From Candidatus Obscuribacteraceae bacterium (GTDB lineage: Bacteria; Cyanobacteriota; Vampirovibrionia; Obscuribacterales; Obscuribacteraceae): a DNA stretch of 64,000 nt. Under the pieces are notes generated by a model. It saw nothing but the letters and a program-made list of their open reading frames with translations, did not search any database and was not told where the DNA came from. The position numbers and the translations under genes are program-made. The stretch covers positions 224,001 to 288,000 of the forward strand of contig JBGAHS010000008.1 in assembly GCA_044226015.1 (NCBI GenBank), written 5' to 3'. Shown piece by piece: positions 1-64,000 of this stretch; positions within the stretch are counted from its first letter, which is position 1, and each line of letters starts with the position of its first letter.

Positions 1-3000
1 CACGCCATTCACGTTTGTGACTGCATTCAGCTTGCCATTGCTTGCTGACATAGTTAGGGATGCGGCTGTCACAGTACCGCTCACCGTGAGGTCACCATTC
101 GTGGATGACAACTTGGTGGTGTCAGTAATAGAGCCGAAGCTAGCACTTATTGCAAGCGAACCGCCAGTGAGCTGTATAGAGCTGCCATTGCTCAGCACTG
201 ATGAGAACGAAGCAGTCCCGCCTACTGTCGCGGTCAAGGAGTTGCTGCCGACGTTTATAGCGGACGAAGCATTCAGACCACCAGTAGAGCCTTGATTCAG
301 CTGAAGATTGTAGAGACCAGATACATCTAATACCGCATTGATATTGATGCCACCATTATTAGAGCTAGAACCGACAACCAGTGTGCCAGCCTTTATACTC
401 TGCAATTCGGCCGTGCTCAAATTCAAGCCAGCACCAGCAATTCCAAGCGTTATTGCTTGACTTGAAGATGCCGCAGAAATCGAAACAGTGCCTGCTCCAG
501 CATCAATGACTCCCGTACCGAGCACGAGATCATCAGCGCTAATAGAGATTGGGCTTGTTGTACTTACTAGTGAATTAGAACCAATGTTCAAGGTTCCTGT
601 GCTGGAGATTGTTATCCCTCCAGGTGCAGCTACACCAGAGCTGAGTGTCAAATCTCCGGTGTTGTTGAAGGTGAAGCTTCCACCTACCGTTGTCGTCAGG
701 CTAGACAGGGCGCTGGCGTTGTTCACAGTGATGTTACCTGTTGCAGATAGCACCATGCTGTTGCTTACATTAGTCAACAAACTGATGTTGCCGCCATTTG
801 CATTTGCATTCAATGAAGAAGCTGTGATGACACCAGAACTTGAGGCACTTGCGCCACTAATGGTTACCGCAGCCGAGCCGGTAGAGACGGCGCCAACGGA
901 CACTACTCCAGCCTGGGTTCCAGGCAAGAATGTTCCACCAGTGACCACACCATCTATGACATGCATCGCACCTGGAGAGGTGTTGGACAGCACGGCAGAG
1001 CTTGCTGAATTGAGGACTACAGCACCGCCATTGGTCGCGAGAATTGAGCTGCTGTTGATGTCACCAGTGCTGATTCCGTTGCCGATGATAGTTACTTTTC
1101 CGCCGGTTCCAGTACCACCAGAGGTATCAACATTTCCTATCTTCACAGAGCCGCCGTTTGCAACAGCAAAGAAGGAACCACCACTGTCTGAACCACTGGT
1201 AGTGAAGTTGACGTTCGGAACGTTAATGGAACCACTTCCACTATTTGGAGAGCTCAGCGTATAGTCAATATTATTTGGTCCTATAGTTCCAGATGTTGTT
1301 GGCGTGAAGTTGAAGCCAGCAATCAGGGTGAGGTCGCCGCCAGTGCCGCCAACGTTGGCAAGACTGATTGTCAAATTACCACCGCTGTTAATGATGTCTG
1401 TTGCGGAAAGTATAGCGATCGGTCCAGCAAAGCTTATCTTGGTCAGATTCCCCAAATCAATCGGTCCGGTGCTGTTCGCAATCGTACCAGTGAAAGCACC
1501 TGTGATAGAAAGCGTTGAATTCGGATTTGTAGTCTTGTGAATATCGAACTGCGATGGGTTACCAAAGAACTTACCGAGAGTCAAATTCACATGAGTGTAA
1601 TCATTCGGGAAGTCGTAGGTGGTGCCGTTCGTAATCGTTATAGAAGAATTTGGACCACCAGCGGCGGTGAAATTCACATCGCCACCAGGAGAACTGCCAG
1701 TTCCTACAAAGAATGTTTGATTGCCTGGTCCCAAAATCATACTCGGATGAACACCGGTATTGTCGGTGGCATTAAAGTTCATCTGTTGACCAGCAGCAAT
1801 TTTGAAGCTACCGCTGCCGTTGCCGGTAAGAAGCAAGTCTTGCCCTGGCGCAGTATCCACAGTGATGCCGCCAGTTGTGGCGACAATTGCCCCCGAGTTG
1901 CTGAGAACCATTTGCTGACTGCCAGAGCCATTCACCGTAGTGCCAAGCAATGTCACTGAGCTACCCGATAGAGTACCGCTTGCAAGAACGCTTATCTTAT
2001 CAGCACTCAATGTCACCGCATTTGTTGCAGAAACCGTACCTATATTCAGTGTAGAATTTCCGCTCAACTTAAAGGTGTTTGCAACAAGACCATCTACACG
2101 ATTAGCAGATACAGCGAGGTCGACACTTCCGCCGGTGGAGTTCAGGGTGAGCAGGTCAGCCGTGACTCGACCTGTTCCATTAATGTCACCTGAAGCTGAC
2201 TGCAAAGTAGTTGTATCCGTGGCAGAACCAAAGTCCACCGTGCTTGTGATGCTGTCACCATTGACGATGACCTTCGCAGCACTGCTGCTGATACCACCGA
2301 GGGTGACGGCTCCAGTCGAAGAAATGGTCAAATCCTTCGAGCCAATCGTGAGCGTATGCCCATCAGTATGTAATGCACCACCAGCTTGGAGAGTCAAGTC
2401 GTATCTCGAAGACAGATCATAATCTGAAGCTACTGTCAGCGACGCAGTATTGCTGAGAGAACCGACGATAAGCTTAGATGCAGTAATCGAATTGAGCAGC
2501 CCGGTGCTGAGGTCGAGTCCCCCCGCGCTTCCTGCAAATGTGACAGGTGAAGTGAGCGCACTGAATGTCACCGTGGCTGAGCCGGCATCGATAGGACCGG
2601 TTCCTGTAAAGTGATCGCTAACGATGCTGATATCAGAATTAGTGCTGCTTATCTTAAAACCATTTTCGTTGAAAGTATTTCCAGCGCTCAAAGACAGATC
2701 CAAGCCATTAGCAGCGAACAGCGCGGACGATAATGTCACGCCGCCATCATTCGTCAGGGTCAACTTGCCAGCACTGTTGCCAGAGAAGGCTGTCAGCGTT
2801 CCTACATTATTCACGGTAGCGTCGCCATTGCTACCCAAAGTGATGCTACCGCTGACAGCAGACTTGAAGTTTGCTTTTCCAGCACTGCTCACTTGCAGAT
2901 CAGCGCTGGTTAAGACGCCGGCAGTCTGTGCGATATCGGCGCTAGTGCTAGTCAACGTGAGTGTTGAACTACCCGCTAGATTGATGTTCTGATTTAGTGT

Positions 3001-6000
3001 GATTGAAGTAGCCTTGACGGAGACAGTGTTAGCAGAACCGCTAATCGTCTGCAGTGAAGCTGTGCTGCCCGACTCGATGTTCAGGTTATTAGCACCCATG
3101 GACAAGCTGCTTCCAGAGTTCATGGTCACAGCACCAGCATTGTATAGATTGAGAGCATAGGTCGGACTCAAACTACCGTAGAAGGTCAGGCTTCCTGTGC
3201 TGGTCTTATTACCAATGGTCACGCTCGAAGCATTAGTGATGTTGCTCATCAAATCGTTGCTAACAACGAAGGTCTCAGCGGTCGAACCATTCACCCCAAT
3301 GCTTTGATTTGCATTTGGCTGAATCAACACCGTTGAACCGCCAGCATTGACTGAAGACCCAGTCTTAAGTCCCAGTGAATTAGAGCTGAGTGAAACGCCA
3401 CCGCTGCCAGATTTAAGCGCTACTGCAACAGAGCTGTTGATCGCTCCAGAGGACACGGCATTGATACTGATAGAAGCACCGCTCACGTCACCAGACAGAG
3501 TCACATCACCAGAGCTCAGGGTATTCAGGACCACAGCACCGTTGCTGCTCACGGCACCGACTGCAACACCACCAGTGCTGGAGATAACCGTGACCTTGCC
3601 ATCACCTTGAACAGAGCCGATAGATACGCCAGATGCAGTACTGCTGCTGCCATCACTTGTTCCGATGAGAACAGATCCTGCCGTGGAGACTGCCGCGATT
3701 CCACTAATTGTGCCAGAAGCTATATTGATGAGGATGTCACCGCTGCCAGAGGCAACCTTAGCACCTGTACCGTCAATCTGATTGTTGCTGGCAGTGATAC
3801 TTATCTTGCTCGCAGCAGTCGCGTTGATGTCTCCATTGAGTGAAACACCATTAGTACCGCTAATGGTGATTGCTCCACTGCTCGCATTGATGTCTCCAAC
3901 GCTTACGAGCTTAGCACTCACATCGAGCTTGTTAGGTCCAACGCTGAGAGAAAACGCAGAGGTGTCAACCGTTCCAGCACTCTGAATTGTTAGATTCATT
4001 GAACCATTCTGAGTTCCAGCAGCTGCCAGCCCCGAATTCAACGAGCCACCTAGATTAACGGTGCCCGTGTAGCTGGTCGAATTTCCAACTTGCAGATTTT
4101 GTGCGCGAATTTGGTTCAATTGAGATTGGCTCAGATACGCACCCCCCAGGTCAACTGCAAGGTTATTGGTGCTGGGCGTGAATGTCACGTTGCCTGTATT
4201 GCCGGCATCAATCAATGTCGGCGTTGCTGCCCAGGAATTGAGCGAGTCAGCGTGAATATCAATGTTGCCAGAGCTATTTCTGATTATCGCTGCGTCCAAT
4301 TGCAAGTTATTGGCCACATTGAGTTGAATGTCGCCATCAGAACTGATTCCAGACGCGGTCAAAGAGCCTACACTCACTCCACTACCGACAAGCAGGTCGC
4401 CGGTGCTGGTAAGATTGGTGACAGCGGACGCACCAGTGGCACTGCTTGCAAGCGTCGTCGAAGCAGAGTCCAGAGTTAGCGGAGTCGCAGAAGTACCGAG
4501 AGAGGTGCCGAGCAAAATCACCTCCGGAGCAGCAAGCTTACCTGCACCAGCTGAGCTTGCTGTGATGCTTCCATCGATGGCATCGATACCGATTCCAGAA
4601 GTAGAGCTGACGGCTGTCACGCCGGAGAGTATCACGCCATGCGCACTGACAGTCACATCTCCATTTGAGCTGATGATTCCTTTTATAGAGTTGGCAGCAG
4701 CACTCGATGAATTCAGGTTCAAATTGGAAGCAGCCGAGCTAAGTTTTACAAACGCCGCTCCATTGCCAACGCTGGTGTTATTGATTGCGCCATCAACCTC
4801 AATCGTGCTGCCACTTGAGCCAACAGTGACATTGCCACCAGAAGCGGCTCCAGATGAAGCGTCCAGTCCTCCGTTGACAGTCACAGCGCCCGCAGCCGTC
4901 AAACTGATGTCAGCCCCAGAAACGCTAAGACTGCTTGTAGTGATAGCGCCTGTGAGCACCGATGCAGCGCTTGAGTTGAGACTGACAGCACCACCATCAG
5001 TGGTGACAGCAGCAGCGCTCGCACTGCTACCCTTCAGGTCTACTCCATTCTTAGAATCGATGGATACGGACTGCCCCGTTACAGAGGACAAGTCAATCGC
5101 AGCACCAGACAAATCAATGGTTGTCTTACCGATAGCGCTGATATCGAGACTGCCACCGGCGCTAGAAAGGTTGCCACCAGTTGTCTTAAGAGAGACATCC
5201 GCTAGGGAGTTCAAGGTTCCAGCATTACTGCCCATAGCGATAGAGCCAGCATTCACACCGATGGAATTTGCATCAACAGCTCCATTCAATGTGACATTGC
5301 CATTGCTGATGACATTTGAAGCGGAGAGGCTACCCTTAATGATGGTGCCATTGCCTATCATGACTGGTCCGTTGTTAAGTACCGGAGCCGCAGTCGTGAT
5401 GGAGAGATTTCCTGAGCTGCTGCCGCCAGTGAGCGTCGCAGATCCGACAGCGACACCTGTCTCACCAACAAGGGTGACGGAGCCACCTGCGCCTGCAAGT
5501 CCCTGCCCGACAGCCGTAATATCACCCAGGTTGACACTACCTTTGCTGGCATAAGCCTGCACAGAACCAGCATTGCCACCACCAGCGAAGCCACTGGTGT
5601 TCACATCGACATTAGCTAGATCGACACTACCAGTGCCGGCTGAACCCAAGGTGTAAACGGTGTTGTTGAATTGATAAGGAGCGGCAGCATTCGGACTGAA
5701 GTTGAAACCAGCAACCAACAACAAAGAGCCACCATCCGGATTTAGCGCATCACCAGAGAGGTCAATTGTGTCAGACGCGTTGGTGTCGATGATATCTCCA
5801 GCAGACAGAATAGCCAGACTCTGACCGTTGAACACGAGTCCGCCAACATTCTTCAAATCTAGCGCGCCACCAGTATTGTTAGCAATCGTACCGGCGCCAG
5901 CAGAATTGAAGATGAGCGGGTTGGCTGTGATAGAACCATTCACTATGAGAGTGCTTGCATTCACAGTGATCGTATTGTTGCCTACAACGCTGTCATTCAA

Positions 6001-9000
6001 GGTGACAGTGACAGTGCCCTTGCCCAGGGCAGTATTGAAGTTAGCATCACCATTGAACAACTGTGTTGCAGTCGTTACACCATCACCGAAGGTGATGTCA
6101 CCATTAGAATTAAGGTCGGTTTGACCACCGTTCGTTGCGTCAAACGTTGCATTACCTAGAATGGTCAAGCTCTTTCCGCTAGCACTGTTCACGGCAATCG
6201 CATCTGCTGTATAGACACCGTTGTTGCTGACGAGTGTGTCGTTGACATTCAAGCCGAGATTGTTTGCGGAAAGCTTACCCGAATTATGGATTGTAAGCGC
6301 TGAGACAGTCATCGAGTTGTCACTGCTCACTGTGATGCCAGAACCCACACTCACGTCGGAACCACCCTGAACATTCAGGTCGCCGGCGAAGTTGACTTGA
6401 GACGCAGCAGTGCCGCCAAAGTTCACACTATTAGCAGCACCGACACTTTGTATTGTGTAAGTTCCTGTGCCAACAAAATTAGCCACACCGGGTCCACTCA
6501 CATTTATGCTGATAGAGCTGCTGCTGCCTGGCTGAATGATGACATTCGGGTTGTTGAGGAAAGTTTGCGACCCCACAGGCAGATTGAGTTGAGAACCTAC
6601 AAATTGGATGGCATCTGCCGTTCCCGTTGCGGTTCCTACGTCAAATGTATTGTCTCCAAGAACGGTGATTTTTCCTGTGCCAGCGCTTCCTGCCGAAATG
6701 ATTATCTGATTGCTTGCAGAATTTTGCGTTTCGATGAAGCTTCCGCCACCACCCACGGTGAGATCACCGCTGCTATTTTGAAGAACAATCAATCCTGTCG
6801 ACGATGATGAACTGACAGTTCCGGCAACATCAATATTTGAAGCATCCATCATGACTGCGCCATTTGCGGAGTCAAGAGTGAATGTACTGTCTACATGGAT
6901 GGTTCCAGTAGACGAAGATGTCACATTTACATCCCCGCCAAGTGAAAGTTGATTGGACAGTGTTGATTTGAAAGACACGCCATTGCCGCTTCCAACGCTA
7001 CTTATTGAATAGGTGCCATTACCGACGAAGCTGGCGTTACCAGGTCCTCCGGTAACGACGATGTTGAGGTCGGAAGAGCTACCAGGATGCATAGTTACGT
7101 TAGCATCGCTCGCTATAGTTTGCGTTGTTCCTGCAGGCAGATTGATTTGTGTCGCCAGTATTTCAATTGCGTTTGCAGCCGTATTTGCATTGCCAACATC
7201 AAACGTATTGTCACCTGAGAAAGTCACAGCCGACTTACCTGAGTTAGCGGAAATTACAATCTGGTTGCCCAGAGAGTTAGTGGTGTTGGTGAAGACTCCG
7301 CCACCACCCACAGTGAGGTCTCCAGCAGAGTTGCTCAGAGTAATAAGTCCTGAGGACTTGGTACTTGAAACGAGTCCAGCGTTATCGATAGCAGACGCAT
7401 CAAGCATCATATCTCCAGCCGAACGAGCTTCTGTCTTAGTGTCCAGTGCAACGGTACCAGTGCCGCCGTTTATCTCGGTGTCGCCACCGAACGAGAGTAC
7501 ACCTGAAGCAAAATCAGAGCTCAGATTTACACCGACTCCACTGACAGTGTACTTGCCGGTTCCAACAAAGCTAACGGTTCCACTGGCGGCTGCGACATTG
7601 ACAGTGAGCAAGCCAGGGGAACTGAGTGTTAGGTCTTTGTTTCCAACCATATCTATGGTGGTTCCAGCCTGAAGATTGAGAACCTCGGCTGCACCAACAC
7701 CTATCAAGGCGGAGCCAGCTGCATCGAGCTTACCTGTACCTAAATAGAAAAGACTACCTGAGCTCTGAATGACGAGGTCGTTTGGAGTGCCGGCTCCGCT
7801 GCGCAACACACCGTTGTTGAAAACGATACCATCGTTTTCATTTACAGTCAGGGTCTTATTGCTCACAATTGTCAGACCTTGAATGCTTATGAGATCATTG
7901 GCATTGTTAATAGTAGTGTCCCCACCGAAAGTGATACTACTGTCACTGCTGAATTGAGCAAACGCTATTCCACCTTGCAAATTCTGAACTGTGTATTTTC
8001 CGGTTCCAGCAAAAGTCGCGTTTCCGGTCGCACCACCTGTGCTTATGAACATGTTGCCAGGTGAATTTGTCTCAATGGTGAGGTCCTTGTCACCGACTAA
8101 AGTTTGTACGCTGCCAGTCTCAAACTTGAAGGAAGAGCCGCCGGCGATGCTTATCTTGACAGAACCATTGCCAGCGGAAGCATCAAGATTGCCCACACCT
8201 GCAAGCGACAAAGAACTGCTGCTTGTGATCAGGATATCGTTGGCTACACCGGCGGTGCTGCGAAGCGTTCCGTTGTTTAGTAGCTGTCCACCATTTTCAT
8301 TGATGACCATTACGTCGCTGCTAGCGAGTGTCAAACCATTGTTGTTGATGTCACCGCTGCTAGTAAGATTGAGGCTGCCGCCAAAGCTAATTCCGCTTCC
8401 GCTGTTGTCCTGATTGAAATTCAGTGCATTGGCACCACTGCTGCTGATCTTATAGTTGCCACCGCCAATGAATTGCACAGTACCAGCAGCTCCAGTCACA
8501 TCGACACTCAACGAACCGGGAGTGGACACACCCATGCTGAGGTCGCCGGTCACTGTCTGCATCAAATTAGATGGTAGCGAGAGCGTCGAGTTTCCAGGCA
8601 GAATAATAGAAGTACCAGTGGCAGAACTGAGAGAGCCAGTGCCAGAGAAGGTCAAATCAGAGCTGCTATCGATGAGAATTCCGCCGGACGAGGATGTGAG
8701 AGTCCCGTTGTTGCTCAGTGTTCCACCCTGCATGCTCACGATGACAGAATTAGTGCCACTGACTGAGACAGAAGTTCCGACGGACACGTCGCCGCCTGAT
8801 GCGGTCAGCGACACATCACTGCCGCTGATGTCTTTTCCTATCGTGATGCCTGCACCAATGCCGAGAGCCTGTAAATCGATAGAGCCAGAGCTATTGATCT
8901 TGCCAGCTGTGCTTATTCCGACAGGACCAGCACCATTCGAAATGAGGGTGAAGCCTCCAGAGCCAGCCGTAGAATCGGCGCCTACCTGAACAGAAGACGC

Positions 9001-12000
9001 ATCTTGAATAAATACAGAGCCCGAGCCAGAGACATTCTGGCTTGTGCTCAAGACCGGAGTATCAACCGAGAGGTTTATGCTGCCTTCTGGACTTGTGAGT
9101 GCTATCGAGCTGCTTCCCGTCACCACTCCAGCTCCACTGATGTCACCAGTACCGGTCGAAGTCAGGGTAACGATTGAGCCACTCACTGCAGCACCTATCG
9201 CTATTCCTGCATTGTTGCCAGTGTTGACGAGAGACACAGGACCTGAACTTGTGATGGTGTTGGTCAGATTTATGCCGCCATCTGCGGTATCAGTGAAGAA
9301 GAATCCACCCGACCCAACTGAAATAACCCCATTCCCGGTAAGAGCTACAGAGTTAGTCAATGTCACGCTAGCAGAGCCGGTCTGACTAATTGTGAGGAAA
9401 GGAACTGCAATATTCAGATTAGCAACAGTATCAGTAGCATTAATCGTGAGCTCAGCAGCGCTCACTACACCAGCACTCTGCGTCACGCCACCATCGGTCG
9501 CGCTGAGGGTGACCTTACCACCGCTGCTGTCAATCGCGCCTGAAAGCGCGATGTCGGTTCCAGTCAATGAGACGATGCTTCCAGTGCCGGTCACAGCACC
9601 GCTAGTGATGCTACCTCCAACTGTGACGCTGAGATCGTTAGCATTGAGAGCGATAGTACCATTATTAGTGAATGAGCCCCCGGTCGTGGGGTTATTGAGG
9701 AAGACCAGATCAAAATTGGCGTTCATTGTGTCGCCGGCACCATTCACTTGTATAGCACCAGTAGAGCTAGTGTTACCGATAACAAGCTGGCCAGCAGTTA
9801 TGTTATCTACCAGATTTTGCCCGATGGTCAATGTACCAATAGCAGCGCCATTGACGGCAATGGATTGATTTGCTGTTGGCTGAATATAGACAGACTGAGA
9901 GCCCGCATCAATTGTAGAAGAATTTGCAAATGTCAGATTATTTGCGGTCAGCTGTACGTCACCGTTGCTAGCTGTGATGTCCACCGCCACAGTACTGCCA
10001 ATGTTACCGCTTCCTGTGGCAGTCAGCGTCACTGACTTGCCAGTCACATCGCCGCCAAGAACGATGCCACTGTCGCTTCCTCCGACGCCAGTCAACACTA
10101 CCGCACCAGTAGAGCTTATCGACGCACCCGTCGTGATAGCTCCAGCACCACCAGCAGTCACATTGATGCTCAGCCCGCCACTACCAGCAGTGATAGGACC
10201 TGTCGTACTCAAGGCTTGCGAATCTATTATATTGACAGCGCCGGCTCCGCTCTGGCTTATCGTCAAAGATGGGGTTGTGACGTTCAGATCAACATTACCG
10301 GAGCCTGCAGTCAGGGTAAGCGATGACGTTGCGGTGACATCGAGCCCCGGCGTAGCTTGAGTTATCGTGCCAGTGCCTGTGCTCAAGAGAGTGACTGCAG
10401 CACCACTGATGTCAGCACCTAGAACAATGCCAGAATCAGTCCCACCTGCGCCGCTGAGAGTGAGGTCACCCTTAGTTGTAATCGTATTCGTGATATTGAT
10501 AGCACCAGCACCACCAGCTGTATCAGTGAAGAAGAAACCACCACTTCCAGCGGTCGAAGCTCCATTGCCGATAAGAGCTACTGAATCAGTAATCGTGACA
10601 CTGCCAGTACCGTTGATGTCCTGCGTTACGGTGATGTAAGGTGTAGCAACGTTCAAATTGACATCGCCGTTCGGGCTATTTACGGTGAGATCATTCTTCG
10701 CAGTCACAGTTCCGGTTCCCGAAATGTCACCGGTACCTGTTGAGCTGAGACTCACAGAAGAGCCTGACAAAGCGCCATTAATTGTTATCTGCGCGTTGTT
10801 GCCTGTGTTGGTGATGCTCAAAGGTCCATCAGTAGTGATGGAGTTTGTAAGCGTCGTACCACCGTCAGCAGTGCCTGTATAGTTGAAGCCACCAAGACCA
10901 GCCGTCGAGATTCCATTGCTCAGCAGTTCTTTTGAATTAGTTATCGTTATGCTGCCAGTGCCAGCCAGACTCTGGGTGACAGTGAGGTCGCTCACTGCAA
11001 TGTTGAGCACCACATTATCGTTCGGATTTGCGTTGATAGATAGGCTGTTGGAAGAGAGTGTGCCACCATTCTGAACCAGCGTACCCGTGCCAGGATCGAT
11101 ACTCAGCGAACCTGCATTGATGTTATCGTACAGCGTCACACCATTACCACTGATGCTGACAGAACCGCTAGCATTGGGTTGAACGCCAACTGCACCAAGC
11201 TCGACAGTTCCGCCAACTTTAACAGTGAAATCATTGACACCTTCGTCAATCAAAACGTTCTTCGAACTAAACTTGCCGGAACTTATAAAGGTAATATTGA
11301 ATGCGCCAGGCGCCGTTCCTGCTGCGACGCTGCCATCGTTACCTGCAAGCAATAGACCACCAGCGCCTACTGTAATATCTCCAGCAAACGAGTTATTTCC
11401 AATCTGCACATTCAAAGCCTGGAACTGCGTAAGCTGACTGTTTGTCGTGGTGAGGTACTGAGTACCAGTGTTGTCTATCGTAATGTTCTGCGACAGAGTT
11501 GTCGGAGTAATAATTATGGTGCCACTAGAGCCTGCATCTATAGAAGGAGTGCTGCTGCCAAACACAAGTTTGTCAGCATTGATAGTGATTGTGCTTCCGC
11601 TTCCCGACGTAGATATTGTATTGCCACTGCTCACGGTCAGAGTGGAACCTGCATTGACATCAAGTCTTATGTCACCTGTACTGTTCACTCCAATGATGCT
11701 GCCTGTCGAAGCCGAACTCAAGGCATCGGTCGTCAGACCAGCTGCCGTCGAAAGCAGGTAGACCTCAGAATTCGGACCGGTCACCTGTACGGCAACCTTG
11801 GTATTACCAGCCCCAGTCAGTGAAATCGGAACAGCACCTGTAACGCTACCTACGCCGGTTTTCGCGGAGAGTAAAACAGCCGAGGCGCTGAGACCCCCCT
11901 CAGTACTGGAGTTAGCGCTGATTGCACCATTCGTGGAGACCAACGAAATCTGTCCAACGGATGCAGAAGCAGAAATAGTAGTGCCAGCAGAAAACAGTTG

Positions 12001-15000
12001 AATGTCTCCGCTATTCTGAATCTCAACTGAACCATTTGAGCTAATCAAGCCAGCAATCTTGTTGACTCCACTGCTTCCACCTATCTGCAGCGGAGAAGCA
12101 GATGCGCTAGAAATGAGAATTGAAGGACCGCTTGCTGCACCCTGATTGTTGATAGAGCCATCGACTTGAATGCTAGAACCAGAGCTCTTAAGAGTGACGA
12201 TACCACCAGATGCGCTTACGCTCTTGGCACTTATCGCACCGGCGACAGTGACAGCGCCACTGGCGACAACAGAGATTAACCCAGCGTTGCCACTGCTTGG
12301 TCCACCATCACTGCTAATGGCACCAACACTTATGCTGCCATTGCTAGCACTGAGGTCGATAGCACCGCCGTTGTTAACGCCAATTGCTCCGTTTCCATAA
12401 GAGTTGATAACGCCTGAAATACTCAGCGTACCATCAGCCGCGCTTGCAGTGAAGTCCCCTCCACCACCTACAATTTGAGTTGTGTCTACACCACCCGAAA
12501 CACTGAGAGCACCTGCGGACATCAAAGATAGGTTCGAACCCAAAGTTTGAACCAAGCTTGCCGGCGCAAGCATATTCAATACAATGTCATTTCCAGCTGC
12601 GCCGAATGTTTGAACAGTCACATCACTGCTTACTTGAATATTTACACCACTAAGCAGAGTGACTTTGCCAGCACTTAGATTATCGGTGAGGGTAATTGCA
12701 TCATTGCTAGCACTCACATCAACAAAACCAGAAGTTCCTGTGACCGCTCCCATGACCGCCGCACCAGTGGAGGCTGTGATAGTCAGATTCTTGGAACCGA
12801 TTAACATAGAGCTGCCGGTGCCATCGTAAGACGCACCATTGATGACGAGGTCATACGAACCAGGTCCAGGAACACTGAAGTCTGCTGAGCCAACTTGAGT
12901 AACGGCACCGGTATTCGAATCGCCAATGACGAGCTTGCTAGCCGTGATGTTTGCTAGGGTAGCAGCACTGACACCATATGTAGCGCTTCCACCGTTGATG
13001 CTCACATCGGTGTTGCTGCCGTTCTGAAGAAGGCTGACGACGCCTGTGCCAGCGTTAATCGCACCGCTGCTGTTGCTGTCTAAAGCACCAGACTTGAAGC
13101 TTATGCTGGCATTAGTGCTGCTTACAAAAGCACCATCAGCGATATCGATTATTCCGCTACCATTTGAACTGACATTAACGCCAGTTGCTCCGCTCACATG
13201 TCCCGTTACGAAGATGCCACCATTATTCGAAAGTGAAGATAGGGTGAGAGCAGCACTCGTTTCCAGCCCGGAAGCAATCGATACGTCTGCGGTGTTAGTT
13301 ACAGAAAGAGCATTGTCAAATCTCAAATTACTTGCATTGTCGGAACTAAAATCAAGAGTGTTCGTGGCAGCGTTAGAGTTTATGGTATAAGAAGAAGCAC
13401 CTGTGAAGTCTACATTTCCTGCGGCTCCGCTCAGGTTGATCGCAGTAGCAGCCGCGCCAGACAAGCTGATGGTCAATTTGGCGCCATTTGCAATGATTTG
13501 AGTCGTTCCTGTGGACAGGTCTATACTGTTTGCTTGAAACTCCACAGCATTAGCAGAACTTGTCCCAGTTCCAACATCAAAAGTATTTGAACCGGTCACA
13601 AAAATTTGACCAGCACCAGCACTACCTGACTGCACCAAAATCTTGTTGGCAGCATTGTTTGAACTTGTTTGATAATTGCCATTTCCAGCCAGGGTAAGAC
13701 TGGATGCACCTCCAGTATTCTGGAGAACGACGGCTCCAATTGCAGATGAGGAGATTGTTGAACCATTGTTGAATATGGTGCCAGCATCGAGTGTCATAGA
13801 ACCACTCGCATTTAACGTAACACCTGAGCTAACGGTGATGCTGGAGTTGGTGCCAGCCTGAACTTTCAAGTTGTTGTCGAAGTTAAATTGCGCCGGAGTC
13901 GCCAATCCAGTGAAAGAAAGATTCCCAGTGGCCGTGAGAGTATAGGCGCTTGCGCCTATAAAGTTGCTGGCTCCCGTGCCACCAAGCATTAGCAAGTTGA
14001 GATCACTAGCACCCGACTTGAGCGTAAGCGCCGAATTATTCAAAACTGTTTGCGTTGTACCAACTTTTATATTGATCTGTCCGGCAGTAAACTGAACAGC
14101 ATTGTTTGAAACGTTAGCATTACCAACGTCAAAAGTACTACTTCCATTTAAGCTGAGATTGGCAGCCCCAGTCGCACCAGCAATAACCTGAATAAAGTTA
14201 TTGGCTGAGTCTGTTGAAATCTGGTAGAGTCCATTGCCATCGAGCACAAGGTTGCCACCAAGATTCTGAAGCAATATCAAAGAGTTAGAACCTGTGCTGA
14301 CGAGAGCTTGATTGTTGGCGATTGTGCCAGCGTTAACGCTTATCGATCCGGCAGAGCTCAATGTCAGACCGGCATCGACAGAGACGGTGCCAGTACTGCC
14401 AGCGTCAGCGCTGAGTGCACCTCCAAACAGCAGTGTCGACGATGCTGCATCTGAGGCGAACTCAACAGTGTTTCCACTTCCATTGCTGCTAACCGAATAT
14501 TTGCCCAAGCCAACGAATGATGCGGTTCCGCTCAGTCCAGATACGTTTACCTTTAACGAGCTGGACGAGCCAGGCGAGAAGCTTACGCTTGCATCATTCG
14601 AGACGGTTTGAGTCGAGCCGCTCTGAAGATTGATTGTCGAAGCCTCAAAGGAAATAGCATCAAGAGCAGATGTGGCGTTTCCAACATCTAATGTGTTGTC
14701 CCCTGTTATTGTCAGCGTGCCAGTACCGCTAGGACCGGCGATGAAGGAGATGTTGTTGAGCGCTGCATTTTGTGTATCACGGTATACTCCGTTGCCGCTC
14801 AATGTGAGGTCGCCGGTGCTCTGCACGCTTATGCTGCCAGCAGCAGCACTAGAACTGATCGTGCCAGAGTTGGTCAAGGAAGAAGTGTTGATAAGCAGGC
14901 TAGAACCTGAAGTCAACTCGACTGAATTGACGCTCACCGAACCACTAGCACCGCTATTGACAGTCAAGCCTCCATTTACCTGAAGCACCGATGGACTGCT

Positions 15001-18000
15001 GCTAGCAGAGAAACTTACAGATTCAGCAACACCATTACTCTGAACTGTGACTATGCCACTGCCAGCCAGTGTCGCAGTTCCTGCGGCACCTTGCGCAATA
15101 ACACTGAGGCTTGAGGCAGCACCGGGGGCGAGCGTTGCATTAGCACCATTTGCGAAGGTCTGCGTGGTGCCCGTCGCAAGATTAACACTAGCAGCTTGAA
15201 TGCTTATGGCATCAACAGCTGTTGTTCCTGCGCCAACATCCATAATCAGATTTCCTGCAAACGACAAGGTTCCTGTACCTGACACACCAGAGCTGACGAG
15301 AATCTTGTTGTTGGCAGCATTCTGAGTCAACTTCAAGCTGCCATTGCCCACAAGGGTCAGAGCACCAGTACTGCCACTAACATTTATGGAACCGTTTGAT
15401 TTGCCCGATTGCAAGGTGGAAGCACCAATGTCAAACTGTGAACCGACGTTGACTTGCGCATCACCATTGACAGTGCCAACAGTAACGTCGCTAAGAGTTA
15501 GATTTCCAGTTGAAGCATCCAGCGTGAGATTACCACCTACGCTGAGACTGCCACCAGTTGACGATATCGTGATTGACTGCCCCGATGCCGCAGCAAAGGT
15601 GTAAACTCCATTTCCATTGAATGCAGCGCTGCCATTTACATCAACATTGAGACTTCCAGCCTGCGAGAGTACGTCAACATTTTTGCCACCAGCGATAGAC
15701 TGTGACAAGCCATTACTGAGAATAAGATTTGAGCCTGCATTAATAAGGACCGAACCACTACCACTATTAGCATCAAGTGTGCCAATTCCACTCAAGGTCA
15801 AGCTCGTTGAAGGAGAACTCGTCAGAGTAATTGCATCTGCGATTCCAGCTGTGCTAAAGAGAGTTCCATTATTATTGATAGTGCTATTCGATGCACTGAG
15901 TGTGAGGCTTCCAGAGGAGCCGACACTCACACCATTATTGACGGTGATTGCACTTGAGTTAGAGACGGATACAACTGTATCCCCACCAAATTGTATTGAT
16001 GAACTACCAGCGGCTGTCTTTGAAAAGCTGACGCCGGACCCGGCCGTTCCTTCTGTCACCGTGAAGCTGCCACCAGTAAATTGAGCCGTTCCGGCAGCAC
16101 CAGATACGTTAAACTTCGATGAGCCAGAGCTAGAACCTATACTCACTTGCTTGCCAGAAAGAACAGTCTGATTCATTCCAGACTCAAAGTTCACTGTTCC
16201 GTTGGCGCCGCTCTGTATCTTTATAGACCCGAGCGCACCACTAGCGTTAAGGCTGCCAGTTCCACGCAAGGTCAGATCGCCAGTACTCTGAATGCTGATC
16301 GAATTCGCGTTATTTGCGACGCTGCTGAGCGTTCCACCATTCTGCAATGTACCACCATTTTCGTTGATGGTGAGATTACCGCCACTAGATACGGTGACAC
16401 CAGACCCCGGTCCGTCGATTGTGATGTCACCGCTGCTGCTGATGGTGAGAGCGCCATCGACGGAGAAAGTGCTGCCACTGTTCGCCTGAGTGAAGCTTAT
16501 GCCGCCAGAGCTGCCGTCATCGGTTATCGTCGTTGCGCCAGTACCGACGAACGAAGCTACACCAGCTGGTCCGGATACATTCACTTTCAGTCCACCAGCT
16601 GAGCCTGATGAAATCGCGAGTCCAGCGCCACCTGCAATGGTCTGAACAGTGCCAGATTCTATACTCAAGGTCGAAGCGCCGGCGGGCTTGATGGCAACAG
16701 AACCAGAGCCTGTCGCAGCATCGAGCGTACCAGTTCCAGCAAGAGTCAGCCCTGAACTGCTTTGAATGGTGATAGCGCCAGCAGTACCATTAGTACTCTT
16801 CACAGTGCCGTTATTGGAGAATTTGCCTCCATTCTCATTTATCGTAATGGTTCCAGCAGATTGCAGAGTCAAACCATTTTGAAGAGAAATATCACTCGAA
16901 CTTGTAACCGAGGTGTTCCCGCCAAAATTCAAGGTTGAACCAGAGGATGTACGGGTCAAATTGACACCAGCCCCGCCGCCATCCGAAATAGAGTAGTTTC
17001 CAGAGCCTGTGAACGTCGCGATTCCAGAAACGACATTGAGGTTCAATGTGCCTGCGCTCGATGTAGATATCGAAACATTTCGATTCCCTACAATTGTTTG
17101 ATTCAGACCACTAGCGAGGTTTATGATGCCAGCACCCGGCGCCGTGATTGCTACCGAGCCGCCCGCTGATGCATTCAACGAACCTGACCCTGCCAGTGTC
17201 AAACTGGAATCGGTCTGTATTACGAGGTTGCCCGCAGTACCTGCTGTGCTGACAAGGGTTCCGTTGTTCGTCAAGGTTCCATTGTTGTTGGCATTGACAG
17301 TGAGCGTTCCCGAACTAGATAAGGTAACGCCAGACGTGACATTGACATTGCCACCATTTACGGTGACTGCAGTGTTGCCCCCGAGACTGAGTTGATTGCC
17401 AGAATTGTCCCCAGTGAAATTAATATTGTTTGCGCCAACAGCAAGGAATGTATATAACGTCCCTCCAGTAAAGCTCGCCGTTCCGGCACCTTTGATATTA
17501 ACGTTCAAGTTTGAGTTGTCGGACGGAGTGAAAACAAGATTACCTTGAAGACTCTGGCTTAATCCTGCCTCCAGATTAATAACGCCACCAGCCGTCGCAG
17601 AAAGATTGACATCACCAACGCCACTAGATGCATTGAAGCTGCCATTCCCCTGCAGGGTGAAGCCGCTGCTGCTCTGCAACAGTATGTTCGCTCCAGCACC
17701 AGCGGTACTCGCAATAACACCAGAATTAACTAAAGTGCCACCATCTAAATTGAAGGTGAGCAAACCAGAGCTACTAACAGTTGAGCCCGCTCCAACAGTC
17801 ACAGTACCGGTGCTGGTGATTGAGGATGAAGATCCTAACAAAAGCACACTTGGCTGGTGCGTTGTCGTCAGGGTGACTCCTGCGCCAGATCCGCCATCAT
17901 CTATATTGATGACTCCGCTGGAAAAGCCGCCGGAACCTGCGCCACCGATAACTAGAACCGTTATAGCGCCTGCGCTGCTCGGCGATATAAGAACTGTCTT

Positions 18001-21000
18001 GTCCGCTGTCACGCTCTGATCAGTCCCAAAAAGGAAATTGACTAGACCGCTAGCAGGCACAGCCAAGCGCACTGAGCCCGCTCCAGACGAAACATCGAAA
18101 GTTCCAACCCCGTGAATAGTGAGGTTGCTTGTGCTCTGCACTATCAAATTATTAGCAAGACCGCTATCACTACCAATGGTTCCATTATTGTTTAGTGCAC
18201 CACCATCAACATTGAGCATCAATGAGCCAGTAGCACTCTTCACTGTTACGCCGTTTACATGAATAGAACCGCTGCTGCTTACTGTGCTGTTTCCTCCTAG
18301 AGAAAGCACGTTGCCCGAATTACTCTGAGTAAAGCTGATACCAGCTGCAGCGGTTCCTTCAGTAAGGGAGAAGGTTCCACCAGTGAATCTGGCCGTGCCG
18401 GCTCCGCTTACATTTAAGGACAGAGCCCCGCTCGTCGGTGTGATGCTAACAGACTTGTTACCCGTGATGGTCTGGTTCATTCCAGCTGCAAGATTCAGTG
18501 TGTTTCCAGCGCTTGGCTGCAGCAAAATCGAGCCAGCCGCACCGCTAGACACATCAATGTTTCCGGTACCAGCAAGCGTGAAACCGCTTGTACTGGTGAC
18601 TTGGACATTGTTGCCAGCTCCTGAAGTACTGACTATAGAGCCGTTGTTTGTGAATGTGCCACCATTTACATTAAGAAGAACGTTTGCCGAGCTCTGAATA
18701 GTACCAGAGTTAGTAAGATTAGTTGAGCTGAGAGTTAGATTTCCTGTGCTGCTGACGGATACATTACTTATACCGATCGTTCCGCCAACGGAGTTGATAT
18801 TTGTAACGCCCGGCAAACTCAAAATCGCGTTGCCAGACGTTCTGGAGAAGTTAACGCCTTGAGCTCCGCCAAAATCATTGAATGTATAGGTACCGGTTCC
18901 AGTAAACGTTGCAGTGCCTGAACCACCAGAGACATTCACGTTGAGCGCGCCAGCAGTAGCAGGGGATACTGTCAAATTACGGTTGCCGGTGAGAGCCTGG
19001 CTCAGACCGACCGCCAGGTTGAGCGTGCCGCCGCCTGCAGGTCGCAGAGCAACGCTGCCAGAACCGCTGTTAGCATCGAGTGTGCCTGTGCCAGCCAGAG
19101 TTAAGCTGCCAGTGCTCTGAATGGTGATAGCACCAACGGTGCCACTAGTCGAGCGCAGTGTTCCGTTGTTAGTCAGCGTGCCACCATTCTCATTGACAGT
19201 GAGCGTGCCAGAGCTGGCAAGCACAGCACCAGTGTTCATCGTAATATCGTTGGTGCTGGTTACTGTTGTAGCACCCGGAAGCGTGAGAGTGTTTCCCGCA
19301 GTCGAGGCGCTGAAGGTGATACCACTTCCACTGCTGTCGGAGATCGTGTAAGCGGCTGTGCTGGTCAAGCTTGCATTTCCAGCCCCAGAGACATTGATAT
19401 TGAGAGTTCCAGCACCGTTCTGACTAATGGAAATAGGCTTGTTGCCTGTCACAATCGGAGCATATCCGGCGACGAAATTGAGGGTGCCCCCGCCACCTGG
19501 GCTATACCTGATACTTCCATTAACAGTGTTAGCATCTAGAGTGCCGTTTCCAGAAACAGTTAATGAGCCAGTGCTTTGAATTACTAAGCTGTTTGCGACA
19601 TTCGAAGTGCTTCGCAGAGTACCTAAATTACTTAGAGTGCCACCATTGGCATTTACTGTGAGAATACCTGAACTAGCTACAGTTGAGCCGCTAGCAGTCT
19701 GAATAGTTCCAGCACTGGTGAGTGCCGCAGCCGCTCCAAAACTCAGCACAGAGCCGGAACTAGCAGTGGTCAAACTGACTCCACCGCCAGCTCCACTGTC
19801 CGCCACTGTGTAGCCACTTCCACCAACAAAGGCGGCTGTGCCGGCAGCACCCGAAAGGTTCACCGTAAGAGCGCCGGACGACGATGGAACTATCGAAAGA
19901 TTTCCGGTTATATTCTGAGTAAAGTTGGTCGCTGGCAAGAATAACGTGCTACCACCAGCTGGACTCAGTTGAATCGTATTAGAGGAACCTGCATTAAAGC
20001 TACCAGTTAGACCCTGCACGGTGAGGTTCCCCGTGCTAGCAACTATTATGTTGGTTCCAGAAGCTGTGCTTGCTATAGTTCCAGAGTTTGAGAGCGTGCC
20101 GCCGTTAGCGTTAAGCGTCAATACGCCGGTACTGCTCACTGTCATAGTTGCTGGAACGGTGATAGTACCAGTCGTAGTTACAGCAACGGCACCTCCTAAC
20201 GCTAGGGTGCTATTAGCATTCGCTTGCGCAAAAGTGACGCCCCCACCAGCACCGCTGTCAGCTATAGAATAGGAACCGCCAGTGAACGTGGCTGTTCCTG
20301 CAGCACCAGCTACTCTCACCGTCAGAGCGCCTGCGCTGCTCGGCACCATGGAGACATTACTGGTGCCTGTTATGGTCTGATTCATTCCCGACGCAAACGA
20401 TATGGTGCCACCACCCGTTGCCGTCAAGCGAACCGAGCCTGAACCCGAGCTTACATTTATAGTACCTGCTCCAGTTAGAGTCAGCGCGTTGCCTGAACTC
20501 TGCATCACGACGTTGTTGGCTGTTCCCGAGCTATTTACGACACTGCCATTGTTGTTGATTTGCCCCGTCGGAGACACAGTCATCGTAAGAGTGCCAACAG
20601 TCTCAGACAGAGTGGCACCCACACCCACATTGATCTGCCCAGTGCCAGACACTGTGACTCCAGTGCTACCACCAAGCTGTAGAGTGCCATTGGTGAAACT
20701 CACATTGTTGTTGGCTCCGTTGGCAGCAATTGTATACCCACCACCAGCGAACACGGCAGTGCCCGATGCTGGTACGTTCAGAGTGATGCTTCCAGCTGCT
20801 AGCGGTGCCACAGACACTATCTTGCTAGAGCTTACCGTCTGATTCATGCCATTTAAGAAATTAACAGTGCCACCAGCTGCGGTACCTAGCGCAATATTGA
20901 CAGCACCAACAGAATTGGAAGCATCGAGCGTTCCGGTGCCAGTCATGGAGAAAGAGCCGGCAGTATTTTGAATTAAAAGTGCACTAGCGCTTGCAGAGGT

Positions 21001-24000
21001 CGTAGCGAGAGTTCCGTTGTTGGAGAGTGTGCCGCCAACTTCATTAACAGTTAAAATTCCAGCTGACTGAACTTTGACACCTGAAACAGTAATATCTTTC
21101 GCAGCACCGCCAACGACACCAATGGTTGTCGCACCACCAAAGGACAGGGTGCTTCCCGTATTAGCTTGTTGGAACGCGACACCACCCGAAGTGTTATCCA
21201 AAATCGAATAGGTACCGGTACCGGTGAATGTAGCTGTGCCAGCAACTCCGGACACGTTAACAGTTATTGCGCCACTCGAATTAGGAGTGATGCTGACATT
21301 CTTGTTACCAGTGAGAGTTTGATTCATTCCACTGGCGAAATTGACAGTGCCCCCACCAACTGGACTAAACCGCACTGAACCACCGACTCCCGAAGCGTCG
21401 ATAGCACCCGTTCCACTCACCGTGAAATTACCAGTGCTAGCAAAGGTGACCGAGTTCGCAGCAGCCAATGTGGATCGCAGAGTGCCACTGTTGACTACAG
21501 TTGCGCCGGAATTGGCTTGCAGCGTCAACTGAGCAGCACTTGAAACAGTGCCCGAGTTAGTAGTCGTGCCACCATTCTGCGTGATTACTGTAGCACCAGT
21601 GTTGGTCGAAGAAAGATTCGCACCAATGCTAATGTTGCCAGTCGCCGTGATGTTTGTTGGCCCTGCATGGTTGAGAATACTCGATGCGTTTGCTGCGTTT
21701 AGCGTGACCCCACCCGAAGCATTCTCTGTTATGTTCAAAATCCCAGTGCCAGAGAGAGAAGCTGTACCAGCAGCCCCTGATACATTTACAGTGAGCGAAC
21801 CTGCGCTGTTAGGCTGTATTGTGAGAGTTCTAGCTCCAGTATTCTGAGTCGTTCCACTGGCGAAATTAACAGTGCCGCCTCCAGCCGGAGAAATCAGCAC
21901 GGTGCCAGTACCGGCAGAAGCAGTCAGACTTCCCGTCCCACTAATCGTGAGGTTACTAGTACTCTGAACTGAGACAGCCGTTCCACCAGCAAAGCTACTT
22001 GAAACCGTTCCATTGTTAGTGAATGTTCCACCATTAGTATTGACTGTGATGACACCAGCGCTGTTGACTGTCAGCCCGGTGGCTGTCTGAATCGTACCAG
22101 TACTCGTGATGGCAGTTGTAGAACCGAAGCTAAGTGTAGACCCAGCGCTTGCAGTAGTGAAACTGACACCACCACCTGCACCACTATCGGTGACAGAAAA
22201 GTTGCCGGCACCAGTGAAAGACCCAGTACCAGCAGCCCCAGACATATTGACCGTGATGCTGCCGGCAGTCGATGGGACAATTGACAGGTTGCCGGTAACT
22301 GCCTGAGTGAGGTTGGCAGCTGCTAGGGATAAGGTGCCACCGCCGGCAGGGCTTATGCGCACGGTGTTGCCGGCTCCCGCATTCAAAGCGCCTGTAGTTC
22401 CCTGAACGGTAAGGTTACCAGTACTAGTCACTACGACATTGGTACCAGAAGCAGTGCTGGCGATGGTGCCGGAATTCGAGAGTGTACCACCGTTGACGTT
22501 CAGCGTGAACACGCCCGAACTACGCACAGTCATGTTGGCCGGAGTAGTTATGGTACCAGTCGTGGTAACAGATATTGGCGCCCCGAACGCGAGCGTACTA
22601 TTCACAGTTGCCTGCGCGAACGTGACACCACCACCAGCGCCACTGTCATTTATCGTGTAAGTTCCACCAGATAGAGTCGCAGTCCCAGCGGCTCCTGCTA
22701 CGCGCACGGTCAGTCCGCCAGCACTGCTAGGCAACATAGCTACAGTACTGGTACCAGCTACGGTCTGATTCGTCCCCGAAGGCAGGGTTATGGTGCCACC
22801 ACCGGTAGCTGTCATACGGACAGAACCAGAAAGAGTGTTTACATTTATATTGCCAGTTCCAGCTAATGTAAGATTGTTGCCAGAGCTTTGCATTACAAAG
22901 TTGTTTGCCGTGCCAGAACTATTAGCAATCGTACCGTTGTTGGTTATCTGTCCCGTTTGAGAGATATTAAAGGTTAAAGTACCTGATGTTTCTGAAATCG
23001 TGGCGCCGCTGCCGACAGATATCTGTCCGGTACCGGTTGTAGTAACGGTGGTGCTTCCGCCGAGCTGCAATGTGCCGTTGGTGAAGCCGACGCTATTGTT
23101 GGCGCCGTTCGCCGCGATTGTGTAGGAACCGCCAGTGAACGCAGCAGTTCCAGAAGCCGGAACATTCAAGGTAATGCTACCAGCCGCGACAGGGGCTACA
23201 GATAGCACCTTGTTAGAACTTATGCTCTGGTTTAGTCCATTCAAGAAATTGATGGTGCCGCCGGCGCCTGTACCTAGAGCGACGTTTGTGACTCCTGCAG
23301 AACTGCTCGCGTCTAGCGTTCCAGTTCCTGCAAACGAGAAGGAACCTGCGGTATTCTGAATAAGGATAGAATTCGCACTTGCGGAAGTAGAAACGAGGCT
23401 TCCATTGTTAGTAAAAGTACCGCCAACTTCATTCACCGTCAAAATTCCAGCGGACTGAACTTTAACACCAGAAACAGTGATATCTTTTGCGGCACCGCCA
23501 GCAACACCAATGGTCGTAGCACCACCGAAGGAAATAGAGCTTCCAGCATTTGACTGTTGCAACGTAACCCCACCTGATGTACTATCTGAGATGGAATAGG
23601 TTCCAGTTCCGGTGAACGTCGCAGTCCCAGCCGCTCCCGATACGTTGACAGTTATTGCACCATTAGTGTTCGGAGTGATACTGACATTTTTATTCGCAGT
23701 GATGGTCTGGCTCATTCCGCTAGCAAAGTTTACCGTGCCACCACCAGCAGGGCTTATGAGCACAGAGCCACCGACACCAGAAGCATCTAGCGCACCAGTT
23801 CCACTCACACTGAAGCTGCCAGTGCTTCTCAAAGCCACCGAGTTAGCCGCAGCCTGAGAAGAACGAAGAGTCCCGTTATTAATTATGGAAGCACCAGTAT
23901 TGGCTTGAATCGTCAGCGTACCAGCGCTCGAAACAGTACCCGAGTTAGTAATTTTTCCACCGGTCTGCGTGATCGTCGTCGCACCAGTGTTGGTTGACGA

Positions 24001-26850
24001 AAGATTCGCGCCGATGCTTATGTCGCCAGTAGCAGATATGCTGGTAGGACCAGATCGAGAAAGTACACTTCCAGAATTGCTGGCATTGAGAGTCACCCCA
24101 CCAGTTGTGTTCTCAGTGATGTTGACGGTTCCAGTGCCTGACAAAGAAGCCGTACCAGCAGCACCCGAAACATTGACCGTAAGCGCGCCCGAAGTATTCG
24201 GCTGAATGGTTAGCGTCTTCGTTCCTGTGTTTTGTGTAGTACCACTTGCGAAGTTAACCGTGCCACCACCAACCGGAGAAATCAACACAGCTCCAGTCGC
24301 GGCGGACGCAGTAAGCGAACCTGAACCAGCTATTGTCAGATTGCCAGTACTCTGCAGCGAGACAGCAGTGGCTCCAGCCAAACTACTGGATACCGTCCCA
24401 TTATTAGTGAACGTTCCACCGTTTTCATTTATAGTGATTAAGGCACTGCTCGCTAGAGTGGTAGCTGAGTTGACAGTGATGGGACCGGTGCTAGTCACGG
24501 TCGTTGCACTCGACGTCGTAAGTGTGTTACCGCCGGATAGGGTCACGCCGCTGCCCCCACCGCTGTCCTTCACGAGCACAGCACCGCCAGTGTTCAAGGT
24601 GGTAGCACCGGCCATTTGCACAGTGAGCAATCCGGCGCTGCTCGATGAAATCTCCAGATTCTTGCTATTGCTAATTGACTGATTTGTTCCGCTGGCAAAA
24701 CTCAACGTACTGGCACCAGGAACAGCGAACTTCACAGACCCGAGCGTACTATTGGCATTCATAGTACCGGTTCCAGCAATGGTCATACTGCTTGCACCAA
24801 CCAAACTACTTTGCACAACAATCGAGTTAGCTGCATTCAAATCGCTTTGCAACGTTCCATTGTTGGTAAATGTTGATCCATTTTGGTTTACGGTAACCGC
24901 ACCAGCCGTAGCCAATACGGTAGCGCCGGAATTAATGGTCACAGTCTTAGAACTCGTAATATCCACCTTGTTAGCGGCAGTGATGTTAGCACCGATAGTA
25001 GTGGCACCAGTCCCAGCGGTCAAAGTAACATTTCCGCCGCTTGTCACGGCATTGCTCAAGTTAATGGCACCTGCGTTAGTGGCACCAACAGTGGGAAGAG
25101 CAGAAAGAACTCCGTTGGTTATCGTGGTGGTACCACCAACAAAGCTAGCATTGGGGGCAGCAGCTGCGATGGTCACATTTCCGGTGCCGCTAGTCGAAAT
25201 GACTCCTGTCCCCGAGATCCCCCCAGTACCGGTCAATATCAGAATATTGCCATTTACAGCGCTCACCGTTCCTGCCGCGAGATTTATAGAACCTGTCCCA
25301 TTAGCCAGCAATGTGACATTACCGCCGGCCACCGCGGACAGGTTCAAGCGGTTACCCGCAGTTCCGATACTACCGTTGCCAGCGCCCGTGATCGTCAAGG
25401 TCGCGGTCGTGTTACCAGCGGTGTTGTTAAAAATCACATTGTTAGACGAGCCAGGAGTCGCAGTAAACTGTAGCCCTGCTCCGATAAAGAGATTCGCACC
25501 AGCAAGTGTAGATATAGTGCGGGTGCCATTGTTGGTGACATTGCCAGACGCCACGATGGCGATATCACCAGCGACCCCGGTGAGACTACCGAATATGTTG
25601 ACTGCGCCACCATTGTTGTAGTACGTAGGGTCGCCTGTGAGCACCTGATCGCCGACAGTGAGCAACCCGTCAGTTACAGAAATATGCACTTCGGAGCCGT
25701 AATTACTCAAAGCTCCTCTGATTTCGTCCATGTGTATGTTCATGGATTTGCCCTGGACTTTAATGCCACCGTCAGCCAGGAGTCGACCGTCCATCATCAA
25801 GACATTGGCGCTCTCCAACTCAGAAGGAAGAAGGTTCGAGCGCACGTTCACAGTGCCTGCCTCGAAGAGTCCGGTCTCCGAATTGATGCCACCCAGAGCT
25901 TCGATGACACCAGCCTTGTTGCTTAGAAACAAATCTGTGCTGGCACTGAGAGCATTGAGGTTTATCGAATTTAGCGCCTGAATCAAACCAGAATTCACAA
26001 TTGTTCCGGTTCCAACATTCAAGTTGATGTTCTGAGCTGAGAGCACAGCCTGACTAACACTGCCACTTATGTTACTGAGGGAACCAAGCGTTGCAATATT
26101 CAGCGTGCCAGGCGTCGTAATCATTCCCTGATTGACGAGGTTGCCTGCGATATTCAAGTTCATGCCCGAGGAAGAATATACACCAGGCATCGAATAGCCA
26201 GAAGGCAGGTGGGCACTGAGTAGACCACCAATACCTATGTTGAGACTACCAAGATTGAGAACCGCAGCCATGTTGGCAGAGTTTTGCAAGGTGTACATAG
26301 AACCCAGGATGTTGAGTTCACCGCTAACATTCAATGGTGTCGACGAATTGAAACCGACGGCGTGAAGAGCAACTCCAGCAGGAATAGAAAGGGCTTCGAA
26401 ATTTTGGACATTCTTGGAATTGAGGGTGAAACTCCCACCAACTGCCGCTCCTTGATTGTTCAAAACGAGTGTCTGGTTACCGCGCATCGCTTCGAATACG
26501 GCGACATACTGCGAAGGAGTGACAGCCGCGCCCGGCATCACAGTCATTGTGGTACCACCAGATATGACACCGTTGTGAGCACTGCCACCGACCGTGATGT
26601 TCACCGGCGCAGTGTTTTGCGAGCTAAAACTCGCCGAAGTCCCCGACAAATTGAGATTGTTTCCGGTACCAGAAACCGTCCCGCCACTAGGAACCGAATA
26701 TGGTGTCGCTCCCGGACGAGACTGCGCTAATGTCTTGATGGGTGCTACGTAAGGCCCGATGAGTAGCATCGAAGACATTATCCACACCAACTTGTGCCCA
26801 AGACTGCGCTCTCCAAAAGCGGCAGCCTTAACTAAACGGGTTCTTTTCAT
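1..26850 (-). CDS. Giant (>=8950 aa, 3'-truncated by window edge) G/S/T/N/A-rich beta-strand repeat surface/secreted protein, filamentous-haemagglutinin/adhesin-like
   Basis: ATG at 26848-26850 (minus) translates MKRTRLVKAAAFGERSLGHKLVWIMSSMLLIGPYVAPIKTLAQSRPG..., an extended signal-peptide-like N-terminus. The same frame is still open at base 1 (...LNAVTNVNGV). The ORF track lists no terminated ORF in this frame, and the main series of antisense shadow ORFs keeps one phase from 17 to 25730, so no internal stop or frameshift is evident. Confidence 0.92.
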   Translation of the reverse strand, partial: MKRTRLVKAAAFGERSLGHKLVWIMSSMLLIGPYVAPIKTLAQSRPGATPYSVPSGGTVSGTGNNLNLSGTSASFSSQNTAPVNITVGGSAHNGVISGGTTMTVMPGAAVTPSQYVAVFEAMRGNQTLVLNNQGAAVGGSFTLNSKNVQNFEALSIPAGVALHAVGFNSSTPLNVSGELNILGSMYTLQNSANMAAVLNLGSLNIGIGGLLSAHLPSGYSMPGVYSSSGMNLNIAGNLVNQGMITTPGTLNIATLGSLSNISGSVSQAVLSAQNINLNVGTGTIVNSGLIQALNSINLNALSASTDLFLSNKAGVIEALGGINSETGLFEAGTVNVRSNLLPSELESANVLMMDGRLLADGGIKVQGKSMNIHMDEIRGALSNYGSEVHISVTDGLLTVGDQVLTGDPTYYNNGGAVNIFGSLTGVAGDIAIVASGNVTNNGTRTISTLAGANLFIGAGLQFTATPGSSNNVIFNNTAGNTTATLTITGAGNGSIGTAGNRLNLSAVAGGNVTLLANGTGSINLAAGTVSAVNGNILILTGTGGISGTGVISTSGTGNVTIAAAAPNASFVGGTTTITNGVLSALPTVGATNAGAINLSNAVTSGGNVTLTAGTGATTIGANITAANKVDITSSKTVTINSGATVLATAGAVTVNQNGSTFTNNGTLQSDLNAANSIVVQSSLVGASSMTIAGTGTMNANSTLGSVKFAVPGASTLSFASGTNQSISNSKNLEISSSSAGLLTVQMAGATTLNTGGAVLVKDSGGGSGVTLSGGNTLTTSSATTVTSTGPITVNSATTLASSALITINENGGTFTNNGTVSSSLAGATAVSLQSTGNLTIAGSGSLTASAATGAVLISPVGGGTVNFASGTTQNTGTKTLTIQPNTSGALTVNVSGAAGTASLSGTGTVNITENTTGGVTLNASNSGSVLSRSGPTSISATGDISIGANLSSTNTGATTITQTGGKITNSGTVSSAGTLTIQANTGASIINNGTLRSSQAAANSVALRSTGSFSVSGTGALDASGVGGSVLISPAGGGTVNFASGMSQTITANKNVSITPNTNGAITVNVSGAAGTATFTGTGTYSISDSTSGGVTLQQSNAGSSISFGGATTIGVAGGAAKDITVSGVKVQSAGILTVNEVGGTFTNNGSLVSTSASANSILIQNTAGSFSFAGTGTLDASSSAGVTNVALGTGAGGTINFLNGLNQSISSNKVLSVAPVAAGSITLNVPASGTAAFTGGSYTIAANGANNSVGFTNGTLQLGGSTTVTTTGTGQISVGSGATISETSGTLTFNISQTGQITNNGTIANSSGTANNFVMQSSGNNLTLAGTGNINVNTLSGSVRMTATGGGTITLPSGTNQTVAGTSTVAMLPSSAGGLTVRVAGAAGTATLSGGTYTINDSGAGGGVTFAQATVNSTLAFGAPISVTTTGTITTPANMTVRSSGVFTLNVNGGTLSNSGTIASTASGTNVVVTSTGNLTVQGTTGALNAGAGNTVRISPAGGGTLSLAAANLTQAVTGNLSIVPSTAGSITVNMSGAAGTGSFTGAGNFSVTDSGAGGGVSFTTASAGSTLSFGSTTAITSTGTIQTATGLTVNSAGVITVNTNGGTFTNNGTVSSSFAGGTAVSVQSTSNLTISGTGSLTASAGTGTVLISPAGGGTVNFASGTTQNTGARTLTIQPNSAGSLTVNVSGAAGTASLSGTGILNITENASGGVTLNAANASSILNHAGPTNITATGNISIGANLSSTNTGATVITQNGGTTTNSGTVSSAAQLTLQANSGATVVNSGTLRSTLAAANSVTFASTGNFTVSGTGAIDASGVGGSVRFSPVGGGTVNFASGMNQTLTGNKNVSITPNSSGAITVNVSGVAGTATFTGTGTYSILDNTSGGVAFQQANTGSTLSFGGATTIGVVGGAAKDITVSGVKVQSAGILTVNEVGGTLSNNGTLATTSASASALLIQNTAGSFSMTGTGTLDASNSVGAVNIALGTAAGGTVNFLNGMNQTVSSSKIVSVAPLAAGSITLNVPASGTAVFAGGGYTIAANGANNNVSFTNGTLQLGGSTGVTVSGTGQINVGVGATLSETVGTLTMTVSPTGQINNNGSVVNSSGTANNVVMQSSGNALTLTGAGTINVSSGSGSVRLTATGGGTISFASGMNQTITGTSNVSMVPSSAGALTVRVAGAAGTATFTGGSYSIADSGAGGGVTFAQANANSTLALGGAVAVTTTGTITVPATMTVSSTGVLTLNANGGTLSNSGTIASTASGTNIIVASTGNLTVQGLTGSFNAGSSNTIQLSPAGGSTLFLPATNFTQNITGNLSIVPSSSGALTVNLSGAAGTAAFVGGSGYTVADSGAGGGVSLTTASSGSVLSFGAAAALTSAGTIQTASGSTVASSGILTVNANGGTLSNLGTLRSTSNVANSLVIQSTGSLTVSGNGTLDANTVNGSIRYSPGGGGTLNFVAGYAPIVTGNKPISISQNGAGTLNINVSGAGNASLTSTAAYTISDSSGSGITFSASTAGNTLTLPGATTVTSTNDITMNTGAVLASSGTLTVNENGGTLTNNGTLRSTSGTVGAITIQSTGSLTLAGTGTLDANSGSGSVALRPAGGGTLNLAVGLSQALTGNRNLTVSPATAGALNVNVSGGSGTATFTGTGTYTFNDFGGAQGVNFSRTSGNAILSLPGVTNINSVGGTIGISNVSVSSTGNLTLSSTNLTNSGTIQSSANVLLNVNGGTFTNNGSIVSTSGAGNNVQVTSTSGFTLAGTGNIDVSSGAAGSILLQPSAGNTLNLAAGMNQTITGNKSVSITPTSGALSLNVSGAGTARFTGGTFSLTEGTAAAGISFTQSNSGNVLSLGGNSTVSSSGSIHVNGVTVKSATGSLMLNVDGGALNNNGTIGSDSGLANNLIVQSTSNLTIHGVGTFDVSSGAGSVRLAVPASGLVNFLFGTDQSVTADKTVLISPSSAGAITVLVIGGAGSGGFSSGVINIDDGGSGAGVTLTTTHQPSVLLLGSSSSITSTGTVTVGAGSTVSSSGLLTFNLDGGTLVNSGVIASTAGAGANILLQSSSGFTLQGNGSFNASSGVGDVNLSATAGGVINLEAGLSQSLQGNLVFTPSDNSNLNVNIKGAGTASFTGGTLYTFLAVGANNINFTGDNSGNQLSLGGNTAVTVNGGNVNVTSGVTLSSSGTLTVNANNNGTLTNNGTLVSTAGTAGNLVIQTDSSLTLAGSGSLNASAGGSVAITAPGAGIINLASGLNQTIVGNRNVSISTSSAGTLNLNVVSGIATFTGSGNYSISDGGGAGVNLTRTSSGSTLNFGGNTSVTSSSDISLQNGLTLQSAGTITINENGGKFSNNGTVKSTNGTAGAITIQSSSGLTLAGTGTLDAATGSGSVAIKPAGASTLSIESGTVQTIAGGAGLAISSGSAGGLKVNVSGPAGVASFVGTGATTITDDGSSGGISFTQANSGSTFSVDGALTISSSGDITIDGPGSGVTVSSGGNLTINENGGTLQNGGTLSSVANNANSISIQSTGDLTLRGTGSLNASGALGSIKIQSGANGTVNFESGMNQTVLSGKQVSIGSSSGSSKFNVSGAAGTAQFTGGSFTVTEGTAGSGVSFSKTAAGSSSIQFGGDTVVSVSNSSAITVNNGVSVGSSGSLTLSASNSTINNNGTLFSTAGIADAITLTSSPSTSLTLSGIGTLDANSGSGSVLINAGSNLILSNGLSQSIAGGKNVDVLSQAGSLNVDVNGSAAFNGNGVYTFAAASGQSITISSTGGSLSVGGNLTLDASTGNLTLSDVTVGTVNGDAQVNVGSQFDIGASTLQSGKSNGSINVSGSTGALTLVGNGSLKLTQNAANNKILVSSGVSGTGTLSFAGNLIMDVGAGTTAVDAISIQAASVNLATGTTQTFANGANATLAPGAASSLSVIAQGAAGTATLAGSGIVTVQSNGVAESVSFSASSSPSVLQVNGGLTVNSGASGSVSVNSVELTSGSSLLINTSSLTNSGTISSSAAAGSISVQSTGDLTLSGNGVYRDTQNAALNNISFIAGPSGTGTLTITGDNTLDVGNATSALDAISFEASTINLQSGSTQTVSNDASVSFSPGSSSSLKVNVSGLSGTASFVGLGKYSVSSNGSGNTVEFASDAASSTLLFGGALSADAGSTGTVSVDAGLTLSSAGSISVNAGTIANNQALVSTGSNSLILLQNLGGNLVLDGNGLYQISTDSANNFIQVIAGATGAANLSLNGSSTFDVGNANVSNNAVQFTAGQINIKVGTTQTVLNNSALTLKSGASDLNLLMLGGTGASNFIGASAYTLTATGNLSFTGLATPAQFNFDNNLKVQAGTNSSITVSSGVTLNASGSMTLDAGTIFNNGSTISSSAIGAVVLQNTGGASSLTLAGNGNYQTSSNNAANKILVQSGSAGAGQIFVTGSNTFDVGTGTSSANAVEFQANSIDLSTGTTQIIANGAKLTISLSGAAATAINLSGAAGNVDFTGASSYTINSNAATNTLDFSSDNASNLRFDNALSVTNTADVSIASGLETSAALTLSSLSNNGGIFVTGHVSGATGVNVSSNGSGIIDIADGAFVSSTNASISFKSGALDSNSSGAINAGTGVVSLLQNGSNTDVSINGGSATYGVSAATLANITASKLVIGDSNTGAVTQVGSADFSVPGPGSYDLVINGASYDGTGSSMLIGSKNLTITASTGAAVMGAVTGTSGFVDVSASNDAITLTDNLSAGKVTLLSGVNIQVSSDVTVQTFGAAGNDIVLNMLAPASLVQTLGSNLSLMSAGALSVSGGVDTTQIVGGGGDFTASAADGTLSISGVINSYGNGAIGVNNGGAIDLSASNGSISVGAISSDGGPSSGNAGLISVVASGAVTVAGAISAKSVSASGGIVTLKSSGSSIQVDGSINNQGAASGPSILISSASASPLQIGGSSGVNKIAGLISSNGSVEIQNSGDIQLFSAGTTISASASVGQISLVSTNGAISANSSTEGGLSASAVLLSAKTGVGSVTGAVPISLTGAGNTKVAVQVTGPNSEVYLLSTAAGLTTDALSSASTGSIIGVNSTGDIRLDVNAGSTLTVSSGNTISTSGSGSTITINADKLVFGSSTPSIDAGSSGTIIITPTTLSQNITIDNTGTQYLTTTNSQLTQFQALNVQIGNNSFAGDITVGAGGLLLAGNDGSVAAGTAPGAFNITFISSGKFSSKNVLIDEGVNDFTVKVGGTVELGAVGVQPNASGSVSISGNGVTLYDNINAGSLSIDPGTGTLVQNGGTLSSNSLSINANPNDNVVLNIAVSDLTVTQSLAGTGSITITNSKELLSNGISTAGLGGFNYTGTADGGTTLTNSITTDGPLSITNTGNNAQITINGALSGSSVSLSSTGTGDISGTGTVTAKNDLTVNSPNGDVNLNVATPYITVTQDINGTGSVTITDSVALIGNGASTAGSGGFFFTDTAGGAGAINITNTITTKGDLTLSGAGGTDSGIVLGADISGAAVTLLSTGTGTITQATPGLDVTATSSLTLTAGSGNVDLNVTTPSLTISQSGAGAVNIIDSQALSTTGPITAGSGGLSINVTAGGAGAITTGASISSTGAVVLTGVGGSDSGIVLGGDVTGKSVTLTATGSGNIGSTVAVDITASNGDVQLTANNLTFANSSTIDAGSQSVYIQPTANQSIAVNGAAIGTLTIGQNLVDNITAGQLVIGNTSSTGAIQVNGAGDTMNANFDLVFLNNPTTGGSFTNNGTIALNANDLSVTVGGSITSGAVTGTGSIVSLTGTDIALSGAIDSSGGKVTLSATDGGVTQSAGVVSAAELTINATDTVANLNIAVPFLTISQTGSASVTLTNSVALTGNGVISVGSGGFFFTDTADGGINLTNTITSSGPVSLVNTGNNAGIAIGAAVSGSIVTLTSTGTGDISGAGVVTGSSSIALTSPEGSINLSVDTPVLSTSQNVSGSGSVFIQDASSVQVGADSTAGSGGFTLISNGAGPVGISTAGKINSSGSIDLQALGIGAGITIGKDISGSDVSLTASGGDVSVGTSVSVSGTNSVIVSMQGGTLSNNGTLTSSSGGILIDSSSDLTFSGTGSLSSATGTSIILPGNSTLSLPSNLMQTVTGDLSMGVSTPGSLSVDVTGAAGTVQFIGGGNYKISSSGANALNFNQDNSGSGISFGGSLNLTSSGDINNNGLTLASSDVMVINENGGQLLNNGTLRSTAGVANDILITSSSSLSLAGVGNLDASAGNGSVKISIAGGSSFKFETGSVQTLVGDKDLTIETNSPGNMFISTGGATGNATFAGTGKYTVQNLQGGIAFAQFSSDSSITFGGDTTINNANDLISIQGLTIVSNKTLTVNENDGIVFNNGVLRSGAGTPNDLVIQSSGSLFYLGTGKLDAAGSALIGVGAAEVLNLQAGTTIDMVGNKDLTLSSPGLLTVNVAAASGTVSFVGTGKYTVSGVGVNLSSDFASGVLSFGGDTEINGGTGTVALDTKTEARSAGDMMLDASAIDNAGLVSSTKSSGLITLSNSAGDLTVGGGGVFTNTTNSLGNQIVISANSGKSAVTFSGDNTFDVGNANTAANAIEILATQINLPAGTTQTIASDANVTMHPGSSSDLNIVVTGGPGNASFVGNGTYSISSVGSGNGVSFKSTLSNQLSLGGDVNVTSSSTGTIHVDSTFTLDSANGAVMMDASNIDVAGTVSSSSSTGLIVLQNSSGDLTVGGGGSFIETQNSASNQIIISAGSAGTGKITVLGDNTFDVGTATGTADAIQFVGSQLNLPVGSQTFLNNPNVIIQPGSSSSISINVSGPGVANFVGTGTYTIQSVGAANSVNFGGTAASQVNFAGDLNVQGGSDVSVGSGITVSSDNSMTVSALTIHNSGKLSANNLGLNVNDTLVSNNGVYTADAIAVNSASGKSLTILGNATFDATNGGQTDLNSNGDITFGDGVTTATQLFNGDANFNTALGKGTVTVTLNDSVVGNNTITVNASTLIVNGSITANPLIFNSAGAGTIANNTGGALDLKNVGGLVFNGQSLAILSAGDIIDTNASDTIDLSGDALNPDGGSLLLVAGFNFSPNAAAPYQFNNTVYTLGSAGTGSVDLANVDVNTSGFAGGGNAGSVQAYASKGSVNLGDITAVGQGLAGAGGSVTLVGETGVAVGSATLTGGSSSGNLSITTAAPVLNNGPVMIGNGTIIKGSLSASNVISNGNVTLNGAVDANSIGVNAGSIAMGSNAGTLNSLADVSLKTTGGNLSSAGGSLDISAIGKTTIDLSGAAIDLSSVTGQSVSIDSKNGVDLKGSSASAAAVTTDGGAVSLNSSAASVLTGAITTSSLSVSGADISLTAAGAVTVNGGLDASSGAASGGNVTVGSSGSTIEVDGAINNTSVGNGAAFVKLSSAASNLNLNSSSAAANSIKGIISSNGDVTVSAHGVILSGVTAVSSTSGIGIDAIDGSITASSAGAGKLAAPEVILLGTSLGTSATPLTLDSASTTLASSATGASAVTNLTSTGDLLVGSGVSVGSLTASGISSDGDIQLNVANNLQLDAAIIRNSSGNIDIHADSLNSWAATPTLIDAGNTGNVTFTPSTNNLAVDLGGAYLSQSQLNQIRAQNLQVGNSTSYTGTVNLGGSLNSGLAAAGTQNGSMNLTIQSAGTVDTSAFSLSVGPNKLDVSAKLVSVGDINASSGAITISGTNGVSLNGDINATAASKISITASNNQIDGTGAKVASGSGDILINIASGTISGIAAVSTAGSVLIGTSDGSSSTASGVSIGSVQGDGKVTVISSTGGVAVGAVSSNGAVVLNTLSSGDVTLSGDVSGASISINAVSSGAINSSVAVALKSGSGGVSLSSNSLGLKTGSSVNAGGSTVLIQPNANQSIGVNGSTAETFVVSNDLMSNITNASSVTIGNKTSTGSLTFYGSLSPTYALNLYNAGAVTMNSGSSLSMGANNLNIESGSTASLQTISGSANTVSVKATSITLNQNINLAGSSTLTLTSTSADIAQTAGVLTSADLQVSSAGKANFKSAVSGSITLGSNGDATVNNVGTLTAFSGNSAGKLTLTNDGGVTLSSALFAANGLDLSLSAGNTFNENGFKISSTNSDISIVSDHFTGTGPIDAGSATVTFSALTSPVTFAGSAGGLDLSTGLLNSITASKLIVGSLSNTASLTVASDYDLSSRYDLTLQAGGALHTDGHTLTIGSKDLTISSTGAVTLGGISSSAAKVIVNGDSITSTVDFGSATDTTTLQSASGDINGTGRVTADLLTLNSTGGSVDLAVSANRVDGLVANTFKLSGNSTLNIGTVSATNAVTLSADKISVLASGTLSGSSVTLLGTTVNGSGSQQMVLSNSGAIVATTGGITVDTAPGQDLLLTGNGSGSFKIAAGQQMNFNATDNTGVHPSMILGPGNQTFFVGTGSSPGGDVNFTAAGGPNSSITITNGTTYDFPNDYTHVNLTLGKFFGNPSQFDIHKTTNPNSTLSITGAFTGTIANSTGPIDLGNLTKISFAGPIAILSATDIINSGGNLTISLANVGGTGGDLTLIAGFNFTPTTSGTIGPNNIDYTLSSPNSGSGSINVPNVNFTTSGSDSGGSFFAVANGGSVKIGNVDTSGGTGTGGKVTIIGNGISTGDINSSSILATNGGAVVLNSASSAVLSNTSPGAMHVIDGVVTGGTFLPGTQAGVVSVGAVSTGSAAVTISGASASSSGVITASSLNANANGGNISLLTNVSNSMVLSATGNITVNNASALSSLTTTVGGSFTFNNTGDLTLSSGVAAPGGITISSTGTLNIGSNSLVSTTSPISISADDLVLGTGVIDAGAGTVSISAASSSQAITLGIAGAGLNLSTAELQSIKAGTLVVGSSSNNGGININAVLDVSGLYNLQLNQGSTGGLNASSAINVGSNSLTATVGGTASFSSVLSNGSSIQLTGGSLAISASFGSITDTTKLSSTNGDLTVSGTVTAASLTMSASNGKLNAVTNVNGV
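15800..24900 (-). repeat. Intragenic ~155-175 aa repeats (NNGT-anchored), including a 2388-bp (796 aa) higher-order duplication at ~19620-24470
   Basis: Matching anchors are offset by exactly 2388 nt, e.g. GACTGAACTTT at 21065 and 23453, and GTGAC at 20234 and 22622 within matching context. (T/S)NNG(T/S)(L/I/V) motifs recur every ~460-520 nt. Boundaries are approximate. Confidence 0.85.
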
Positions 26851-27776
26851 GGGATACCTAAAAATTTGTCGACCAAATAATTATATGTAAAACATGCGAT
26901 TTTGGCTAGCAAACAGTTAGTTACGCCTTCCCCCAAAAGTTGCTATCTGAAGGTTTTTCCAGCCACTGTAGCCTATTGTCAACACACCCAAAAACTACCC
27001 CTCTAATAACAAAAGAAAAGCGCTGAACGCCCTAAGCATCCTTTAGAACACATCACCGAAGCCGAAATCCCACGTATTGCAAGGTCCCCGGGATTCTAAA
27101 ATATGTAATCCAGCCAACAAACCAGGCGTATTCCGCATAGACAATATCTAACAACAAAAACTGTTCGCAACAACAGCCTTCGGCGCTCTCTAATTCCGGA
27201 TTTGTGCGACTTTCATTCTGCTCGCCCATTCAGATGAGTTGCCCACCAATCTGCTTAAGTCTTTGCCTGAAAGCTCCAGAAGGGTGGTCACCAAACAAAC
27301 TCTTCGGCTAGATTCGATCTGCCAACCTACACACATCTACTTGAAGCAGCATCGCAGCTTACAAAGATGAATCAGGAGCTGTGCAGAAGCTGAGCGCAAA
27401 ATGTACCCATTTTGGTGCAACCTTATGTTGGAATTCCTGTGAAAAAAGTTGGGATTGTCCAGCGCATGGCTCTCGCTTTTCAGGATCAGGTGAAGTTATA
27501 ACTGGTCCGGCAAACGAAAATTTGCCCGAAAGCAATAGCCCCTCCTAGCCCAAAAGGTGGCTTATGTAATTCACGTTCTATTGCAGAAAACCAACTACGC
27601 ATAGAAAGTAATGCACATTGCCACCACAAACCGTGATGAAAATTTAGACAATAGTCCGAAAGCGCATAAGTTTCTTCGGTTTCGTGAAATTAGATTGTAG
27701 GATTGATTTATGAACTACAGCATGCCGAATTTCTCGGGCACGATTAGCGCACCGGCTGTTAATCTCAGGAAGTCGA

Positions 27777-28334
27777 ATGAAACCAGAAATAATTGTGATT
27801 GGAGCATCGCTTGGAGGACTGATGGCATTGGAAGAGTTGCTCGCAAACCTTGATGCTACAATGAGCGTTCCAATAGCCATCGTGCAACATCGCTGTAAAA
27901 ATGAAGGACAAAATTTACTAGCAGCACTGCTCCAAAAACACACATCGCTGACTGTTGTGGAAGCTAAAGATGATGACGAGCTGCGGGGTGGCACAGTCTT
28001 TATCGCGCCACCTGATTTACACTTAGTGGTTGAACGAGGACACTTCAACCTCTCTGAGGGCCCACCTGTGAATTACGCTCGCCCCAGTGTAGATCGTTTG
28101 TTCGAAAGCGCAGCCTACTCGTATGGCAGGGCTGCGCTTGGCATAGTACTAACGGGCGGCAACACGGATGGAGCAGTCGGCTCGCGTACAATCAAAGAGA
28201 ATGGTGGAACTGTGATTGTGCAAGAATTGGAAGAATGCGAAGACACACACATGCCGAGAGCAGCCCTCGCAGCAACCTCCGTTGATCGCATACTTAGATT
28301 GCGTGAGATTGCTGCACATCTAAACGCGCTATAA
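27777..28334 (+). CDS. cheB: CheB-type protein-glutamate methylesterase, catalytic domain only (no receiver domain)
   Basis: GASLGG (Ser), VQH (His), RPSVDRLFESAA and LTGGNTDG (Asp) motifs; 185 aa. Confidence 0.93.
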   Translation: MKPEIIVIGASLGGLMALEELLANLDATMSVPIAIVQHRCKNEGQNLLAALLQKHTSLTVVEAKDDDELRGGTVFIAPPDLHLVVERGHFNLSEGPPVNYARPSVDRLFESAAYSYGRAALGIVLTGGNTDGAVGSRTIKENGGTVIVQELEECEDTHMPRAALAATSVDRILRLREIAAHLNAL

Positions 28335-28368
28335 GACAGTTTGTTGGCACGAATGCTCATCGATTGGA

Positions 28369-28454
28369 ATGGATCAGTGCTATAGAGTAGATTGGATCAG
28401 AACTATAGAAAGATTGGATCAGAAATATAAGAAGATTGGATCAGAAATATAGAA
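28369..28454. repeat. 22-bp tandem direct repeat, ~4 copies (AGATTGGATCAGAAMTATAGAA)
   Basis: GGATCAG at 28371, 28394, 28416 and 28438; full units start at 28389, 28411 and 28433. Lies between convergent genes. Confidence 0.9.
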
Positions 28455-28505
28455 GCACTGAAATAGAATAACTTGAGGATGAACGCCAAATAAAAATTTG
28501 GTCAA

Positions 28506-28778
28506 TTAAGCATCAGTCTTTTTCATCGCTTTAGTTATTATTTGGCGAAGTCGTTCCCATAACACATTCGCTTCATCGTCCTTCCCTCTCGAACTCAGAA
28601 ACTCAAAGTATTCAACTAATACCTGTCCAAGAAGTGGACTATCTTCACCGGCAATAGACTCCGCTAGACTTATGGACCTTTCAAATAGTTGCGTTGCTTC
28701 CTCGTCGAGCTGCTGCTGTGCAGATTCCTTCGCCCTTTCGACAAGGCTGAAAACCAATTGTTGCTTCGGAAGTTTCAT
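28506..28778 (-). CDS. Small helical TPR-like protein (~90 aa)
   Basis: ATG at 28778 (MKLPKQQL...) is preferred over the TTG at 28811. EEATQLFERSISLAESIAGEDSPLLGQVLVEY...GKDDEA resembles kinesin-light-chain-type TPR repeats. Confidence 0.7.
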   Translation of the reverse strand: MKLPKQQLVFSLVERAKESAQQQLDEEATQLFERSISLAESIAGEDSPLLGQVLVEYFEFLSSRGKDDEANVLWERLRQIITKAMKKTDA

Positions 28779-28906
28779 TTTTTGCGACAAGCTATGCAAA
28801 ATAGCCTGCAAGAGAAGGGGCGAATGTAGCCGAAATACACGGAGAATTACCGCAAGCTATTTTCGCAGATTTGTAAACAGCATTGCAATTTTCACAAGAA
28901 CATTGA

Positions 28907-31099
28907 TTAAGGAAGCTCAGAACCATCCAGATTCACAAATCCTTTCTGACGGGCACGCTTTCCTTTTGCAATCGAGTCAATGATTAGCGCTACATTTTCT
29001 GCAGGACACAAGATACTTTCCCAAGTACACGACTGTGCTCCCAGACATTTCAACATTTCCTTATCCCGCTCCAATTGCAATAAAGCATCGGCTTGCATTA
29101 CGGTAACCAACTCCAGTTCCAAACTTGGAATCACGGGCAACCTCCTGTAGGCAAGCAAAATGCGGGTAGCAAACTCGTATTCCTCCTGGTACAGACCCGC
29201 CTCTTTAAGATCACTCAAAAGGAAACGCATATGATCTCTCTTGCTATGTTGGCTAAGGGATGGAATGCTGAGATCCGCTTTCCGCACGCAGTTCAGAAGC
29301 TGTTCCGTGGCAGCTGTTTTCCGCCTGAGGAAGTCCAACATGCATTGTTCTGACTCAAACCAATCAGCATAGTCTTTATAGGATGTGCGCGAGCGAAGCA
29401 CAGAATCACTTTCTGCAGCAATTTTTTCTCTAGCTAGCGTAAAGCAGTACTCCGCCAGGTCAACCTGACCGTGCCTCCTGGTGAAAAGGCACGCAGATAA
29501 CAAATCATCAGAGTCACTCATACTTTCAACAAGCTCATGAGCAAGTTTTTTGTCCCTCAATTCCATAAAGACACTTAGCATTCGCATGGCTAGGGCGTCA
29601 TTATCGCACGCATGAATTAGCGGCTCCAAAACCTTCACAGCTGCACCATCTTCTTTCAACGCATGCAAACTCTGAGCAGTACAAATCCTGGCATAAACAA
29701 TCTGTGTAGGAGTTATTTCGCGGGTTCGTCTTCTCTCTTCAGGAGAGACAGGATTTGGTATGTCGAGGTTGACCGCTATCGAGCCTTCAGGCAGTTGCTT
29801 ACCAGCAAGTGATTTTGCCTCAGCAATGCAATCTTTGTAGCGCTTTGCCAGAAACAAACAATCACATAGCGAAAGCTTGATGTAAGTCGGGTTATATAAC
29901 GCAGAGAGTTTTTGATTAAGTGCTCGCAATTCAAGAAGTTTGCCAATGGCGAGATCAAGCATTCCAGCTCGTCTTGCGGCTCTATACTCATCAAACATTT
30001 GTTGAACTTTCAACAAATTCGGATTCGTATTTCCCATTACCTTTATTCTGTTTTTTTGAAAGACTGCCAAACCTTGCTCAGAGTTTTTTGCTTCGATTTT
30101 GATTTCACTTTTGGCACGATCTCTCATTGCTTGAAAGCAAATCAGCGAAATTGCACCTAGCAGCAAAAAGCCCAGCCACGTAGCTGCAATCAGTTTATTT
30201 GTAATTAGATTCTTACCACGCCTGCCACTCCGACTGCCAGCTGAGACGAAATTGAAATCAGTAGAGTCTAGATCTGCGACGAACTCATCGACAGATTGAT
30301 ATCGCTGTTCAACAGATTTTGCCATCGCCTTTTGGAAGACAGCATTCAGTTTGCGAGCCGCAGGTTCTCGAGAATCCAAAAGCTCTGGAGCCGGGGTGTT
30401 TATGTGTTGATATAGCATTCCAATGGGATTGTCAGCCTGAAAAGGCAATTTGCCATGCAGCATTTCGTACAAGCACACAGCTAAAGAATAAATATCAGAA
30501 CGTGTATCCACTACTTTTCCTGCTGCCTGCTCGGGGCTCATGTAATTGGCCGTACCAATCAAAGTGCCAGTACCAGTCAAAGTTCTTGCAACCTCGTCTT
30601 TTAGAATTGAACGAGCCAAACCAAGATCGATTAGCTTGACCGTGTCAGACTCAGGCACATCTGTGAGAATAATATTCTCAGGCTTCAAATCTCGATGTAC
30701 GACTCCTTGCCCATGAATGGCGCTTAACCCGTTGCCAATTTGCCGAATCATGCGAACCACCGCCTGTAGTGGCAGGTGTTCTGCATGCTGCAACTTCGCG
30801 CGAAGGCTCGGACCTTCGATAAATTCCATTGTGATATAGCAAAATCCGGACGGGCTAACACCCATATGATAGATACGAACAACATTTAGATGGTCTATTC
30901 GACTGAGAAGATTCGCCTCGCGAATAAATCGCTCTTGTGAGTCGTCGTCTTGCATAAGTTCAGCATGGAGTATTTTCACCGCCACGATGCGATTGAGATC
31001 CAACTGACGAGCGCGAAAAACGGTGCCGTTTCCACCGCTACCAATGAGTTCAAGCAACTCATAGCGCTCATCAAAAATTTCGCCTACTTTAGGAAGCAT
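28907..31099 (-). CDS. Hanks-type Ser/Thr protein kinase with a transmembrane helix and a helical (TPR-like) C-terminal region
   Basis: GSGGNGTV, VAVK, HRDLKPEN, DLG (DFG variant), GTANYMSPEQ and SDIYSL motifs; hydrophobic segment LIAATWLGFLLLGAISLICF. Confidence 0.95.
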   Translation of the reverse strand: MLPKVGEIFDERYELLELIGSGGNGTVFRARQLDLNRIVAVKILHAELMQDDDSQERFIREANLLSRIDHLNVVRIYHMGVSPSGFCYITMEFIEGPSLRAKLQHAEHLPLQAVVRMIRQIGNGLSAIHGQGVVHRDLKPENIILTDVPESDTVKLIDLGLARSILKDEVARTLTGTGTLIGTANYMSPEQAAGKVVDTRSDIYSLAVCLYEMLHGKLPFQADNPIGMLYQHINTPAPELLDSREPAARKLNAVFQKAMAKSVEQRYQSVDEFVADLDSTDFNFVSAGSRSGRRGKNLITNKLIAATWLGFLLLGAISLICFQAMRDRAKSEIKIEAKNSEQGLAVFQKNRIKVMGNTNPNLLKVQQMFDEYRAARRAGMLDLAIGKLLELRALNQKLSALYNPTYIKLSLCDCLFLAKRYKDCIAEAKSLAGKQLPEGSIAVNLDIPNPVSPEERRRTREITPTQIVYARICTAQSLHALKEDGAAVKVLEPLIHACDNDALAMRMLSVFMELRDKKLAHELVESMSDSDDLLSACLFTRRHGQVDLAEYCFTLAREKIAAESDSVLRSRTSYKDYADWFESEQCMLDFLRRKTAATEQLLNCVRKADLSIPSLSQHSKRDHMRFLLSDLKEAGLYQEEYEFATRILLAYRRLPVIPSLELELVTVMQADALLQLERDKEMLKCLGAQSCTWESILCPAENVALIIDSIAKGKRARQKGFVNLDGSELP

Positions 31100-31278
31100 T
31101 TTCTCATACCATAATCAACGCCATATGATGACATACTCAATGAAAATTCTCTGCCACCTCTCTGACAATACTACGCAAACTCTTGACGACGAGCTTTCAA
31201 TCGCGAGAACCCAGGGGCTTCCAGCTGGGGCGACTTACTCTTAATTGCACTATTTCCAAAATACGAAAGAAACAAACG

Positions 31279-31311
31279 TAAAACCCGGCATTCCACGTCT
31301 GCCGGGTTTTA
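31279..31311. terminator. Intrinsic terminator-like hairpin, potentially bidirectional
   Basis: TAAAACCCGGCA-ttccacgtc-TGCCGGGTTTTA is a perfect 12-bp inverted repeat with A/T tails on both sides. Confidence 0.6.
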
Positions 31312-31455
31312 TTCAGCATAAAACTCTTTTCCCACGTGACTGAAAGTCGTGCGACAATTTTGATATGCGCGCTCAAGACTGAGCGAATGTTACTTCTGGT
31401 TTCCGCGGAGTTTGGCCGAGATATCAGCACGTTTACGCCCCACACCGAACAAAAC

Positions 31456-31932
31456 ATGAAAGTCGCCGTATTAGCTGACACGCACATTCCGAAAAGAGCA
31501 AAGAAGCTGCCAGATGCAGCGGAGAGGCTTTTGCATTCCGCAGATTTGATAATTCACGCCGGCGATCTAATCAGCGAAGAATTCCTGGAGCAACTGCGAG
31601 ACATCGCTCCATTGCATGCAGTCTTAGGAAACAACGATAAAAATCTTGATTTGCCCGATAGCCTAGAACTTGAGCTAGAGGAAGTGAAGCTTGCGATCAT
31701 TCATGACTCAGGAAACAAAAAAGGTCGCGGCAAGCGCATGAGAAAGCTGTTTCCCGAAGCACAGATAGTTATTTTCGGACATTCTCATGTTCCAATGAAT
31801 CTGGACGAAGACGGAATACGGCTCTTTAACCCTGGGTCGCCTACCGACAAACGAATGCAGCCCGAAGCAACTATGGGGCTCATCAACTTGAATAAAGGAG
31901 AGTGGGATGCGAAGATCATTCCGCTTTCCTGA
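31456..31932 (+). CDS. YfcE/MJ0936-family metallophosphoesterase
   Basis: ATG at 31456 (MKVAVLADTH); DTH, HAGD, GNND, IIHD, FGHSH and NPGS motifs. Confidence 0.93.
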   Translation: MKVAVLADTHIPKRAKKLPDAAERLLHSADLIIHAGDLISEEFLEQLRDIAPLHAVLGNNDKNLDLPDSLELELEEVKLAIIHDSGNKKGRGKRMRKLFPEAQIVIFGHSHVPMNLDEDGIRLFNPGSPTDKRMQPEATMGLINLNKGEWDAKIIPLS

Positions 31933-31998
31933 AATAAGAACGGGATGAAATGGACTTGGTGCTGCAATACGCTTTGTTGAGAATTGGGACGGCTTGAA

Positions 31999-32740
31999 AT
32001 GGACTTGTTGAGAGTATTAAGTCAGGTCATTATCATTCTGCCTTTTCTTGCGCAGGGTGTTGCAAATGCGAGTGATGATCTCGCAATGGATAAGAAACGC
32101 TGTTCTCCAAAAGCGAATCAACCTTGTAGCCAATAAAACACCCGCCTGCGAGTGGCAAGAATCGTCTAGTGGATGTAATTTCTCAAGAAAAAATGCGGGT
32201 AGTTTCTATGAAGATGTCGATTTAGGTGCATACATATCTCCTGATGGAACAGTATTGGACAAAAGCCAACTGAGAGAATTGCTACTGCGAATACAGAATT
32301 CAAAAAAAATACGAATCACTGAATTTTGACGAATTGGGTTGTACAAAAAACAAATACGAAGCAGTGTACAAGGAGCTTCGTGTAAACCAAAGTCCTGAGA
32401 AGGAAAAATCCTACGACGATTTTTGCAAAGTCAATTCAACAGCGTAGAGCAGAGCACAGGAAAGGCTTGCCTCACGATAACTCTCCATTCAAAAATTTTC
32501 GGAAATAACCCCGAAACAACTGTTTGGAGCAACAACGTTAACAATCCTATGATGCTTCCCTGGCACGTCAAAATGGGCGAATTGAGCTGGACTACATACT
32601 CTAGTTCAATGGTGCAAAAAATTGCTGAACTTTTGAAACAAAGCGATGTTGCAAGAACTCATCTGTCGGCGGACGACTTCTGGGTATCTAGTCAATGGTG
32701 GATGAACAGACAAGTTGCAACTGATGCAAGAAACAAATAG
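31999..32740 (+). pseudogene. Possible frameshifted gene for a secreted protein
   Basis: ATG 31999 gives signal-peptide-like MDLLRVLSQVIIILPFLAQGVANA/SDD but stops at 32136. Protein-like text continues in other frames (32048-32329; ~32307-32444 KYESLNFDELGCTKNKYEAVYKEL after an A8 run; 32423-32740). Confidence 0.4.
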
Positions 32741-32794
32741 TTGCACACTACGCGCTTTTTGAAAGTTCAGAAAGTGCTGATACAGCGTTAAAGA

Positions 32795-33301
32795 CTAATC
32801 GTTTTTGCTTTTAGCGTCGCGCTCTTTTTCTTTGCGATCTTCTTCTGCTTCTAGTGCTTTCTTGCGAGCGTCTTCCTCATCGTGTTCTTTTTCACGACGA
32901 GCATCTGCATCTTGCTTCGCTTGCCATTCTTCTTCGGTCATCCACTTATTTACGAAAGGTGCCTTGATATGCACTTTACCGTTGATATGCTCGACCTTCG
33001 TGAAAGGCGCTTTTACAACGCGATTTCCATTTGCGTCCTGTTTCACCGAGACAAAGGGTGCCTTAACCGTTTCGTTTCCATCTGCATCTTTAACGACCTT
33101 TGTGAAAGGAGCTTTCACCTTCTCATAGCCATGGCCGTCTTTCTCAATTTTTGTGAGTGGAGCTTTACTTACTTCCACTTCTCCTTTTGGTCTGGCTTCA
33201 CCTTTAACTACGTCTTCTGCTTTGACTATAGGGCTAGAAAGCATCGCAAGGACGGCAATACTTGTGTAACCAACAGCTTGAAATTTGGTGATTTTTCTCA
33301 T
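32795..33301 (-). CDS. Secreted protein with five 16-17 aa KAP(F/L) repeats and a charged C-terminal helix
   Basis: Signal peptide MRKITKFQAVGYTSIAVLAMLSSPIVKA/ED; repeats KAPLTKI, KAPFTKV, KAPFVSV, KAPFTKV, KAPFVNK; GAGGAAGG RBS upstream. Confidence 0.85.
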   Translation of the reverse strand: MRKITKFQAVGYTSIAVLAMLSSPIVKAEDVVKGEARPKGEVEVSKAPLTKIEKDGHGYEKVKAPFTKVVKDADGNETVKAPFVSVKQDANGNRVVKAPFTKVEHINGKVHIKAPFVNKWMTEEEWQAKQDADARREKEHDEEDARKKALEAEEDRKEKERDAKSKND

Positions 33302-33388
33302 GAAACCTTCCTCGGACGACTTCCGCCAATGCTAGCAGATTCTCGTCGTCGCACTATAAATCCGACTAATACGTAAATGAGGGCTCTG

Positions 33389-34456
33389 TCAGAAAGCGGG
33401 CGTGCACTGAGTTGAATGGACAAGCCTCAAGCTTGATGAGACTGGCGCTACTAACTCCTCTGGAGCAGGCAAGGGCACTTTGCTAACTGACTCTACAAAT
33501 CGAGCGCTTTTTTGCCATTTTTCATATCGTGCTTTAAGCCAGTTCTTTGTTTCACCTAATTTTAGAACTGGGAGGAGTTTGACCAGACAATAAATCACGA
33601 GATCCATGGACTCTTTTGGACATTCCGTAAATCCATCAGAATCAACAAAAACTTTGAGAAACGAATCGTTCGTAAAAGTAACGGTGTCGAGAGCTTGCAT
33701 CAGTCGCTGATCGAACCAGAACGCTTCATTCGCCGCAATTACAGCGTTAAAACTATCTCCTTCACTGAGAAACGCAAGAATGGCTTTGCAATATTTGTAG
33801 AGGAGATTTTGACTATCACACACTGTTTCGATGTATCGGACTCCAGCCTCGTACTGACCAGAGAATATGTAAGCAAGCGCCTTATGATGGCGAATGCGTA
33901 ACACATCAATCTGATCAAGTTGCAACAGTTCCTCATAAATTGAAAATACTGAATCGAAATCACCAGCTAGCAGTAACCCCTGAGCTAGTCGAAATGAGCA
34001 GCGAAGAAAGACCCTCGAGCTGGTGAATTCACTGAGCCTGCCAGGTTTCTTTCTAATGAAAGACTGTTCAATGATCCAGCGAGAATCATTTTGACCTGTC
34101 CTGTACCATTTGATCTTTCTATCCAAATCATCGCTGTTCTCAGCAACAAACTTTGCTGCATCAGGACATTGATTGCTGATTTCAGTCGCCTGCCGAGCGA
34201 AGCGCATACGAACACGTGGGCTTCTGCTGCTCAGCGCATCAAGAAATTTCCCCTGCGCTGCACCGCGAGGAGTTGAACGGTCAAAAATATCTTTCATTGG
34301 GCGCGTCAGCCTACCGAGAATAAAGGATCTGGCTTCGTCAGTGTCAAGGTTTCTAACTTCAATTTCTCGCTTCAACATTTCAATAATAGTCAGAATCTCG
34401 GTCATTTCGAATGTTGCTAACTCATTGGAATAGTTCTCAAATTGCTTGATTGTCAT
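33389..34456 (-). CDS. Hypothetical helical/TPR-like protein
   Basis: ATG 34456 with GGAG RBS is preferred over the track start at 34561. ARQATEISNQCPDA...FLRCSFRLAQGLLLAGDFDSVFSIYEELLQLD resembles bacterial ST7-like/TPR proteins. Confidence 0.7.
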   Translation of the reverse strand: MTIKQFENYSNELATFEMTEILTIIEMLKREIEVRNLDTDEARSFILGRLTRPMKDIFDRSTPRGAAQGKFLDALSSRSPRVRMRFARQATEISNQCPDAAKFVAENSDDLDRKIKWYRTGQNDSRWIIEQSFIRKKPGRLSEFTSSRVFLRCSFRLAQGLLLAGDFDSVFSIYEELLQLDQIDVLRIRHHKALAYIFSGQYEAGVRYIETVCDSQNLLYKYCKAILAFLSEGDSFNAVIAANEAFWFDQRLMQALDTVTFTNDSFLKVFVDSDGFTECPKESMDLVIYCLVKLLPVLKLGETKNWLKARYEKWQKSARFVESVSKVPLPAPEELVAPVSSSLRLVHSTQCTPAF

Positions 34457-34690
34457 GATCGGCTCCATTAACTTGCATGTAAAGGATGACGATGCAGCGG
34501 CACTACGAGCGGTGGCGCCACTCGCAAGTAAAATTGCTTGCATCAAAAGTCTCTGATGCAATCCTACAAGCAGTTATCAAAAAGACAATCCCGATAAAAA
34601 CCTCGGGAAAATCTGATTGGTCCATAAAGACTTCAACGGCAGGCAAGCACAGCACCTGTCCGAAGAAAAACATTTTTTTCTATGCAAAAA

Positions 34691-35488
34691 TTACGCGGCT
34701 ACTTCGCAAAGTTCGGGGTCCGCATCATATTCTGGCTCTGGCTCAGGGTGGCTAAGGTTAAAGCGCTCATTCACATCAGTGGCAAGACCCAAAAACTTTA
34801 GCGCCCGAATAGTCATCCAAGCGATATCGAGTTCAAACCATCGCATTCCAGTTCTAGCGCAGCCTGGGTAGGCATGATGATTGTTGTGCCAGTTGTCGCC
34901 CATGGTGATAAATGTGAGCCACCAGACATTTACGCTGTCTTCACCCTTTTCAAAATTCTTGTATCCAAGCTTTGGTTTATGGCACACCAAGTTGACCAGG
35001 AAGGGCACCTGCTGCGCAATAAGACCGGCTGCCACACTAGCCAGTGCAACCTTCCAGCCAAAAAGAAGCCAGAGTACACCTCGGAAACCGAAACCATAAA
35101 ATGTATTGGTTAGATGTGACGTGTGCCAGTTATTCTTGCGTTCAAGCAAACGATAAAGAGGATCGTTAATCAAGTCTTTCGCTTGCGTTTGTGGATTGAT
35201 GTGAGCTGGGTAATGTTTACCGAAGATCCAGCCCGAATAAGCGTGTACGTTTCCGTAACGCGGGCTGTGCGGGTCTTTCTCAGTATCAGTAAAGCGGTGA
35301 TGCGCACGATGGATGCAAGCCCACCAAATTGGTGAGCTTTCAAACGCCAAATATCCACCGATTACAAAGAAGTACTCAACTAATTTCGGGCACTTAAAGC
35401 TTCGATGAGCCAACAGACGATGATAACCGACTGTAATGCCGAGCAAATGCCAGACGTAAAAGACCAAAAAGTAGATTAATAAGTCCAT
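34691..35488 (-). CDS. Delta-9 fatty acid (acyl-lipid/acyl-CoA) desaturase, DesC/OLE1-like
   Basis: GITVGYHRLLAHRSF, HRAHH, DTEKDPHSP and WHNNHHAYP histidine boxes. Confidence 0.95.
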   Translation of the reverse strand: MDLLIYFLVFYVWHLLGITVGYHRLLAHRSFKCPKLVEYFFVIGGYLAFESSPIWWACIHRAHHRFTDTEKDPHSPRYGNVHAYSGWIFGKHYPAHINPQTQAKDLINDPLYRLLERKNNWHTSHLTNTFYGFGFRGVLWLLFGWKVALASVAAGLIAQQVPFLVNLVCHKPKLGYKNFEKGEDSVNVWWLTFITMGDNWHNNHHAYPGCARTGMRWFELDIAWMTIRALKFLGLATDVNERFNLSHPEPEPEYDADPELCEVAA

Positions 35489-35546
35489 TCAATCCTGCAA
35501 TGCCTAAAAGCAATAATCGAGCGCGTCACCGCACCAATTATGCGAT

Positions 35547-35816
35547 TTAATAACGCGATCTGGTTTTCGGCTTCGGCTGCGAAACGGAAACTGAAATTTG
35601 ACGGCCGTTAACATCTTTGCCGTTCAGATTCTTGATTGCTGCTTCGGCATCTGCTTGCGATTCCATTTCAACGAAACCGAAACCACGTGGGCGACCTGTT
35701 TCTCTATCGGTAGCGATATTGCAAGAAACTACTTGTCCGCACTGAGCGAAAAGCTCTGACAAGGTTTCGGATGTAACAGCAAACGACAAATTACCGACAA
35801 AAAGCTTGTTATTCAT
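35547..35816 (-). CDS. rbp: RRM RNA-binding protein (Rbp family)
   Basis: RNP2 LFVGNL and RNP1 RGFGFVEM; DRETGRPRG; 89 aa with no Gly-rich tail. Confidence 0.95.
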   Translation of the reverse strand: MNNKLFVGNLSFAVTSETLSELFAQCGQVVSCNIATDRETGRPRGFGFVEMESQADAEAAIKNLNGKDVNGRQISVSVSQPKPKTRSRY

Positions 35817-35825
35817 ATGTATTCA

Positions 35826-35866
35826 TCTCAACTTTCGACCTGGAGTACTCATCGACAAAGTTGAGA
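35826..35866 (-). promoter_or_regulatory. Long stem-loop in the putative rbp 5' leader
   Basis: TCTCAACTTT (35826-35835) and AAAGTTGAGA (35857-35866) form a perfect 10-bp stem, with an inner CGA/TCG pair set. The stem ends 9 nt before the rbp ATG. Confidence 0.5.
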
Positions 35867-36070
35867 ACATCGGCCATAGCTACGTAGAGCATTATGACAT
35901 CTTTCCATCGTTTTGGCTGAGTTCATTCACGAAACTACATTATTGCTAAGTCACGATGATGCGTTTTGACGGTCTGATTTTCTGCGACAAACCGAAAATC
36001 TGGTCGCGAAAGCAAATCTATAAAGCAGCTATTAGCAAGCATTTTTGGATTTTGCATCTGATAAGCGCAA

Positions 36071-36104
36071 GCGGATAATTTACCTTTAAGGATAGATTAT
36101 CCGC
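36071..36104 (-). terminator. Imperfect long hairpin downstream of the 36131-36481 gene
   Basis: GCGGATAAT...ATTATCCGC 9-bp arms with further inner pairing; no strong U tract. Confidence 0.4.
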
Positions 36105-36130
36105 CAGCTTAAATATGAATCAGGTGACAA

Positions 36131-36481
36131 CTAGTCTGTATATCTATTTCCCTGAGGAAGATATTCCATTATTAGGCTCTGCAAAACACGCGAGCGCTCA
36201 ACCCTAGTTGAAGACTCCATAGGATGAATGAAAACGAAAAGGTCGGACATTTCCCCGCCTTCTCTAGACCAAATTTCGCTCATCTTGGATTTGATTTGCG
36301 GGGCCGAAAGACTTTCCGCTTCCCCAAAATAAAGAACGGTGTGTGACTTTGGCTTAGTTTGCGGGTCGCGCTGATATGTAACGGCATATACTGCTGGCAC
36401 CTTTGGTGGTGCCCAATCTTCGAGTGCACCACATGATGAAAAAGCAACGCGCTCACGCCTGCCCCAAGAAATTACGCTCAT
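36131..36481 (-). CDS. Small protein with a GIY-YIG-like fold
   Basis: ATG 36481 with GGAG RBS; AVYAVTY...VLYFGEAESL...YLPQGN pattern. The typical catalytic Arg/Glu positions look degenerate. Confidence 0.6.
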   Translation of the reverse strand: MSVISWGRRERVAFSSCGALEDWAPPKVPAVYAVTYQRDPQTKPKSHTVLYFGEAESLSAPQIKSKMSEIWSREGGEMSDLFVFIHPMESSTRVERSRVLQSLIMEYLPQGNRYTD

Positions 36482-36823
36482 AAACTCCAACCTTTTGAGA
36501 AATCGCGTCTCAATTAGCTGAGAAACGAAAAAAAACTATAGAACATATTTATTATGACACGTTTCATAAATGGAGTAAATGAGAATCTCAGATTTCAGTG
36601 CTAGACCGCGCGATTCAGCGCGAGACACTCATCAAAGCACTCACCTGTAGTTTAAGCCAAGCTGACACATTGCAGCATTTATGGCGTTGCGGCTCAAAAT
36701 TCGTTTACACGGTTGGGTTTAGAACTATCTTGCATATGAATTTAGCATTGTAGGGAATAAAAACCTCAGGAAAATCTTACCCAGTTAAAATCTCATGTCT
36801 GGCTTCCCAAGCGCCTTGCATAG

Positions 36824-37135
36824 ATCACACTGCTCTGTATAATCTCAATTCTGGATGCAACTGATGAAGAATGGCGAAGGAAGTCCGATTTAGAAAGAAT
36901 TACACACAATCACAGTTTTGGAAAAGCTATTCGCGAATTAAGACAACAACGCAAACTGTCTCAATCTTCCATCAGCGGTATTTCAGAGCGCCATCTACGC
37001 CGAATTGAGTCGGGAGAGATACGACCCAGCACCGAGATGCTTCACGAGCTTGCAAAAGCTCACAAAATGGGCATCAGCAAATATCTTGAAGAAATAGGCG
37101 AGCGAATAAACCAAATGGATGCAAGGTCCAACTGA
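36824..37135 (+). pseudogene. XRE/Cro-type helix-turn-helix domain lacking a canonical start (5'-truncated regulator fragment, or CTG-initiated); absent from the ORF track
   Basis: The frame after TAG 36821-36823 reads ...LDATDEEWRRKSDLERITHNHSFGKAIRELRQQRKLSQSSISGISERHLRRIESGEIRPSTEMLHELAKAHKM...* (TGA 37133-37135). There is no in-frame ATG/GTG/TTG before the HTH. Confidence 0.75.
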
Positions 37136-37254
37136 ACGACCACTTCACTTTGTTCTGGCCCAGGATATCAGTGTTTTTATGCGGGTTTACCCCTATTAAT
37201 ACTCGCGTGATTGAGCTAGTTTGAAATTGGGTCCGCCAAACTTCAAAAGAGCAA

Positions 37255-38079
37255 ATGGAATTCTCGAATCAAGACCGCATAATAGAGAAAGAATCTGATT
37301 TCGAAACGTCGGATTCATTGCGGTCTGACGCACTTATGGTGGCACAGTCAACAAAGTCAAAAAGCGCACTGCCGCCCGTAAAAGAAACATTATTGCAAGG
37401 TAAACAAAACGAGCTGGGAACACTTCCTGAAATACAAATTCGGGTGCCAAGCTATTCAAAAGAGGTCCATACAAACGGATCCATAACGCTCAGAGACGCA
37501 GTCGGCTTGCGGATAGAGATATCTGCAGATGTTGACGAAAAAACAAAGAATGCAGTTGAATTTTACGCAGCGAACCTGCCGCAAAACTTGCGCGAGAGAC
37601 TGGCAGCCGCCAATGTACCAATTTACGTTGTGAACAAAATGTCCGATCTCAACCCCGCAATGAAAGATCTGCCCTTGCCAGTTCAAGACCCGCGAAAATC
37701 CTGGGACGAAGTCGGCGCAGCATATTTCGACAACAAAGAATGGAATATGCTCGGCAAAAAGGGAGTTGTAATCACACCCCCGTTTCTCGAATTCGCTCTG
37801 GTGCATGAAAGCGCACACGCCCTCGATGATATCGAGGGTCGTCCCTCTCACACAGCTGAATTCAAAGCGCTATGGGATGCAGATTTACAAAATGCCACGA
37901 ATAACAAGCTCGGCATAAACCCTTATCTTGCCCAAATGGGAAACCGCGGACCAGAGGAAGCATTCGCCGAAATATTCGACGCGCTTAACGCGAAAATTCC
38001 AAATAAGAAGCAAGAGCAGACCCTTCAAACATTCCCATCACTAGCAAACTACATTTACGAAAGGTACTTTGCTAAGTGA
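37255..38079 (+). CDS. Zinc metallopeptidase, anthrax lethal factor (ATLF/M34)-like domain
   Basis: LVHESAHALD (HExxH) followed by PSHTAEFKALWDAD, NPYL and PEEAFAEIF (third-ligand Glu). Confidence 0.8.
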   Translation: MEFSNQDRIIEKESDFETSDSLRSDALMVAQSTKSKSALPPVKETLLQGKQNELGTLPEIQIRVPSYSKEVHTNGSITLRDAVGLRIEISADVDEKTKNAVEFYAANLPQNLRERLAAANVPIYVVNKMSDLNPAMKDLPLPVQDPRKSWDEVGAAYFDNKEWNMLGKKGVVITPPFLEFALVHESAHALDDIEGRPSHTAEFKALWDADLQNATNNKLGINPYLAQMGNRGPEEAFAEIFDALNAKIPNKKQEQTLQTFPSLANYIYERYFAK

Positions 38080-38393
38080 GATTCTGCTCTAGATTGTTTA
38101 CAGCCAATCTATAAAGCATTCGCTGCCGTTGCCAAGCCTGATACAATGGCGAGCGTTTACTTAGCTTTGATGAACCTAAAACTGTGATACAGCATAACCA
38201 AACCCAGTGCCCTCGCGCCGCAAGCAGCTTTTCCCTCTCTTGCCCGAGCAGTCCAATTTGACCTCGCTTTGAGTCTAGCCTTTTGAAACCACGTTTTACG
38301 ACCATGAGTTTCGAAAAGCTATATGTCGCACATGCTGTACAGCCGCTGAAGCGGTCTTTGACGCTTTAGCTTGTTCCACAAGAGGAAAAAATA

Positions 38394-40055
38394 ATGAGTT
38401 CAGATACACCCGAAACGCCTGTGCTCGGCGCCCTATCACAGACAGACCTAAACAAACTGCGCAAAGAAGTATTGCGCCGACGAACATTTGCCATCATCTC
38501 TCACCCGGACGCTGGCAAAACCACGTTAACTGAAAAGTTGCTACTTTACGGAGGCGCTATCGAGGCCGCAGGTGCAGTTAAGTCCAGCCGTGCCCAGCAA
38601 GCAGCAACCTCCGACTGGATGGAGCTCGAAAAACAGCGCGGAATATCAATCACATCTACGGTTCTTCAATTCGAGTACAGCACAACGTGCTTGAACTTGC
38701 TAGATACGCCTGGGCACCAAGATTTTAGCGAAGACACATATAGAACACTGGCAGCAGCAGACAACGCAGTGATGCTCATTGACGCTGCGAAAGGGCTAGA
38801 GCCGCAGACAAGAAAACTTTTCGAAGTTTGCCGCCTCCGCAATTTACCGCTCTTCACTTTCATAAATAAGCTTGATCGCCCAAGCAAAGAGCCATTCGAA
38901 CTGCTTGATGAAATCGAACAAGAGTTCAAACTGCGCACCTATGCAGTCAACTGGCCGATTGGAACTGGTGACCGCTTCCAGGGTGTGGTAGATCGCAAGA
39001 CAAGAATTGCGCATTTATTCGTTCGCAATGCTGGCGGACGCGCACGAGCTGAGGTGCAGAAGCTACCGTTAGATCATCCCGACATGGTGAAACTAATTCC
39101 TCAAGAAATTTACAAACAAGTCTTGGAAGAACTAGAGATACTCGACGGTGCCGCCGGAGCAATGTCTCTGGACGAGGTTCATAGCGCAGAATTAACACCT
39201 GTATTTTTTGGCAGCGCGATGAACAACTTTGGTGTTCAGCTCTTTCTGGACTCATTCATTGAACTGTCTGTTTCTCCTCTCGAATTTGACGAAGAAAGAG
39301 GTGTGATCAATCCAATTCAGCCTGACTTCAGCGGATTTGTATTCAAACTGCAAGCGAATATGGACCCCAAGCACCGAGACAGAATCGCATTTGTTCGCAT
39401 CTGTTCAGGAGTTTTTGAAAGAGGCATGGTGGTGACAAATAGTCGCACCGGACGCCAGGTTTCGTTGACACAACCAAAGAAACTTTTTGCGCAAGACCGC
39501 GAGACGATCGAAGAGGCTTATCCAGGAGACATAATCGGTCTCAACAATCCGGGTTCATTTGGCATTGGCGATACTCTTTATTTCGGAAAAGCGGTCCAGC
39601 TTCCTGGCATACCAAGTTTCCGTCCAGAACATTTTGCGATTTTAGAAAATAGCGAGCCAAGCAAATATAAGCAGTTCCACAAAGGTATCACCGCTCTGCA
39701 AGAAGAGGGCGCCATCCAGGTTTTGTGGATGACTGAGGCAGAAACGAGATATCCCCTCTTAGCAGCAGTTGGTCCACTTCAATTCGAAGTGGTGCAATTC
39801 CGACTGCAATCTGAATACAAAGTCGCAACGACTTTACGAACGGTAGATATCAAACATGCTTTCTGGGTACCCGGCGATTGGGCTGCGCTTGCAACGATGA
39901 ACAGGGAAAGATTCAGCGTGATCATCGCAAAGGACAAATTCGAAGAGCCAGTTCTACTTTTCAAACAGAATTGGGATCTCCGTGCTTTCACCGAGAAAAA
40001 TCCGAACATCGAACTCAGCGTTGTGAGCCCAAGAACTTCGTTAGCTGGCACATAA
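38394..40055 (+). CDS. prfC: Peptide chain release factor 3
   Basis: [62 protein letters not shown] and [17 protein letters not shown]. Confidence 0.99.
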
Positions 40056-40097
40056 TCCACTGCGCCTCGGGAATATAACCGATGGTTGGAGTTGTGA

Positions 40098-42764
40098 ATG
40101 CATAAAGCTAGCTACAAGAAAACGATCTTCTGGCGAGGTCTGATATTAGTACTGGTGCCACTTCTTTTGGGGCTACTGGTACTATTTGGTCTCAACACAG
40201 CCTGGCAAATTTCGGTAAAGAGTGCACAAGAAGAGAGCCGACAAAACTTCCTGTTGCGTCAAATTAACAAAACTCTTGTTGCTTTAAACTGGCGAATGAG
40301 TGGCGCGCTCTCAAAAATGACCCTACCAGTGCCTGACTTTTTGCCTGAAGATGTTTTTGCAGCCAATTTGAAAAGCCAGATGGCAGATATCAAAGAGCGT
40401 GTAAAAGACGAGCCCAAGCGCCTTGAAGACATGAATCAGCTCGAAGACATTGTCTTGTCGGAAGCTGCAAGTCTGGCAGAATTCCCTTCTCTCGAACCTG
40501 GAAACATCAACGTCGGCACAGCAAATCAACTAGCTAAGACTGCAATGAAGGTCGCAGTTGCACACACCGAAATACGAAAAATTTTCGAACGTGAATTCGA
40601 AAACCTCAAGAAAGCGCGCGCAAAGGAAGACCAAGATTACACAAACCTGGCTGCGCTCATCAGCGTCGCTCTTCTTGCCTCACTCGGCGTCTCATGCGCT
40701 GTAGTCTTCGCATTTTCACAATCCTTCTCAAGGCGAATTGAGAGTCTTGCAAATAAAGCATCCAAACTCGCTGAGCAAAAGAGCATTGAGTTAGATTTGC
40801 AGGGAAACGACGAACTCTCCTATCTGGACGGTGTTCTTTATAATACTTCTCGCTTACTGGAAGAATCAGCAGCACATCGACAGTCGATACTATCGATGGT
40901 GGCACACGACATGCGCTCACCATTGATGGCGGCGAAGTTGTCTTTGTACATGCTGGACCAATCTGACGAAGATATTAGCGATGAAATGCGAGAGAATCTC
41001 GCAGATGCATCCAACAAGCTGCTTGCAATCGTGTCACACCTCGATGAGCTACTGGAAAAGCAAAGAGCATCACTGAGCGATGCAGAACAAAGCGGAAATG
41101 CAGAAAAGGAAGAAATAGCTGATTCGGCAAATGAAGTTAAGACTGGCACAGTTTCGGCGCAGGCGAATCCAGCAGCCGATAGCAACGCAAACACAAGCCC
41201 GGCGCAGGCGAAATCCAAAGGAGTATCAACAACGCAAGCGAGCCTGCAGCCTCCCACAAGCACCTCACTCGCGAAAAGCAACTCGCTAGGTTCAATCACC
41301 AAATCCTTGCTGACGCCACGAATATTTCAAAAGAGCTTGTTATTAGTTCTGATCCCAATGCTGATTCAAGGCTATCTGATCAGCCAGATTCAATCACAAC
41401 TAGCAGACATAAATCGTATAACAAAAATGGAACGCATATACAGCGACATGAACATCTACAATGCGTTGCTAACCAATGACTTTATCAGGGGAATCAGCCT
41501 AACCCTTGCGTATTGCTTGACGGGCTCGACAAAGTGCAAGCATAGAGCTGACAAGATCTTCGCAAACACTTCAGCGCTTTATGATGTGCAGAAAAAAGTT
41601 GTAGACGGCGACAAGCAATGGCTCGAAGTAATTGAACTTTCGAAAGCAACTCGACTCCAGCAAATTGGAGAACTAGGCGCATTAGCGCCCGGCGCCTCAG
41701 TTGAGCTTATGTCATCAGTTCTATTCAGAGCTGGAAGCCTTATCGAGCGCCCGAACAACGACCAACAAGTTGCAACTTCACGATCAATAGTGATGGGCGG
41801 ATTTAATGCTGGAATAAAACAAAACCAAATCAAACTTCGATTTGCAAAAGATGAACTCGATAAGACATTCATTTTGAGCTTGGCGGTGAACGTAATCTTA
41901 GCGGCTCTGGCTCTGCTAGCTTTCTCAAAAAACATTGGTGGCAGATTGCGGCTATTGATCGACAACGCAGTGCTCATCAGTGACAAGAAAACCATTACCA
42001 ATAAAGTTGGCGGACACGATGAAATAGCTTACTTGGGAAAAGTGTTATTCGATTCACACCAGGAGCTGGAAAGAGCATCCGCCGAACGCTTGCAACTAAT
42101 GAAAGAAGTAGCGCATGAAATGCAGATGCCGCTAGATAATGCATCGAGCTGCATCACTAAATGCAAGCTAGAATATGGAAGCAAATTGTCTCCAAGAATG
42201 ATGACGCAAATCGATCGAGCGCTCTCAAACATAGAACGAGTAACAGTGTTGATCGAAGACTTATTGACGATGGAAACTCTTGAATCAGGCAAGGTGAACA
42301 TTACAGTAAGACAGTTTGATTCACGAGAAATGGCGGATGCCGCGATAAATGCTGTCGCTTCAATCGCGAAGAAAAAAGACATCCAGATAGAGAATTTAGT
42401 GAAGAGTGTGCTCGTGAGCGCAGATCGCGACAGGCTAATTCAGGTGCTGGTGAATCTAGTATCGAACGCTATAAAATTCTCCTCCGAAAACACCGCCATA
42501 CAAATCTATAGTGAAGATCAAAACGAAAAAATCAAGTTTGTGGTTTCTGACCAGGGTCCTGGCATGGATGAAGCTACAAGATCGCGTGTCTTCGAAAAGT
42601 ACTTCCAGGCGCAGACTCCAGAACAAAAGCAAGGTTTCGGATTAGGTCTGGCTATCTGCTCTCTCATCGTCCACACACATTCAGGCAAACTTGGCGTGGA
42701 GTCGGAATTGGGAAAAGGAAGCAAGTTTTGGTTTTCAATCCCCAAGCATCAGCCGAAGACCTGA
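40098..42764 (+). CDS. Membrane sensor histidine kinase with tandem duplicated sensor-HAMP-HisKA modules and one HATPase domain
   Basis: Four TM segments; two HAMP-like G(N/H)DE(L/I)(S/A)YL motifs; H-boxes AHDMRSPL and AHEMQMPL; NLVSNAIKF, DQGPG and GFGLGL only at the C-terminus. Confidence 0.92.
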   Translation: MHKASYKKTIFWRGLILVLVPLLLGLLVLFGLNTAWQISVKSAQEESRQNFLLRQINKTLVALNWRMSGALSKMTLPVPDFLPEDVFAANLKSQMADIKERVKDEPKRLEDMNQLEDIVLSEAASLAEFPSLEPGNINVGTANQLAKTAMKVAVAHTEIRKIFEREFENLKKARAKEDQDYTNLAALISVALLASLGVSCAVVFAFSQSFSRRIESLANKASKLAEQKSIELDLQGNDELSYLDGVLYNTSRLLEESAAHRQSILSMVAHDMRSPLMAAKLSLYMLDQSDEDISDEMRENLADASNKLLAIVSHLDELLEKQRASLSDAEQSGNAEKEEIADSANEVKTGTVSAQANPAADSNANTSPAQAKSKGVSTTQASLQPPTSTSLAKSNSLGSITKSLLTPRIFQKSLLLVLIPMLIQGYLISQIQSQLADINRITKMERIYSDMNIYNALLTNDFIRGISLTLAYCLTGSTKCKHRADKIFANTSALYDVQKKVVDGDKQWLEVIELSKATRLQQIGELGALAPGASVELMSSVLFRAGSLIERPNNDQQVATSRSIVMGGFNAGIKQNQIKLRFAKDELDKTFILSLAVNVILAALALLAFSKNIGGRLRLLIDNAVLISDKKTITNKVGGHDEIAYLGKVLFDSHQELERASAERLQLMKEVAHEMQMPLDNASSCITKCKLEYGSKLSPRMMTQIDRALSNIERVTVLIEDLLTMETLESGKVNITVRQFDSREMADAAINAVASIAKKKDIQIENLVKSVLVSADRDRLIQVLVNLVSNAIKFSSENTAIQIYSEDQNEKIKFVVSDQGPGMDEATRSRVFEKYFQAQTPEQKQGFGLGLAICSLIVHTHSGKLGVESELGKGSKFWFSIPKHQPKT

Positions 42765-43044
42765 GATGCTTGCTGGTATATCCAACTCGTCAGCAGAGCC
42801 AAGATCTCAGAAACTCTCTCAGCGAAATCCCACCGCAGAAGCTTCGCCAAAAGATTCCGCATCCACAGAAAGCCTAAATTGCTGGCTTCCTGCATCAAAA
42901 TCATGATGACCTAAGTCACAGTCAATCGTGACGGCGGTTAGTTGCGAAATGACCATCCGTGGGGTTATCCTGATTTTATGAACACAAAGTTCTACCGTCC
43001 GCGTTGGGCGGTTAGTCTCGTGCATTTTTGAAAGGGGTCAGGCT

Positions 43045-43851
43045 ATGGATTTTGGAAAGATACTAGTTAAAGGAACATCGGCAATTTTGCTGCTCTCTTC
43101 GTTTGTGTCACTTGCTGCATCAGCAGATGAGTTGAACCAAACTGGTATCAATTTCAAAGCTACAAAACATATCAGCAGCAGCTTGCCAGGCGTACCAGCT
43201 TACTTTGATGAAACCATTAATGCTCCATCAAAAATGATGATTGCAAAAACCACAAAATCTGGACAGCCAGACTTCGATAACATGAGCGAAGCGACACCTG
43301 TTCGCATAGGCTGCGGAATCGTTGTGATTGACGACCTCATAAGCAATGCGACCGGAGCCGGGACTGCTATTGTTGGAAGTCTCTGGGCAGCGGTTCTGGC
43401 GTTCGCGTGCTGCAGATCGTGGATTGCCGGAAAGTCAATTCCGAAAATGAAATTGGCTCTGGCGTTTGGAATAGCTGCCGCAGCATGGTATGCACCTTTG
43501 GTATTGCTGATCACCATGGTGCTTCGCTTCGTTTACCTCACTATAAAGTTTGCTGTAAAAGGAATATTTGCTTTCGCAAAATACCTGAGCCAATGGGCTG
43601 AGAAATACGATGATGACTGGATAGACAGTGTCAAATCCAGAGAATCGGATGCATCATCTAATCAAACGAAAACAGACTCAAAACAATCTGGCTCAAAAGA
43701 ATCTGGCTCAGAACAAGACAATTTCAGTGATGAGAATTTCCAAGACAACTCAACCTACTTAGCAGTTCTCGAAAGATGTCTGAATGAATCAAACGCAGCT
43801 AAAGCAAACAGCCAAACGAAGGAAGAGAAAGAGTTATGTCAGCTGAAGTAA
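43045..43851 (+). CDS. Hypothetical membrane protein with signal peptide
   Basis: GAAAGGGG RBS, N-terminal signal-like segment ending ASA/DE, 2-3 hydrophobic segments and a polar tail; overlaps the next gene by 16 nt. Confidence 0.75.
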   Translation: MDFGKILVKGTSAILLLSSFVSLAASADELNQTGINFKATKHISSSLPGVPAYFDETINAPSKMMIAKTTKSGQPDFDNMSEATPVRIGCGIVVIDDLISNATGAGTAIVGSLWAAVLAFACCRSWIAGKSIPKMKLALAFGIAAAAWYAPLVLLITMVLRFVYLTIKFAVKGIFAFAKYLSQWAEKYDDDWIDSVKSRESDASSNQTKTDSKQSGSKESGSEQDNFSDENFQDNSTYLAVLERCLNESNAAKANSQTKEEKELCQLK

Positions 43852-45005
43852 TTGCCTCACTGATGCCTCCGCCAACAGCAGGGCTTCCCAGCACAGAAGC
43901 AACGATCAGCGATAGCGGTGCTGACTCGGGCAGCAAAGACAAATCAGAGCGCAAGAACTACGAATGGATCCTGCACCCCGCAATAGACATTCTCTTTTGC
44001 TGCGGGGGCTTGCTCTGGATACTTTTCGCACTGCATTTTCTCGTTGTCATCCCACACAAAGCAGCTCAGCTTCTACAAGTCCTCGCATTCGTCTCAGTTG
44101 CAGGAACTCACCTCTTCAGCGAGACGCATACCATAGCAACTCTAGCAAGAATTTTTCGAAACGAAGAAAGCCAAAAGGAATACTCATTCTATACAAATGG
44201 AGCTGTCATCGCTGGTGCCACAGCTATTCTTGCAGGCTTGTTTGTGCCGGGCGTGACACCAATTCTAGCAAAGCTCTATCTCTTGTGGGTGATTCAACAC
44301 TTCACTGCGCAAACATTTGGATTGACCCTTTTGTATTGTTATAAAAGAGAATACTGGCTCTCAAGGTTTGAGAAGGGCACACTTTCCGCGCTACTCAATT
44401 GCACTGCTGCAATGGCGATTATTCGTCAATTCACATTCAAAGAATGGTCGGCAAATGGATTTCTTGCTCAGCAAATTCCCTTCTGGGGTCCATTGCCTGA
44501 ATGGATCTTTCAAGCAAGCACCATCGCTGTAGCTGTTACAGCAGTCTTATTTGTTGCATTAGTCATAAAGAAAGCAATAACCGAAAAGAAGGTTCTACCT
44601 CTTCCAGCAGCCATGCTCATCTTAACTGGAGTTGGGATGTTCTGTGTTCCCATCAATGTAACTTCAGTGCTGTTTCTCTATGCACCAGCGTTCTTCCATG
44701 GAGCACAATATCTCGTGCTAAGTTCCGCCGTATATTTAAAAGAGCAAGGACTTCCAGAAGGTTACAATCCATCGCAGATATTCTCTGTACTCAAGCAAGG
44801 AACAGGGCTACGTTACCTGGGCATGTTGTTTATAGGAGCCATGGCAGTTTACCTGGGAATACCTCGCCTACTGCAAGAATTCGGCTTCAACTTTGGGCTG
44901 ACATTCGCCACCATATTCAGTGTCATAAGCCTGCATCACTTTGTCACTGACCAAGCTATCTGGAAACTTCGCGACCCCAAACTGCGCAAAATGATACTAT
45001 CCTGA
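43836..45005 (+). CDS. Polytopic membrane protein with clustered His motifs, function unknown
   Basis: About 9-10 hydrophobic segments; THLFSETHT, IQHF, FFHGAQY and LHHFVTDQAIWKLRDP motifs. Confidence 0.85.
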   Translation: MSAEVIASLMPPPTAGLPSTEATISDSGADSGSKDKSERKNYEWILHPAIDILFCCGGLLWILFALHFLVVIPHKAAQLLQVLAFVSVAGTHLFSETHTIATLARIFRNEESQKEYSFYTNGAVIAGATAILAGLFVPGVTPILAKLYLLWVIQHFTAQTFGLTLLYCYKREYWLSRFEKGTLSALLNCTAAMAIIRQFTFKEWSANGFLAQQIPFWGPLPEWIFQASTIAVAVTAVLFVALVIKKAITEKKVLPLPAAMLILTGVGMFCVPINVTSVLFLYAPAFFHGAQYLVLSSAVYLKEQGLPEGYNPSQIFSVLKQGTGLRYLGMLFIGAMAVYLGIPRLLQEFGFNFGLTFATIFSVISLHHFVTDQAIWKLRDPKLRKMILS

Positions 45006-45124
45006 GAACACCAAATCGATCGCTCGCAACTGCTCTCGGTGAAGCGATTTGCTGGCCGCCGTAAGTCGGAAATACTGGCCGACCCAACACTCATTCACAG
45101 AGATTTCACGTCAGCAATCTTAGT

Positions 45125-45424
45125 ATGCAAGGCAGGAGCGAGAGCTCCGAGTCGACCCCCGCATACACAATATACATAAAGACAATGGATAGACAATCAA
45201 GCGACCTAGATAATGGACCCATGTCCGATCAAAATGTATTAGCTAGAGGATGCGCATTTTCAGCGCTAGTAGGCGCGGTGCAGAAACTTAGCCTGGCTGA
45301 CTTCTATAAAGACGCGGAGGAGTGTAGAACTCGATTAAACGTCATTGAACAAAGCAAAGCCTCCACGGAACCGACAGCTCTTGTCTTTGACGACATCAAA
45401 TCCGGCAAAAATAGAAGTACGTAA
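45125..45424 (+). CDS. Possible small hypothetical protein (start uncertain)
   Basis: 99-aa open frame with internal ATGs and no recognisable motif; ends 30 bp before the repeat array. Confidence 0.3.
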   Translation: MQGRSESSESTPAYTIYIKTMDRQSSDLDNGPMSDQNVLARGCAFSALVGAVQKLSLADFYKDAEECRTRLNVIEQSKASTEPTALVFDDIKSGKNRST

Positions 45425-45453
45425 GATTTCTGTTTTCTACGCCCTTGGCGACA

Positions 45454-45782
45454 CAGAAAAAATTAGAAACTACATCGGTACCGTTTGAGTTCTGAGAATA
45501 TCTGCGCCCCTACCGCCGCAGAAAAACCTAGGAACTACATCGGTACCGTTTTGAGTTCTGAGATTATCTGCGCTCCTCCCGCCGCAGAAAAACCTAGGAA
45601 CTACATCGGTACCGTTTGAGTTCTGAGAATATCTGCGCCCCACCGCCGCAGAAAAACTTAGGAACTACATCGGTACCGATTGAGTTCTGAGAATATCTGC
45701 GCTCCTCCCGCCGCAGAAAAACATGAAAACTACATCGGTACCGTTTGAGTTCTGAGAATATCTGCGCCCCACCGCCGCAGAA
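45454..45782. repeat. Non-coding tandem array, 5 x 64-66 bp, each unit with two inverted-repeat elements
   Basis: AACTACATCGGTACCG at 45468, 45533, 45599, 45663 and 45728 (periods 65, 66, 64, 65). Each unit has (G)AACT..CGGTACCG..AGTTC and TCTGCG..CGCAGA. Confidence 0.97.
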
Positions 45783-46156
45783 TCAGCCCGAGATTCCTTA
45801 AAAGCGACTCACAATCCACTCAATTGATGGGTTCGCCTCCTACTAGCAGACGACCATTGACAAGTCTTGGCACTGGAAGCAGCTGGTAGCAGCACAATAT
45901 GAGCATTAGAGTTCCAAGCATAGCACCTAGCATTATTCACCAAACGCATAGCCCCAATGTGAACTATGCATTGGACGGATGTCACCTCTTGACCTATTCT
46001 AGAGTGACCAACTGACGAACGAGTTCAGTTGCCTTTGTAAACCATAAACCAAGAACGAACGAACTCGCGTTGAGTTTCGTGCCGTCTAACTTATGTCGCA
46101 AACAAAGAAAGCGCAAAAGCGCTCTAAAGGAAGAATGGCGCAAGCCCGCGCAGAGG

Positions 46157-47221
46157 ATGAGCGAAAGCTCAATAAACAAAATGAACAATCCAGCAAATAC
46201 TCTAAACACGAACAACTTGGACAGCAGAAGTGTTGCGTTCAAAAGCACTTCAATCGGCGACATAGCTGTAGGAATCGCTAAGAGAATCATGGCTGAAGTG
46301 ATTGCTTATCAACGAGTGCCAGAGGGCGTGAACGCTTGCAGCAGAGGCTGTGCACATTGCGCTTCAATGCATCTGGACAAAATCATCACTGCTGTAAAAA
46401 AGAACGAGGCAGTCACTTTCATATTGCCTGCGTTTCCCGGAAAGTCACCAAATCCTGAGAAGGTTCTAGGTCATCTTCCCGACCACGCTGAGCGGCTCTC
46501 ATTAACCTTTCTCGGCAATCTCTGCGCTCGCATCAAAGAGTTTTACATTCCAGGAATCAAAATTATTCTTTGCTCTGACGGTAGAGTTTTCAGTGATGTT
46601 GTGGGAATGCAAGAAAGCAACGTAACAGCATACCAGGTAGAGCTGGACAGGCTCATCAAAGAACTAAAGCTCACAGACATTTCAACATTCAACCTCGACC
46701 ATTTCTACAAAGGACTTCACTTTGAGCAAATGCGCGAAGAGCTGATGGCACGCTTCGGACAATCATTAGATATGCTCAAGCAAAAGGTTCGCAACGGTGC
46801 AAATCAATTTGCCAGCGCTGAAGAACATGAAGCCAATCGCATGTACAGTGGTATTACTCGCTTTTTATTTGAAGATTCCATGCATGCAGGACAAACTAAG
46901 AGCAGGTCAGCTGTACAAAAGGAAGCTCGCGCCAGAGCCTACGAGGTAATCAGAAGAAGCAACGCGTGGAGCAATCTGCTTTTCGAACACTTCCCGGAAG
47001 CTGTTCGACTCTCGATTCACCCACAAACATGCGGTTCAAGAAAACTTGGAATCAGATTGATCGGAAATGAATCGTGGATGACGCCCTGGCACGGAGTTGC
47101 TGTAGAGAGCACGAACGGATTTGTTCTTCTGAAACGAGCAGAGGCAGAAGCGCTAGGTGCAAAACTGGTTTTCACAGCAAACGGTCAACCAAGCCATTTT
47201 CAATTAGGAGTAGAGGCGTAA
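46157..47221 (+). CDS. pvcA: L-tyrosine/L-tryptophan isocyanide (isonitrile) synthase, DIT1/PvcA/IsnA family
   Basis: LPAFPGKSPN, CSDGRVFSD, VRLSIHPQ and TPWHG motifs. The start is probably ATG 46157 or 46181 rather than TTG 46070. Confidence 0.93.
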   Translation: MSESSINKMNNPANTLNTNNLDSRSVAFKSTSIGDIAVGIAKRIMAEVIAYQRVPEGVNACSRGCAHCASMHLDKIITAVKKNEAVTFILPAFPGKSPNPEKVLGHLPDHAERLSLTFLGNLCARIKEFYIPGIKIILCSDGRVFSDVVGMQESNVTAYQVELDRLIKELKLTDISTFNLDHFYKGLHFEQMREELMARFGQSLDMLKQKVRNGANQFASAEEHEANRMYSGITRFLFEDSMHAGQTKSRSAVQKEARARAYEVIRRSNAWSNLLFEHFPEAVRLSIHPQTCGSRKLGIRLIGNESWMTPWHGVAVESTNGFVLLKRAEAEALGAKLVFTANGQPSHFQLGVEA

Positions 47222-47222
47222 A

Positions 47223-48074
47223 ATGCAAGCTTGTGATGTACAAATTAAAGTTACCCAAGTTAAGCCCTTCGGTGTAATTGTCGAACCTGTCGGCATAAAC
47301 GTGAGAGTTCAAGACTTGAACGTCGAAGAGTTGCGCTCGCTATTTCAACAACACCAACTTGTTGTTTTGAGAGGATTCAAAACTTTCCAAAACTCTGACT
47401 CATTCGCTGATTACTGCGAAGCATGGGGAGAAGTGAGCCTGTGGCCATTCGGAAAAGTACTTGAGTTAATCGAACAAGATAATCCAGAAGATCACATCTT
47501 TGACCATAGCTACGTCCCGCTTCATTGGGATGGTATGTACCGCCCACAAATTCCCGAATATCAGATCTTCCACTGTGCACAGGCACCACTGGCGGGGCAA
47601 GGTGGACAAACGACTTTCTCAAATACAATTCTTGCCCTCAAAAATGCAAGCGAAGAGACCAAGGCAGAATGGGCTAAAGTAACAGGCTGTTACCAGAGAA
47701 AGATGGAGTTCTACAATAGCAAGACGGTCTCGCCGATCATCACAAAACATCCCCACCGAGATGTTTCAGTAATCAGATACAACGAACCACCTTGTGAAGA
47801 ACAGGGAAACTTCGTGAATCCACCAATTTTGGAATTTACAGGTATAGAACCTGAAGAGCTGGAAGCATTCCACTCTAGCCTGCAAGAAGCACTTCATTCT
47901 ACAGACTGCTTCTATGCTCATGAATGGCAAAATGGCGATGTAGTTATCGCAGACAATTTTTCGTTATTACACGGCAGAGAAGGGTTCGTCTCCAAGTCAC
48001 CTCGTCATATTCAACGAGTACACGTTTTGAGCAATCCACCTTTTGCAAACCCTGGTCTGGAGTCGTACGTATGA
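47223..48074 (+). CDS. pvcB: TauD/TfdA-family Fe(II)/2-oxoglutarate dioxygenase, PvcB/IsnB-like
   Basis: LVVLRGF, PLHWDG (HxD), GGQTTF and HEWQNGDVVIADNFSLLHGR; starts 1 nt after the pvcA-like stop. Confidence 0.92.
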   Translation: MQACDVQIKVTQVKPFGVIVEPVGINVRVQDLNVEELRSLFQQHQLVVLRGFKTFQNSDSFADYCEAWGEVSLWPFGKVLELIEQDNPEDHIFDHSYVPLHWDGMYRPQIPEYQIFHCAQAPLAGQGGQTTFSNTILALKNASEETKAEWAKVTGCYQRKMEFYNSKTVSPIITKHPHRDVSVIRYNEPPCEEQGNFVNPPILEFTGIEPEELEAFHSSLQEALHSTDCFYAHEWQNGDVVIADNFSLLHGREGFVSKSPRHIQRVHVLSNPPFANPGLESYV

Positions 48075-49546
48075 TCACACATGTTGCAGACATTCTTGTT
48101 GTTGGCGCTGGTCCAGTTGGACTCATGTGCGCGTACCTCGGACAGCTTTGCGGCATCAATGTTGTTGTCATCGACAAAACTGATGGACCTTTGAAGACAG
48201 GCAGAGCAGACGCACTCAATGCGCGAACACTTCAACTGCTTGAGCTGGCGAACCTATTCAATGATCTCTACCCGTCGGGAAAAACGTGCAACACCAGTTC
48301 TGTCTGGGCGAACGGCAATTTTGTTTCGCGCCAATCGAAATGGTGGGAAGCCCTCCAGGGATGTCTGCACAAACATTTCTTGATGCTGGGGCAATCACAC
48401 GTTGAAAAACTTCTCGATCAAAAACTCAGCGAGTTGAATGCTGCAGTTAAGCGCTCTACTTCGATAGAGAATATTGAACTCAACTCTACTGGCTGCCTGA
48501 CGACCCTTTCAAATGGCGAAAGAATTCAATCGCGTTATGTAATAGGAGCAGACGGATCTCAGTCATTCATTCGCAATCATTTCGAAATCCCCTTTGAAAT
48601 TACACGTCCACAAATAGTCTGGGCAGTCATCGATGGAGTAATTGAAACAGACTTCCAAAAAGTTCCAGAAATAATCGTGTTTCAGGCGGAGACATCAGAT
48701 GTAGCGTGGATTCCTCGTGAAGGCGAAATCGATAGATTTTACGTCCGCATGGATACCAAAGAATTTACGATGGAAGAAGCAGTTGCAAAAATAAATCGAG
48801 CGATGCATCCGCACACACTGTCATTCAAATCTATTGAATGGTTCTCACAATTCTCAGTGAAAGAGTCTGTCGCGCAGAACTTCTTTGTGCATGACCGCGT
48901 ATTCCTTGCAGGCGATTCTTGCCACATCCATTCAGTCAATGGCGGACAGGGTCTCAACACGGGTCTGGCTGACGCGTTCAACCTGATGTGGAAACTAAAC
49001 ATGGTACTCAATTTCCGAGCTCCGAAAGAACTCTTGCAGAGCTATGAAGCAGAACGCAAACCAATAGCGCAATCAGTTATTGAGGCATCTGGTGAGCTGG
49101 TGCGTTCAACAAAATTCTCCGACAGCGGAACTCACGCAGAAGACTACGTCAAGATTGTCGAAAAACGAGCCGGCAACATCACCGGTATGGGCATTCGCTA
49201 TGGCGAAGAAGGCATCAAAGGCACCCGCGTTTTTGATTTCGAACTATTTGAAGGCGACAAAAAGACAAGGCTCTACTCTTTGCTCGACTACACAAAATTC
49301 ACCCTGCTAATCTTTGGTGATTGCGCATTGAACCAGAAGATTCCAGCGTTCGTGAATGTAATTCATGTTCATTCTGCACAAACTTCAGCGCAAGATTCTG
49401 CACAAAACGCTGAGCGAATCTGGGCAGATAATGCACCCTACACCAATCAGGCGATTCTCGTTAGACCTGATTCTTACATTCAGGATGTAGCTCCACTCAA
49501 CAAAATAGATTCACTCTTCGAGTTTGCATCATGTGGAAAAATCTAA
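48071..49546 (+). CDS. FAD-dependent monooxygenase (PheA/TfdB-type aromatic hydroxylase)
   Basis: ATG 48071 overlaps the upstream TGA (ATGA); VVGAGPVG, IGADG, LAGDSCHIHSVNGGQGLNTGLADAFNLMWKL and C-terminal LVRPD. Confidence 0.93.
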   Translation: MITHVADILVVGAGPVGLMCAYLGQLCGINVVVIDKTDGPLKTGRADALNARTLQLLELANLFNDLYPSGKTCNTSSVWANGNFVSRQSKWWEALQGCLHKHFLMLGQSHVEKLLDQKLSELNAAVKRSTSIENIELNSTGCLTTLSNGERIQSRYVIGADGSQSFIRNHFEIPFEITRPQIVWAVIDGVIETDFQKVPEIIVFQAETSDVAWIPREGEIDRFYVRMDTKEFTMEEAVAKINRAMHPHTLSFKSIEWFSQFSVKESVAQNFFVHDRVFLAGDSCHIHSVNGGQGLNTGLADAFNLMWKLNMVLNFRAPKELLQSYEAERKPIAQSVIEASGELVRSTKFSDSGTHAEDYVKIVEKRAGNITGMGIRYGEEGIKGTRVFDFELFEGDKKTRLYSLLDYTKFTLLIFGDCALNQKIPAFVNVIHVHSAQTSAQDSAQNAERIWADNAPYTNQAILVRPDSYIQDVAPLNKIDSLFEFASCGKI

Positions 49547-50679
49547 TTTTCTTAGCAATGGGAATGTTCACCGTAGGTTGCAACACTTACCTGGTTGCTG
49601 GTTTGCTTCCCCAGATTGGCGAAACGATTGGTCAATCTGTTGCAGTTGCAGGACAGGGTGTCAGCGTATTTAGCTTGACTTACCTGATTTCAGCACCACT
49701 GTTTTCTATGATTTTTGCAAACAAGCCGGTGAAGCAAATCATCCAGCTCGCGCTTGCCGTTTTCATTGCAGGAAACGTTGTAACCATGCTCTCTTCGAAC
49801 CTTCCACTCTTTCTATTAGGAAGAGCTTTCGCGGGAATTGGTGCCGGAATTTTCACGCCTCTTTGCATAGGCATTGCGGTAAACCTGGTGGATGCCTCAG
49901 CCAAAGGGCGCGTGCTCAGCCTCGTGTGGAGCGCTAATAGTGCCGGAGTAGTTTTTGGTGTACCTCTTTCGCTTTATCTCTCTTCGCTGTTTCAGTGGCA
50001 ATCCTCAATTGCTCTAATAGCAGGACTCGCAGCAGTTTCGCTTCTTGGTTTTTCATTGCAAAAGGCAGACATAAAGCTACCTGAGGCACCACCGCTAAGA
50101 GAGCGGTTCTTGTTGTTGGGAGATCCAAAAACACTTTCGGTAATCGGAATAAGTTGCCTCACAGCTATCGCGAGTCTGGGACTCTACTCCTATGTCACCC
50201 TCATTCAAGCAGGTTCGCCAAACTCGCTTAGCCTGGCGCTTTTCAGCTGGGGACTGGGCGGATTTCTCGGCAGCTCGCTCATCGGAATTCTGGTAGACAA
50301 AACAAAGAATCCTCGTTTAGTGATGGCTCTAGTCTTGCTCGGTCTGATGCTAACGCTGCTTTCAATTCCATTCACAAGAGCTCTACCGTTCCTCGGAGTA
50401 TTGCCGTTCTTTATGTGGGGATTCTTTGGTTGGTCGACAGTGACACCACAGCAAAAAATATTATTTGAACTGCATGAGAATCAAGGCACAATTCTCGCTG
50501 CCATAAACTCGTCAGCCTTTGGACTGGGTGCGGCTCTAGGTACACTATCTGGTGGGCTGATTATTACATCAGGTTTCAAGGAAATCGATCTGCCATTCGC
50601 TGCAGCATCACTGTTGCTCTTTGTTCTGATTGGACAACTAATCGTAATTAACAATTCAAAAAAGGTATGTAGCACATGA
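49531..50679 (+). CDS. MFS efflux transporter (DHA1/AraJ-like)
   Basis: About 12 hydrophobic segments; LLGRAFAGIGAG, KGRVLSLV and GILVDKT motifs; overlaps both neighbours. Confidence 0.92.
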   Translation: MWKNLIFLAMGMFTVGCNTYLVAGLLPQIGETIGQSVAVAGQGVSVFSLTYLISAPLFSMIFANKPVKQIIQLALAVFIAGNVVTMLSSNLPLFLLGRAFAGIGAGIFTPLCIGIAVNLVDASAKGRVLSLVWSANSAGVVFGVPLSLYLSSLFQWQSSIALIAGLAAVSLLGFSLQKADIKLPEAPPLRERFLLLGDPKTLSVIGISCLTAIASLGLYSYVTLIQAGSPNSLSLALFSWGLGGFLGSSLIGILVDKTKNPRLVMALVLLGLMLTLLSIPFTRALPFLGVLPFFMWGFFGWSTVTPQQKILFELHENQGTILAAINSSAFGLGAALGTLSGGLIITSGFKEIDLPFAAASLLLFVLIGQLIVINNSKKVCST

Positions 50680-51908
50680 GTAGACCTGTCGTAATAGTTG
50701 ATCCATTATCATCAGGAGTTGAATTGGCTCCAGCTTTCAAAGCTCGCGGCATTCCCTCGATAGCAGTCACTTTTGAGCCACTCGGCTGGAATGGATTTGG
50801 TTCTAAAATTCGTCGCTCGGACTTTATTGAAGTCGTTCCAGACCAACCAAATCTTGTTGAAGTATTGAGACAGTTTGATCCGCTAGTTGTACTTCCCGGC
50901 ACTGAGGAGGGAGTTCCTCTTGCAGATTCGCTGGCAAATGCATTGACACCACAGTTTGCAAATGATCCTACAAAAGCAGCAAACAGACTTCACAAAGCGC
51001 TTATGCAAGAGGCATTACATGCCGCTGGAGTCCCTGCTCTGAAGACACTCAATACTGCGTCCGAGCAAGAAGTTGAAGAGTGGCTCAAAGGAAACGGCTT
51101 GACCGATTCACCACTTATAATCAAGCCACCGATTTCTGCGGGTAGCGACAAAGTCTTCCACATTCCAGCTGGCGGCGATTGGAAAGCACCATTCAATCAA
51201 GTCCTGACAGAGCCTTCAAAGATCACCGGGAAGCCCAATGAGACTGTGGTGGTACAAGAACAAGCCGTAGGTACAGAATTTGCCGTAGGAACGGTGAGTG
51301 CAAATGGAAAACACTACCTGGCGCACCTGATCAAGTACAACAAAACAACTTACAATGGTCGCAAAACCGTATATGACTATGTTGAGTTTGTGCCTTTCAG
51401 CACCGAGCTGCACGGCGAAGTTTTCGAATACACAAAACGCGCTCTAGATGCAGTTGGTATTCGGTGGGGTGCGGCACACAACGAAATCATGTTAACAAAG
51501 AATGGTCCTCGTTTAATCGAAACAGGTGCGCGAATGTGTGGCGGTCCGGTTGTCGGTTTCGCGCGTGAAGCAAGCGGCAGCAGCCAGGCAGACAAGTTAG
51601 TCGAAATTTTCGCCGACGGAGATGTCACCACGAAAGAATATCAATTCAAGAAAACGGTAATGCCTGTGTTTCTCAAATCACCCGCGAAAGGCAGAATATC
51701 CAACGTAGAAGCACTAGCTGACGTGGTGAATCTTCCGACCTTTCTTAACGAAAACATCTTTTTCAAAAATGGTGACACGGTTCCACAAACAGTAGACTAT
51801 TTATCGAGCATCGGCATAGTTGCACTTGCAGGAAACCGTGAGCAAGCCTTACTTGATTACGCCAACATCCGCAACATGGAATCGCAGCTGGTGGTGCAGG
51901 AAGCTTAG
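50676..51908 (+). CDS. ATP-grasp ligase (L-amino acid ligase-like)
   Basis: VVIVDP, HKALMQEAL, LIIKP, VVQEQAVGTEF and HNEIMLTKNGPRLIETGARMCGG; ATGA overlap with the MFS gene. Confidence 0.9.
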   Translation: MSRPVVIVDPLSSGVELAPAFKARGIPSIAVTFEPLGWNGFGSKIRRSDFIEVVPDQPNLVEVLRQFDPLVVLPGTEEGVPLADSLANALTPQFANDPTKAANRLHKALMQEALHAAGVPALKTLNTASEQEVEEWLKGNGLTDSPLIIKPPISAGSDKVFHIPAGGDWKAPFNQVLTEPSKITGKPNETVVVQEQAVGTEFAVGTVSANGKHYLAHLIKYNKTTYNGRKTVYDYVEFVPFSTELHGEVFEYTKRALDAVGIRWGAAHNEIMLTKNGPRLIETGARMCGGPVVGFAREASGSSQADKLVEIFADGDVTTKEYQFKKTVMPVFLKSPAKGRISNVEALADVVNLPTFLNENIFFKNGDTVPQTVDYLSSIGIVALAGNREQALLDYANIRNMESQLVVQEA

Positions 51909-52043
51909 GAATAGGTAAAGAGAGAAAGAGAAGAGCCCTGACCATCTTTAGCCAGGACCCTTCACTTGTTTGAATTTGCAAATCAGCTCAGCTGTATTTC
52001 AGGCGAGCGAACCAGATGCGCGTCAGCGATTGGCACGCACCTC

Positions 52044-55000
52044 TTATCGGCTCACATTTGCGTATGCACTTATCTCATGGATGTTATCTGGATCTGTGTA
52101 CATCTTGTACACATCTCTGTTGCCATTCATGATCATCAAGATTGCGGCAGTCTTAGCAAGACGAGCAGAAATCTTTCTGGCTGCTGGATCTTTCGATGCC
52201 ACGATTTCGGAAAGTGGTTTGACAGCTCTGATAGCCGTCGGAATTGCAAACTCAGAAGTGTGCACCCACATGCCATTTTCAAGCGCGCGTCTCATTAGTT
52301 TGCGATGAGCAATTTCGGGCATGAGATTGAGTTTCGCAAACTCAGAGTTGTCGGTCGAGACTGTGACGTGTCGACCCGGACTCAAGAGCATTGTATGTCC
52401 ACAGGATTCTACTGTTACTCCGGTCTTCGAATGATCATCGAAGTTATGAACAGCCAAAGTGTCTCGCGAAGCGCTAACCAGCACAAGAGTGTTAGCTTTC
52501 AAGAATACTCGACCTACTGGTGTCACAACTTGTACATCATGTAATGGTGCAAGTAGCACGCTACCTTCTGTCAAAGTCGTGATACTCCTTAGAGGCAATG
52601 CATGGACATTGCTGAAAGCGGCGGGTTCTGCATCGGTGCAGAAAGCCAAGCTTTCGACACCGAATGCGGTGCTTGCAAATTTAGCGATAGCGCTACTATT
52701 TTCAAACGTAATCGCATTTGCATCCACTCTGGCGCTGGCTCCTACACTTGCGTCCGCTTCTACACAGGTGTTTACTCCTGTGGTGGCGTCCGCTCCTACA
52801 CTGGTGTTTCCAACATCAGTGTTGAATTCACGATTGGCATCCAAACTGAACCTGTTAGATGCAAGCAGCGAAGAAGCAGTCTTAACTACACCTCTCGAAT
52901 CGGCTGTAGAAGTATTCAGGTTGTACACATAGCTTCCAGAACTTACTATTGCGTCATCGGCTGTTGTTGGATGTACATACAAGTTAGGCAATGCCTGTGT
53001 TCCCGTGTACATCGGACGATTGTCTCGCGTCAGGACATGAGCAGATGTAATCGGTCCAGCCGCTGGCGCAAATGTAACAGGCTGTGCAATCACCGCCTTA
53101 GTTGTCAGATGTGCAGCGACAATCGGTGGGTCAGCAATGAAAGTCGTCGAGTTGACCTTTATCGATTGAGCTGGGAGATCACCGGTGTTGAAGATGACGT
53201 TAGCACCTTGGAGGCTGATGGTTCCGGTAGAAGCGGGGTCTATGCCGTTAGCACCCCAATAAGCTGTGCCAGAACTTCCACTTACAGTAATCGCAGTGGT
53301 GTTGCTACCAACCACTGGTGCAGATGGGGCTTTACCAATGAACACGCTGATGGTTCCATTTGTCTTGCTTGGAATAGCCACATAAGTTGCGATTGTGCTG
53401 CCGGCACCAATATCGATGGAGGCACCACTCACCGGGTTGCTATCAGCAATTGTGATGCTACCCGTGCTTGCTTTAGCAGATGGGGAACCTACCTGGATTG
53501 TAGATCCAGGCAAAACAGAGAGTGGACCACCGAAGCTATTTATATTGATAGGTCCATTTGCAACGCTCACGTTTCCGACGCTCATACTATTTGCAGGATT
53601 GCCGAGTGTTGTTTTCAGCGTTACGGATTTGTCTGCAGAAATGCTGCCATTTGCAAACAAGTTATTCATGGCTGTTATTGCTACAGTACCAGCGCTCGCG
53701 CTCAGTTTACTAGCGTTGCCCAAACTGATACTTCCTGCTTTCGAGTTCAAGGTGAGAGCTTTGCTTGCGCTCATGCTTGCATCCATCAGTAAGTCAGCCG
53801 CAGAATTAAAGGTGATGCTTGCGCCGGTGATCGAACTTGCAGCAGCCTTATCGATAATCTTGGAAGAGCCGTTAGATGTAACGGTTATTACTCCGTTTGG
53901 CGACGATAGGTTCATGCCACCAGAAATGGTGATATTGCCGGTCGAAGCCAACGTCGAACTGCTGCTAACTGTGATGCCAGTTAAGCCATTGATCTGATCG
54001 CCCAATGTGATGTTGTTGAACGAGGTGACGATCACCTTATCTGCGGCTTGAACTTTGCCAATAGAGCCAGCGATTACGCCGCCCTTCACGGCACTGAATG
54101 TCACAGATTTTGCTGCAGAGATATCTGCACCACTGGTATCTATCGCATTCACTGCGGCAGAAGCGCCAGACTTTAGCATCACAGTGCCATTGCTTGCAAC
54201 TATGTTGCCGGAAGAACGAAGCACACCGCTTGTAGCAGTTGTGGTTAAAGCAACTGACTTCAACGCACTAATCGGAGCACTAGAAGTTATATTGGTTAGC
54301 GCTGTTATAGCAATAGTTCCGTTCGCCGATGTTAGCGGAGCAGAGCCGACTGTGATGTCGCCTTTGACCGCGCTGAGCGTCAACGATACTGGTGCTGTCA
54401 CGCCGGCGTTTAGAGTTATTCCAGCAGCAGATGTGATGCTCACCTTGTCAGAGCTAATGCTTCCGGCAGACGCTGTGAACAATCCTGTTCCAGTTGTAGC
54501 CATTGTAATGGACGCACCAGTCTGCGTCGTAAGCAGGTTACCGTTTAGAGAAATCGCTCCGTTTTTCGCAGTTGTTTTCAGCGTAATGCCTTTACCAGCA
54601 CTGATGTTTCCAGAACTGATATCGCCAGCGGTACTGATTGTGAATGTTGCCGTTGCGCCAGTCGCAGACGATGCGCCAAGCGTCAAGGCAGACGTTCCCA
54701 AATTAGTGACGTTTACGACACCAGAGGAGTTAGCTGTTAGTTTGCCGGTGTTGACTTTCAAACTAATGCCTGCTGCACCAGTATTGAGGTTAACATTGGC
54801 CGCCTGGATCGTTCCAGCACTGACAATCTTGCCACTGCCACCAGTGCTCAGATCTATAGTCTTGCTTAGAGCAGTGCCTGTGCTCTTGCCTAAGGTAATG
54901 GTTCCAGCACTAGAGCCAAGCGTGCTTAGCGAAATCGAGCCCATATCGAGGAGCTGAGCCCCGGCAGTAATGCCACCACCACTATTGACAATGGTCAAAC

Positions 55001-58000
55001 TGCCAGTGCCAGGAGCTCCAGTAAACGACAGATTACCTCTTACAGCATTTGTCGCTTTGCTGGTAGATTTTTCGCCAAGCAAGAACGTGCTTGCATTGTT
55101 GGACGACAAGAAAATACTTCCAGCCGCACCACTACCGTCACCATTAGCACTCAAATTTCCATCCACAAGCAATGTAGAGCTTGCAGCAGGCAATGAACCA
55201 ATTGGTACTCCAGCTTTGAAGGTCATGCTAGCGCCCTTGCCACCACTTCCGGAGTTTGGACCCAGATTGAGCATTAAAGCAGATGGAGTGACTGTGAGAT
55301 TACCAGCTGTAGAGAAAGCAAAGGTACCACCATTCTTGCCACTAGCGTTAACTTGCAAGACACTGGAATTAAGTGTGAACGGAGAACTGTCGTTGCGCGT
55401 GTAAGTAACGGCACCTCCAGTGTCCATTCCAGAGCCCAGAGCATTCATAACAAGCGGAGAGGACGGAGTTGCTGTCAGCACATTTGCAGCGCTTAGATCA
55501 ATCGCTCCACCATTGCCGCTGAGATCGGGCACCACTGTCAGGCTGTTGCCAACCCCAGCGATGTTAATAATTCCAGTTCCTGCAAGCAAGCTCAATTTAT
55601 GCGCAACCGGTGCGCCTTTAACAGTGATCAAACCGGCAGAGCCGTTTGTGGAAACAGCTATACTTGCACGTCCTGCATTGACTGTTCCAAGATCAACCTT
55701 ACCACCGAGATCGGTACTAGCGACCTGGAATGTGCCTTGAATTACAAGTCCACCAGAAATTTGCACAGGAAGTGCTCCAGTTTGCGTTACGACTCCGGAA
55801 GAAATCGTCACAGTGCCCGATTTATCGAGATCGGAGGCAGCTGTGCTTATACCAACAATCTTGACTCCGTTGCCCATAACAGTAACGTTACCACTTGTTC
55901 CGCTGCCACCAGAAGTAGTGACAGTTCCAAGTTCGACAGAACCACCATGAGCCACCGCCAGCATATTGCCACCAGCACCACTACCAGATGTGTCGACGTT
56001 CACTTCGTGTCCAGATTGTCCAAGAAGTATCGAACCAGAACCGCTGTTAGGGTCAGCGTTCAAGGTATAAAGTACGCCGTTAGGTCCGATGGTTCCAGAG
56101 GTCGCTGGAGAGAACTTAAATCCAGCAATCATAACGAGAGCGCCACCGTCACCACTAGCATTGGATAAATCAAGCGTAGCAGCTGCACCAGTATTTACAA
56201 TATCGCCAGCAGATAGCAGGGCAAGTTTCGCTCCACTAAATTGCAACGACATACCATTCAAGTCCAATGGTCCAGTGCTGTTTGCTATGGTGCCTTTGAA
56301 CGGGCAATTGAAAATAAGTTGACTTCCAGGATTGCCGTGCAAATCGAATTTACCCTGGCTTCCTCCACTGCCATTCAAAACGATGTTGCATGTGTTTACG
56401 TTCACGGTGCTATTGTCAGTTGGGAAATCCAAAGTAACATTGGCTTCCAATGTGACAGACGAACTCATACTGCCATTTGCAGTCAGATTTACAGTACCAG
56501 CAGGGGATGTTCCATTGAAGATAAAGCCCTGACTTGCATTGAAGTACAGACTTGGATAAACCTTCGCCAACGAATTGTTGCTAGCAATGATGTTGATTCG
56601 ATTGCTGTCGCTTGCGTAGAATTTTCCAGTACCATCACCGCCGACAACGAGATCTTGACCGCTTGCACTGTCAATCTCGATGTTTCCAGCCGTAGCTATC
56701 AAATCGCCATTGTTGAGCAGGTTCATGTTTGTACCTGCGCCTTTGGTGCCATTGACAGTCAAGCCTGTAAATGTAATCGATTTTCCAGTAAGCGTATTTC
56801 CACTGAACACAGTTATACTGTCAGCCTTGAGCGTGAGCGCGCCAGTGAAAGTAGAGTTGCCATCACTAACGATGCCAGCAGCCGCAGTCAAACTAAAGTT
56901 ATCAGCGGAGGAAGCTCCCAAAAGCACCGGGCTACTGCTGCTATTGTTGATATAAGCAGAGCCAGCAGAACTGATGATTAGCTTGCCTGCATTAACATTC
57001 AAAGGCAGACCGCTAGAGCCGAGGTCGCCCTTTGTAGCGTTCAAGCTTAGCTGACCGTTACTGAGTACATTGAGCTGTCCAGAACCGCCACTTGTAATAC
57101 CATTTACGGTGCTCAGACCTCCAGCAATTCCCGAAGAAAGTGCATTGAAGTTTAGCGTTCCATTGATTGTAGCTTTATCAGTTACAGGCAATAGAGTAGT
57201 TGTCAAAACATTTGCAGTCACAGATGCGGGAACCAGCAACGAAGCGAATTTTCCACTATTTGTCGTCGGGAAGTTACCGTCAGTAATGATGAGACTACCA
57301 CCGCTTGCTTGACCAGAGGCATTGAGTATCAGGTTTTGCGTTCCAGATGCAGACTGCATGATTGCGACCCATTCAGCAGGTGTGATCAGTGTGCCCGCAT
57401 TAATAGCCCGTGGGCTACCGCCCTCCATAATCGTGACGGAGCCGCCAGATACGCCTGACGTGAAGATAATATTGTTGATATCGCTCGACGGAGCAGCGTT
57501 GCCATTAATCATTATGCTGTTGCCAGCGTTAATACCGCCTGCGGTTCCAACACCATTTGCGGCTGTGACGAAACCTACTCCAAAGAACCCAGACTTGATG
57601 TCCGCAGAATTAGTCTTGCTGTTGGAACTAAAATCAGCGTCAGCGAAGTAAGCTGCGCTACCTGGTCCAGAAGCTCCGGGCGAAGTGATGTTTACGCTAC
57701 CACCGACGCCTGCAAAGATAGAGTACTTCGCGAACGGGGAGGTCGTAAACGGGTTAGGTGAAGCACTCGTCGATGGACCATAAGCGGTTCCAATTGTCTT
57801 AGTCACACTCACTGTGTTGCCAGAAAGCGTTATGCTACCACCACCAGTGACACCGGCATTGTTCGAATCAGAGCCTCCTGCGACACCGAAGACAGCACCT
57901 CCACCTCCAGAACCAAGGCTGCCTGCCAAACCAAAGTCGCCCGCAGCACCGCCAGCAAGCATTCCACCGCCACCACCGCCGCGCACGCCGCTAGCACCAG

Positions 58001-61000
58001 CAGAACCGCCACCATAGAAGCCGCCGCCACCGCCGGAAGCACTGCTGCTCACAGCACCGCCACCACCACCGAAGCTACCACCGCCAGAGTAATATCCAGA
58101 AGCACCTCCACCCGCTGCTAGCACAGGACCATCAATTTGCAAGTCGGAAGAAGCTGATACATTGATTGCTCCAGCGGCTCCGCCACCATTGTAGAATGCA
58201 CCGGCTCCACCGCCAGAGACATTGATATCTCCAAGAACTTTAACAGTACCAGCACTAGAGCTAACTCCAATACTTCCGCCGCTGCCACCAGAACCACCAT
58301 AGTAGCCAGAGCCACCACCACCGCCACCACCATAGCTACGCAGATAGCCGGTTTGAACATCTGAGAGAGCCGTTATACTCAAGGTGCCGCCGTTTCCACC
58401 AGCTTGACCTTGACCGGACGGAACTCCGATGCCGCCAAGTCCAGATAGATCAATATTTGATGTTGCCACTTTTCCTGAAGAACTTGCTAGTGTGACACTG
58501 CCACTCGGCAATTGGACAGCACCGCTTATGGTGACGCCACTAGAGCCATTCAAGTTAAGAGCTCCATAGAGCGCTGTTGTGTTGACTCCGTTGAAGCTAA
58601 TCAGACCTCCAGTATTTACGGTCAAATTCGCACTACTTGCGTTTGCATTAATAGACATTCCATTCATCGTCACATCTTGAGATGTCGCGACATTAAGAAC
58701 GAATCTTCCGCTTGAAACGTTTACAACAAGTTGTGGAACTGTCACAACTCCTGTCGGAGAGAGGTAATCGAGGTTGACAGTTTGTCCAGCCGGACCGTAG
58801 AGAACAATTTTGCTTGTTCCAGGGTTGCTAGAGAAGCTGAGTGTTCCACCAGAGCTTTGAATTCCTCCAGCGAGGGAGGACGAACTAGCATTCAGCAAGC
58901 TAATGTTGCCCGCAACTAGTGACGAGTCTGCAAATGGAGAAGCTGATAGAGCGCCGCCAAAAGCACTACCAATAGTCTTGGACACCGTTATGCTGCTACC
59001 AGATAAGCTAATCGAACCGTTGTTATTGATCTGCGCAACAGTGTTGGAATCAGCACCACCGATACCGAATGCAGTGCCACCACCACCAGTTCCGAATGAA
59101 CCGGCAGTTCCACCGTCACCGGCAGCGCCACCACCAAAGATGCCACCGCCAGAACCAGCAAGAATACCAGCATTAGTACCTGAGCCACCTCCATAGAATC
59201 CGCCTCCGCCAGCACCGGCATTTCCGCCAGCAGCAGAGCCGCCACCTCCACCGAACGCACCGGCACCTGTCCATCCAGCATTTCCACCACCTGCAGCCAG
59301 GACTGGTCCATCGACTGTAAGTTTATTGCTAGCACTGAGTGTCACATTACCGCCACTTCCGCCGGCATTTGCGTAACCGCCTGCTCCACCGCCAGAGACG
59401 TTAATATCGCCAGAGACCGCAATGTTGCCTCCCGAGGTATTAGCATTTATGGTGCCGCCACTTCCGCCAGTACCACCGTAAGTACTGCTTCCTCCTCCAC
59501 CGCCACCACCGAAGGCTCGCAAATATGATGTGTTGATATCAGCGCCTGCTTGCAAGCTAATGGTTCCGCCATTACCGCCAGCTCCGCCACCAGCGTACAA
59601 ACTTGTGGCACCAGCTCCGCCCAAGCCAGACACGTTAATGTTCTTGGTGCTAATAGCACCCTGGGTGATCAAGCTTACCGTTCCAGATGGCAGAATGATA
59701 TCGCCGCTAACATTAATACCAAGCTGACCCTTGAGATTTACCGCACTGGAAGCAGCTGTTGAAGACACTCCAGCAAAGCTAATGTCACCACCAGTGGTTA
59801 CATTGAAAGAGCCTGCCTTGTTGAAGGTCAAAGTTCCAACATTGATGTTTTGATTAGCAGCTGTCACCAGCGAAACAGTCGCGGAAGGAACCATGAACTC
59901 GAACTGAGCTAAATTGAGGTTTCCGCTGCCGGTGTAATCTAGATTTAGTGACATTCCAGCTTGTCCGTAAAGGACAATCTTGTTTGGCAGTGAGCTGCTT
60001 GCGAAACTGAAGGTTCCGCCAGAGCTTTGAATATCACCCGCGATGCTTGTAGTGCCGGTGTTAAGCAGCGAGATATTAGATGCGACAATTGAAGATTTGG
60101 CAAACGGCGAGCTCGCCATTTGTGCACCATATCCTGTTTCAATTGTCTTAGATACCGTAATGCTCGTGCCACTTAAGCTGATGGAACCGTTGCGTCCACT
60201 CTGAGCAGCGCTTGAAGCATCAGTTCCGCCCACGCCAAAGACACCGCCATTAGCACCACCACCGACACCATAAGCTCCAGCTGCTCCGCCGTCGCCAGCT
60301 GCGCCAGCTCCGAGGAATCCACCTCCGAGACCACCGCTTGTGTCAGTAAACCAGGTTCCGGTTGAGCCGCCACCGTAGAAGCCGCCACCACCACCGCCAC
60401 CAGTGTTACCTCTGGCTCCGCCGCCACCACCGAAGCTTCCGCCACCGCTTGTACTACCACCGTCGCCACCGCCTGCGGCTAAAACTGGTCCGTCAATCGT
60501 CACCGCACCTGTAGAGGTGACATTCACGGCGCCTCCAGAGCCTCCTGGTCCGTAATATGCGCCGCCACCACCACCAGAGACGTTTATGTCGCCTTGAACA
60601 GTTACCGCTCCAGTTCCTGCTTTAAGCGTCACAGTGCCACCACTACCACCGGATGGTCCCCAGAATTGGCTTGAAGAAGCACCAGCTCCGCCACCACCGT
60701 AGGCGTGCAGATAACCGGTTGTGATGCCAGCTGCAGGTGCATAGGTTTGCAGACTAATGCTTCCAGCAGCTGCGCCGCCTGCTTGAGAAACGGCTCCACC
60801 AAGTCCAGAAACATCGATATTCTTAGTTGTAATCGAGCCAAGATTGCTAGTCAGTGTTACCGACGCACTTGCCAGCCGCAGATCACCAGTTAGAGTGACG
60901 CCATTGTCAGCAGAGAGGTTGAAAGTACTTCCTGCCGCGCTACTACTATTAGTGCCTGCCGCGCTAATAGTGCCAGTTGTGTTTGCAAAGAATGCACCAG

Positions 61001-64000
61001 CCTGATTAAACTGAATGACTCCAATATTTATGTCCTGGTTGACCAGCGCATTGACCCTGACGGTATCATTGCTGGCTTTATAAACGACCTCTGGAACTGT
61101 AATAATTCCAGCATTTGGAAAATTCAAATATATTGTTTGACTAGATGGTCCGTAGGCAACGACTTTGCTAGATGGACTGTTCATCGAGTAGGTGATAGTT
61201 CCACCAGTGCTTTGAGTGTCGCCCGCAATAGTGAGAGATGTAGCGTTGTTGAAAGTGATATTAGAGCCAGCAATTGCCACGTCAGCGAATGGAGATGCAG
61301 CAAATGCACCTGAGAATGCAGTGCCGATATTTTTGGCAACAGTGATGGAACTACCACCGAGAGTGATAGCACCACTTCGTCCCGACTGACCTGCGTCTCC
61401 TGCGCCAGCGCCACCGACACCGAAAGCAGCTCCGCCTCCGCCGGTTCCGAAAGAACCAGCAACGCCACCGTCACCTGCGATGCCGCCACCAGCAATTCCT
61501 CCTCCTCCTCCTCCTGTAATATCTAGAGGTCCGCTGCCTGTCGAGCCACCACCATAGAAGCCACCGCCACCACCACCTCCAGTAGAATATCTGGCACCGC
61601 CACCACCTCCGAAGCTTCCTCCACCAGAGTAGTTATTTCCATCACCACCGCCAGCGGATAGCACAGGTCCGTCAACTATTAGAGTTGCACCGGCATTGAT
61701 GCTGATCGAACCTCCAGTTCCGCCACCACCATATGCAGCGCCACCACCACCTCCAGAGCTATTTACGTCTCCGTTAACATTCACGGCTCCAGCAGACGCT
61801 GTTACTGTAATTGAACCACCAGCACCACCGGGGGGCGCCCAGAAATCAGGGGAGTTAACGCCCGAACCGCCTCCGCCAAACGAGCGCATATAGCCAGTTA
61901 CAATGTCTCCAGTTCCGACACCAGCATAGGTCGATAGAGTGATGGAACCACCGTTACCGCCAGCTGCAGCGTTTACTCCGCCCTTACCAGAGACATCGAT
62001 GCCAGCAGTGTGAATGCCACCCAAATTGCTAGTCAGCGCCACAACTCCACTTGCCATTCTAATGTCACCGGATATGGTGATTCCAGCATCGCCAGAAAGA
62101 TTGAATGTGTTTCCAACGCTATTCAGCTCAAGGGCGCCTGCTGATGAAATCTTGCCGCTTGTGCTTGCATAGAAGGCACCATACTGGCTGTAGCTTACTG
62201 TACCTATATTGATGTTCTGTCCAGCAAGCCCATTTACTCTTGCAGTGAAGCTAGACGATTTGAATTCAATCTGTGGAATTGTAATTGCTCCAGCATTCGG
62301 GAAATTCAGGTACACGGTGTTGGGCGCACCATAGAGAACGACTTTGCTTGTCGGAGCATTCATTGAATATGTTATGGTTCCGCCACTGCTTTGTGTATCT
62401 CCCGCAATTGTTAGAACACTTGCGTTGTTGAACGAAATATTTCCACCAGCAATGGACAAGTCAGCAAACGGTGACGAGGCAAAAGCGCCTGCAAAACCCG
62501 TGCCAATTGTCTTACCAACTGTTATGGAAGTACCAGCAAGAGTGATTGAGCCATTTCGTCCAGATTGTCCAGCATTGCCTGCACCAGTTCCGCCGACACC
62601 AAACAGTGCGCCGCCACCACCGGTGCCGTAGCTTCCTGGAAGTCCTCCGCTACCAGCGACTCCTCCACCGTTTATGCCACCGCCACCAGCACCCAGCAAA
62701 TCGAGAGGTCCAGTACCTGTAGAGCCACCACCATAGAAGCCTCCACCACCGCCACCACCAGTTTGAGCTCTCGAGCCACCGCCACCGCCAAAGCTACCAC
62801 CGCCTGAATAATTACTAGCGTCTCCACCACCAGCGGAAAGTACTGGTCCATCGATGATCAATGTAGTGGCTGCATTTATGTTTATGGTGCCACCATAACC
62901 GCCACCAGCATACGCGGCACCAGCACCGCCACCAGAGTTATTTACGTCACCGTTGATTGTGACGCTTGCTGCAGACGCCGTGACGGTTATACTGCCTCCA
63001 CTACCACCGCCTGGTCCCCAAAAATCAGGAGAATTTACACCCGAGCCACCGCCACCATATGCGCGCAAGTACCCTGTCACGATATCACCAACACCTGGTC
63101 CAGCGTAGGTACGTAAATTGATAGAGCCACCGCTACTTCCGCCAGCAGCATTTGTTCCGCCTTTTCCAGACACATCAATATTGGCGGCTTGAATAGCACC
63201 AAGATTGCTTGTCAGGTTCACTGCGCCGCTAGCCAATTTGACGTCACCGGTCAGATAGACTCCAGCATCTCCAGAAAGATTGAATACGTTATTGCTTGTA
63301 TTCAGCTCAACAGCACCAGCTGAGAAGATCTTGCCACTTGTACTGGCGTAGAATGAACCCGGCTGCACAAAGCTAAGAGTGTTGATGTTGATATTTTGTC
63401 CAGCCAGACCATTTACGTTAACTGTAAAATTAGGTGATTTATTTTCCAACTGCGGAACTGTTATCAAACCAGCATTTGGAAAGTTTATGTTCACCGTTGA
63501 AGGAGGACCATACAAGACAACCTTACTCGTCGGAGTATTCATAGAATATGTAATGGTTCCACCAGAAGTTTGGGTGTCGCCTGCGATGTTCAGAACGGAA
63601 GCATTATTGAATGTGATGCTGCCACCAACAATCGAGTCACTTGCAAAAGGCGATGAAGCGAATGCACCTGAGAATCCTGTGCCGATGGTTTTGGAAACCG
63701 TAATGTTACTGCCTCCCAAGATTACAGATCCATTACGACCTGACTGTCCGGCATTCGGCGCACCGTTTCCACCAACGCCAAAGACAGCACCACCAGCGCC
63801 CATTCCATATTGCCCAGGAGTTCCTCCATCTCCGCCCTTGCCACCGCCTGTAATACCGCCGCCATCAGCCCCAGAAACGTCCAATACTCCATTGCCTGTA
63901 GAGCCGCCTCCATAGAGTCCGCCTCCGCCAGCGCCACCGACCGAGCCACGAGCACCACCTCCACCGCCAAAGCTGCCTCCGCCGGATGAGCCACTAGCGT
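52044..64000 (-). CDS. Giant (>3980 aa, 5'-truncated by window edge) adhesin-like protein with Gly-rich repeats, a beta-strand repeat stalk and a FecR-like C-terminal domain
   Basis: Track ORF 52044-63884 begins at an internal TTG. The frame stays open to the edge (ASGSSGGGSFGGGGGARGSVGAGGGGLYGGG...). Confidence 0.95.
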   Translation of the reverse strand, partial: ASGSSGGGSFGGGGGARGSVGGAGGGGLYGGGSTGNGVLDVSGADGGGITGGGKGGDGGTPGQYGMGAGGAVFGVGGNGAPNAGQSGRNGSVILGGSNITVSKTIGTGFSGAFASSPFASDSIVGGSITFNNASVLNIAGDTQTSGGTITYSMNTPTSKVVLYGPPSTVNINFPNAGLITVPQLENKSPNFTVNVNGLAGQNININTLSFVQPGSFYASTSGKIFSAGAVELNTSNNVFNLSGDAGVYLTGDVKLASGAVNLTSNLGAIQAANIDVSGKGGTNAAGGSSGGSINLRTYAGPGVGDIVTGYLRAYGGGGSGVNSPDFWGPGGGSGGSITVTASAASVTINGDVNNSGGGAGAAYAGGGYGGTININAATTLIIDGPVLSAGGGDASNYSGGGSFGGGGGSRAQTGGGGGGGFYGGGSTGTGPLDLLGAGGGGINGGGVAGSGGLPGSYGTGGGGALFGVGGTGAGNAGQSGRNGSITLAGTSITVGKTIGTGFAGAFASSPFADLSIAGGNISFNNASVLTIAGDTQSSGGTITYSMNAPTSKVVLYGAPNTVYLNFPNAGAITIPQIEFKSSSFTARVNGLAGQNINIGTVSYSQYGAFYASTSGKISSAGALELNSVGNTFNLSGDAGITISGDIRMASGVVALTSNLGGIHTAGIDVSGKGGVNAAAGGNGGSITLSTYAGVGTGDIVTGYMRSFGGGGSGVNSPDFWAPPGGAGGSITVTASAGAVNVNGDVNSSGGGGGAAYGGGGTGGSISINAGATLIVDGPVLSAGGGDGNNYSGGGSFGGGGGARYSTGGGGGGGFYGGGSTGSGPLDITGGGGGGIAGGGIAGDGGVAGSFGTGGGGAAFGVGGAGAGDAGQSGRSGAITLGGSSITVAKNIGTAFSGAFAASPFADVAIAGSNITFNNATSLTIAGDTQSTGGTITYSMNSPSSKVVAYGPSSQTIYLNFPNAGIITVPEVVYKASNDTVRVNALVNQDINIGVIQFNQAGAFFANTTGTISAAGTNSSSAAGSTFNLSADNGVTLTGDLRLASASVTLTSNLGSITTKNIDVSGLGGAVSQAGGAAAGSISLQTYAPAAGITTGYLHAYGGGGAGASSSQFWGPSGGSGGTVTLKAGTGAVTVQGDINVSGGGGGAYYGPGGSGGAVNVTSTGAVTIDGPVLAAGGGDGGSTSGGGSFGGGGGARGNTGGGGGGGFYGGGSTGTWFTDTSGGLGGGFLGAGAAGDGGAAGAYGVGGGANGGVFGVGGTDASSAAQSGRNGSISLSGTSITVSKTIETGYGAQMASSPFAKSSIVASNISLLNTGTTSIAGDIQSSGGTFSFASSSLPNKIVLYGQAGMSLNLDYTGSGNLNLAQFEFMVPSATVSLVTAANQNINVGTLTFNKAGSFNVTTGGDISFAGVSSTAASSAVNLKGQLGINVSGDIILPSGTVSLITQGAISTKNINVSGLGGAGATSLYAGGGAGGNGGTISLQAGADINTSYLRAFGGGGGGGSSTYGGTGGSGGTINANTSGGNIAVSGDINVSGGGAGGYANAGGSGGNVTLSASNKLTVDGPVLAAGGGNAGWTGAGAFGGGGGSAAGGNAGAGGGGFYGGGSGTNAGILAGSGGGIFGGGAAGDGGTAGSFGTGGGGTAFGIGGADSNTVAQINNNGSISLSGSSITVSKTIGSAFGGALSASPFADSSLVAGNISLLNASSSSLAGGIQSSGGTLSFSSNPGTSKIVLYGPAGQTVNLDYLSPTGVVTVPQLVVNVSSGRFVLNVATSQDVTMNGMSINANASSANLTVNTGGLISFNGVNTTALYGALNLNGSSGVTISGAVQLPSGSVTLASSSGKVATSNIDLSGLGGIGVPSGQGQAGGNGGTLSITALSDVQTGYLRSYGGGGGGGSGYYGGSGGSGGSIGVSSSAGTVKVLGDINVSGGGAGAFYNGGGAAGAINVSASSDLQIDGPVLAAGGGASGYYSGGGSFGGGGGAVSSSASGGGGGFYGGGSAGASGVRGGGGGGMLAGGAAGDFGLAGSLGSGGGGAVFGVAGGSDSNNAGVTGGGSITLSGNTVSVTKTIGTAYGPSTSASPNPFTTSPFAKYSIFAGVGGSVNITSPGASGPGSAAYFADADFSSNSKTNSADIKSGFFGVGFVTAANGVGTAGGINAGNSIMINGNAAPSSDINNIIFTSGVSGGSVTIMEGGSPRAINAGTLITPAEWVAIMQSASGTQNLILNASGQASGGSLIITDGNFPTTNSGKFASLLVPASVTANVLTTTLLPVTDKATINGTLNFNALSSGIAGGLSTVNGITSGGSGQLNVLSNGQLSLNATKGDLGSSGLPLNVNAGKLIISSAGSAYINNSSSSPVLLGASSADNFSLTAAAGIVSDGNSTFTGALTLKADSITVFSGNTLTGKSITFTGLTVNGTKGAGTNMNLLNNGDLIATAGNIEIDSASGQDLVVGGDGTGKFYASDSNRINIIASNNSLAKVYPSLYFNASQGFIFNGTSPAGTVNLTANGSMSSSVTLEANVTLDFPTDNSTVNVNTCNIVLNGSGGSQGKFDLHGNPGSQLIFNCPFKGTIANSTGPLDLNGMSLQFSGAKLALLSAGDIVNTGAAATLDLSNASGDGGALVMIAGFKFSPATSGTIGPNGVLYTLNADPNSGSGSILLGQSGHEVNVDTSGSGAGGNMLAVAHGGSVELGTVTTSGGSGTSGNVTVMGNGVKIVGISTAASDLDKSGTVTISSGVVTQTGALPVQISGGLVIQGTFQVASTDLGGKVDLGTVNAGRASIAVSTNGSAGLITVKGAPVAHKLSLLAGTGIINIAGVGNSLTVVPDLSGNGGAIDLSAANVLTATPSSPLVMNALGSGMDTGGAVTYTRNDSSPFTLNSSVLQVNASGKNGGTFAFSTAGNLTVTPSALMLNLGPNSGSGGKGASMTFKAGVPIGSLPAASSTLLVDGNLSANGDGSGAAGSIFLSSNNASTFLLGEKSTSKATNAVRGNLSFTGAPGTGSLTIVNSGGGITAGAQLLDMGSISLSTLGSSAGTITLGKSTGTALSKTIDLSTGGSGKIVSAGTIQAANVNLNTGAAGISLKVNTGKLTANSSGVVNVTNLGTSALTLGASSATGATATFTISTAGDISSGNISAGKGITLKTTAKNGAISLNGNLLTTQTGASITMATTGTGLFTASAGSISSDKVSITSAAGITLNAGVTAPVSLTLSAVKGDITVGSAPLTSANGTIAITALTNITSSAPISALKSVALTTTATSGVLRSSGNIVASNGTVMLKSGASAAVNAIDTSGADISAAKSVTFSAVKGGVIAGSIGKVQAADKVIVTSFNNITLGDQINGLTGITVSSSSTLASTGNITISGGMNLSSPNGVITVTSNGSSKIIDKAAASSITGASITFNSAADLLMDASMSASKALTLNSKAGSISLGNASKLSASAGTVAITAMNNLFANGSISADKSVTLKTTLGNPANSMSVGNVSVANGPININSFGGPLSVLPGSTIQVGSPSAKASTGSITIADSNPVSGASIDIGAGSTIATYVAIPSKTNGTISVFIGKAPSAPVVGSNTTAITVSGSSGTAYWGANGIDPASTGTISLQGANVIFNTGDLPAQSIKVNSTTFIADPPIVAAHLTTKAVIAQPVTFAPAAGPITSAHVLTRDNRPMYTGTQALPNLYVHPTTADDAIVSSGSYVYNLNTSTADSRGVVKTASSLLASNRFSLDANREFNTDVGNTSVGADATTGVNTCVEADASVGASARVDANAITFENSSAIAKFASTAFGVESLAFCTDAEPAAFSNVHALPLRSITTLTEGSVLLAPLHDVQVVTPVGRVFLKANTLVLVSASRDTLAVHNFDDHSKTGVTVESCGHTMLLSPGRHVTVSTDNSEFAKLNLMPEIAHRKLMRRALENGMWVHTSEFAIPTAIRAVKPLSEIVASKDPAARKISARLAKTAAILMIMNGNRDVYKMYTDPDNIHEISAYANVSR
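57700..64000 (-). repeat. 393-aa (1179-nt) intragenic glycine-rich repeat, five full periods plus a partial one
   Basis: (F/L)YGGG anchors at 63912, 62733, 61554, 60375, 59193 and 58014, with spacings 1179, 1179, 1179, 1182 and 1179. Confidence 0.95.

Follow-up and report, generated by a model that had tools for sequence, protein, structure and literature searches.

The window analysed, 64,000 nt long, corresponds to C12:224001-288000 in the assembly of an Obscuribacterales genome and carries at its left edge a giant open reading frame on the minus strand (window 1..26850). Direct translation gave 8950 aa without a stop, as the earlier note on this DNA had claimed, and the frame continues for 6,056 nt beyond the edge to a TAA at C12:217944, the full protein comprising 10,968 aa with a mass of about 1.05 MDa. 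The suspicion that it might exceed 10,000 aa was therefore correct, and the full translation holds neither an in-frame stop nor a frameshift, with 188-1068 stops in every one of the five remaining frames across this DNA. The reported charge-poor composition was borne out (G+S+T+A+N about 63%, D+E+K+R about 6%), and there is one cysteine in the entire protein. The description of the frame as hidden has to be withdrawn: it appears in the ORF listing once open-ended ORFs are allowed, so that its absence from the original track is most simply a window-edge effect.

The features of the giant gene are, in the order of translation and all on the minus strand, a likely Sec signal peptide (aa 1-42; 26725..26850), a conserved N-terminal domain modelled as a capped parallel beta-helix (aa 43-407; 25630..26724), the bond Asp407-Pro408 in the motif LxLGxxxLxGDPT (25627..25632), a candidate self-cleavage site or structural cap, and directly after it the first copy of a 140-aa module (aa 408-545; 25216..25629). 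An HMM of this last region revealed that it recurs as the GTIAN module, with a second copy at 5458..5892 (GTIAN at aa 6987) and a third at 1075..1488 (GTIAN at aa 8455), the copy that had been seen before. Degenerate repeats of about 150-160 aa each, 35-50% identical, occupy aa about 600-3800 (15451..25050), and a 796-aa tandem duplication relates aa 810-1608 to aa 1606-2404 (24423-22027 and 22035-19639). Extension past the window located, in aa 8951-10968, the end of the putative solenoid, a second Asp-Pro (D10644, C12:218921), then some 150 aa of low-complexity linker, and a C-terminal domain of FecR fold (about aa 10797-10953), recognized by folding and structural comparison. The earlier note had used the distance from the GTIAN module to the C-terminus as a yardstick, which proved wrong: this distance is 2,514 aa from the third module of the giant and 1,416 aa in the second giant, hence the earlier arithmetic (about 9,900 aa) fell about 1,100 aa too short. 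The second family member of the window is represented by the C-terminal 3,984 of its 5,181 aa (52044..63998, minus strand; start at C12:291589), with a GTIAN module, an ADPP motif at about 53130, and the C-terminal domain at about 52107-52571. A third member, a paralogue of 14,391 aa, lies 560 nt from the giant gene. No terminator was found between the two convergent giants, no transporter gene adjoins the giant, and Rfam gave no match on the window and three flanks. Upstream of the giant gene, 927 nt (26851..27776) extend to a divergent CheB-methylesterase gene.

The giant ORF is confirmed as a real, unbroken frame. The genome is metagenome-assembled, and an assembly artefact, or an open frame that is not expressed, had to be weighed. 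The gene has no exact internal repeat of at least 20 nt, and even its largest internal duplication (aa 810-1608 vs 1606-2404) is 70% identical at the DNA level. In sequencing run X2, which represents a strain from a different study than the possible source, one contig spans 7001-24084 without a break, showing 108 substitutions and no gaps, and another covers 24058-26990 with 10 substitutions and no gaps; the misassembly proposed as a refuting outcome is thus argued against by an indel-free match in an independent strain across 20 kb, a check whose scope is window 7001-26990. Among the 40 differences listed of 136, none creates a stop, and 18 of the 39 differing codons among those listed change the residue, which speaks for a loose constraint on the passenger and, to that extent, for the artefact. 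On the other side, the giant's final ~3,500 aa run collinear to the 14,391-aa paralogue, with identities of 31-57%, and other genomes hold relatives of 7,000-9,500 aa, such that an artefact is extremely improbable. Runs X3 and X4 matched short pieces of the gene only. The two runs that hold the giant gene came from a bioreactor and from activated sludge.

The Obscuribacterales, non-photosynthetic relatives of the cyanobacteria, are, as far as is known, uncultured or barely cultured sister lineages of the oxygenic forms. In the genome studied here, 50 paralogues of 1,400-14,391 aa occupy 7.4% of the DNA, and neither Pfam nor NCBIfam has a model that recognizes this surface-protein family above background. 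The C-terminal domain of the family is present in 71 of the 81 order genomes searched, with 1 to >40 family copies per genome. The shared plan starts with a likely signal peptide and a beta-helix that terminates in a near-invariant Asp-Pro; a repeat passenger comes next, then often another Asp-Pro, and last the FecR-fold C-terminal domain, which is missing from two giants; some homologues carry inserted beta-propellers. Pfam, run over the whole protein in pieces, gave no match, that is, no toxin, enzyme, FHA-2, VWD or SPM domain, and NCBIfam, run on parts of the giant and 41 N-termini, returned TIGR01731 alone, in 4/41 N-termini. Among 240 flanking ORFs no shared neighbour genes were found beyond common kinases and response regulators, and no upstream motif common to the family was significant after correction. 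Trees of the N- and C-terminal domains of 46 paralogues have 8 of 21 supported splits in common, and the three nearest relatives of the giant are identical in both; the overall correlation of N- and C-domain distances, at 0.18, is no higher than shuffled data reach (maximum 0.27) and neither shows nor excludes domain shuffling. The size of the giant is by itself unexceptional, and it is the gene family that constitutes the main finding. SwmB of Synechococcus, a protein of type I secretion, is not known to carry a Sec signal. In strain WH8102 it measures 10,791 aa according to the accessible part of its description (PMC4949707), so the earlier label of a very large bacterial protein is fair, although with SwmB and the 14,391-aa paralogue at hand a record size is not. 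SwmB resembles the giant in size, phylum, and its nature as a repetitive surface protein; it is a single-copy protein, in contrast to the about 50 paralogues here.

Read by eye, the N-terminus of the giant combines a basic n-region, an apolar h-region, and TLA|Q, and comparable basic-apolar-AxA|Q/E starts occur in most paralogues, followed in 28/46 by an RPG motif; aa 1-42 are thus likely a Sec signal peptide. The predicted model of aa 57-597 is a beta-helix (pLDDT 92, pTM 0.91) with the HMW1 pro-piece (Z 18.2), Vag8 (18.2), and EtpA (17.6 and 17.2) as best structural matches. HxuA follows twice at Z 16.3, so that the top six comprise five TpsA chains and the autotransporter Vag8, with tailspikes and lyases at ≤14.8; the entries 2ODL, 8CPK, and 4I84 are the best matches, at Z 16-18. 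At the level of sequence the likeness is faint. The TPS domain PF05860 was found neither in this genome nor in any of 41 N-termini (control: 18/61 phylum-sample genomes positive), the NPNG motif in none of 46 family N-termini, and hhalign against cyanobacterial TPS profiles reached 81% probability across 77 columns only; the fold match may therefore reflect generic beta-helix likeness. Weak haemagglutinin-repeat matches appeared in 4 and 5 of 41 N-termini in two profile searches, the N-domain HMMs did not match cyanobacterial TPS proteins of the filamentous-haemagglutinin type, and a PDB sequence search with the N-terminal profile gave one weak match (E 0.003). The mature N-domain measures 365 aa. 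The HMW1 pro-piece, for its part, has 373 aa and is removed at 441/442 by a mechanism called undefined in the accessible part of the source (PMC3983070); its end aligns structurally near aa 530 of the giant, away from D407.

The first Asp-Pro is found in 46/49 paralogues, 69/70 library homologues, and 46/51 further homologues, and in the predicted model it sits in a turn between two strands (model position 351-352). D407 is the sole charged residue conserved at ≥80% in the N-terminal alignment, whose rows were picked for having D407, the unbiased counts being 46/49 and 69/70. The second Asp-Pro occurs in 22/46 genomic giants and 20/37 homologues; a higher count, 78/85, is an overestimate, ADP-bearing members having supplied most of the search profile. 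Both motifs follow the pattern [LI]x[LI]Gxxx[LIV][TS][GA]DP after a last strand, and in the passengers Asp-Pro is under no general selection (101 observed vs 104 expected). One EtpA-like TpsA protein carries WLLDP right after its secretion domain, where EtpA itself has WLLDS, and 7/25 cyanobacterial TPS proteins have a similar Asp-Pro motif 525-595 aa beyond the NPNG-type motif. Self-cleavage at Asp-Pro is described for VWD GDPH and FrpC SPM proteins in the parts of the sources available (PMC10880436, PMC7078468), which share a conserved Asp-Pro in an exported protein, GDPT resembling GDPH; the giant, in contrast, lacks the His of the motif and a VWD or SPM domain, and its cleavage is putative. 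The model sets the Asp-Pro into a well-ordered turn within a continuous helix, which a purely structural role would explain equally well, yet where Gly or Asn could serve, an invariant Asp is out of the ordinary. Cleavage at D407|P408 stands just short of an even chance, and release by cleavage at the second Asp-Pro is appreciably less likely. Should an Asp-Pro after the secretion domain self-cleave, it could explain the undefined way in which HMW1 loses its pro-piece.

The C-terminal 185 aa are predicted to adopt a confident fold (pLDDT 92.6), a soluble beta domain plus helices that ends in three helices. It matches FecR-type regulators alone, in their periplasmic domains (Z 8.8 and 8.5; the next match has 3.9), the likeness extending over about 100 residues of the FecR/PupR CJM subdomain (4M0H, 6OVM; rmsd 3.9 and 3.0). 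Foldseek gave the FecR type probabilities of 0.96-1.0 but E about 0.01, and the ESM Atlas returned a FecR cluster at 0.91; PF04773 (FecR) did not match the domain, and PDB sequence searches with its profile yielded 0 matches. In contrast to FecR and PupR, the giant lacks the cytoplasmic anti-sigma domain, the membrane helix, and the STN subdomain, and the domain is placed on giant passengers. The same domain is also present in small proteins with a signal peptide and in a histidine kinase, there in the N-terminal and likely exported part, a distribution in keeping with a periplasmic location. By analogy with the anchors of HMW1, HxuA, and CdrA, it may serve as a periplasmic plug on a flexible linker, a reading we hold tentatively. 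A classical autotransporter (type Va) was rejected, as the C-terminus is a soluble beta domain with helices, shows no 12-stranded beta-barrel, and has no Pfam or NCBIfam match.

Between the two modelled ends (aa 57-597 and the last 185 aa), the passenger consists of imperfect repeats with two-residue periodicity and a weak haemagglutinin-repeat likeness. The long beta-helix envisaged by the earlier note is accordingly supported by the confident model for aa 57-597, whereas over the remaining 10,000 aa it is inferred from the composition, the repeats, and this weak similarity. The protein very probably is exported and forms a beta-solenoid over most of its chain. Were the solenoid continuous, assumed values of 18-26 residues per rung would give it a length of 200-280 nm; scaling from the Chlorobium models would give 130-160 nm. 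N-glycosylation sequons are not clearly enriched (300 vs 234-306 in shuffles), and an HMW1C search gave no match, its control likewise being blank.

Regarding export, TpsB (PF03865) gave no match in this genome and was not found in the 81 order genomes searched, 10 of which gave weak partial matches that fell on their Omp85; in the phylum sample, 65/101 genomes were positive. A single Omp85-family gene is present in 58 of the 59 order genomes with a match, its number constant while the family copy number varies, a point against export by Omp85; in its favour, no type V barrel besides this Omp85 was found in the genome studied here. A type I adhesin of the RTX/LapA/SwmB kind was rejected on the absence of a Pfam match (RTX/Ig-like), the signal-like N-terminus, and the absence of a recurring transporter neighbour; TolC-family genes are present elsewhere in the genome. 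Against the directly established background of the ORF, the family, its conserved motifs, and the unsuccessful search for TpsB, with the beta-helix of aa 57-597 and the FecR-type fold as predictions, our best explanation, at a probability of roughly one half, is a Sec-exported, TpsA-type beta-helical surface filament that would exit by the sole Omp85 and be tethered at its C-terminus. The 10,968-residue protein would cross the inner membrane by the predicted Sec route, leave N-terminus first through the Omp85 barrel as a filament of the TpsA (filamentous-haemagglutinin/HMW1) type, and have its N-terminal pro-piece cut away at the conserved Asp-Pro bond, while the FecR-fold domain would stay in the periplasm and tether an adhesive surface fibre. 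We know of no case of BamA alone exporting a separate passenger of such size, and Omp85 as the exit, taken by itself, is possible at somewhat less than even odds.

An alternative exit for the same filament would be a secretin of the PilQ/GspD type (type II secretion or type IV pilus), with the FecR-fold domain as an export signal read by STN. Two secretins and 8 PF00437 ATPases over the cut-off are encoded in the genome, whose only STN domain sits on the PilQ-like secretin; moreover, the C-terminal position of the domain on cargoes of 200-14,000 aa is as expected of a sorting signal. Type II secretion, however, carries folded cargo, and a 1 MDa rod folded in the periplasm is hard to imagine; the N-domain is the more TPS-like end, and an N-terminal secretin query, a single sequence, remained blank in 3/3 f2 and 2/2 g5 genomes with 6-18 family matches. 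Even with the TonB-transducer signalling-domain binding site formed by the PupR fold and STN subdomain, as described in the accessible part of PMC7186176, this route appears unlikely. Slightly less probable still is an unrecognized translocator or very divergent TpsB acting in trans, the Asp-Pro motifs then being structural caps only that end solenoid segments. The pattern common to both motifs after a last strand, the lack of a shared neighbour gene, and a genome completeness of 92% are in its favour, but in 58/59 order genomes with a match a second Omp85-family gene was lacking, no obvious translocator candidate emerged from a crude barrel screen of this genome, and the invariant Asp would be odd in a cap. 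Returning to the Omp85-exported filament, an extended version is distinctly speculative and improbable: a TpsB-free branch of type V secretion, in which one housekeeping Omp85 would export up to 50 filaments (≤1.4 MDa) self-clipped at Asp-Pro and linked to the surface by a reactive C-terminal Asp, with a co-opted FecR domain that would anchor them and report on them in the periplasm, including via the histidine kinase.

Of the known systems, the HMW1 subfamily of TpsA proteins (HMW1, EtpA, HxuA, CdrA; type Vb) comes closest in the likely Sec signal, the beta-helical N-domain of about 370 aa (Z 16-18), the long imperfect repeats, an Asp-Pro after the N-domain, and a C-terminal element positioned like the periplasmic anchors described in the available part of PMC5422565. 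The giant differs in having neither PF05860 nor NPNG, no TpsB found in the order, no HMW1C match (control blank), a folded FecR-type domain where those proteins have a cysteine hook, about 50 dispersed paralogues, and 1.05 MDa vs 100-650 kDa. Cyanobacterial 'filamentous haemagglutinin N-terminal domain' proteins belong to the same phylum, are multi-copy, and in some cases have a late Asp-Pro motif in the repeats; they differ by canonical TPS domains, mostly 800-2,000 aa, and a TpsB common in the phylum sample. Very long predicted beta-helical filaments are also described for Chlorobium Cag_663/Cag_665 and Omnitrophota giants (10.1101/2023.11.21.568195, 10.64898/2026.03.19.712371); the former lack known signals and adjoin TolC, the latter have many membrane spans and SecA-like domains, and by description in the accessible parts of these sources both lack the N- and C-domains of the present family. 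What defines TpsA-like filaments is their pairing with TpsB, and an order-wide TpsA-like family without detectable TpsB means that either the essential Omp85 can export free passengers or another translocator exists; the former would have a bearing on the origin of the chloroplast protein channel from Omp85.

As to function, a role in adhesion or as a surface coat in flocs and biofilm is probable. Contact-dependent weapons or predation fibres, in the manner of CdiA or the transferred giants of Chlorobium, would accord with the many strongly divergent passengers per genome, the inserted beta-propellers, weak VirB10-like matches, and the ties of giants elsewhere to predation or cell contact in the accessible parts of 10.1101/2023.11.21.568195 and 10.64898/2026.03.19.712371. 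They are nonetheless highly unlikely in view of a C-terminus that is conserved rather than polymorphic, the lack of toxin, enzyme or FHA-2 domains in Pfam, and the lack of a recurring small immunity-like gene downstream. Literature searches on giants, adhesins, secretion, and haemagglutinins of Obscuribacterales, Melainabacteria, and Vampirovibrionia, covering few subscription papers, left the family undescribed, as did a search for a FecR domain joined to filamentous hemagglutinin, though preprint supplements such as the protein tables of 10.1101/2023.11.21.568195 may list these genes. Database labels of family members read 'hypothetical', 'S-layer family', or 'adhesin HecA-like', and the family yields two new domain models.

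The minus-strand frame opening at ATG 26850 of the window runs to base 1 through 8950 codons without a single stop, as the earlier note had claimed, and its charge-poor G/S/T/N/A/V/L/I composition is as described there; the remaining five frames of the same DNA contain 188-1068 stops. Continued in the assembly beyond the window edge, the frame terminates at C12:217944 and encodes a protein of 10,968 aa (≈ 1.05 MDa), which bears out the expectation of a length approaching or exceeding 10,000 aa. The description of the ORF as hidden does not hold, since it is listed once open-ended frames are allowed; most simply, the window edge had truncated it. The gene contains no exact repeats of at least 20 nt, and its largest internal duplication is 70% identical, which makes repeat collapse or expansion in the assembly unlikely. 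As to the misassembly considered in the earlier note, four sequencing runs were compared with window positions 7001-26990 of the gene. Run X1, the possible source, matched this stretch exactly in two contigs, and two contigs of X2, from another study, spanned it without gaps and with 118 substitutions, while X3 and X4 provided short pieces only. Among the 40 X2 differences listed, 39 codons were affected and 18 residues changed, with no stop created. The giant ORF is real, and an artefact is extremely unlikely. As a size record it is ordinary, being close to SwmB (10,791 aa, PMC4949707) and belonging to the "large" class (at least 10,000 aa), below the "giant" class (at least 30,000 aa), of 10.1101/2023.11.21.568195, in the available main text of which the string "obscuri" is absent. 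Giants of Chlorobium are covered in 10.64898/2026.03.19.712371.

Residues 1-42 resemble a Sec signal ending in TLA|Q, a pattern judged by eye. Residues 57-597, folded together with 41 paralogues, gave a parallel β-helix (pLDDT 92, pTM 0.91) with the HMW1 pro-piece (Z 18.2), Vag8 (18.2), EtpA (17.6 and 17.2) and HxuA (16.3) as best structural matches, followed by curli, pertactin and tailspikes (Z at most 14.8). This N-domain showed no PF05860 match and no NPNG motif, and matched cyanobacterial TPS-domain profiles only weakly (for features of the TPS domain, see PMC10284417). The likeness to TpsA adhesins lies in the predicted way of working; by two defining tests, the TPS sequence family and TpsB, the protein falls outside, and it is therefore not classed as a TpsA member. 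The protein is neither an autotransporter nor a giant of the RTX/type I kind, and it is not a FecR regulator either. The N-domain is followed by Asp407-Pro408, which sits in a turn joining two strands of the model and is conserved in 46 of 49 paralogues of at least 1,200 aa, in 69 of 70 library proteins bearing the N-domain, and in 46 of 51 further homologues, the five misses being partial HMM matches that stop short of the motif. Cyanobacterial TPS proteins (L104-L133) show a recurring Asp-Pro motif 525-595 aa beyond an NPNG-type motif (7 of the 25 read).

The passenger consists of degenerate units of ≈ 155 aa (aa 600-3800) and ≈ 185 aa, a 796-aa duplication, and three copies of the GTIAN module, a repeat of the 140-aa stretch next to Asp407-Pro408 on its C-terminal side. 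Pfam gave no match on the passenger, and the leads from the ESM Atlas (S-layer, haemagglutinin repeat) all scored under 0.9. The low-complexity repeat region terminates at ITADPP (D10644), a second Asp-Pro of the same motif shape as the first, and this ADPP-type motif is found in 22 of 46 giants of the genome. The homologue P0179, 1,029 aa long and encoded on a 40-kb contig, has the Asp of the second motif as its last residue and is either a natural mimic of a cleaved product or a broken gene. Two other family members, P0158 and P0175, carry YVTN/lactonase-type β-propellers inserted in the passenger, so the scaffold is able to carry cargo domains. The passenger of the second giant (window 52044-63998, minus strand) differs from that of the first in its glycine-rich repeats, which are ≈ 400 aa long and contain poly-Gly stretches and runs of aromatic residues.

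A variable linker of ≈ 150 aa separates the second Asp-Pro from the C-domain, whose model (pLDDT 92.6) matched only FecR-type anti-sigma periplasmic domains (Z 8.8 and 8.5; next 3.9; for the PupR fold, see PMC7186176). One or two copies of this domain make up small signal-peptide proteins (C7:384131, C8:140694, C12:547997, C4:63168, C6:360494, C11:1021431), and it also occurs in the N-terminal, likely exported part of a hybrid histidine kinase (C6:296884-300375, plus strand; kinase and receiver domains judged by eye), a possible sensor of the giants or of their partner. Two 3,000-aa giants (C10:429710-420507 and C10:433146-442262) have the N-domain and no C-domain; the F-x-P-I-x-F-type motif, with which the C-domain of other members starts, is followed in them by a terminal acidic tail.

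An iterated HMM of the last 200 aa matched 65 ORFs of the genome; members of at least 1,400 aa number 50 (48 with the C-domain, 2 with the N-domain only) and total 201,665 aa, which accounts for 7.4% of the genome. About 27% of contig C12 is taken up by seven family genes, among them the longest ORF of the genome, a 14,391-aa paralogue (C12:174215-217390, plus strand; partly L001/L002) that lies tail to tail with the giant gene, its end 560 nt away. The two proteins are collinear over their N-terminal 600 aa and roughly their C-terminal 3,500 aa, and by sequence their middles appear to have grown independently. The C-domain profile matched 71 of 81 genomes of the order, with 1 to over 40 matches per genome. 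In a large library clustered at 50% identity it matched 2,499 clusters, the best 150 of which include the genome's own proteins. For the class outside this order, a single-sequence query of nine genomes did not find the domain, and when 150 further genomes of the phylum were searched with the N-terminal profile, none gave a match. The taxon is inferred from those relatives that carry names, Ca. Obscuribacterales or Melainabacteria. Our literature search found no published description of the family; Melainabacteria MAGs have been noted as rich in unassigned proteins, the family not being named in the accessible part of that source (PMC13104272). The family is unannotated, order-wide and genome-filling, TpsA-like with a new combination of end domains and no detectable cognate transporter. 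A second class of giants (2,000-7,800 aa; C12:364608, C9:341383, C11:421578, C5:113809, C11:1122756 and others) is charged, lacks a signal-like start and is loosely interrelated; these are possibly substrates of another secretion system.

TpsA proteins are recognized and exported by TpsB (PMC5422565), for which the genome yielded no match (PF03865). Across 81 genomes of the order, PF03865 gave 10 weak partial matches, on the single Omp85 wherever coordinates were comparable; it matched 65 of 101 genomes of the phylum, mostly strongly, so the search works. Omp85 was matched in 59 of 61 order genomes, exactly once in 58, and the copy in the present genome is BamA-like. The only gene families found repeatedly next to the giants are common kinases and regulators. 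Alternative exits comprise two secretins, TolC-family proteins (29 matched stretches that represent about 14 genes) and weak VirB10-like matches; export by a secretin route seems doubtful. The genomes of family f6 (1.7-2.2 Mb) carry a TpsB-like gene in 33 of 33 cases, and PF05860 at E 1e-15 was found in none of 20; judged from these matches, they would be the mirror image of the Obscuribacterales, a transporter without a recognized passenger.

We propose that the giant is a TpsA-like filament exported via Sec, which may cross the outer membrane N-terminus first through the sole Omp85. The N-domain would nucleate folding and then be removed at Asp407-Pro408, while the folded FecR-type C-domain, on its flexible linker, would retain the filament; where the second Asp-Pro is present, release could occur there. 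The pro-piece of HMW1 is presumably cut at the Asp-Pro of a WLLDP motif, which occurs at the matching place in an EtpA-like TpsA; EtpA itself has WLLDS there, and the 2ODL chain ends six residues past the last aligned position. As a precedent, HMW1 loses a 373-aa pro-piece (69-441) by an undefined mechanism (PMC3983070, PMC8262952), its C-terminus remaining in the periplasm (PMC3983070, PMC8262952, PMC5422565). VWD domains and FrpC are established examples of Asp-Pro self-cleavage (PMC10880436, PMC7078468). On the other hand, structural alignment does not place D407 on HMW1 residue 441, the C-domain is absent from two giants, and the Asp-Pro motif may alternatively be a solenoid cap, all of which count against the proposed mechanism. 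That the motifs are structural and export relies on an as yet unknown translocator is unlikely in our judgement, and a role as a weapon is highly improbable.

Within the same window, positions 46070-51908 (plus strand) hold an operon-like cluster of a PvcA/DIT1 isonitrile synthase, a TauD/PvcB dioxygenase, an FAD monooxygenase, an MFS exporter and an ATP-grasp ligase, likely an isonitrile-type natural-product pathway.
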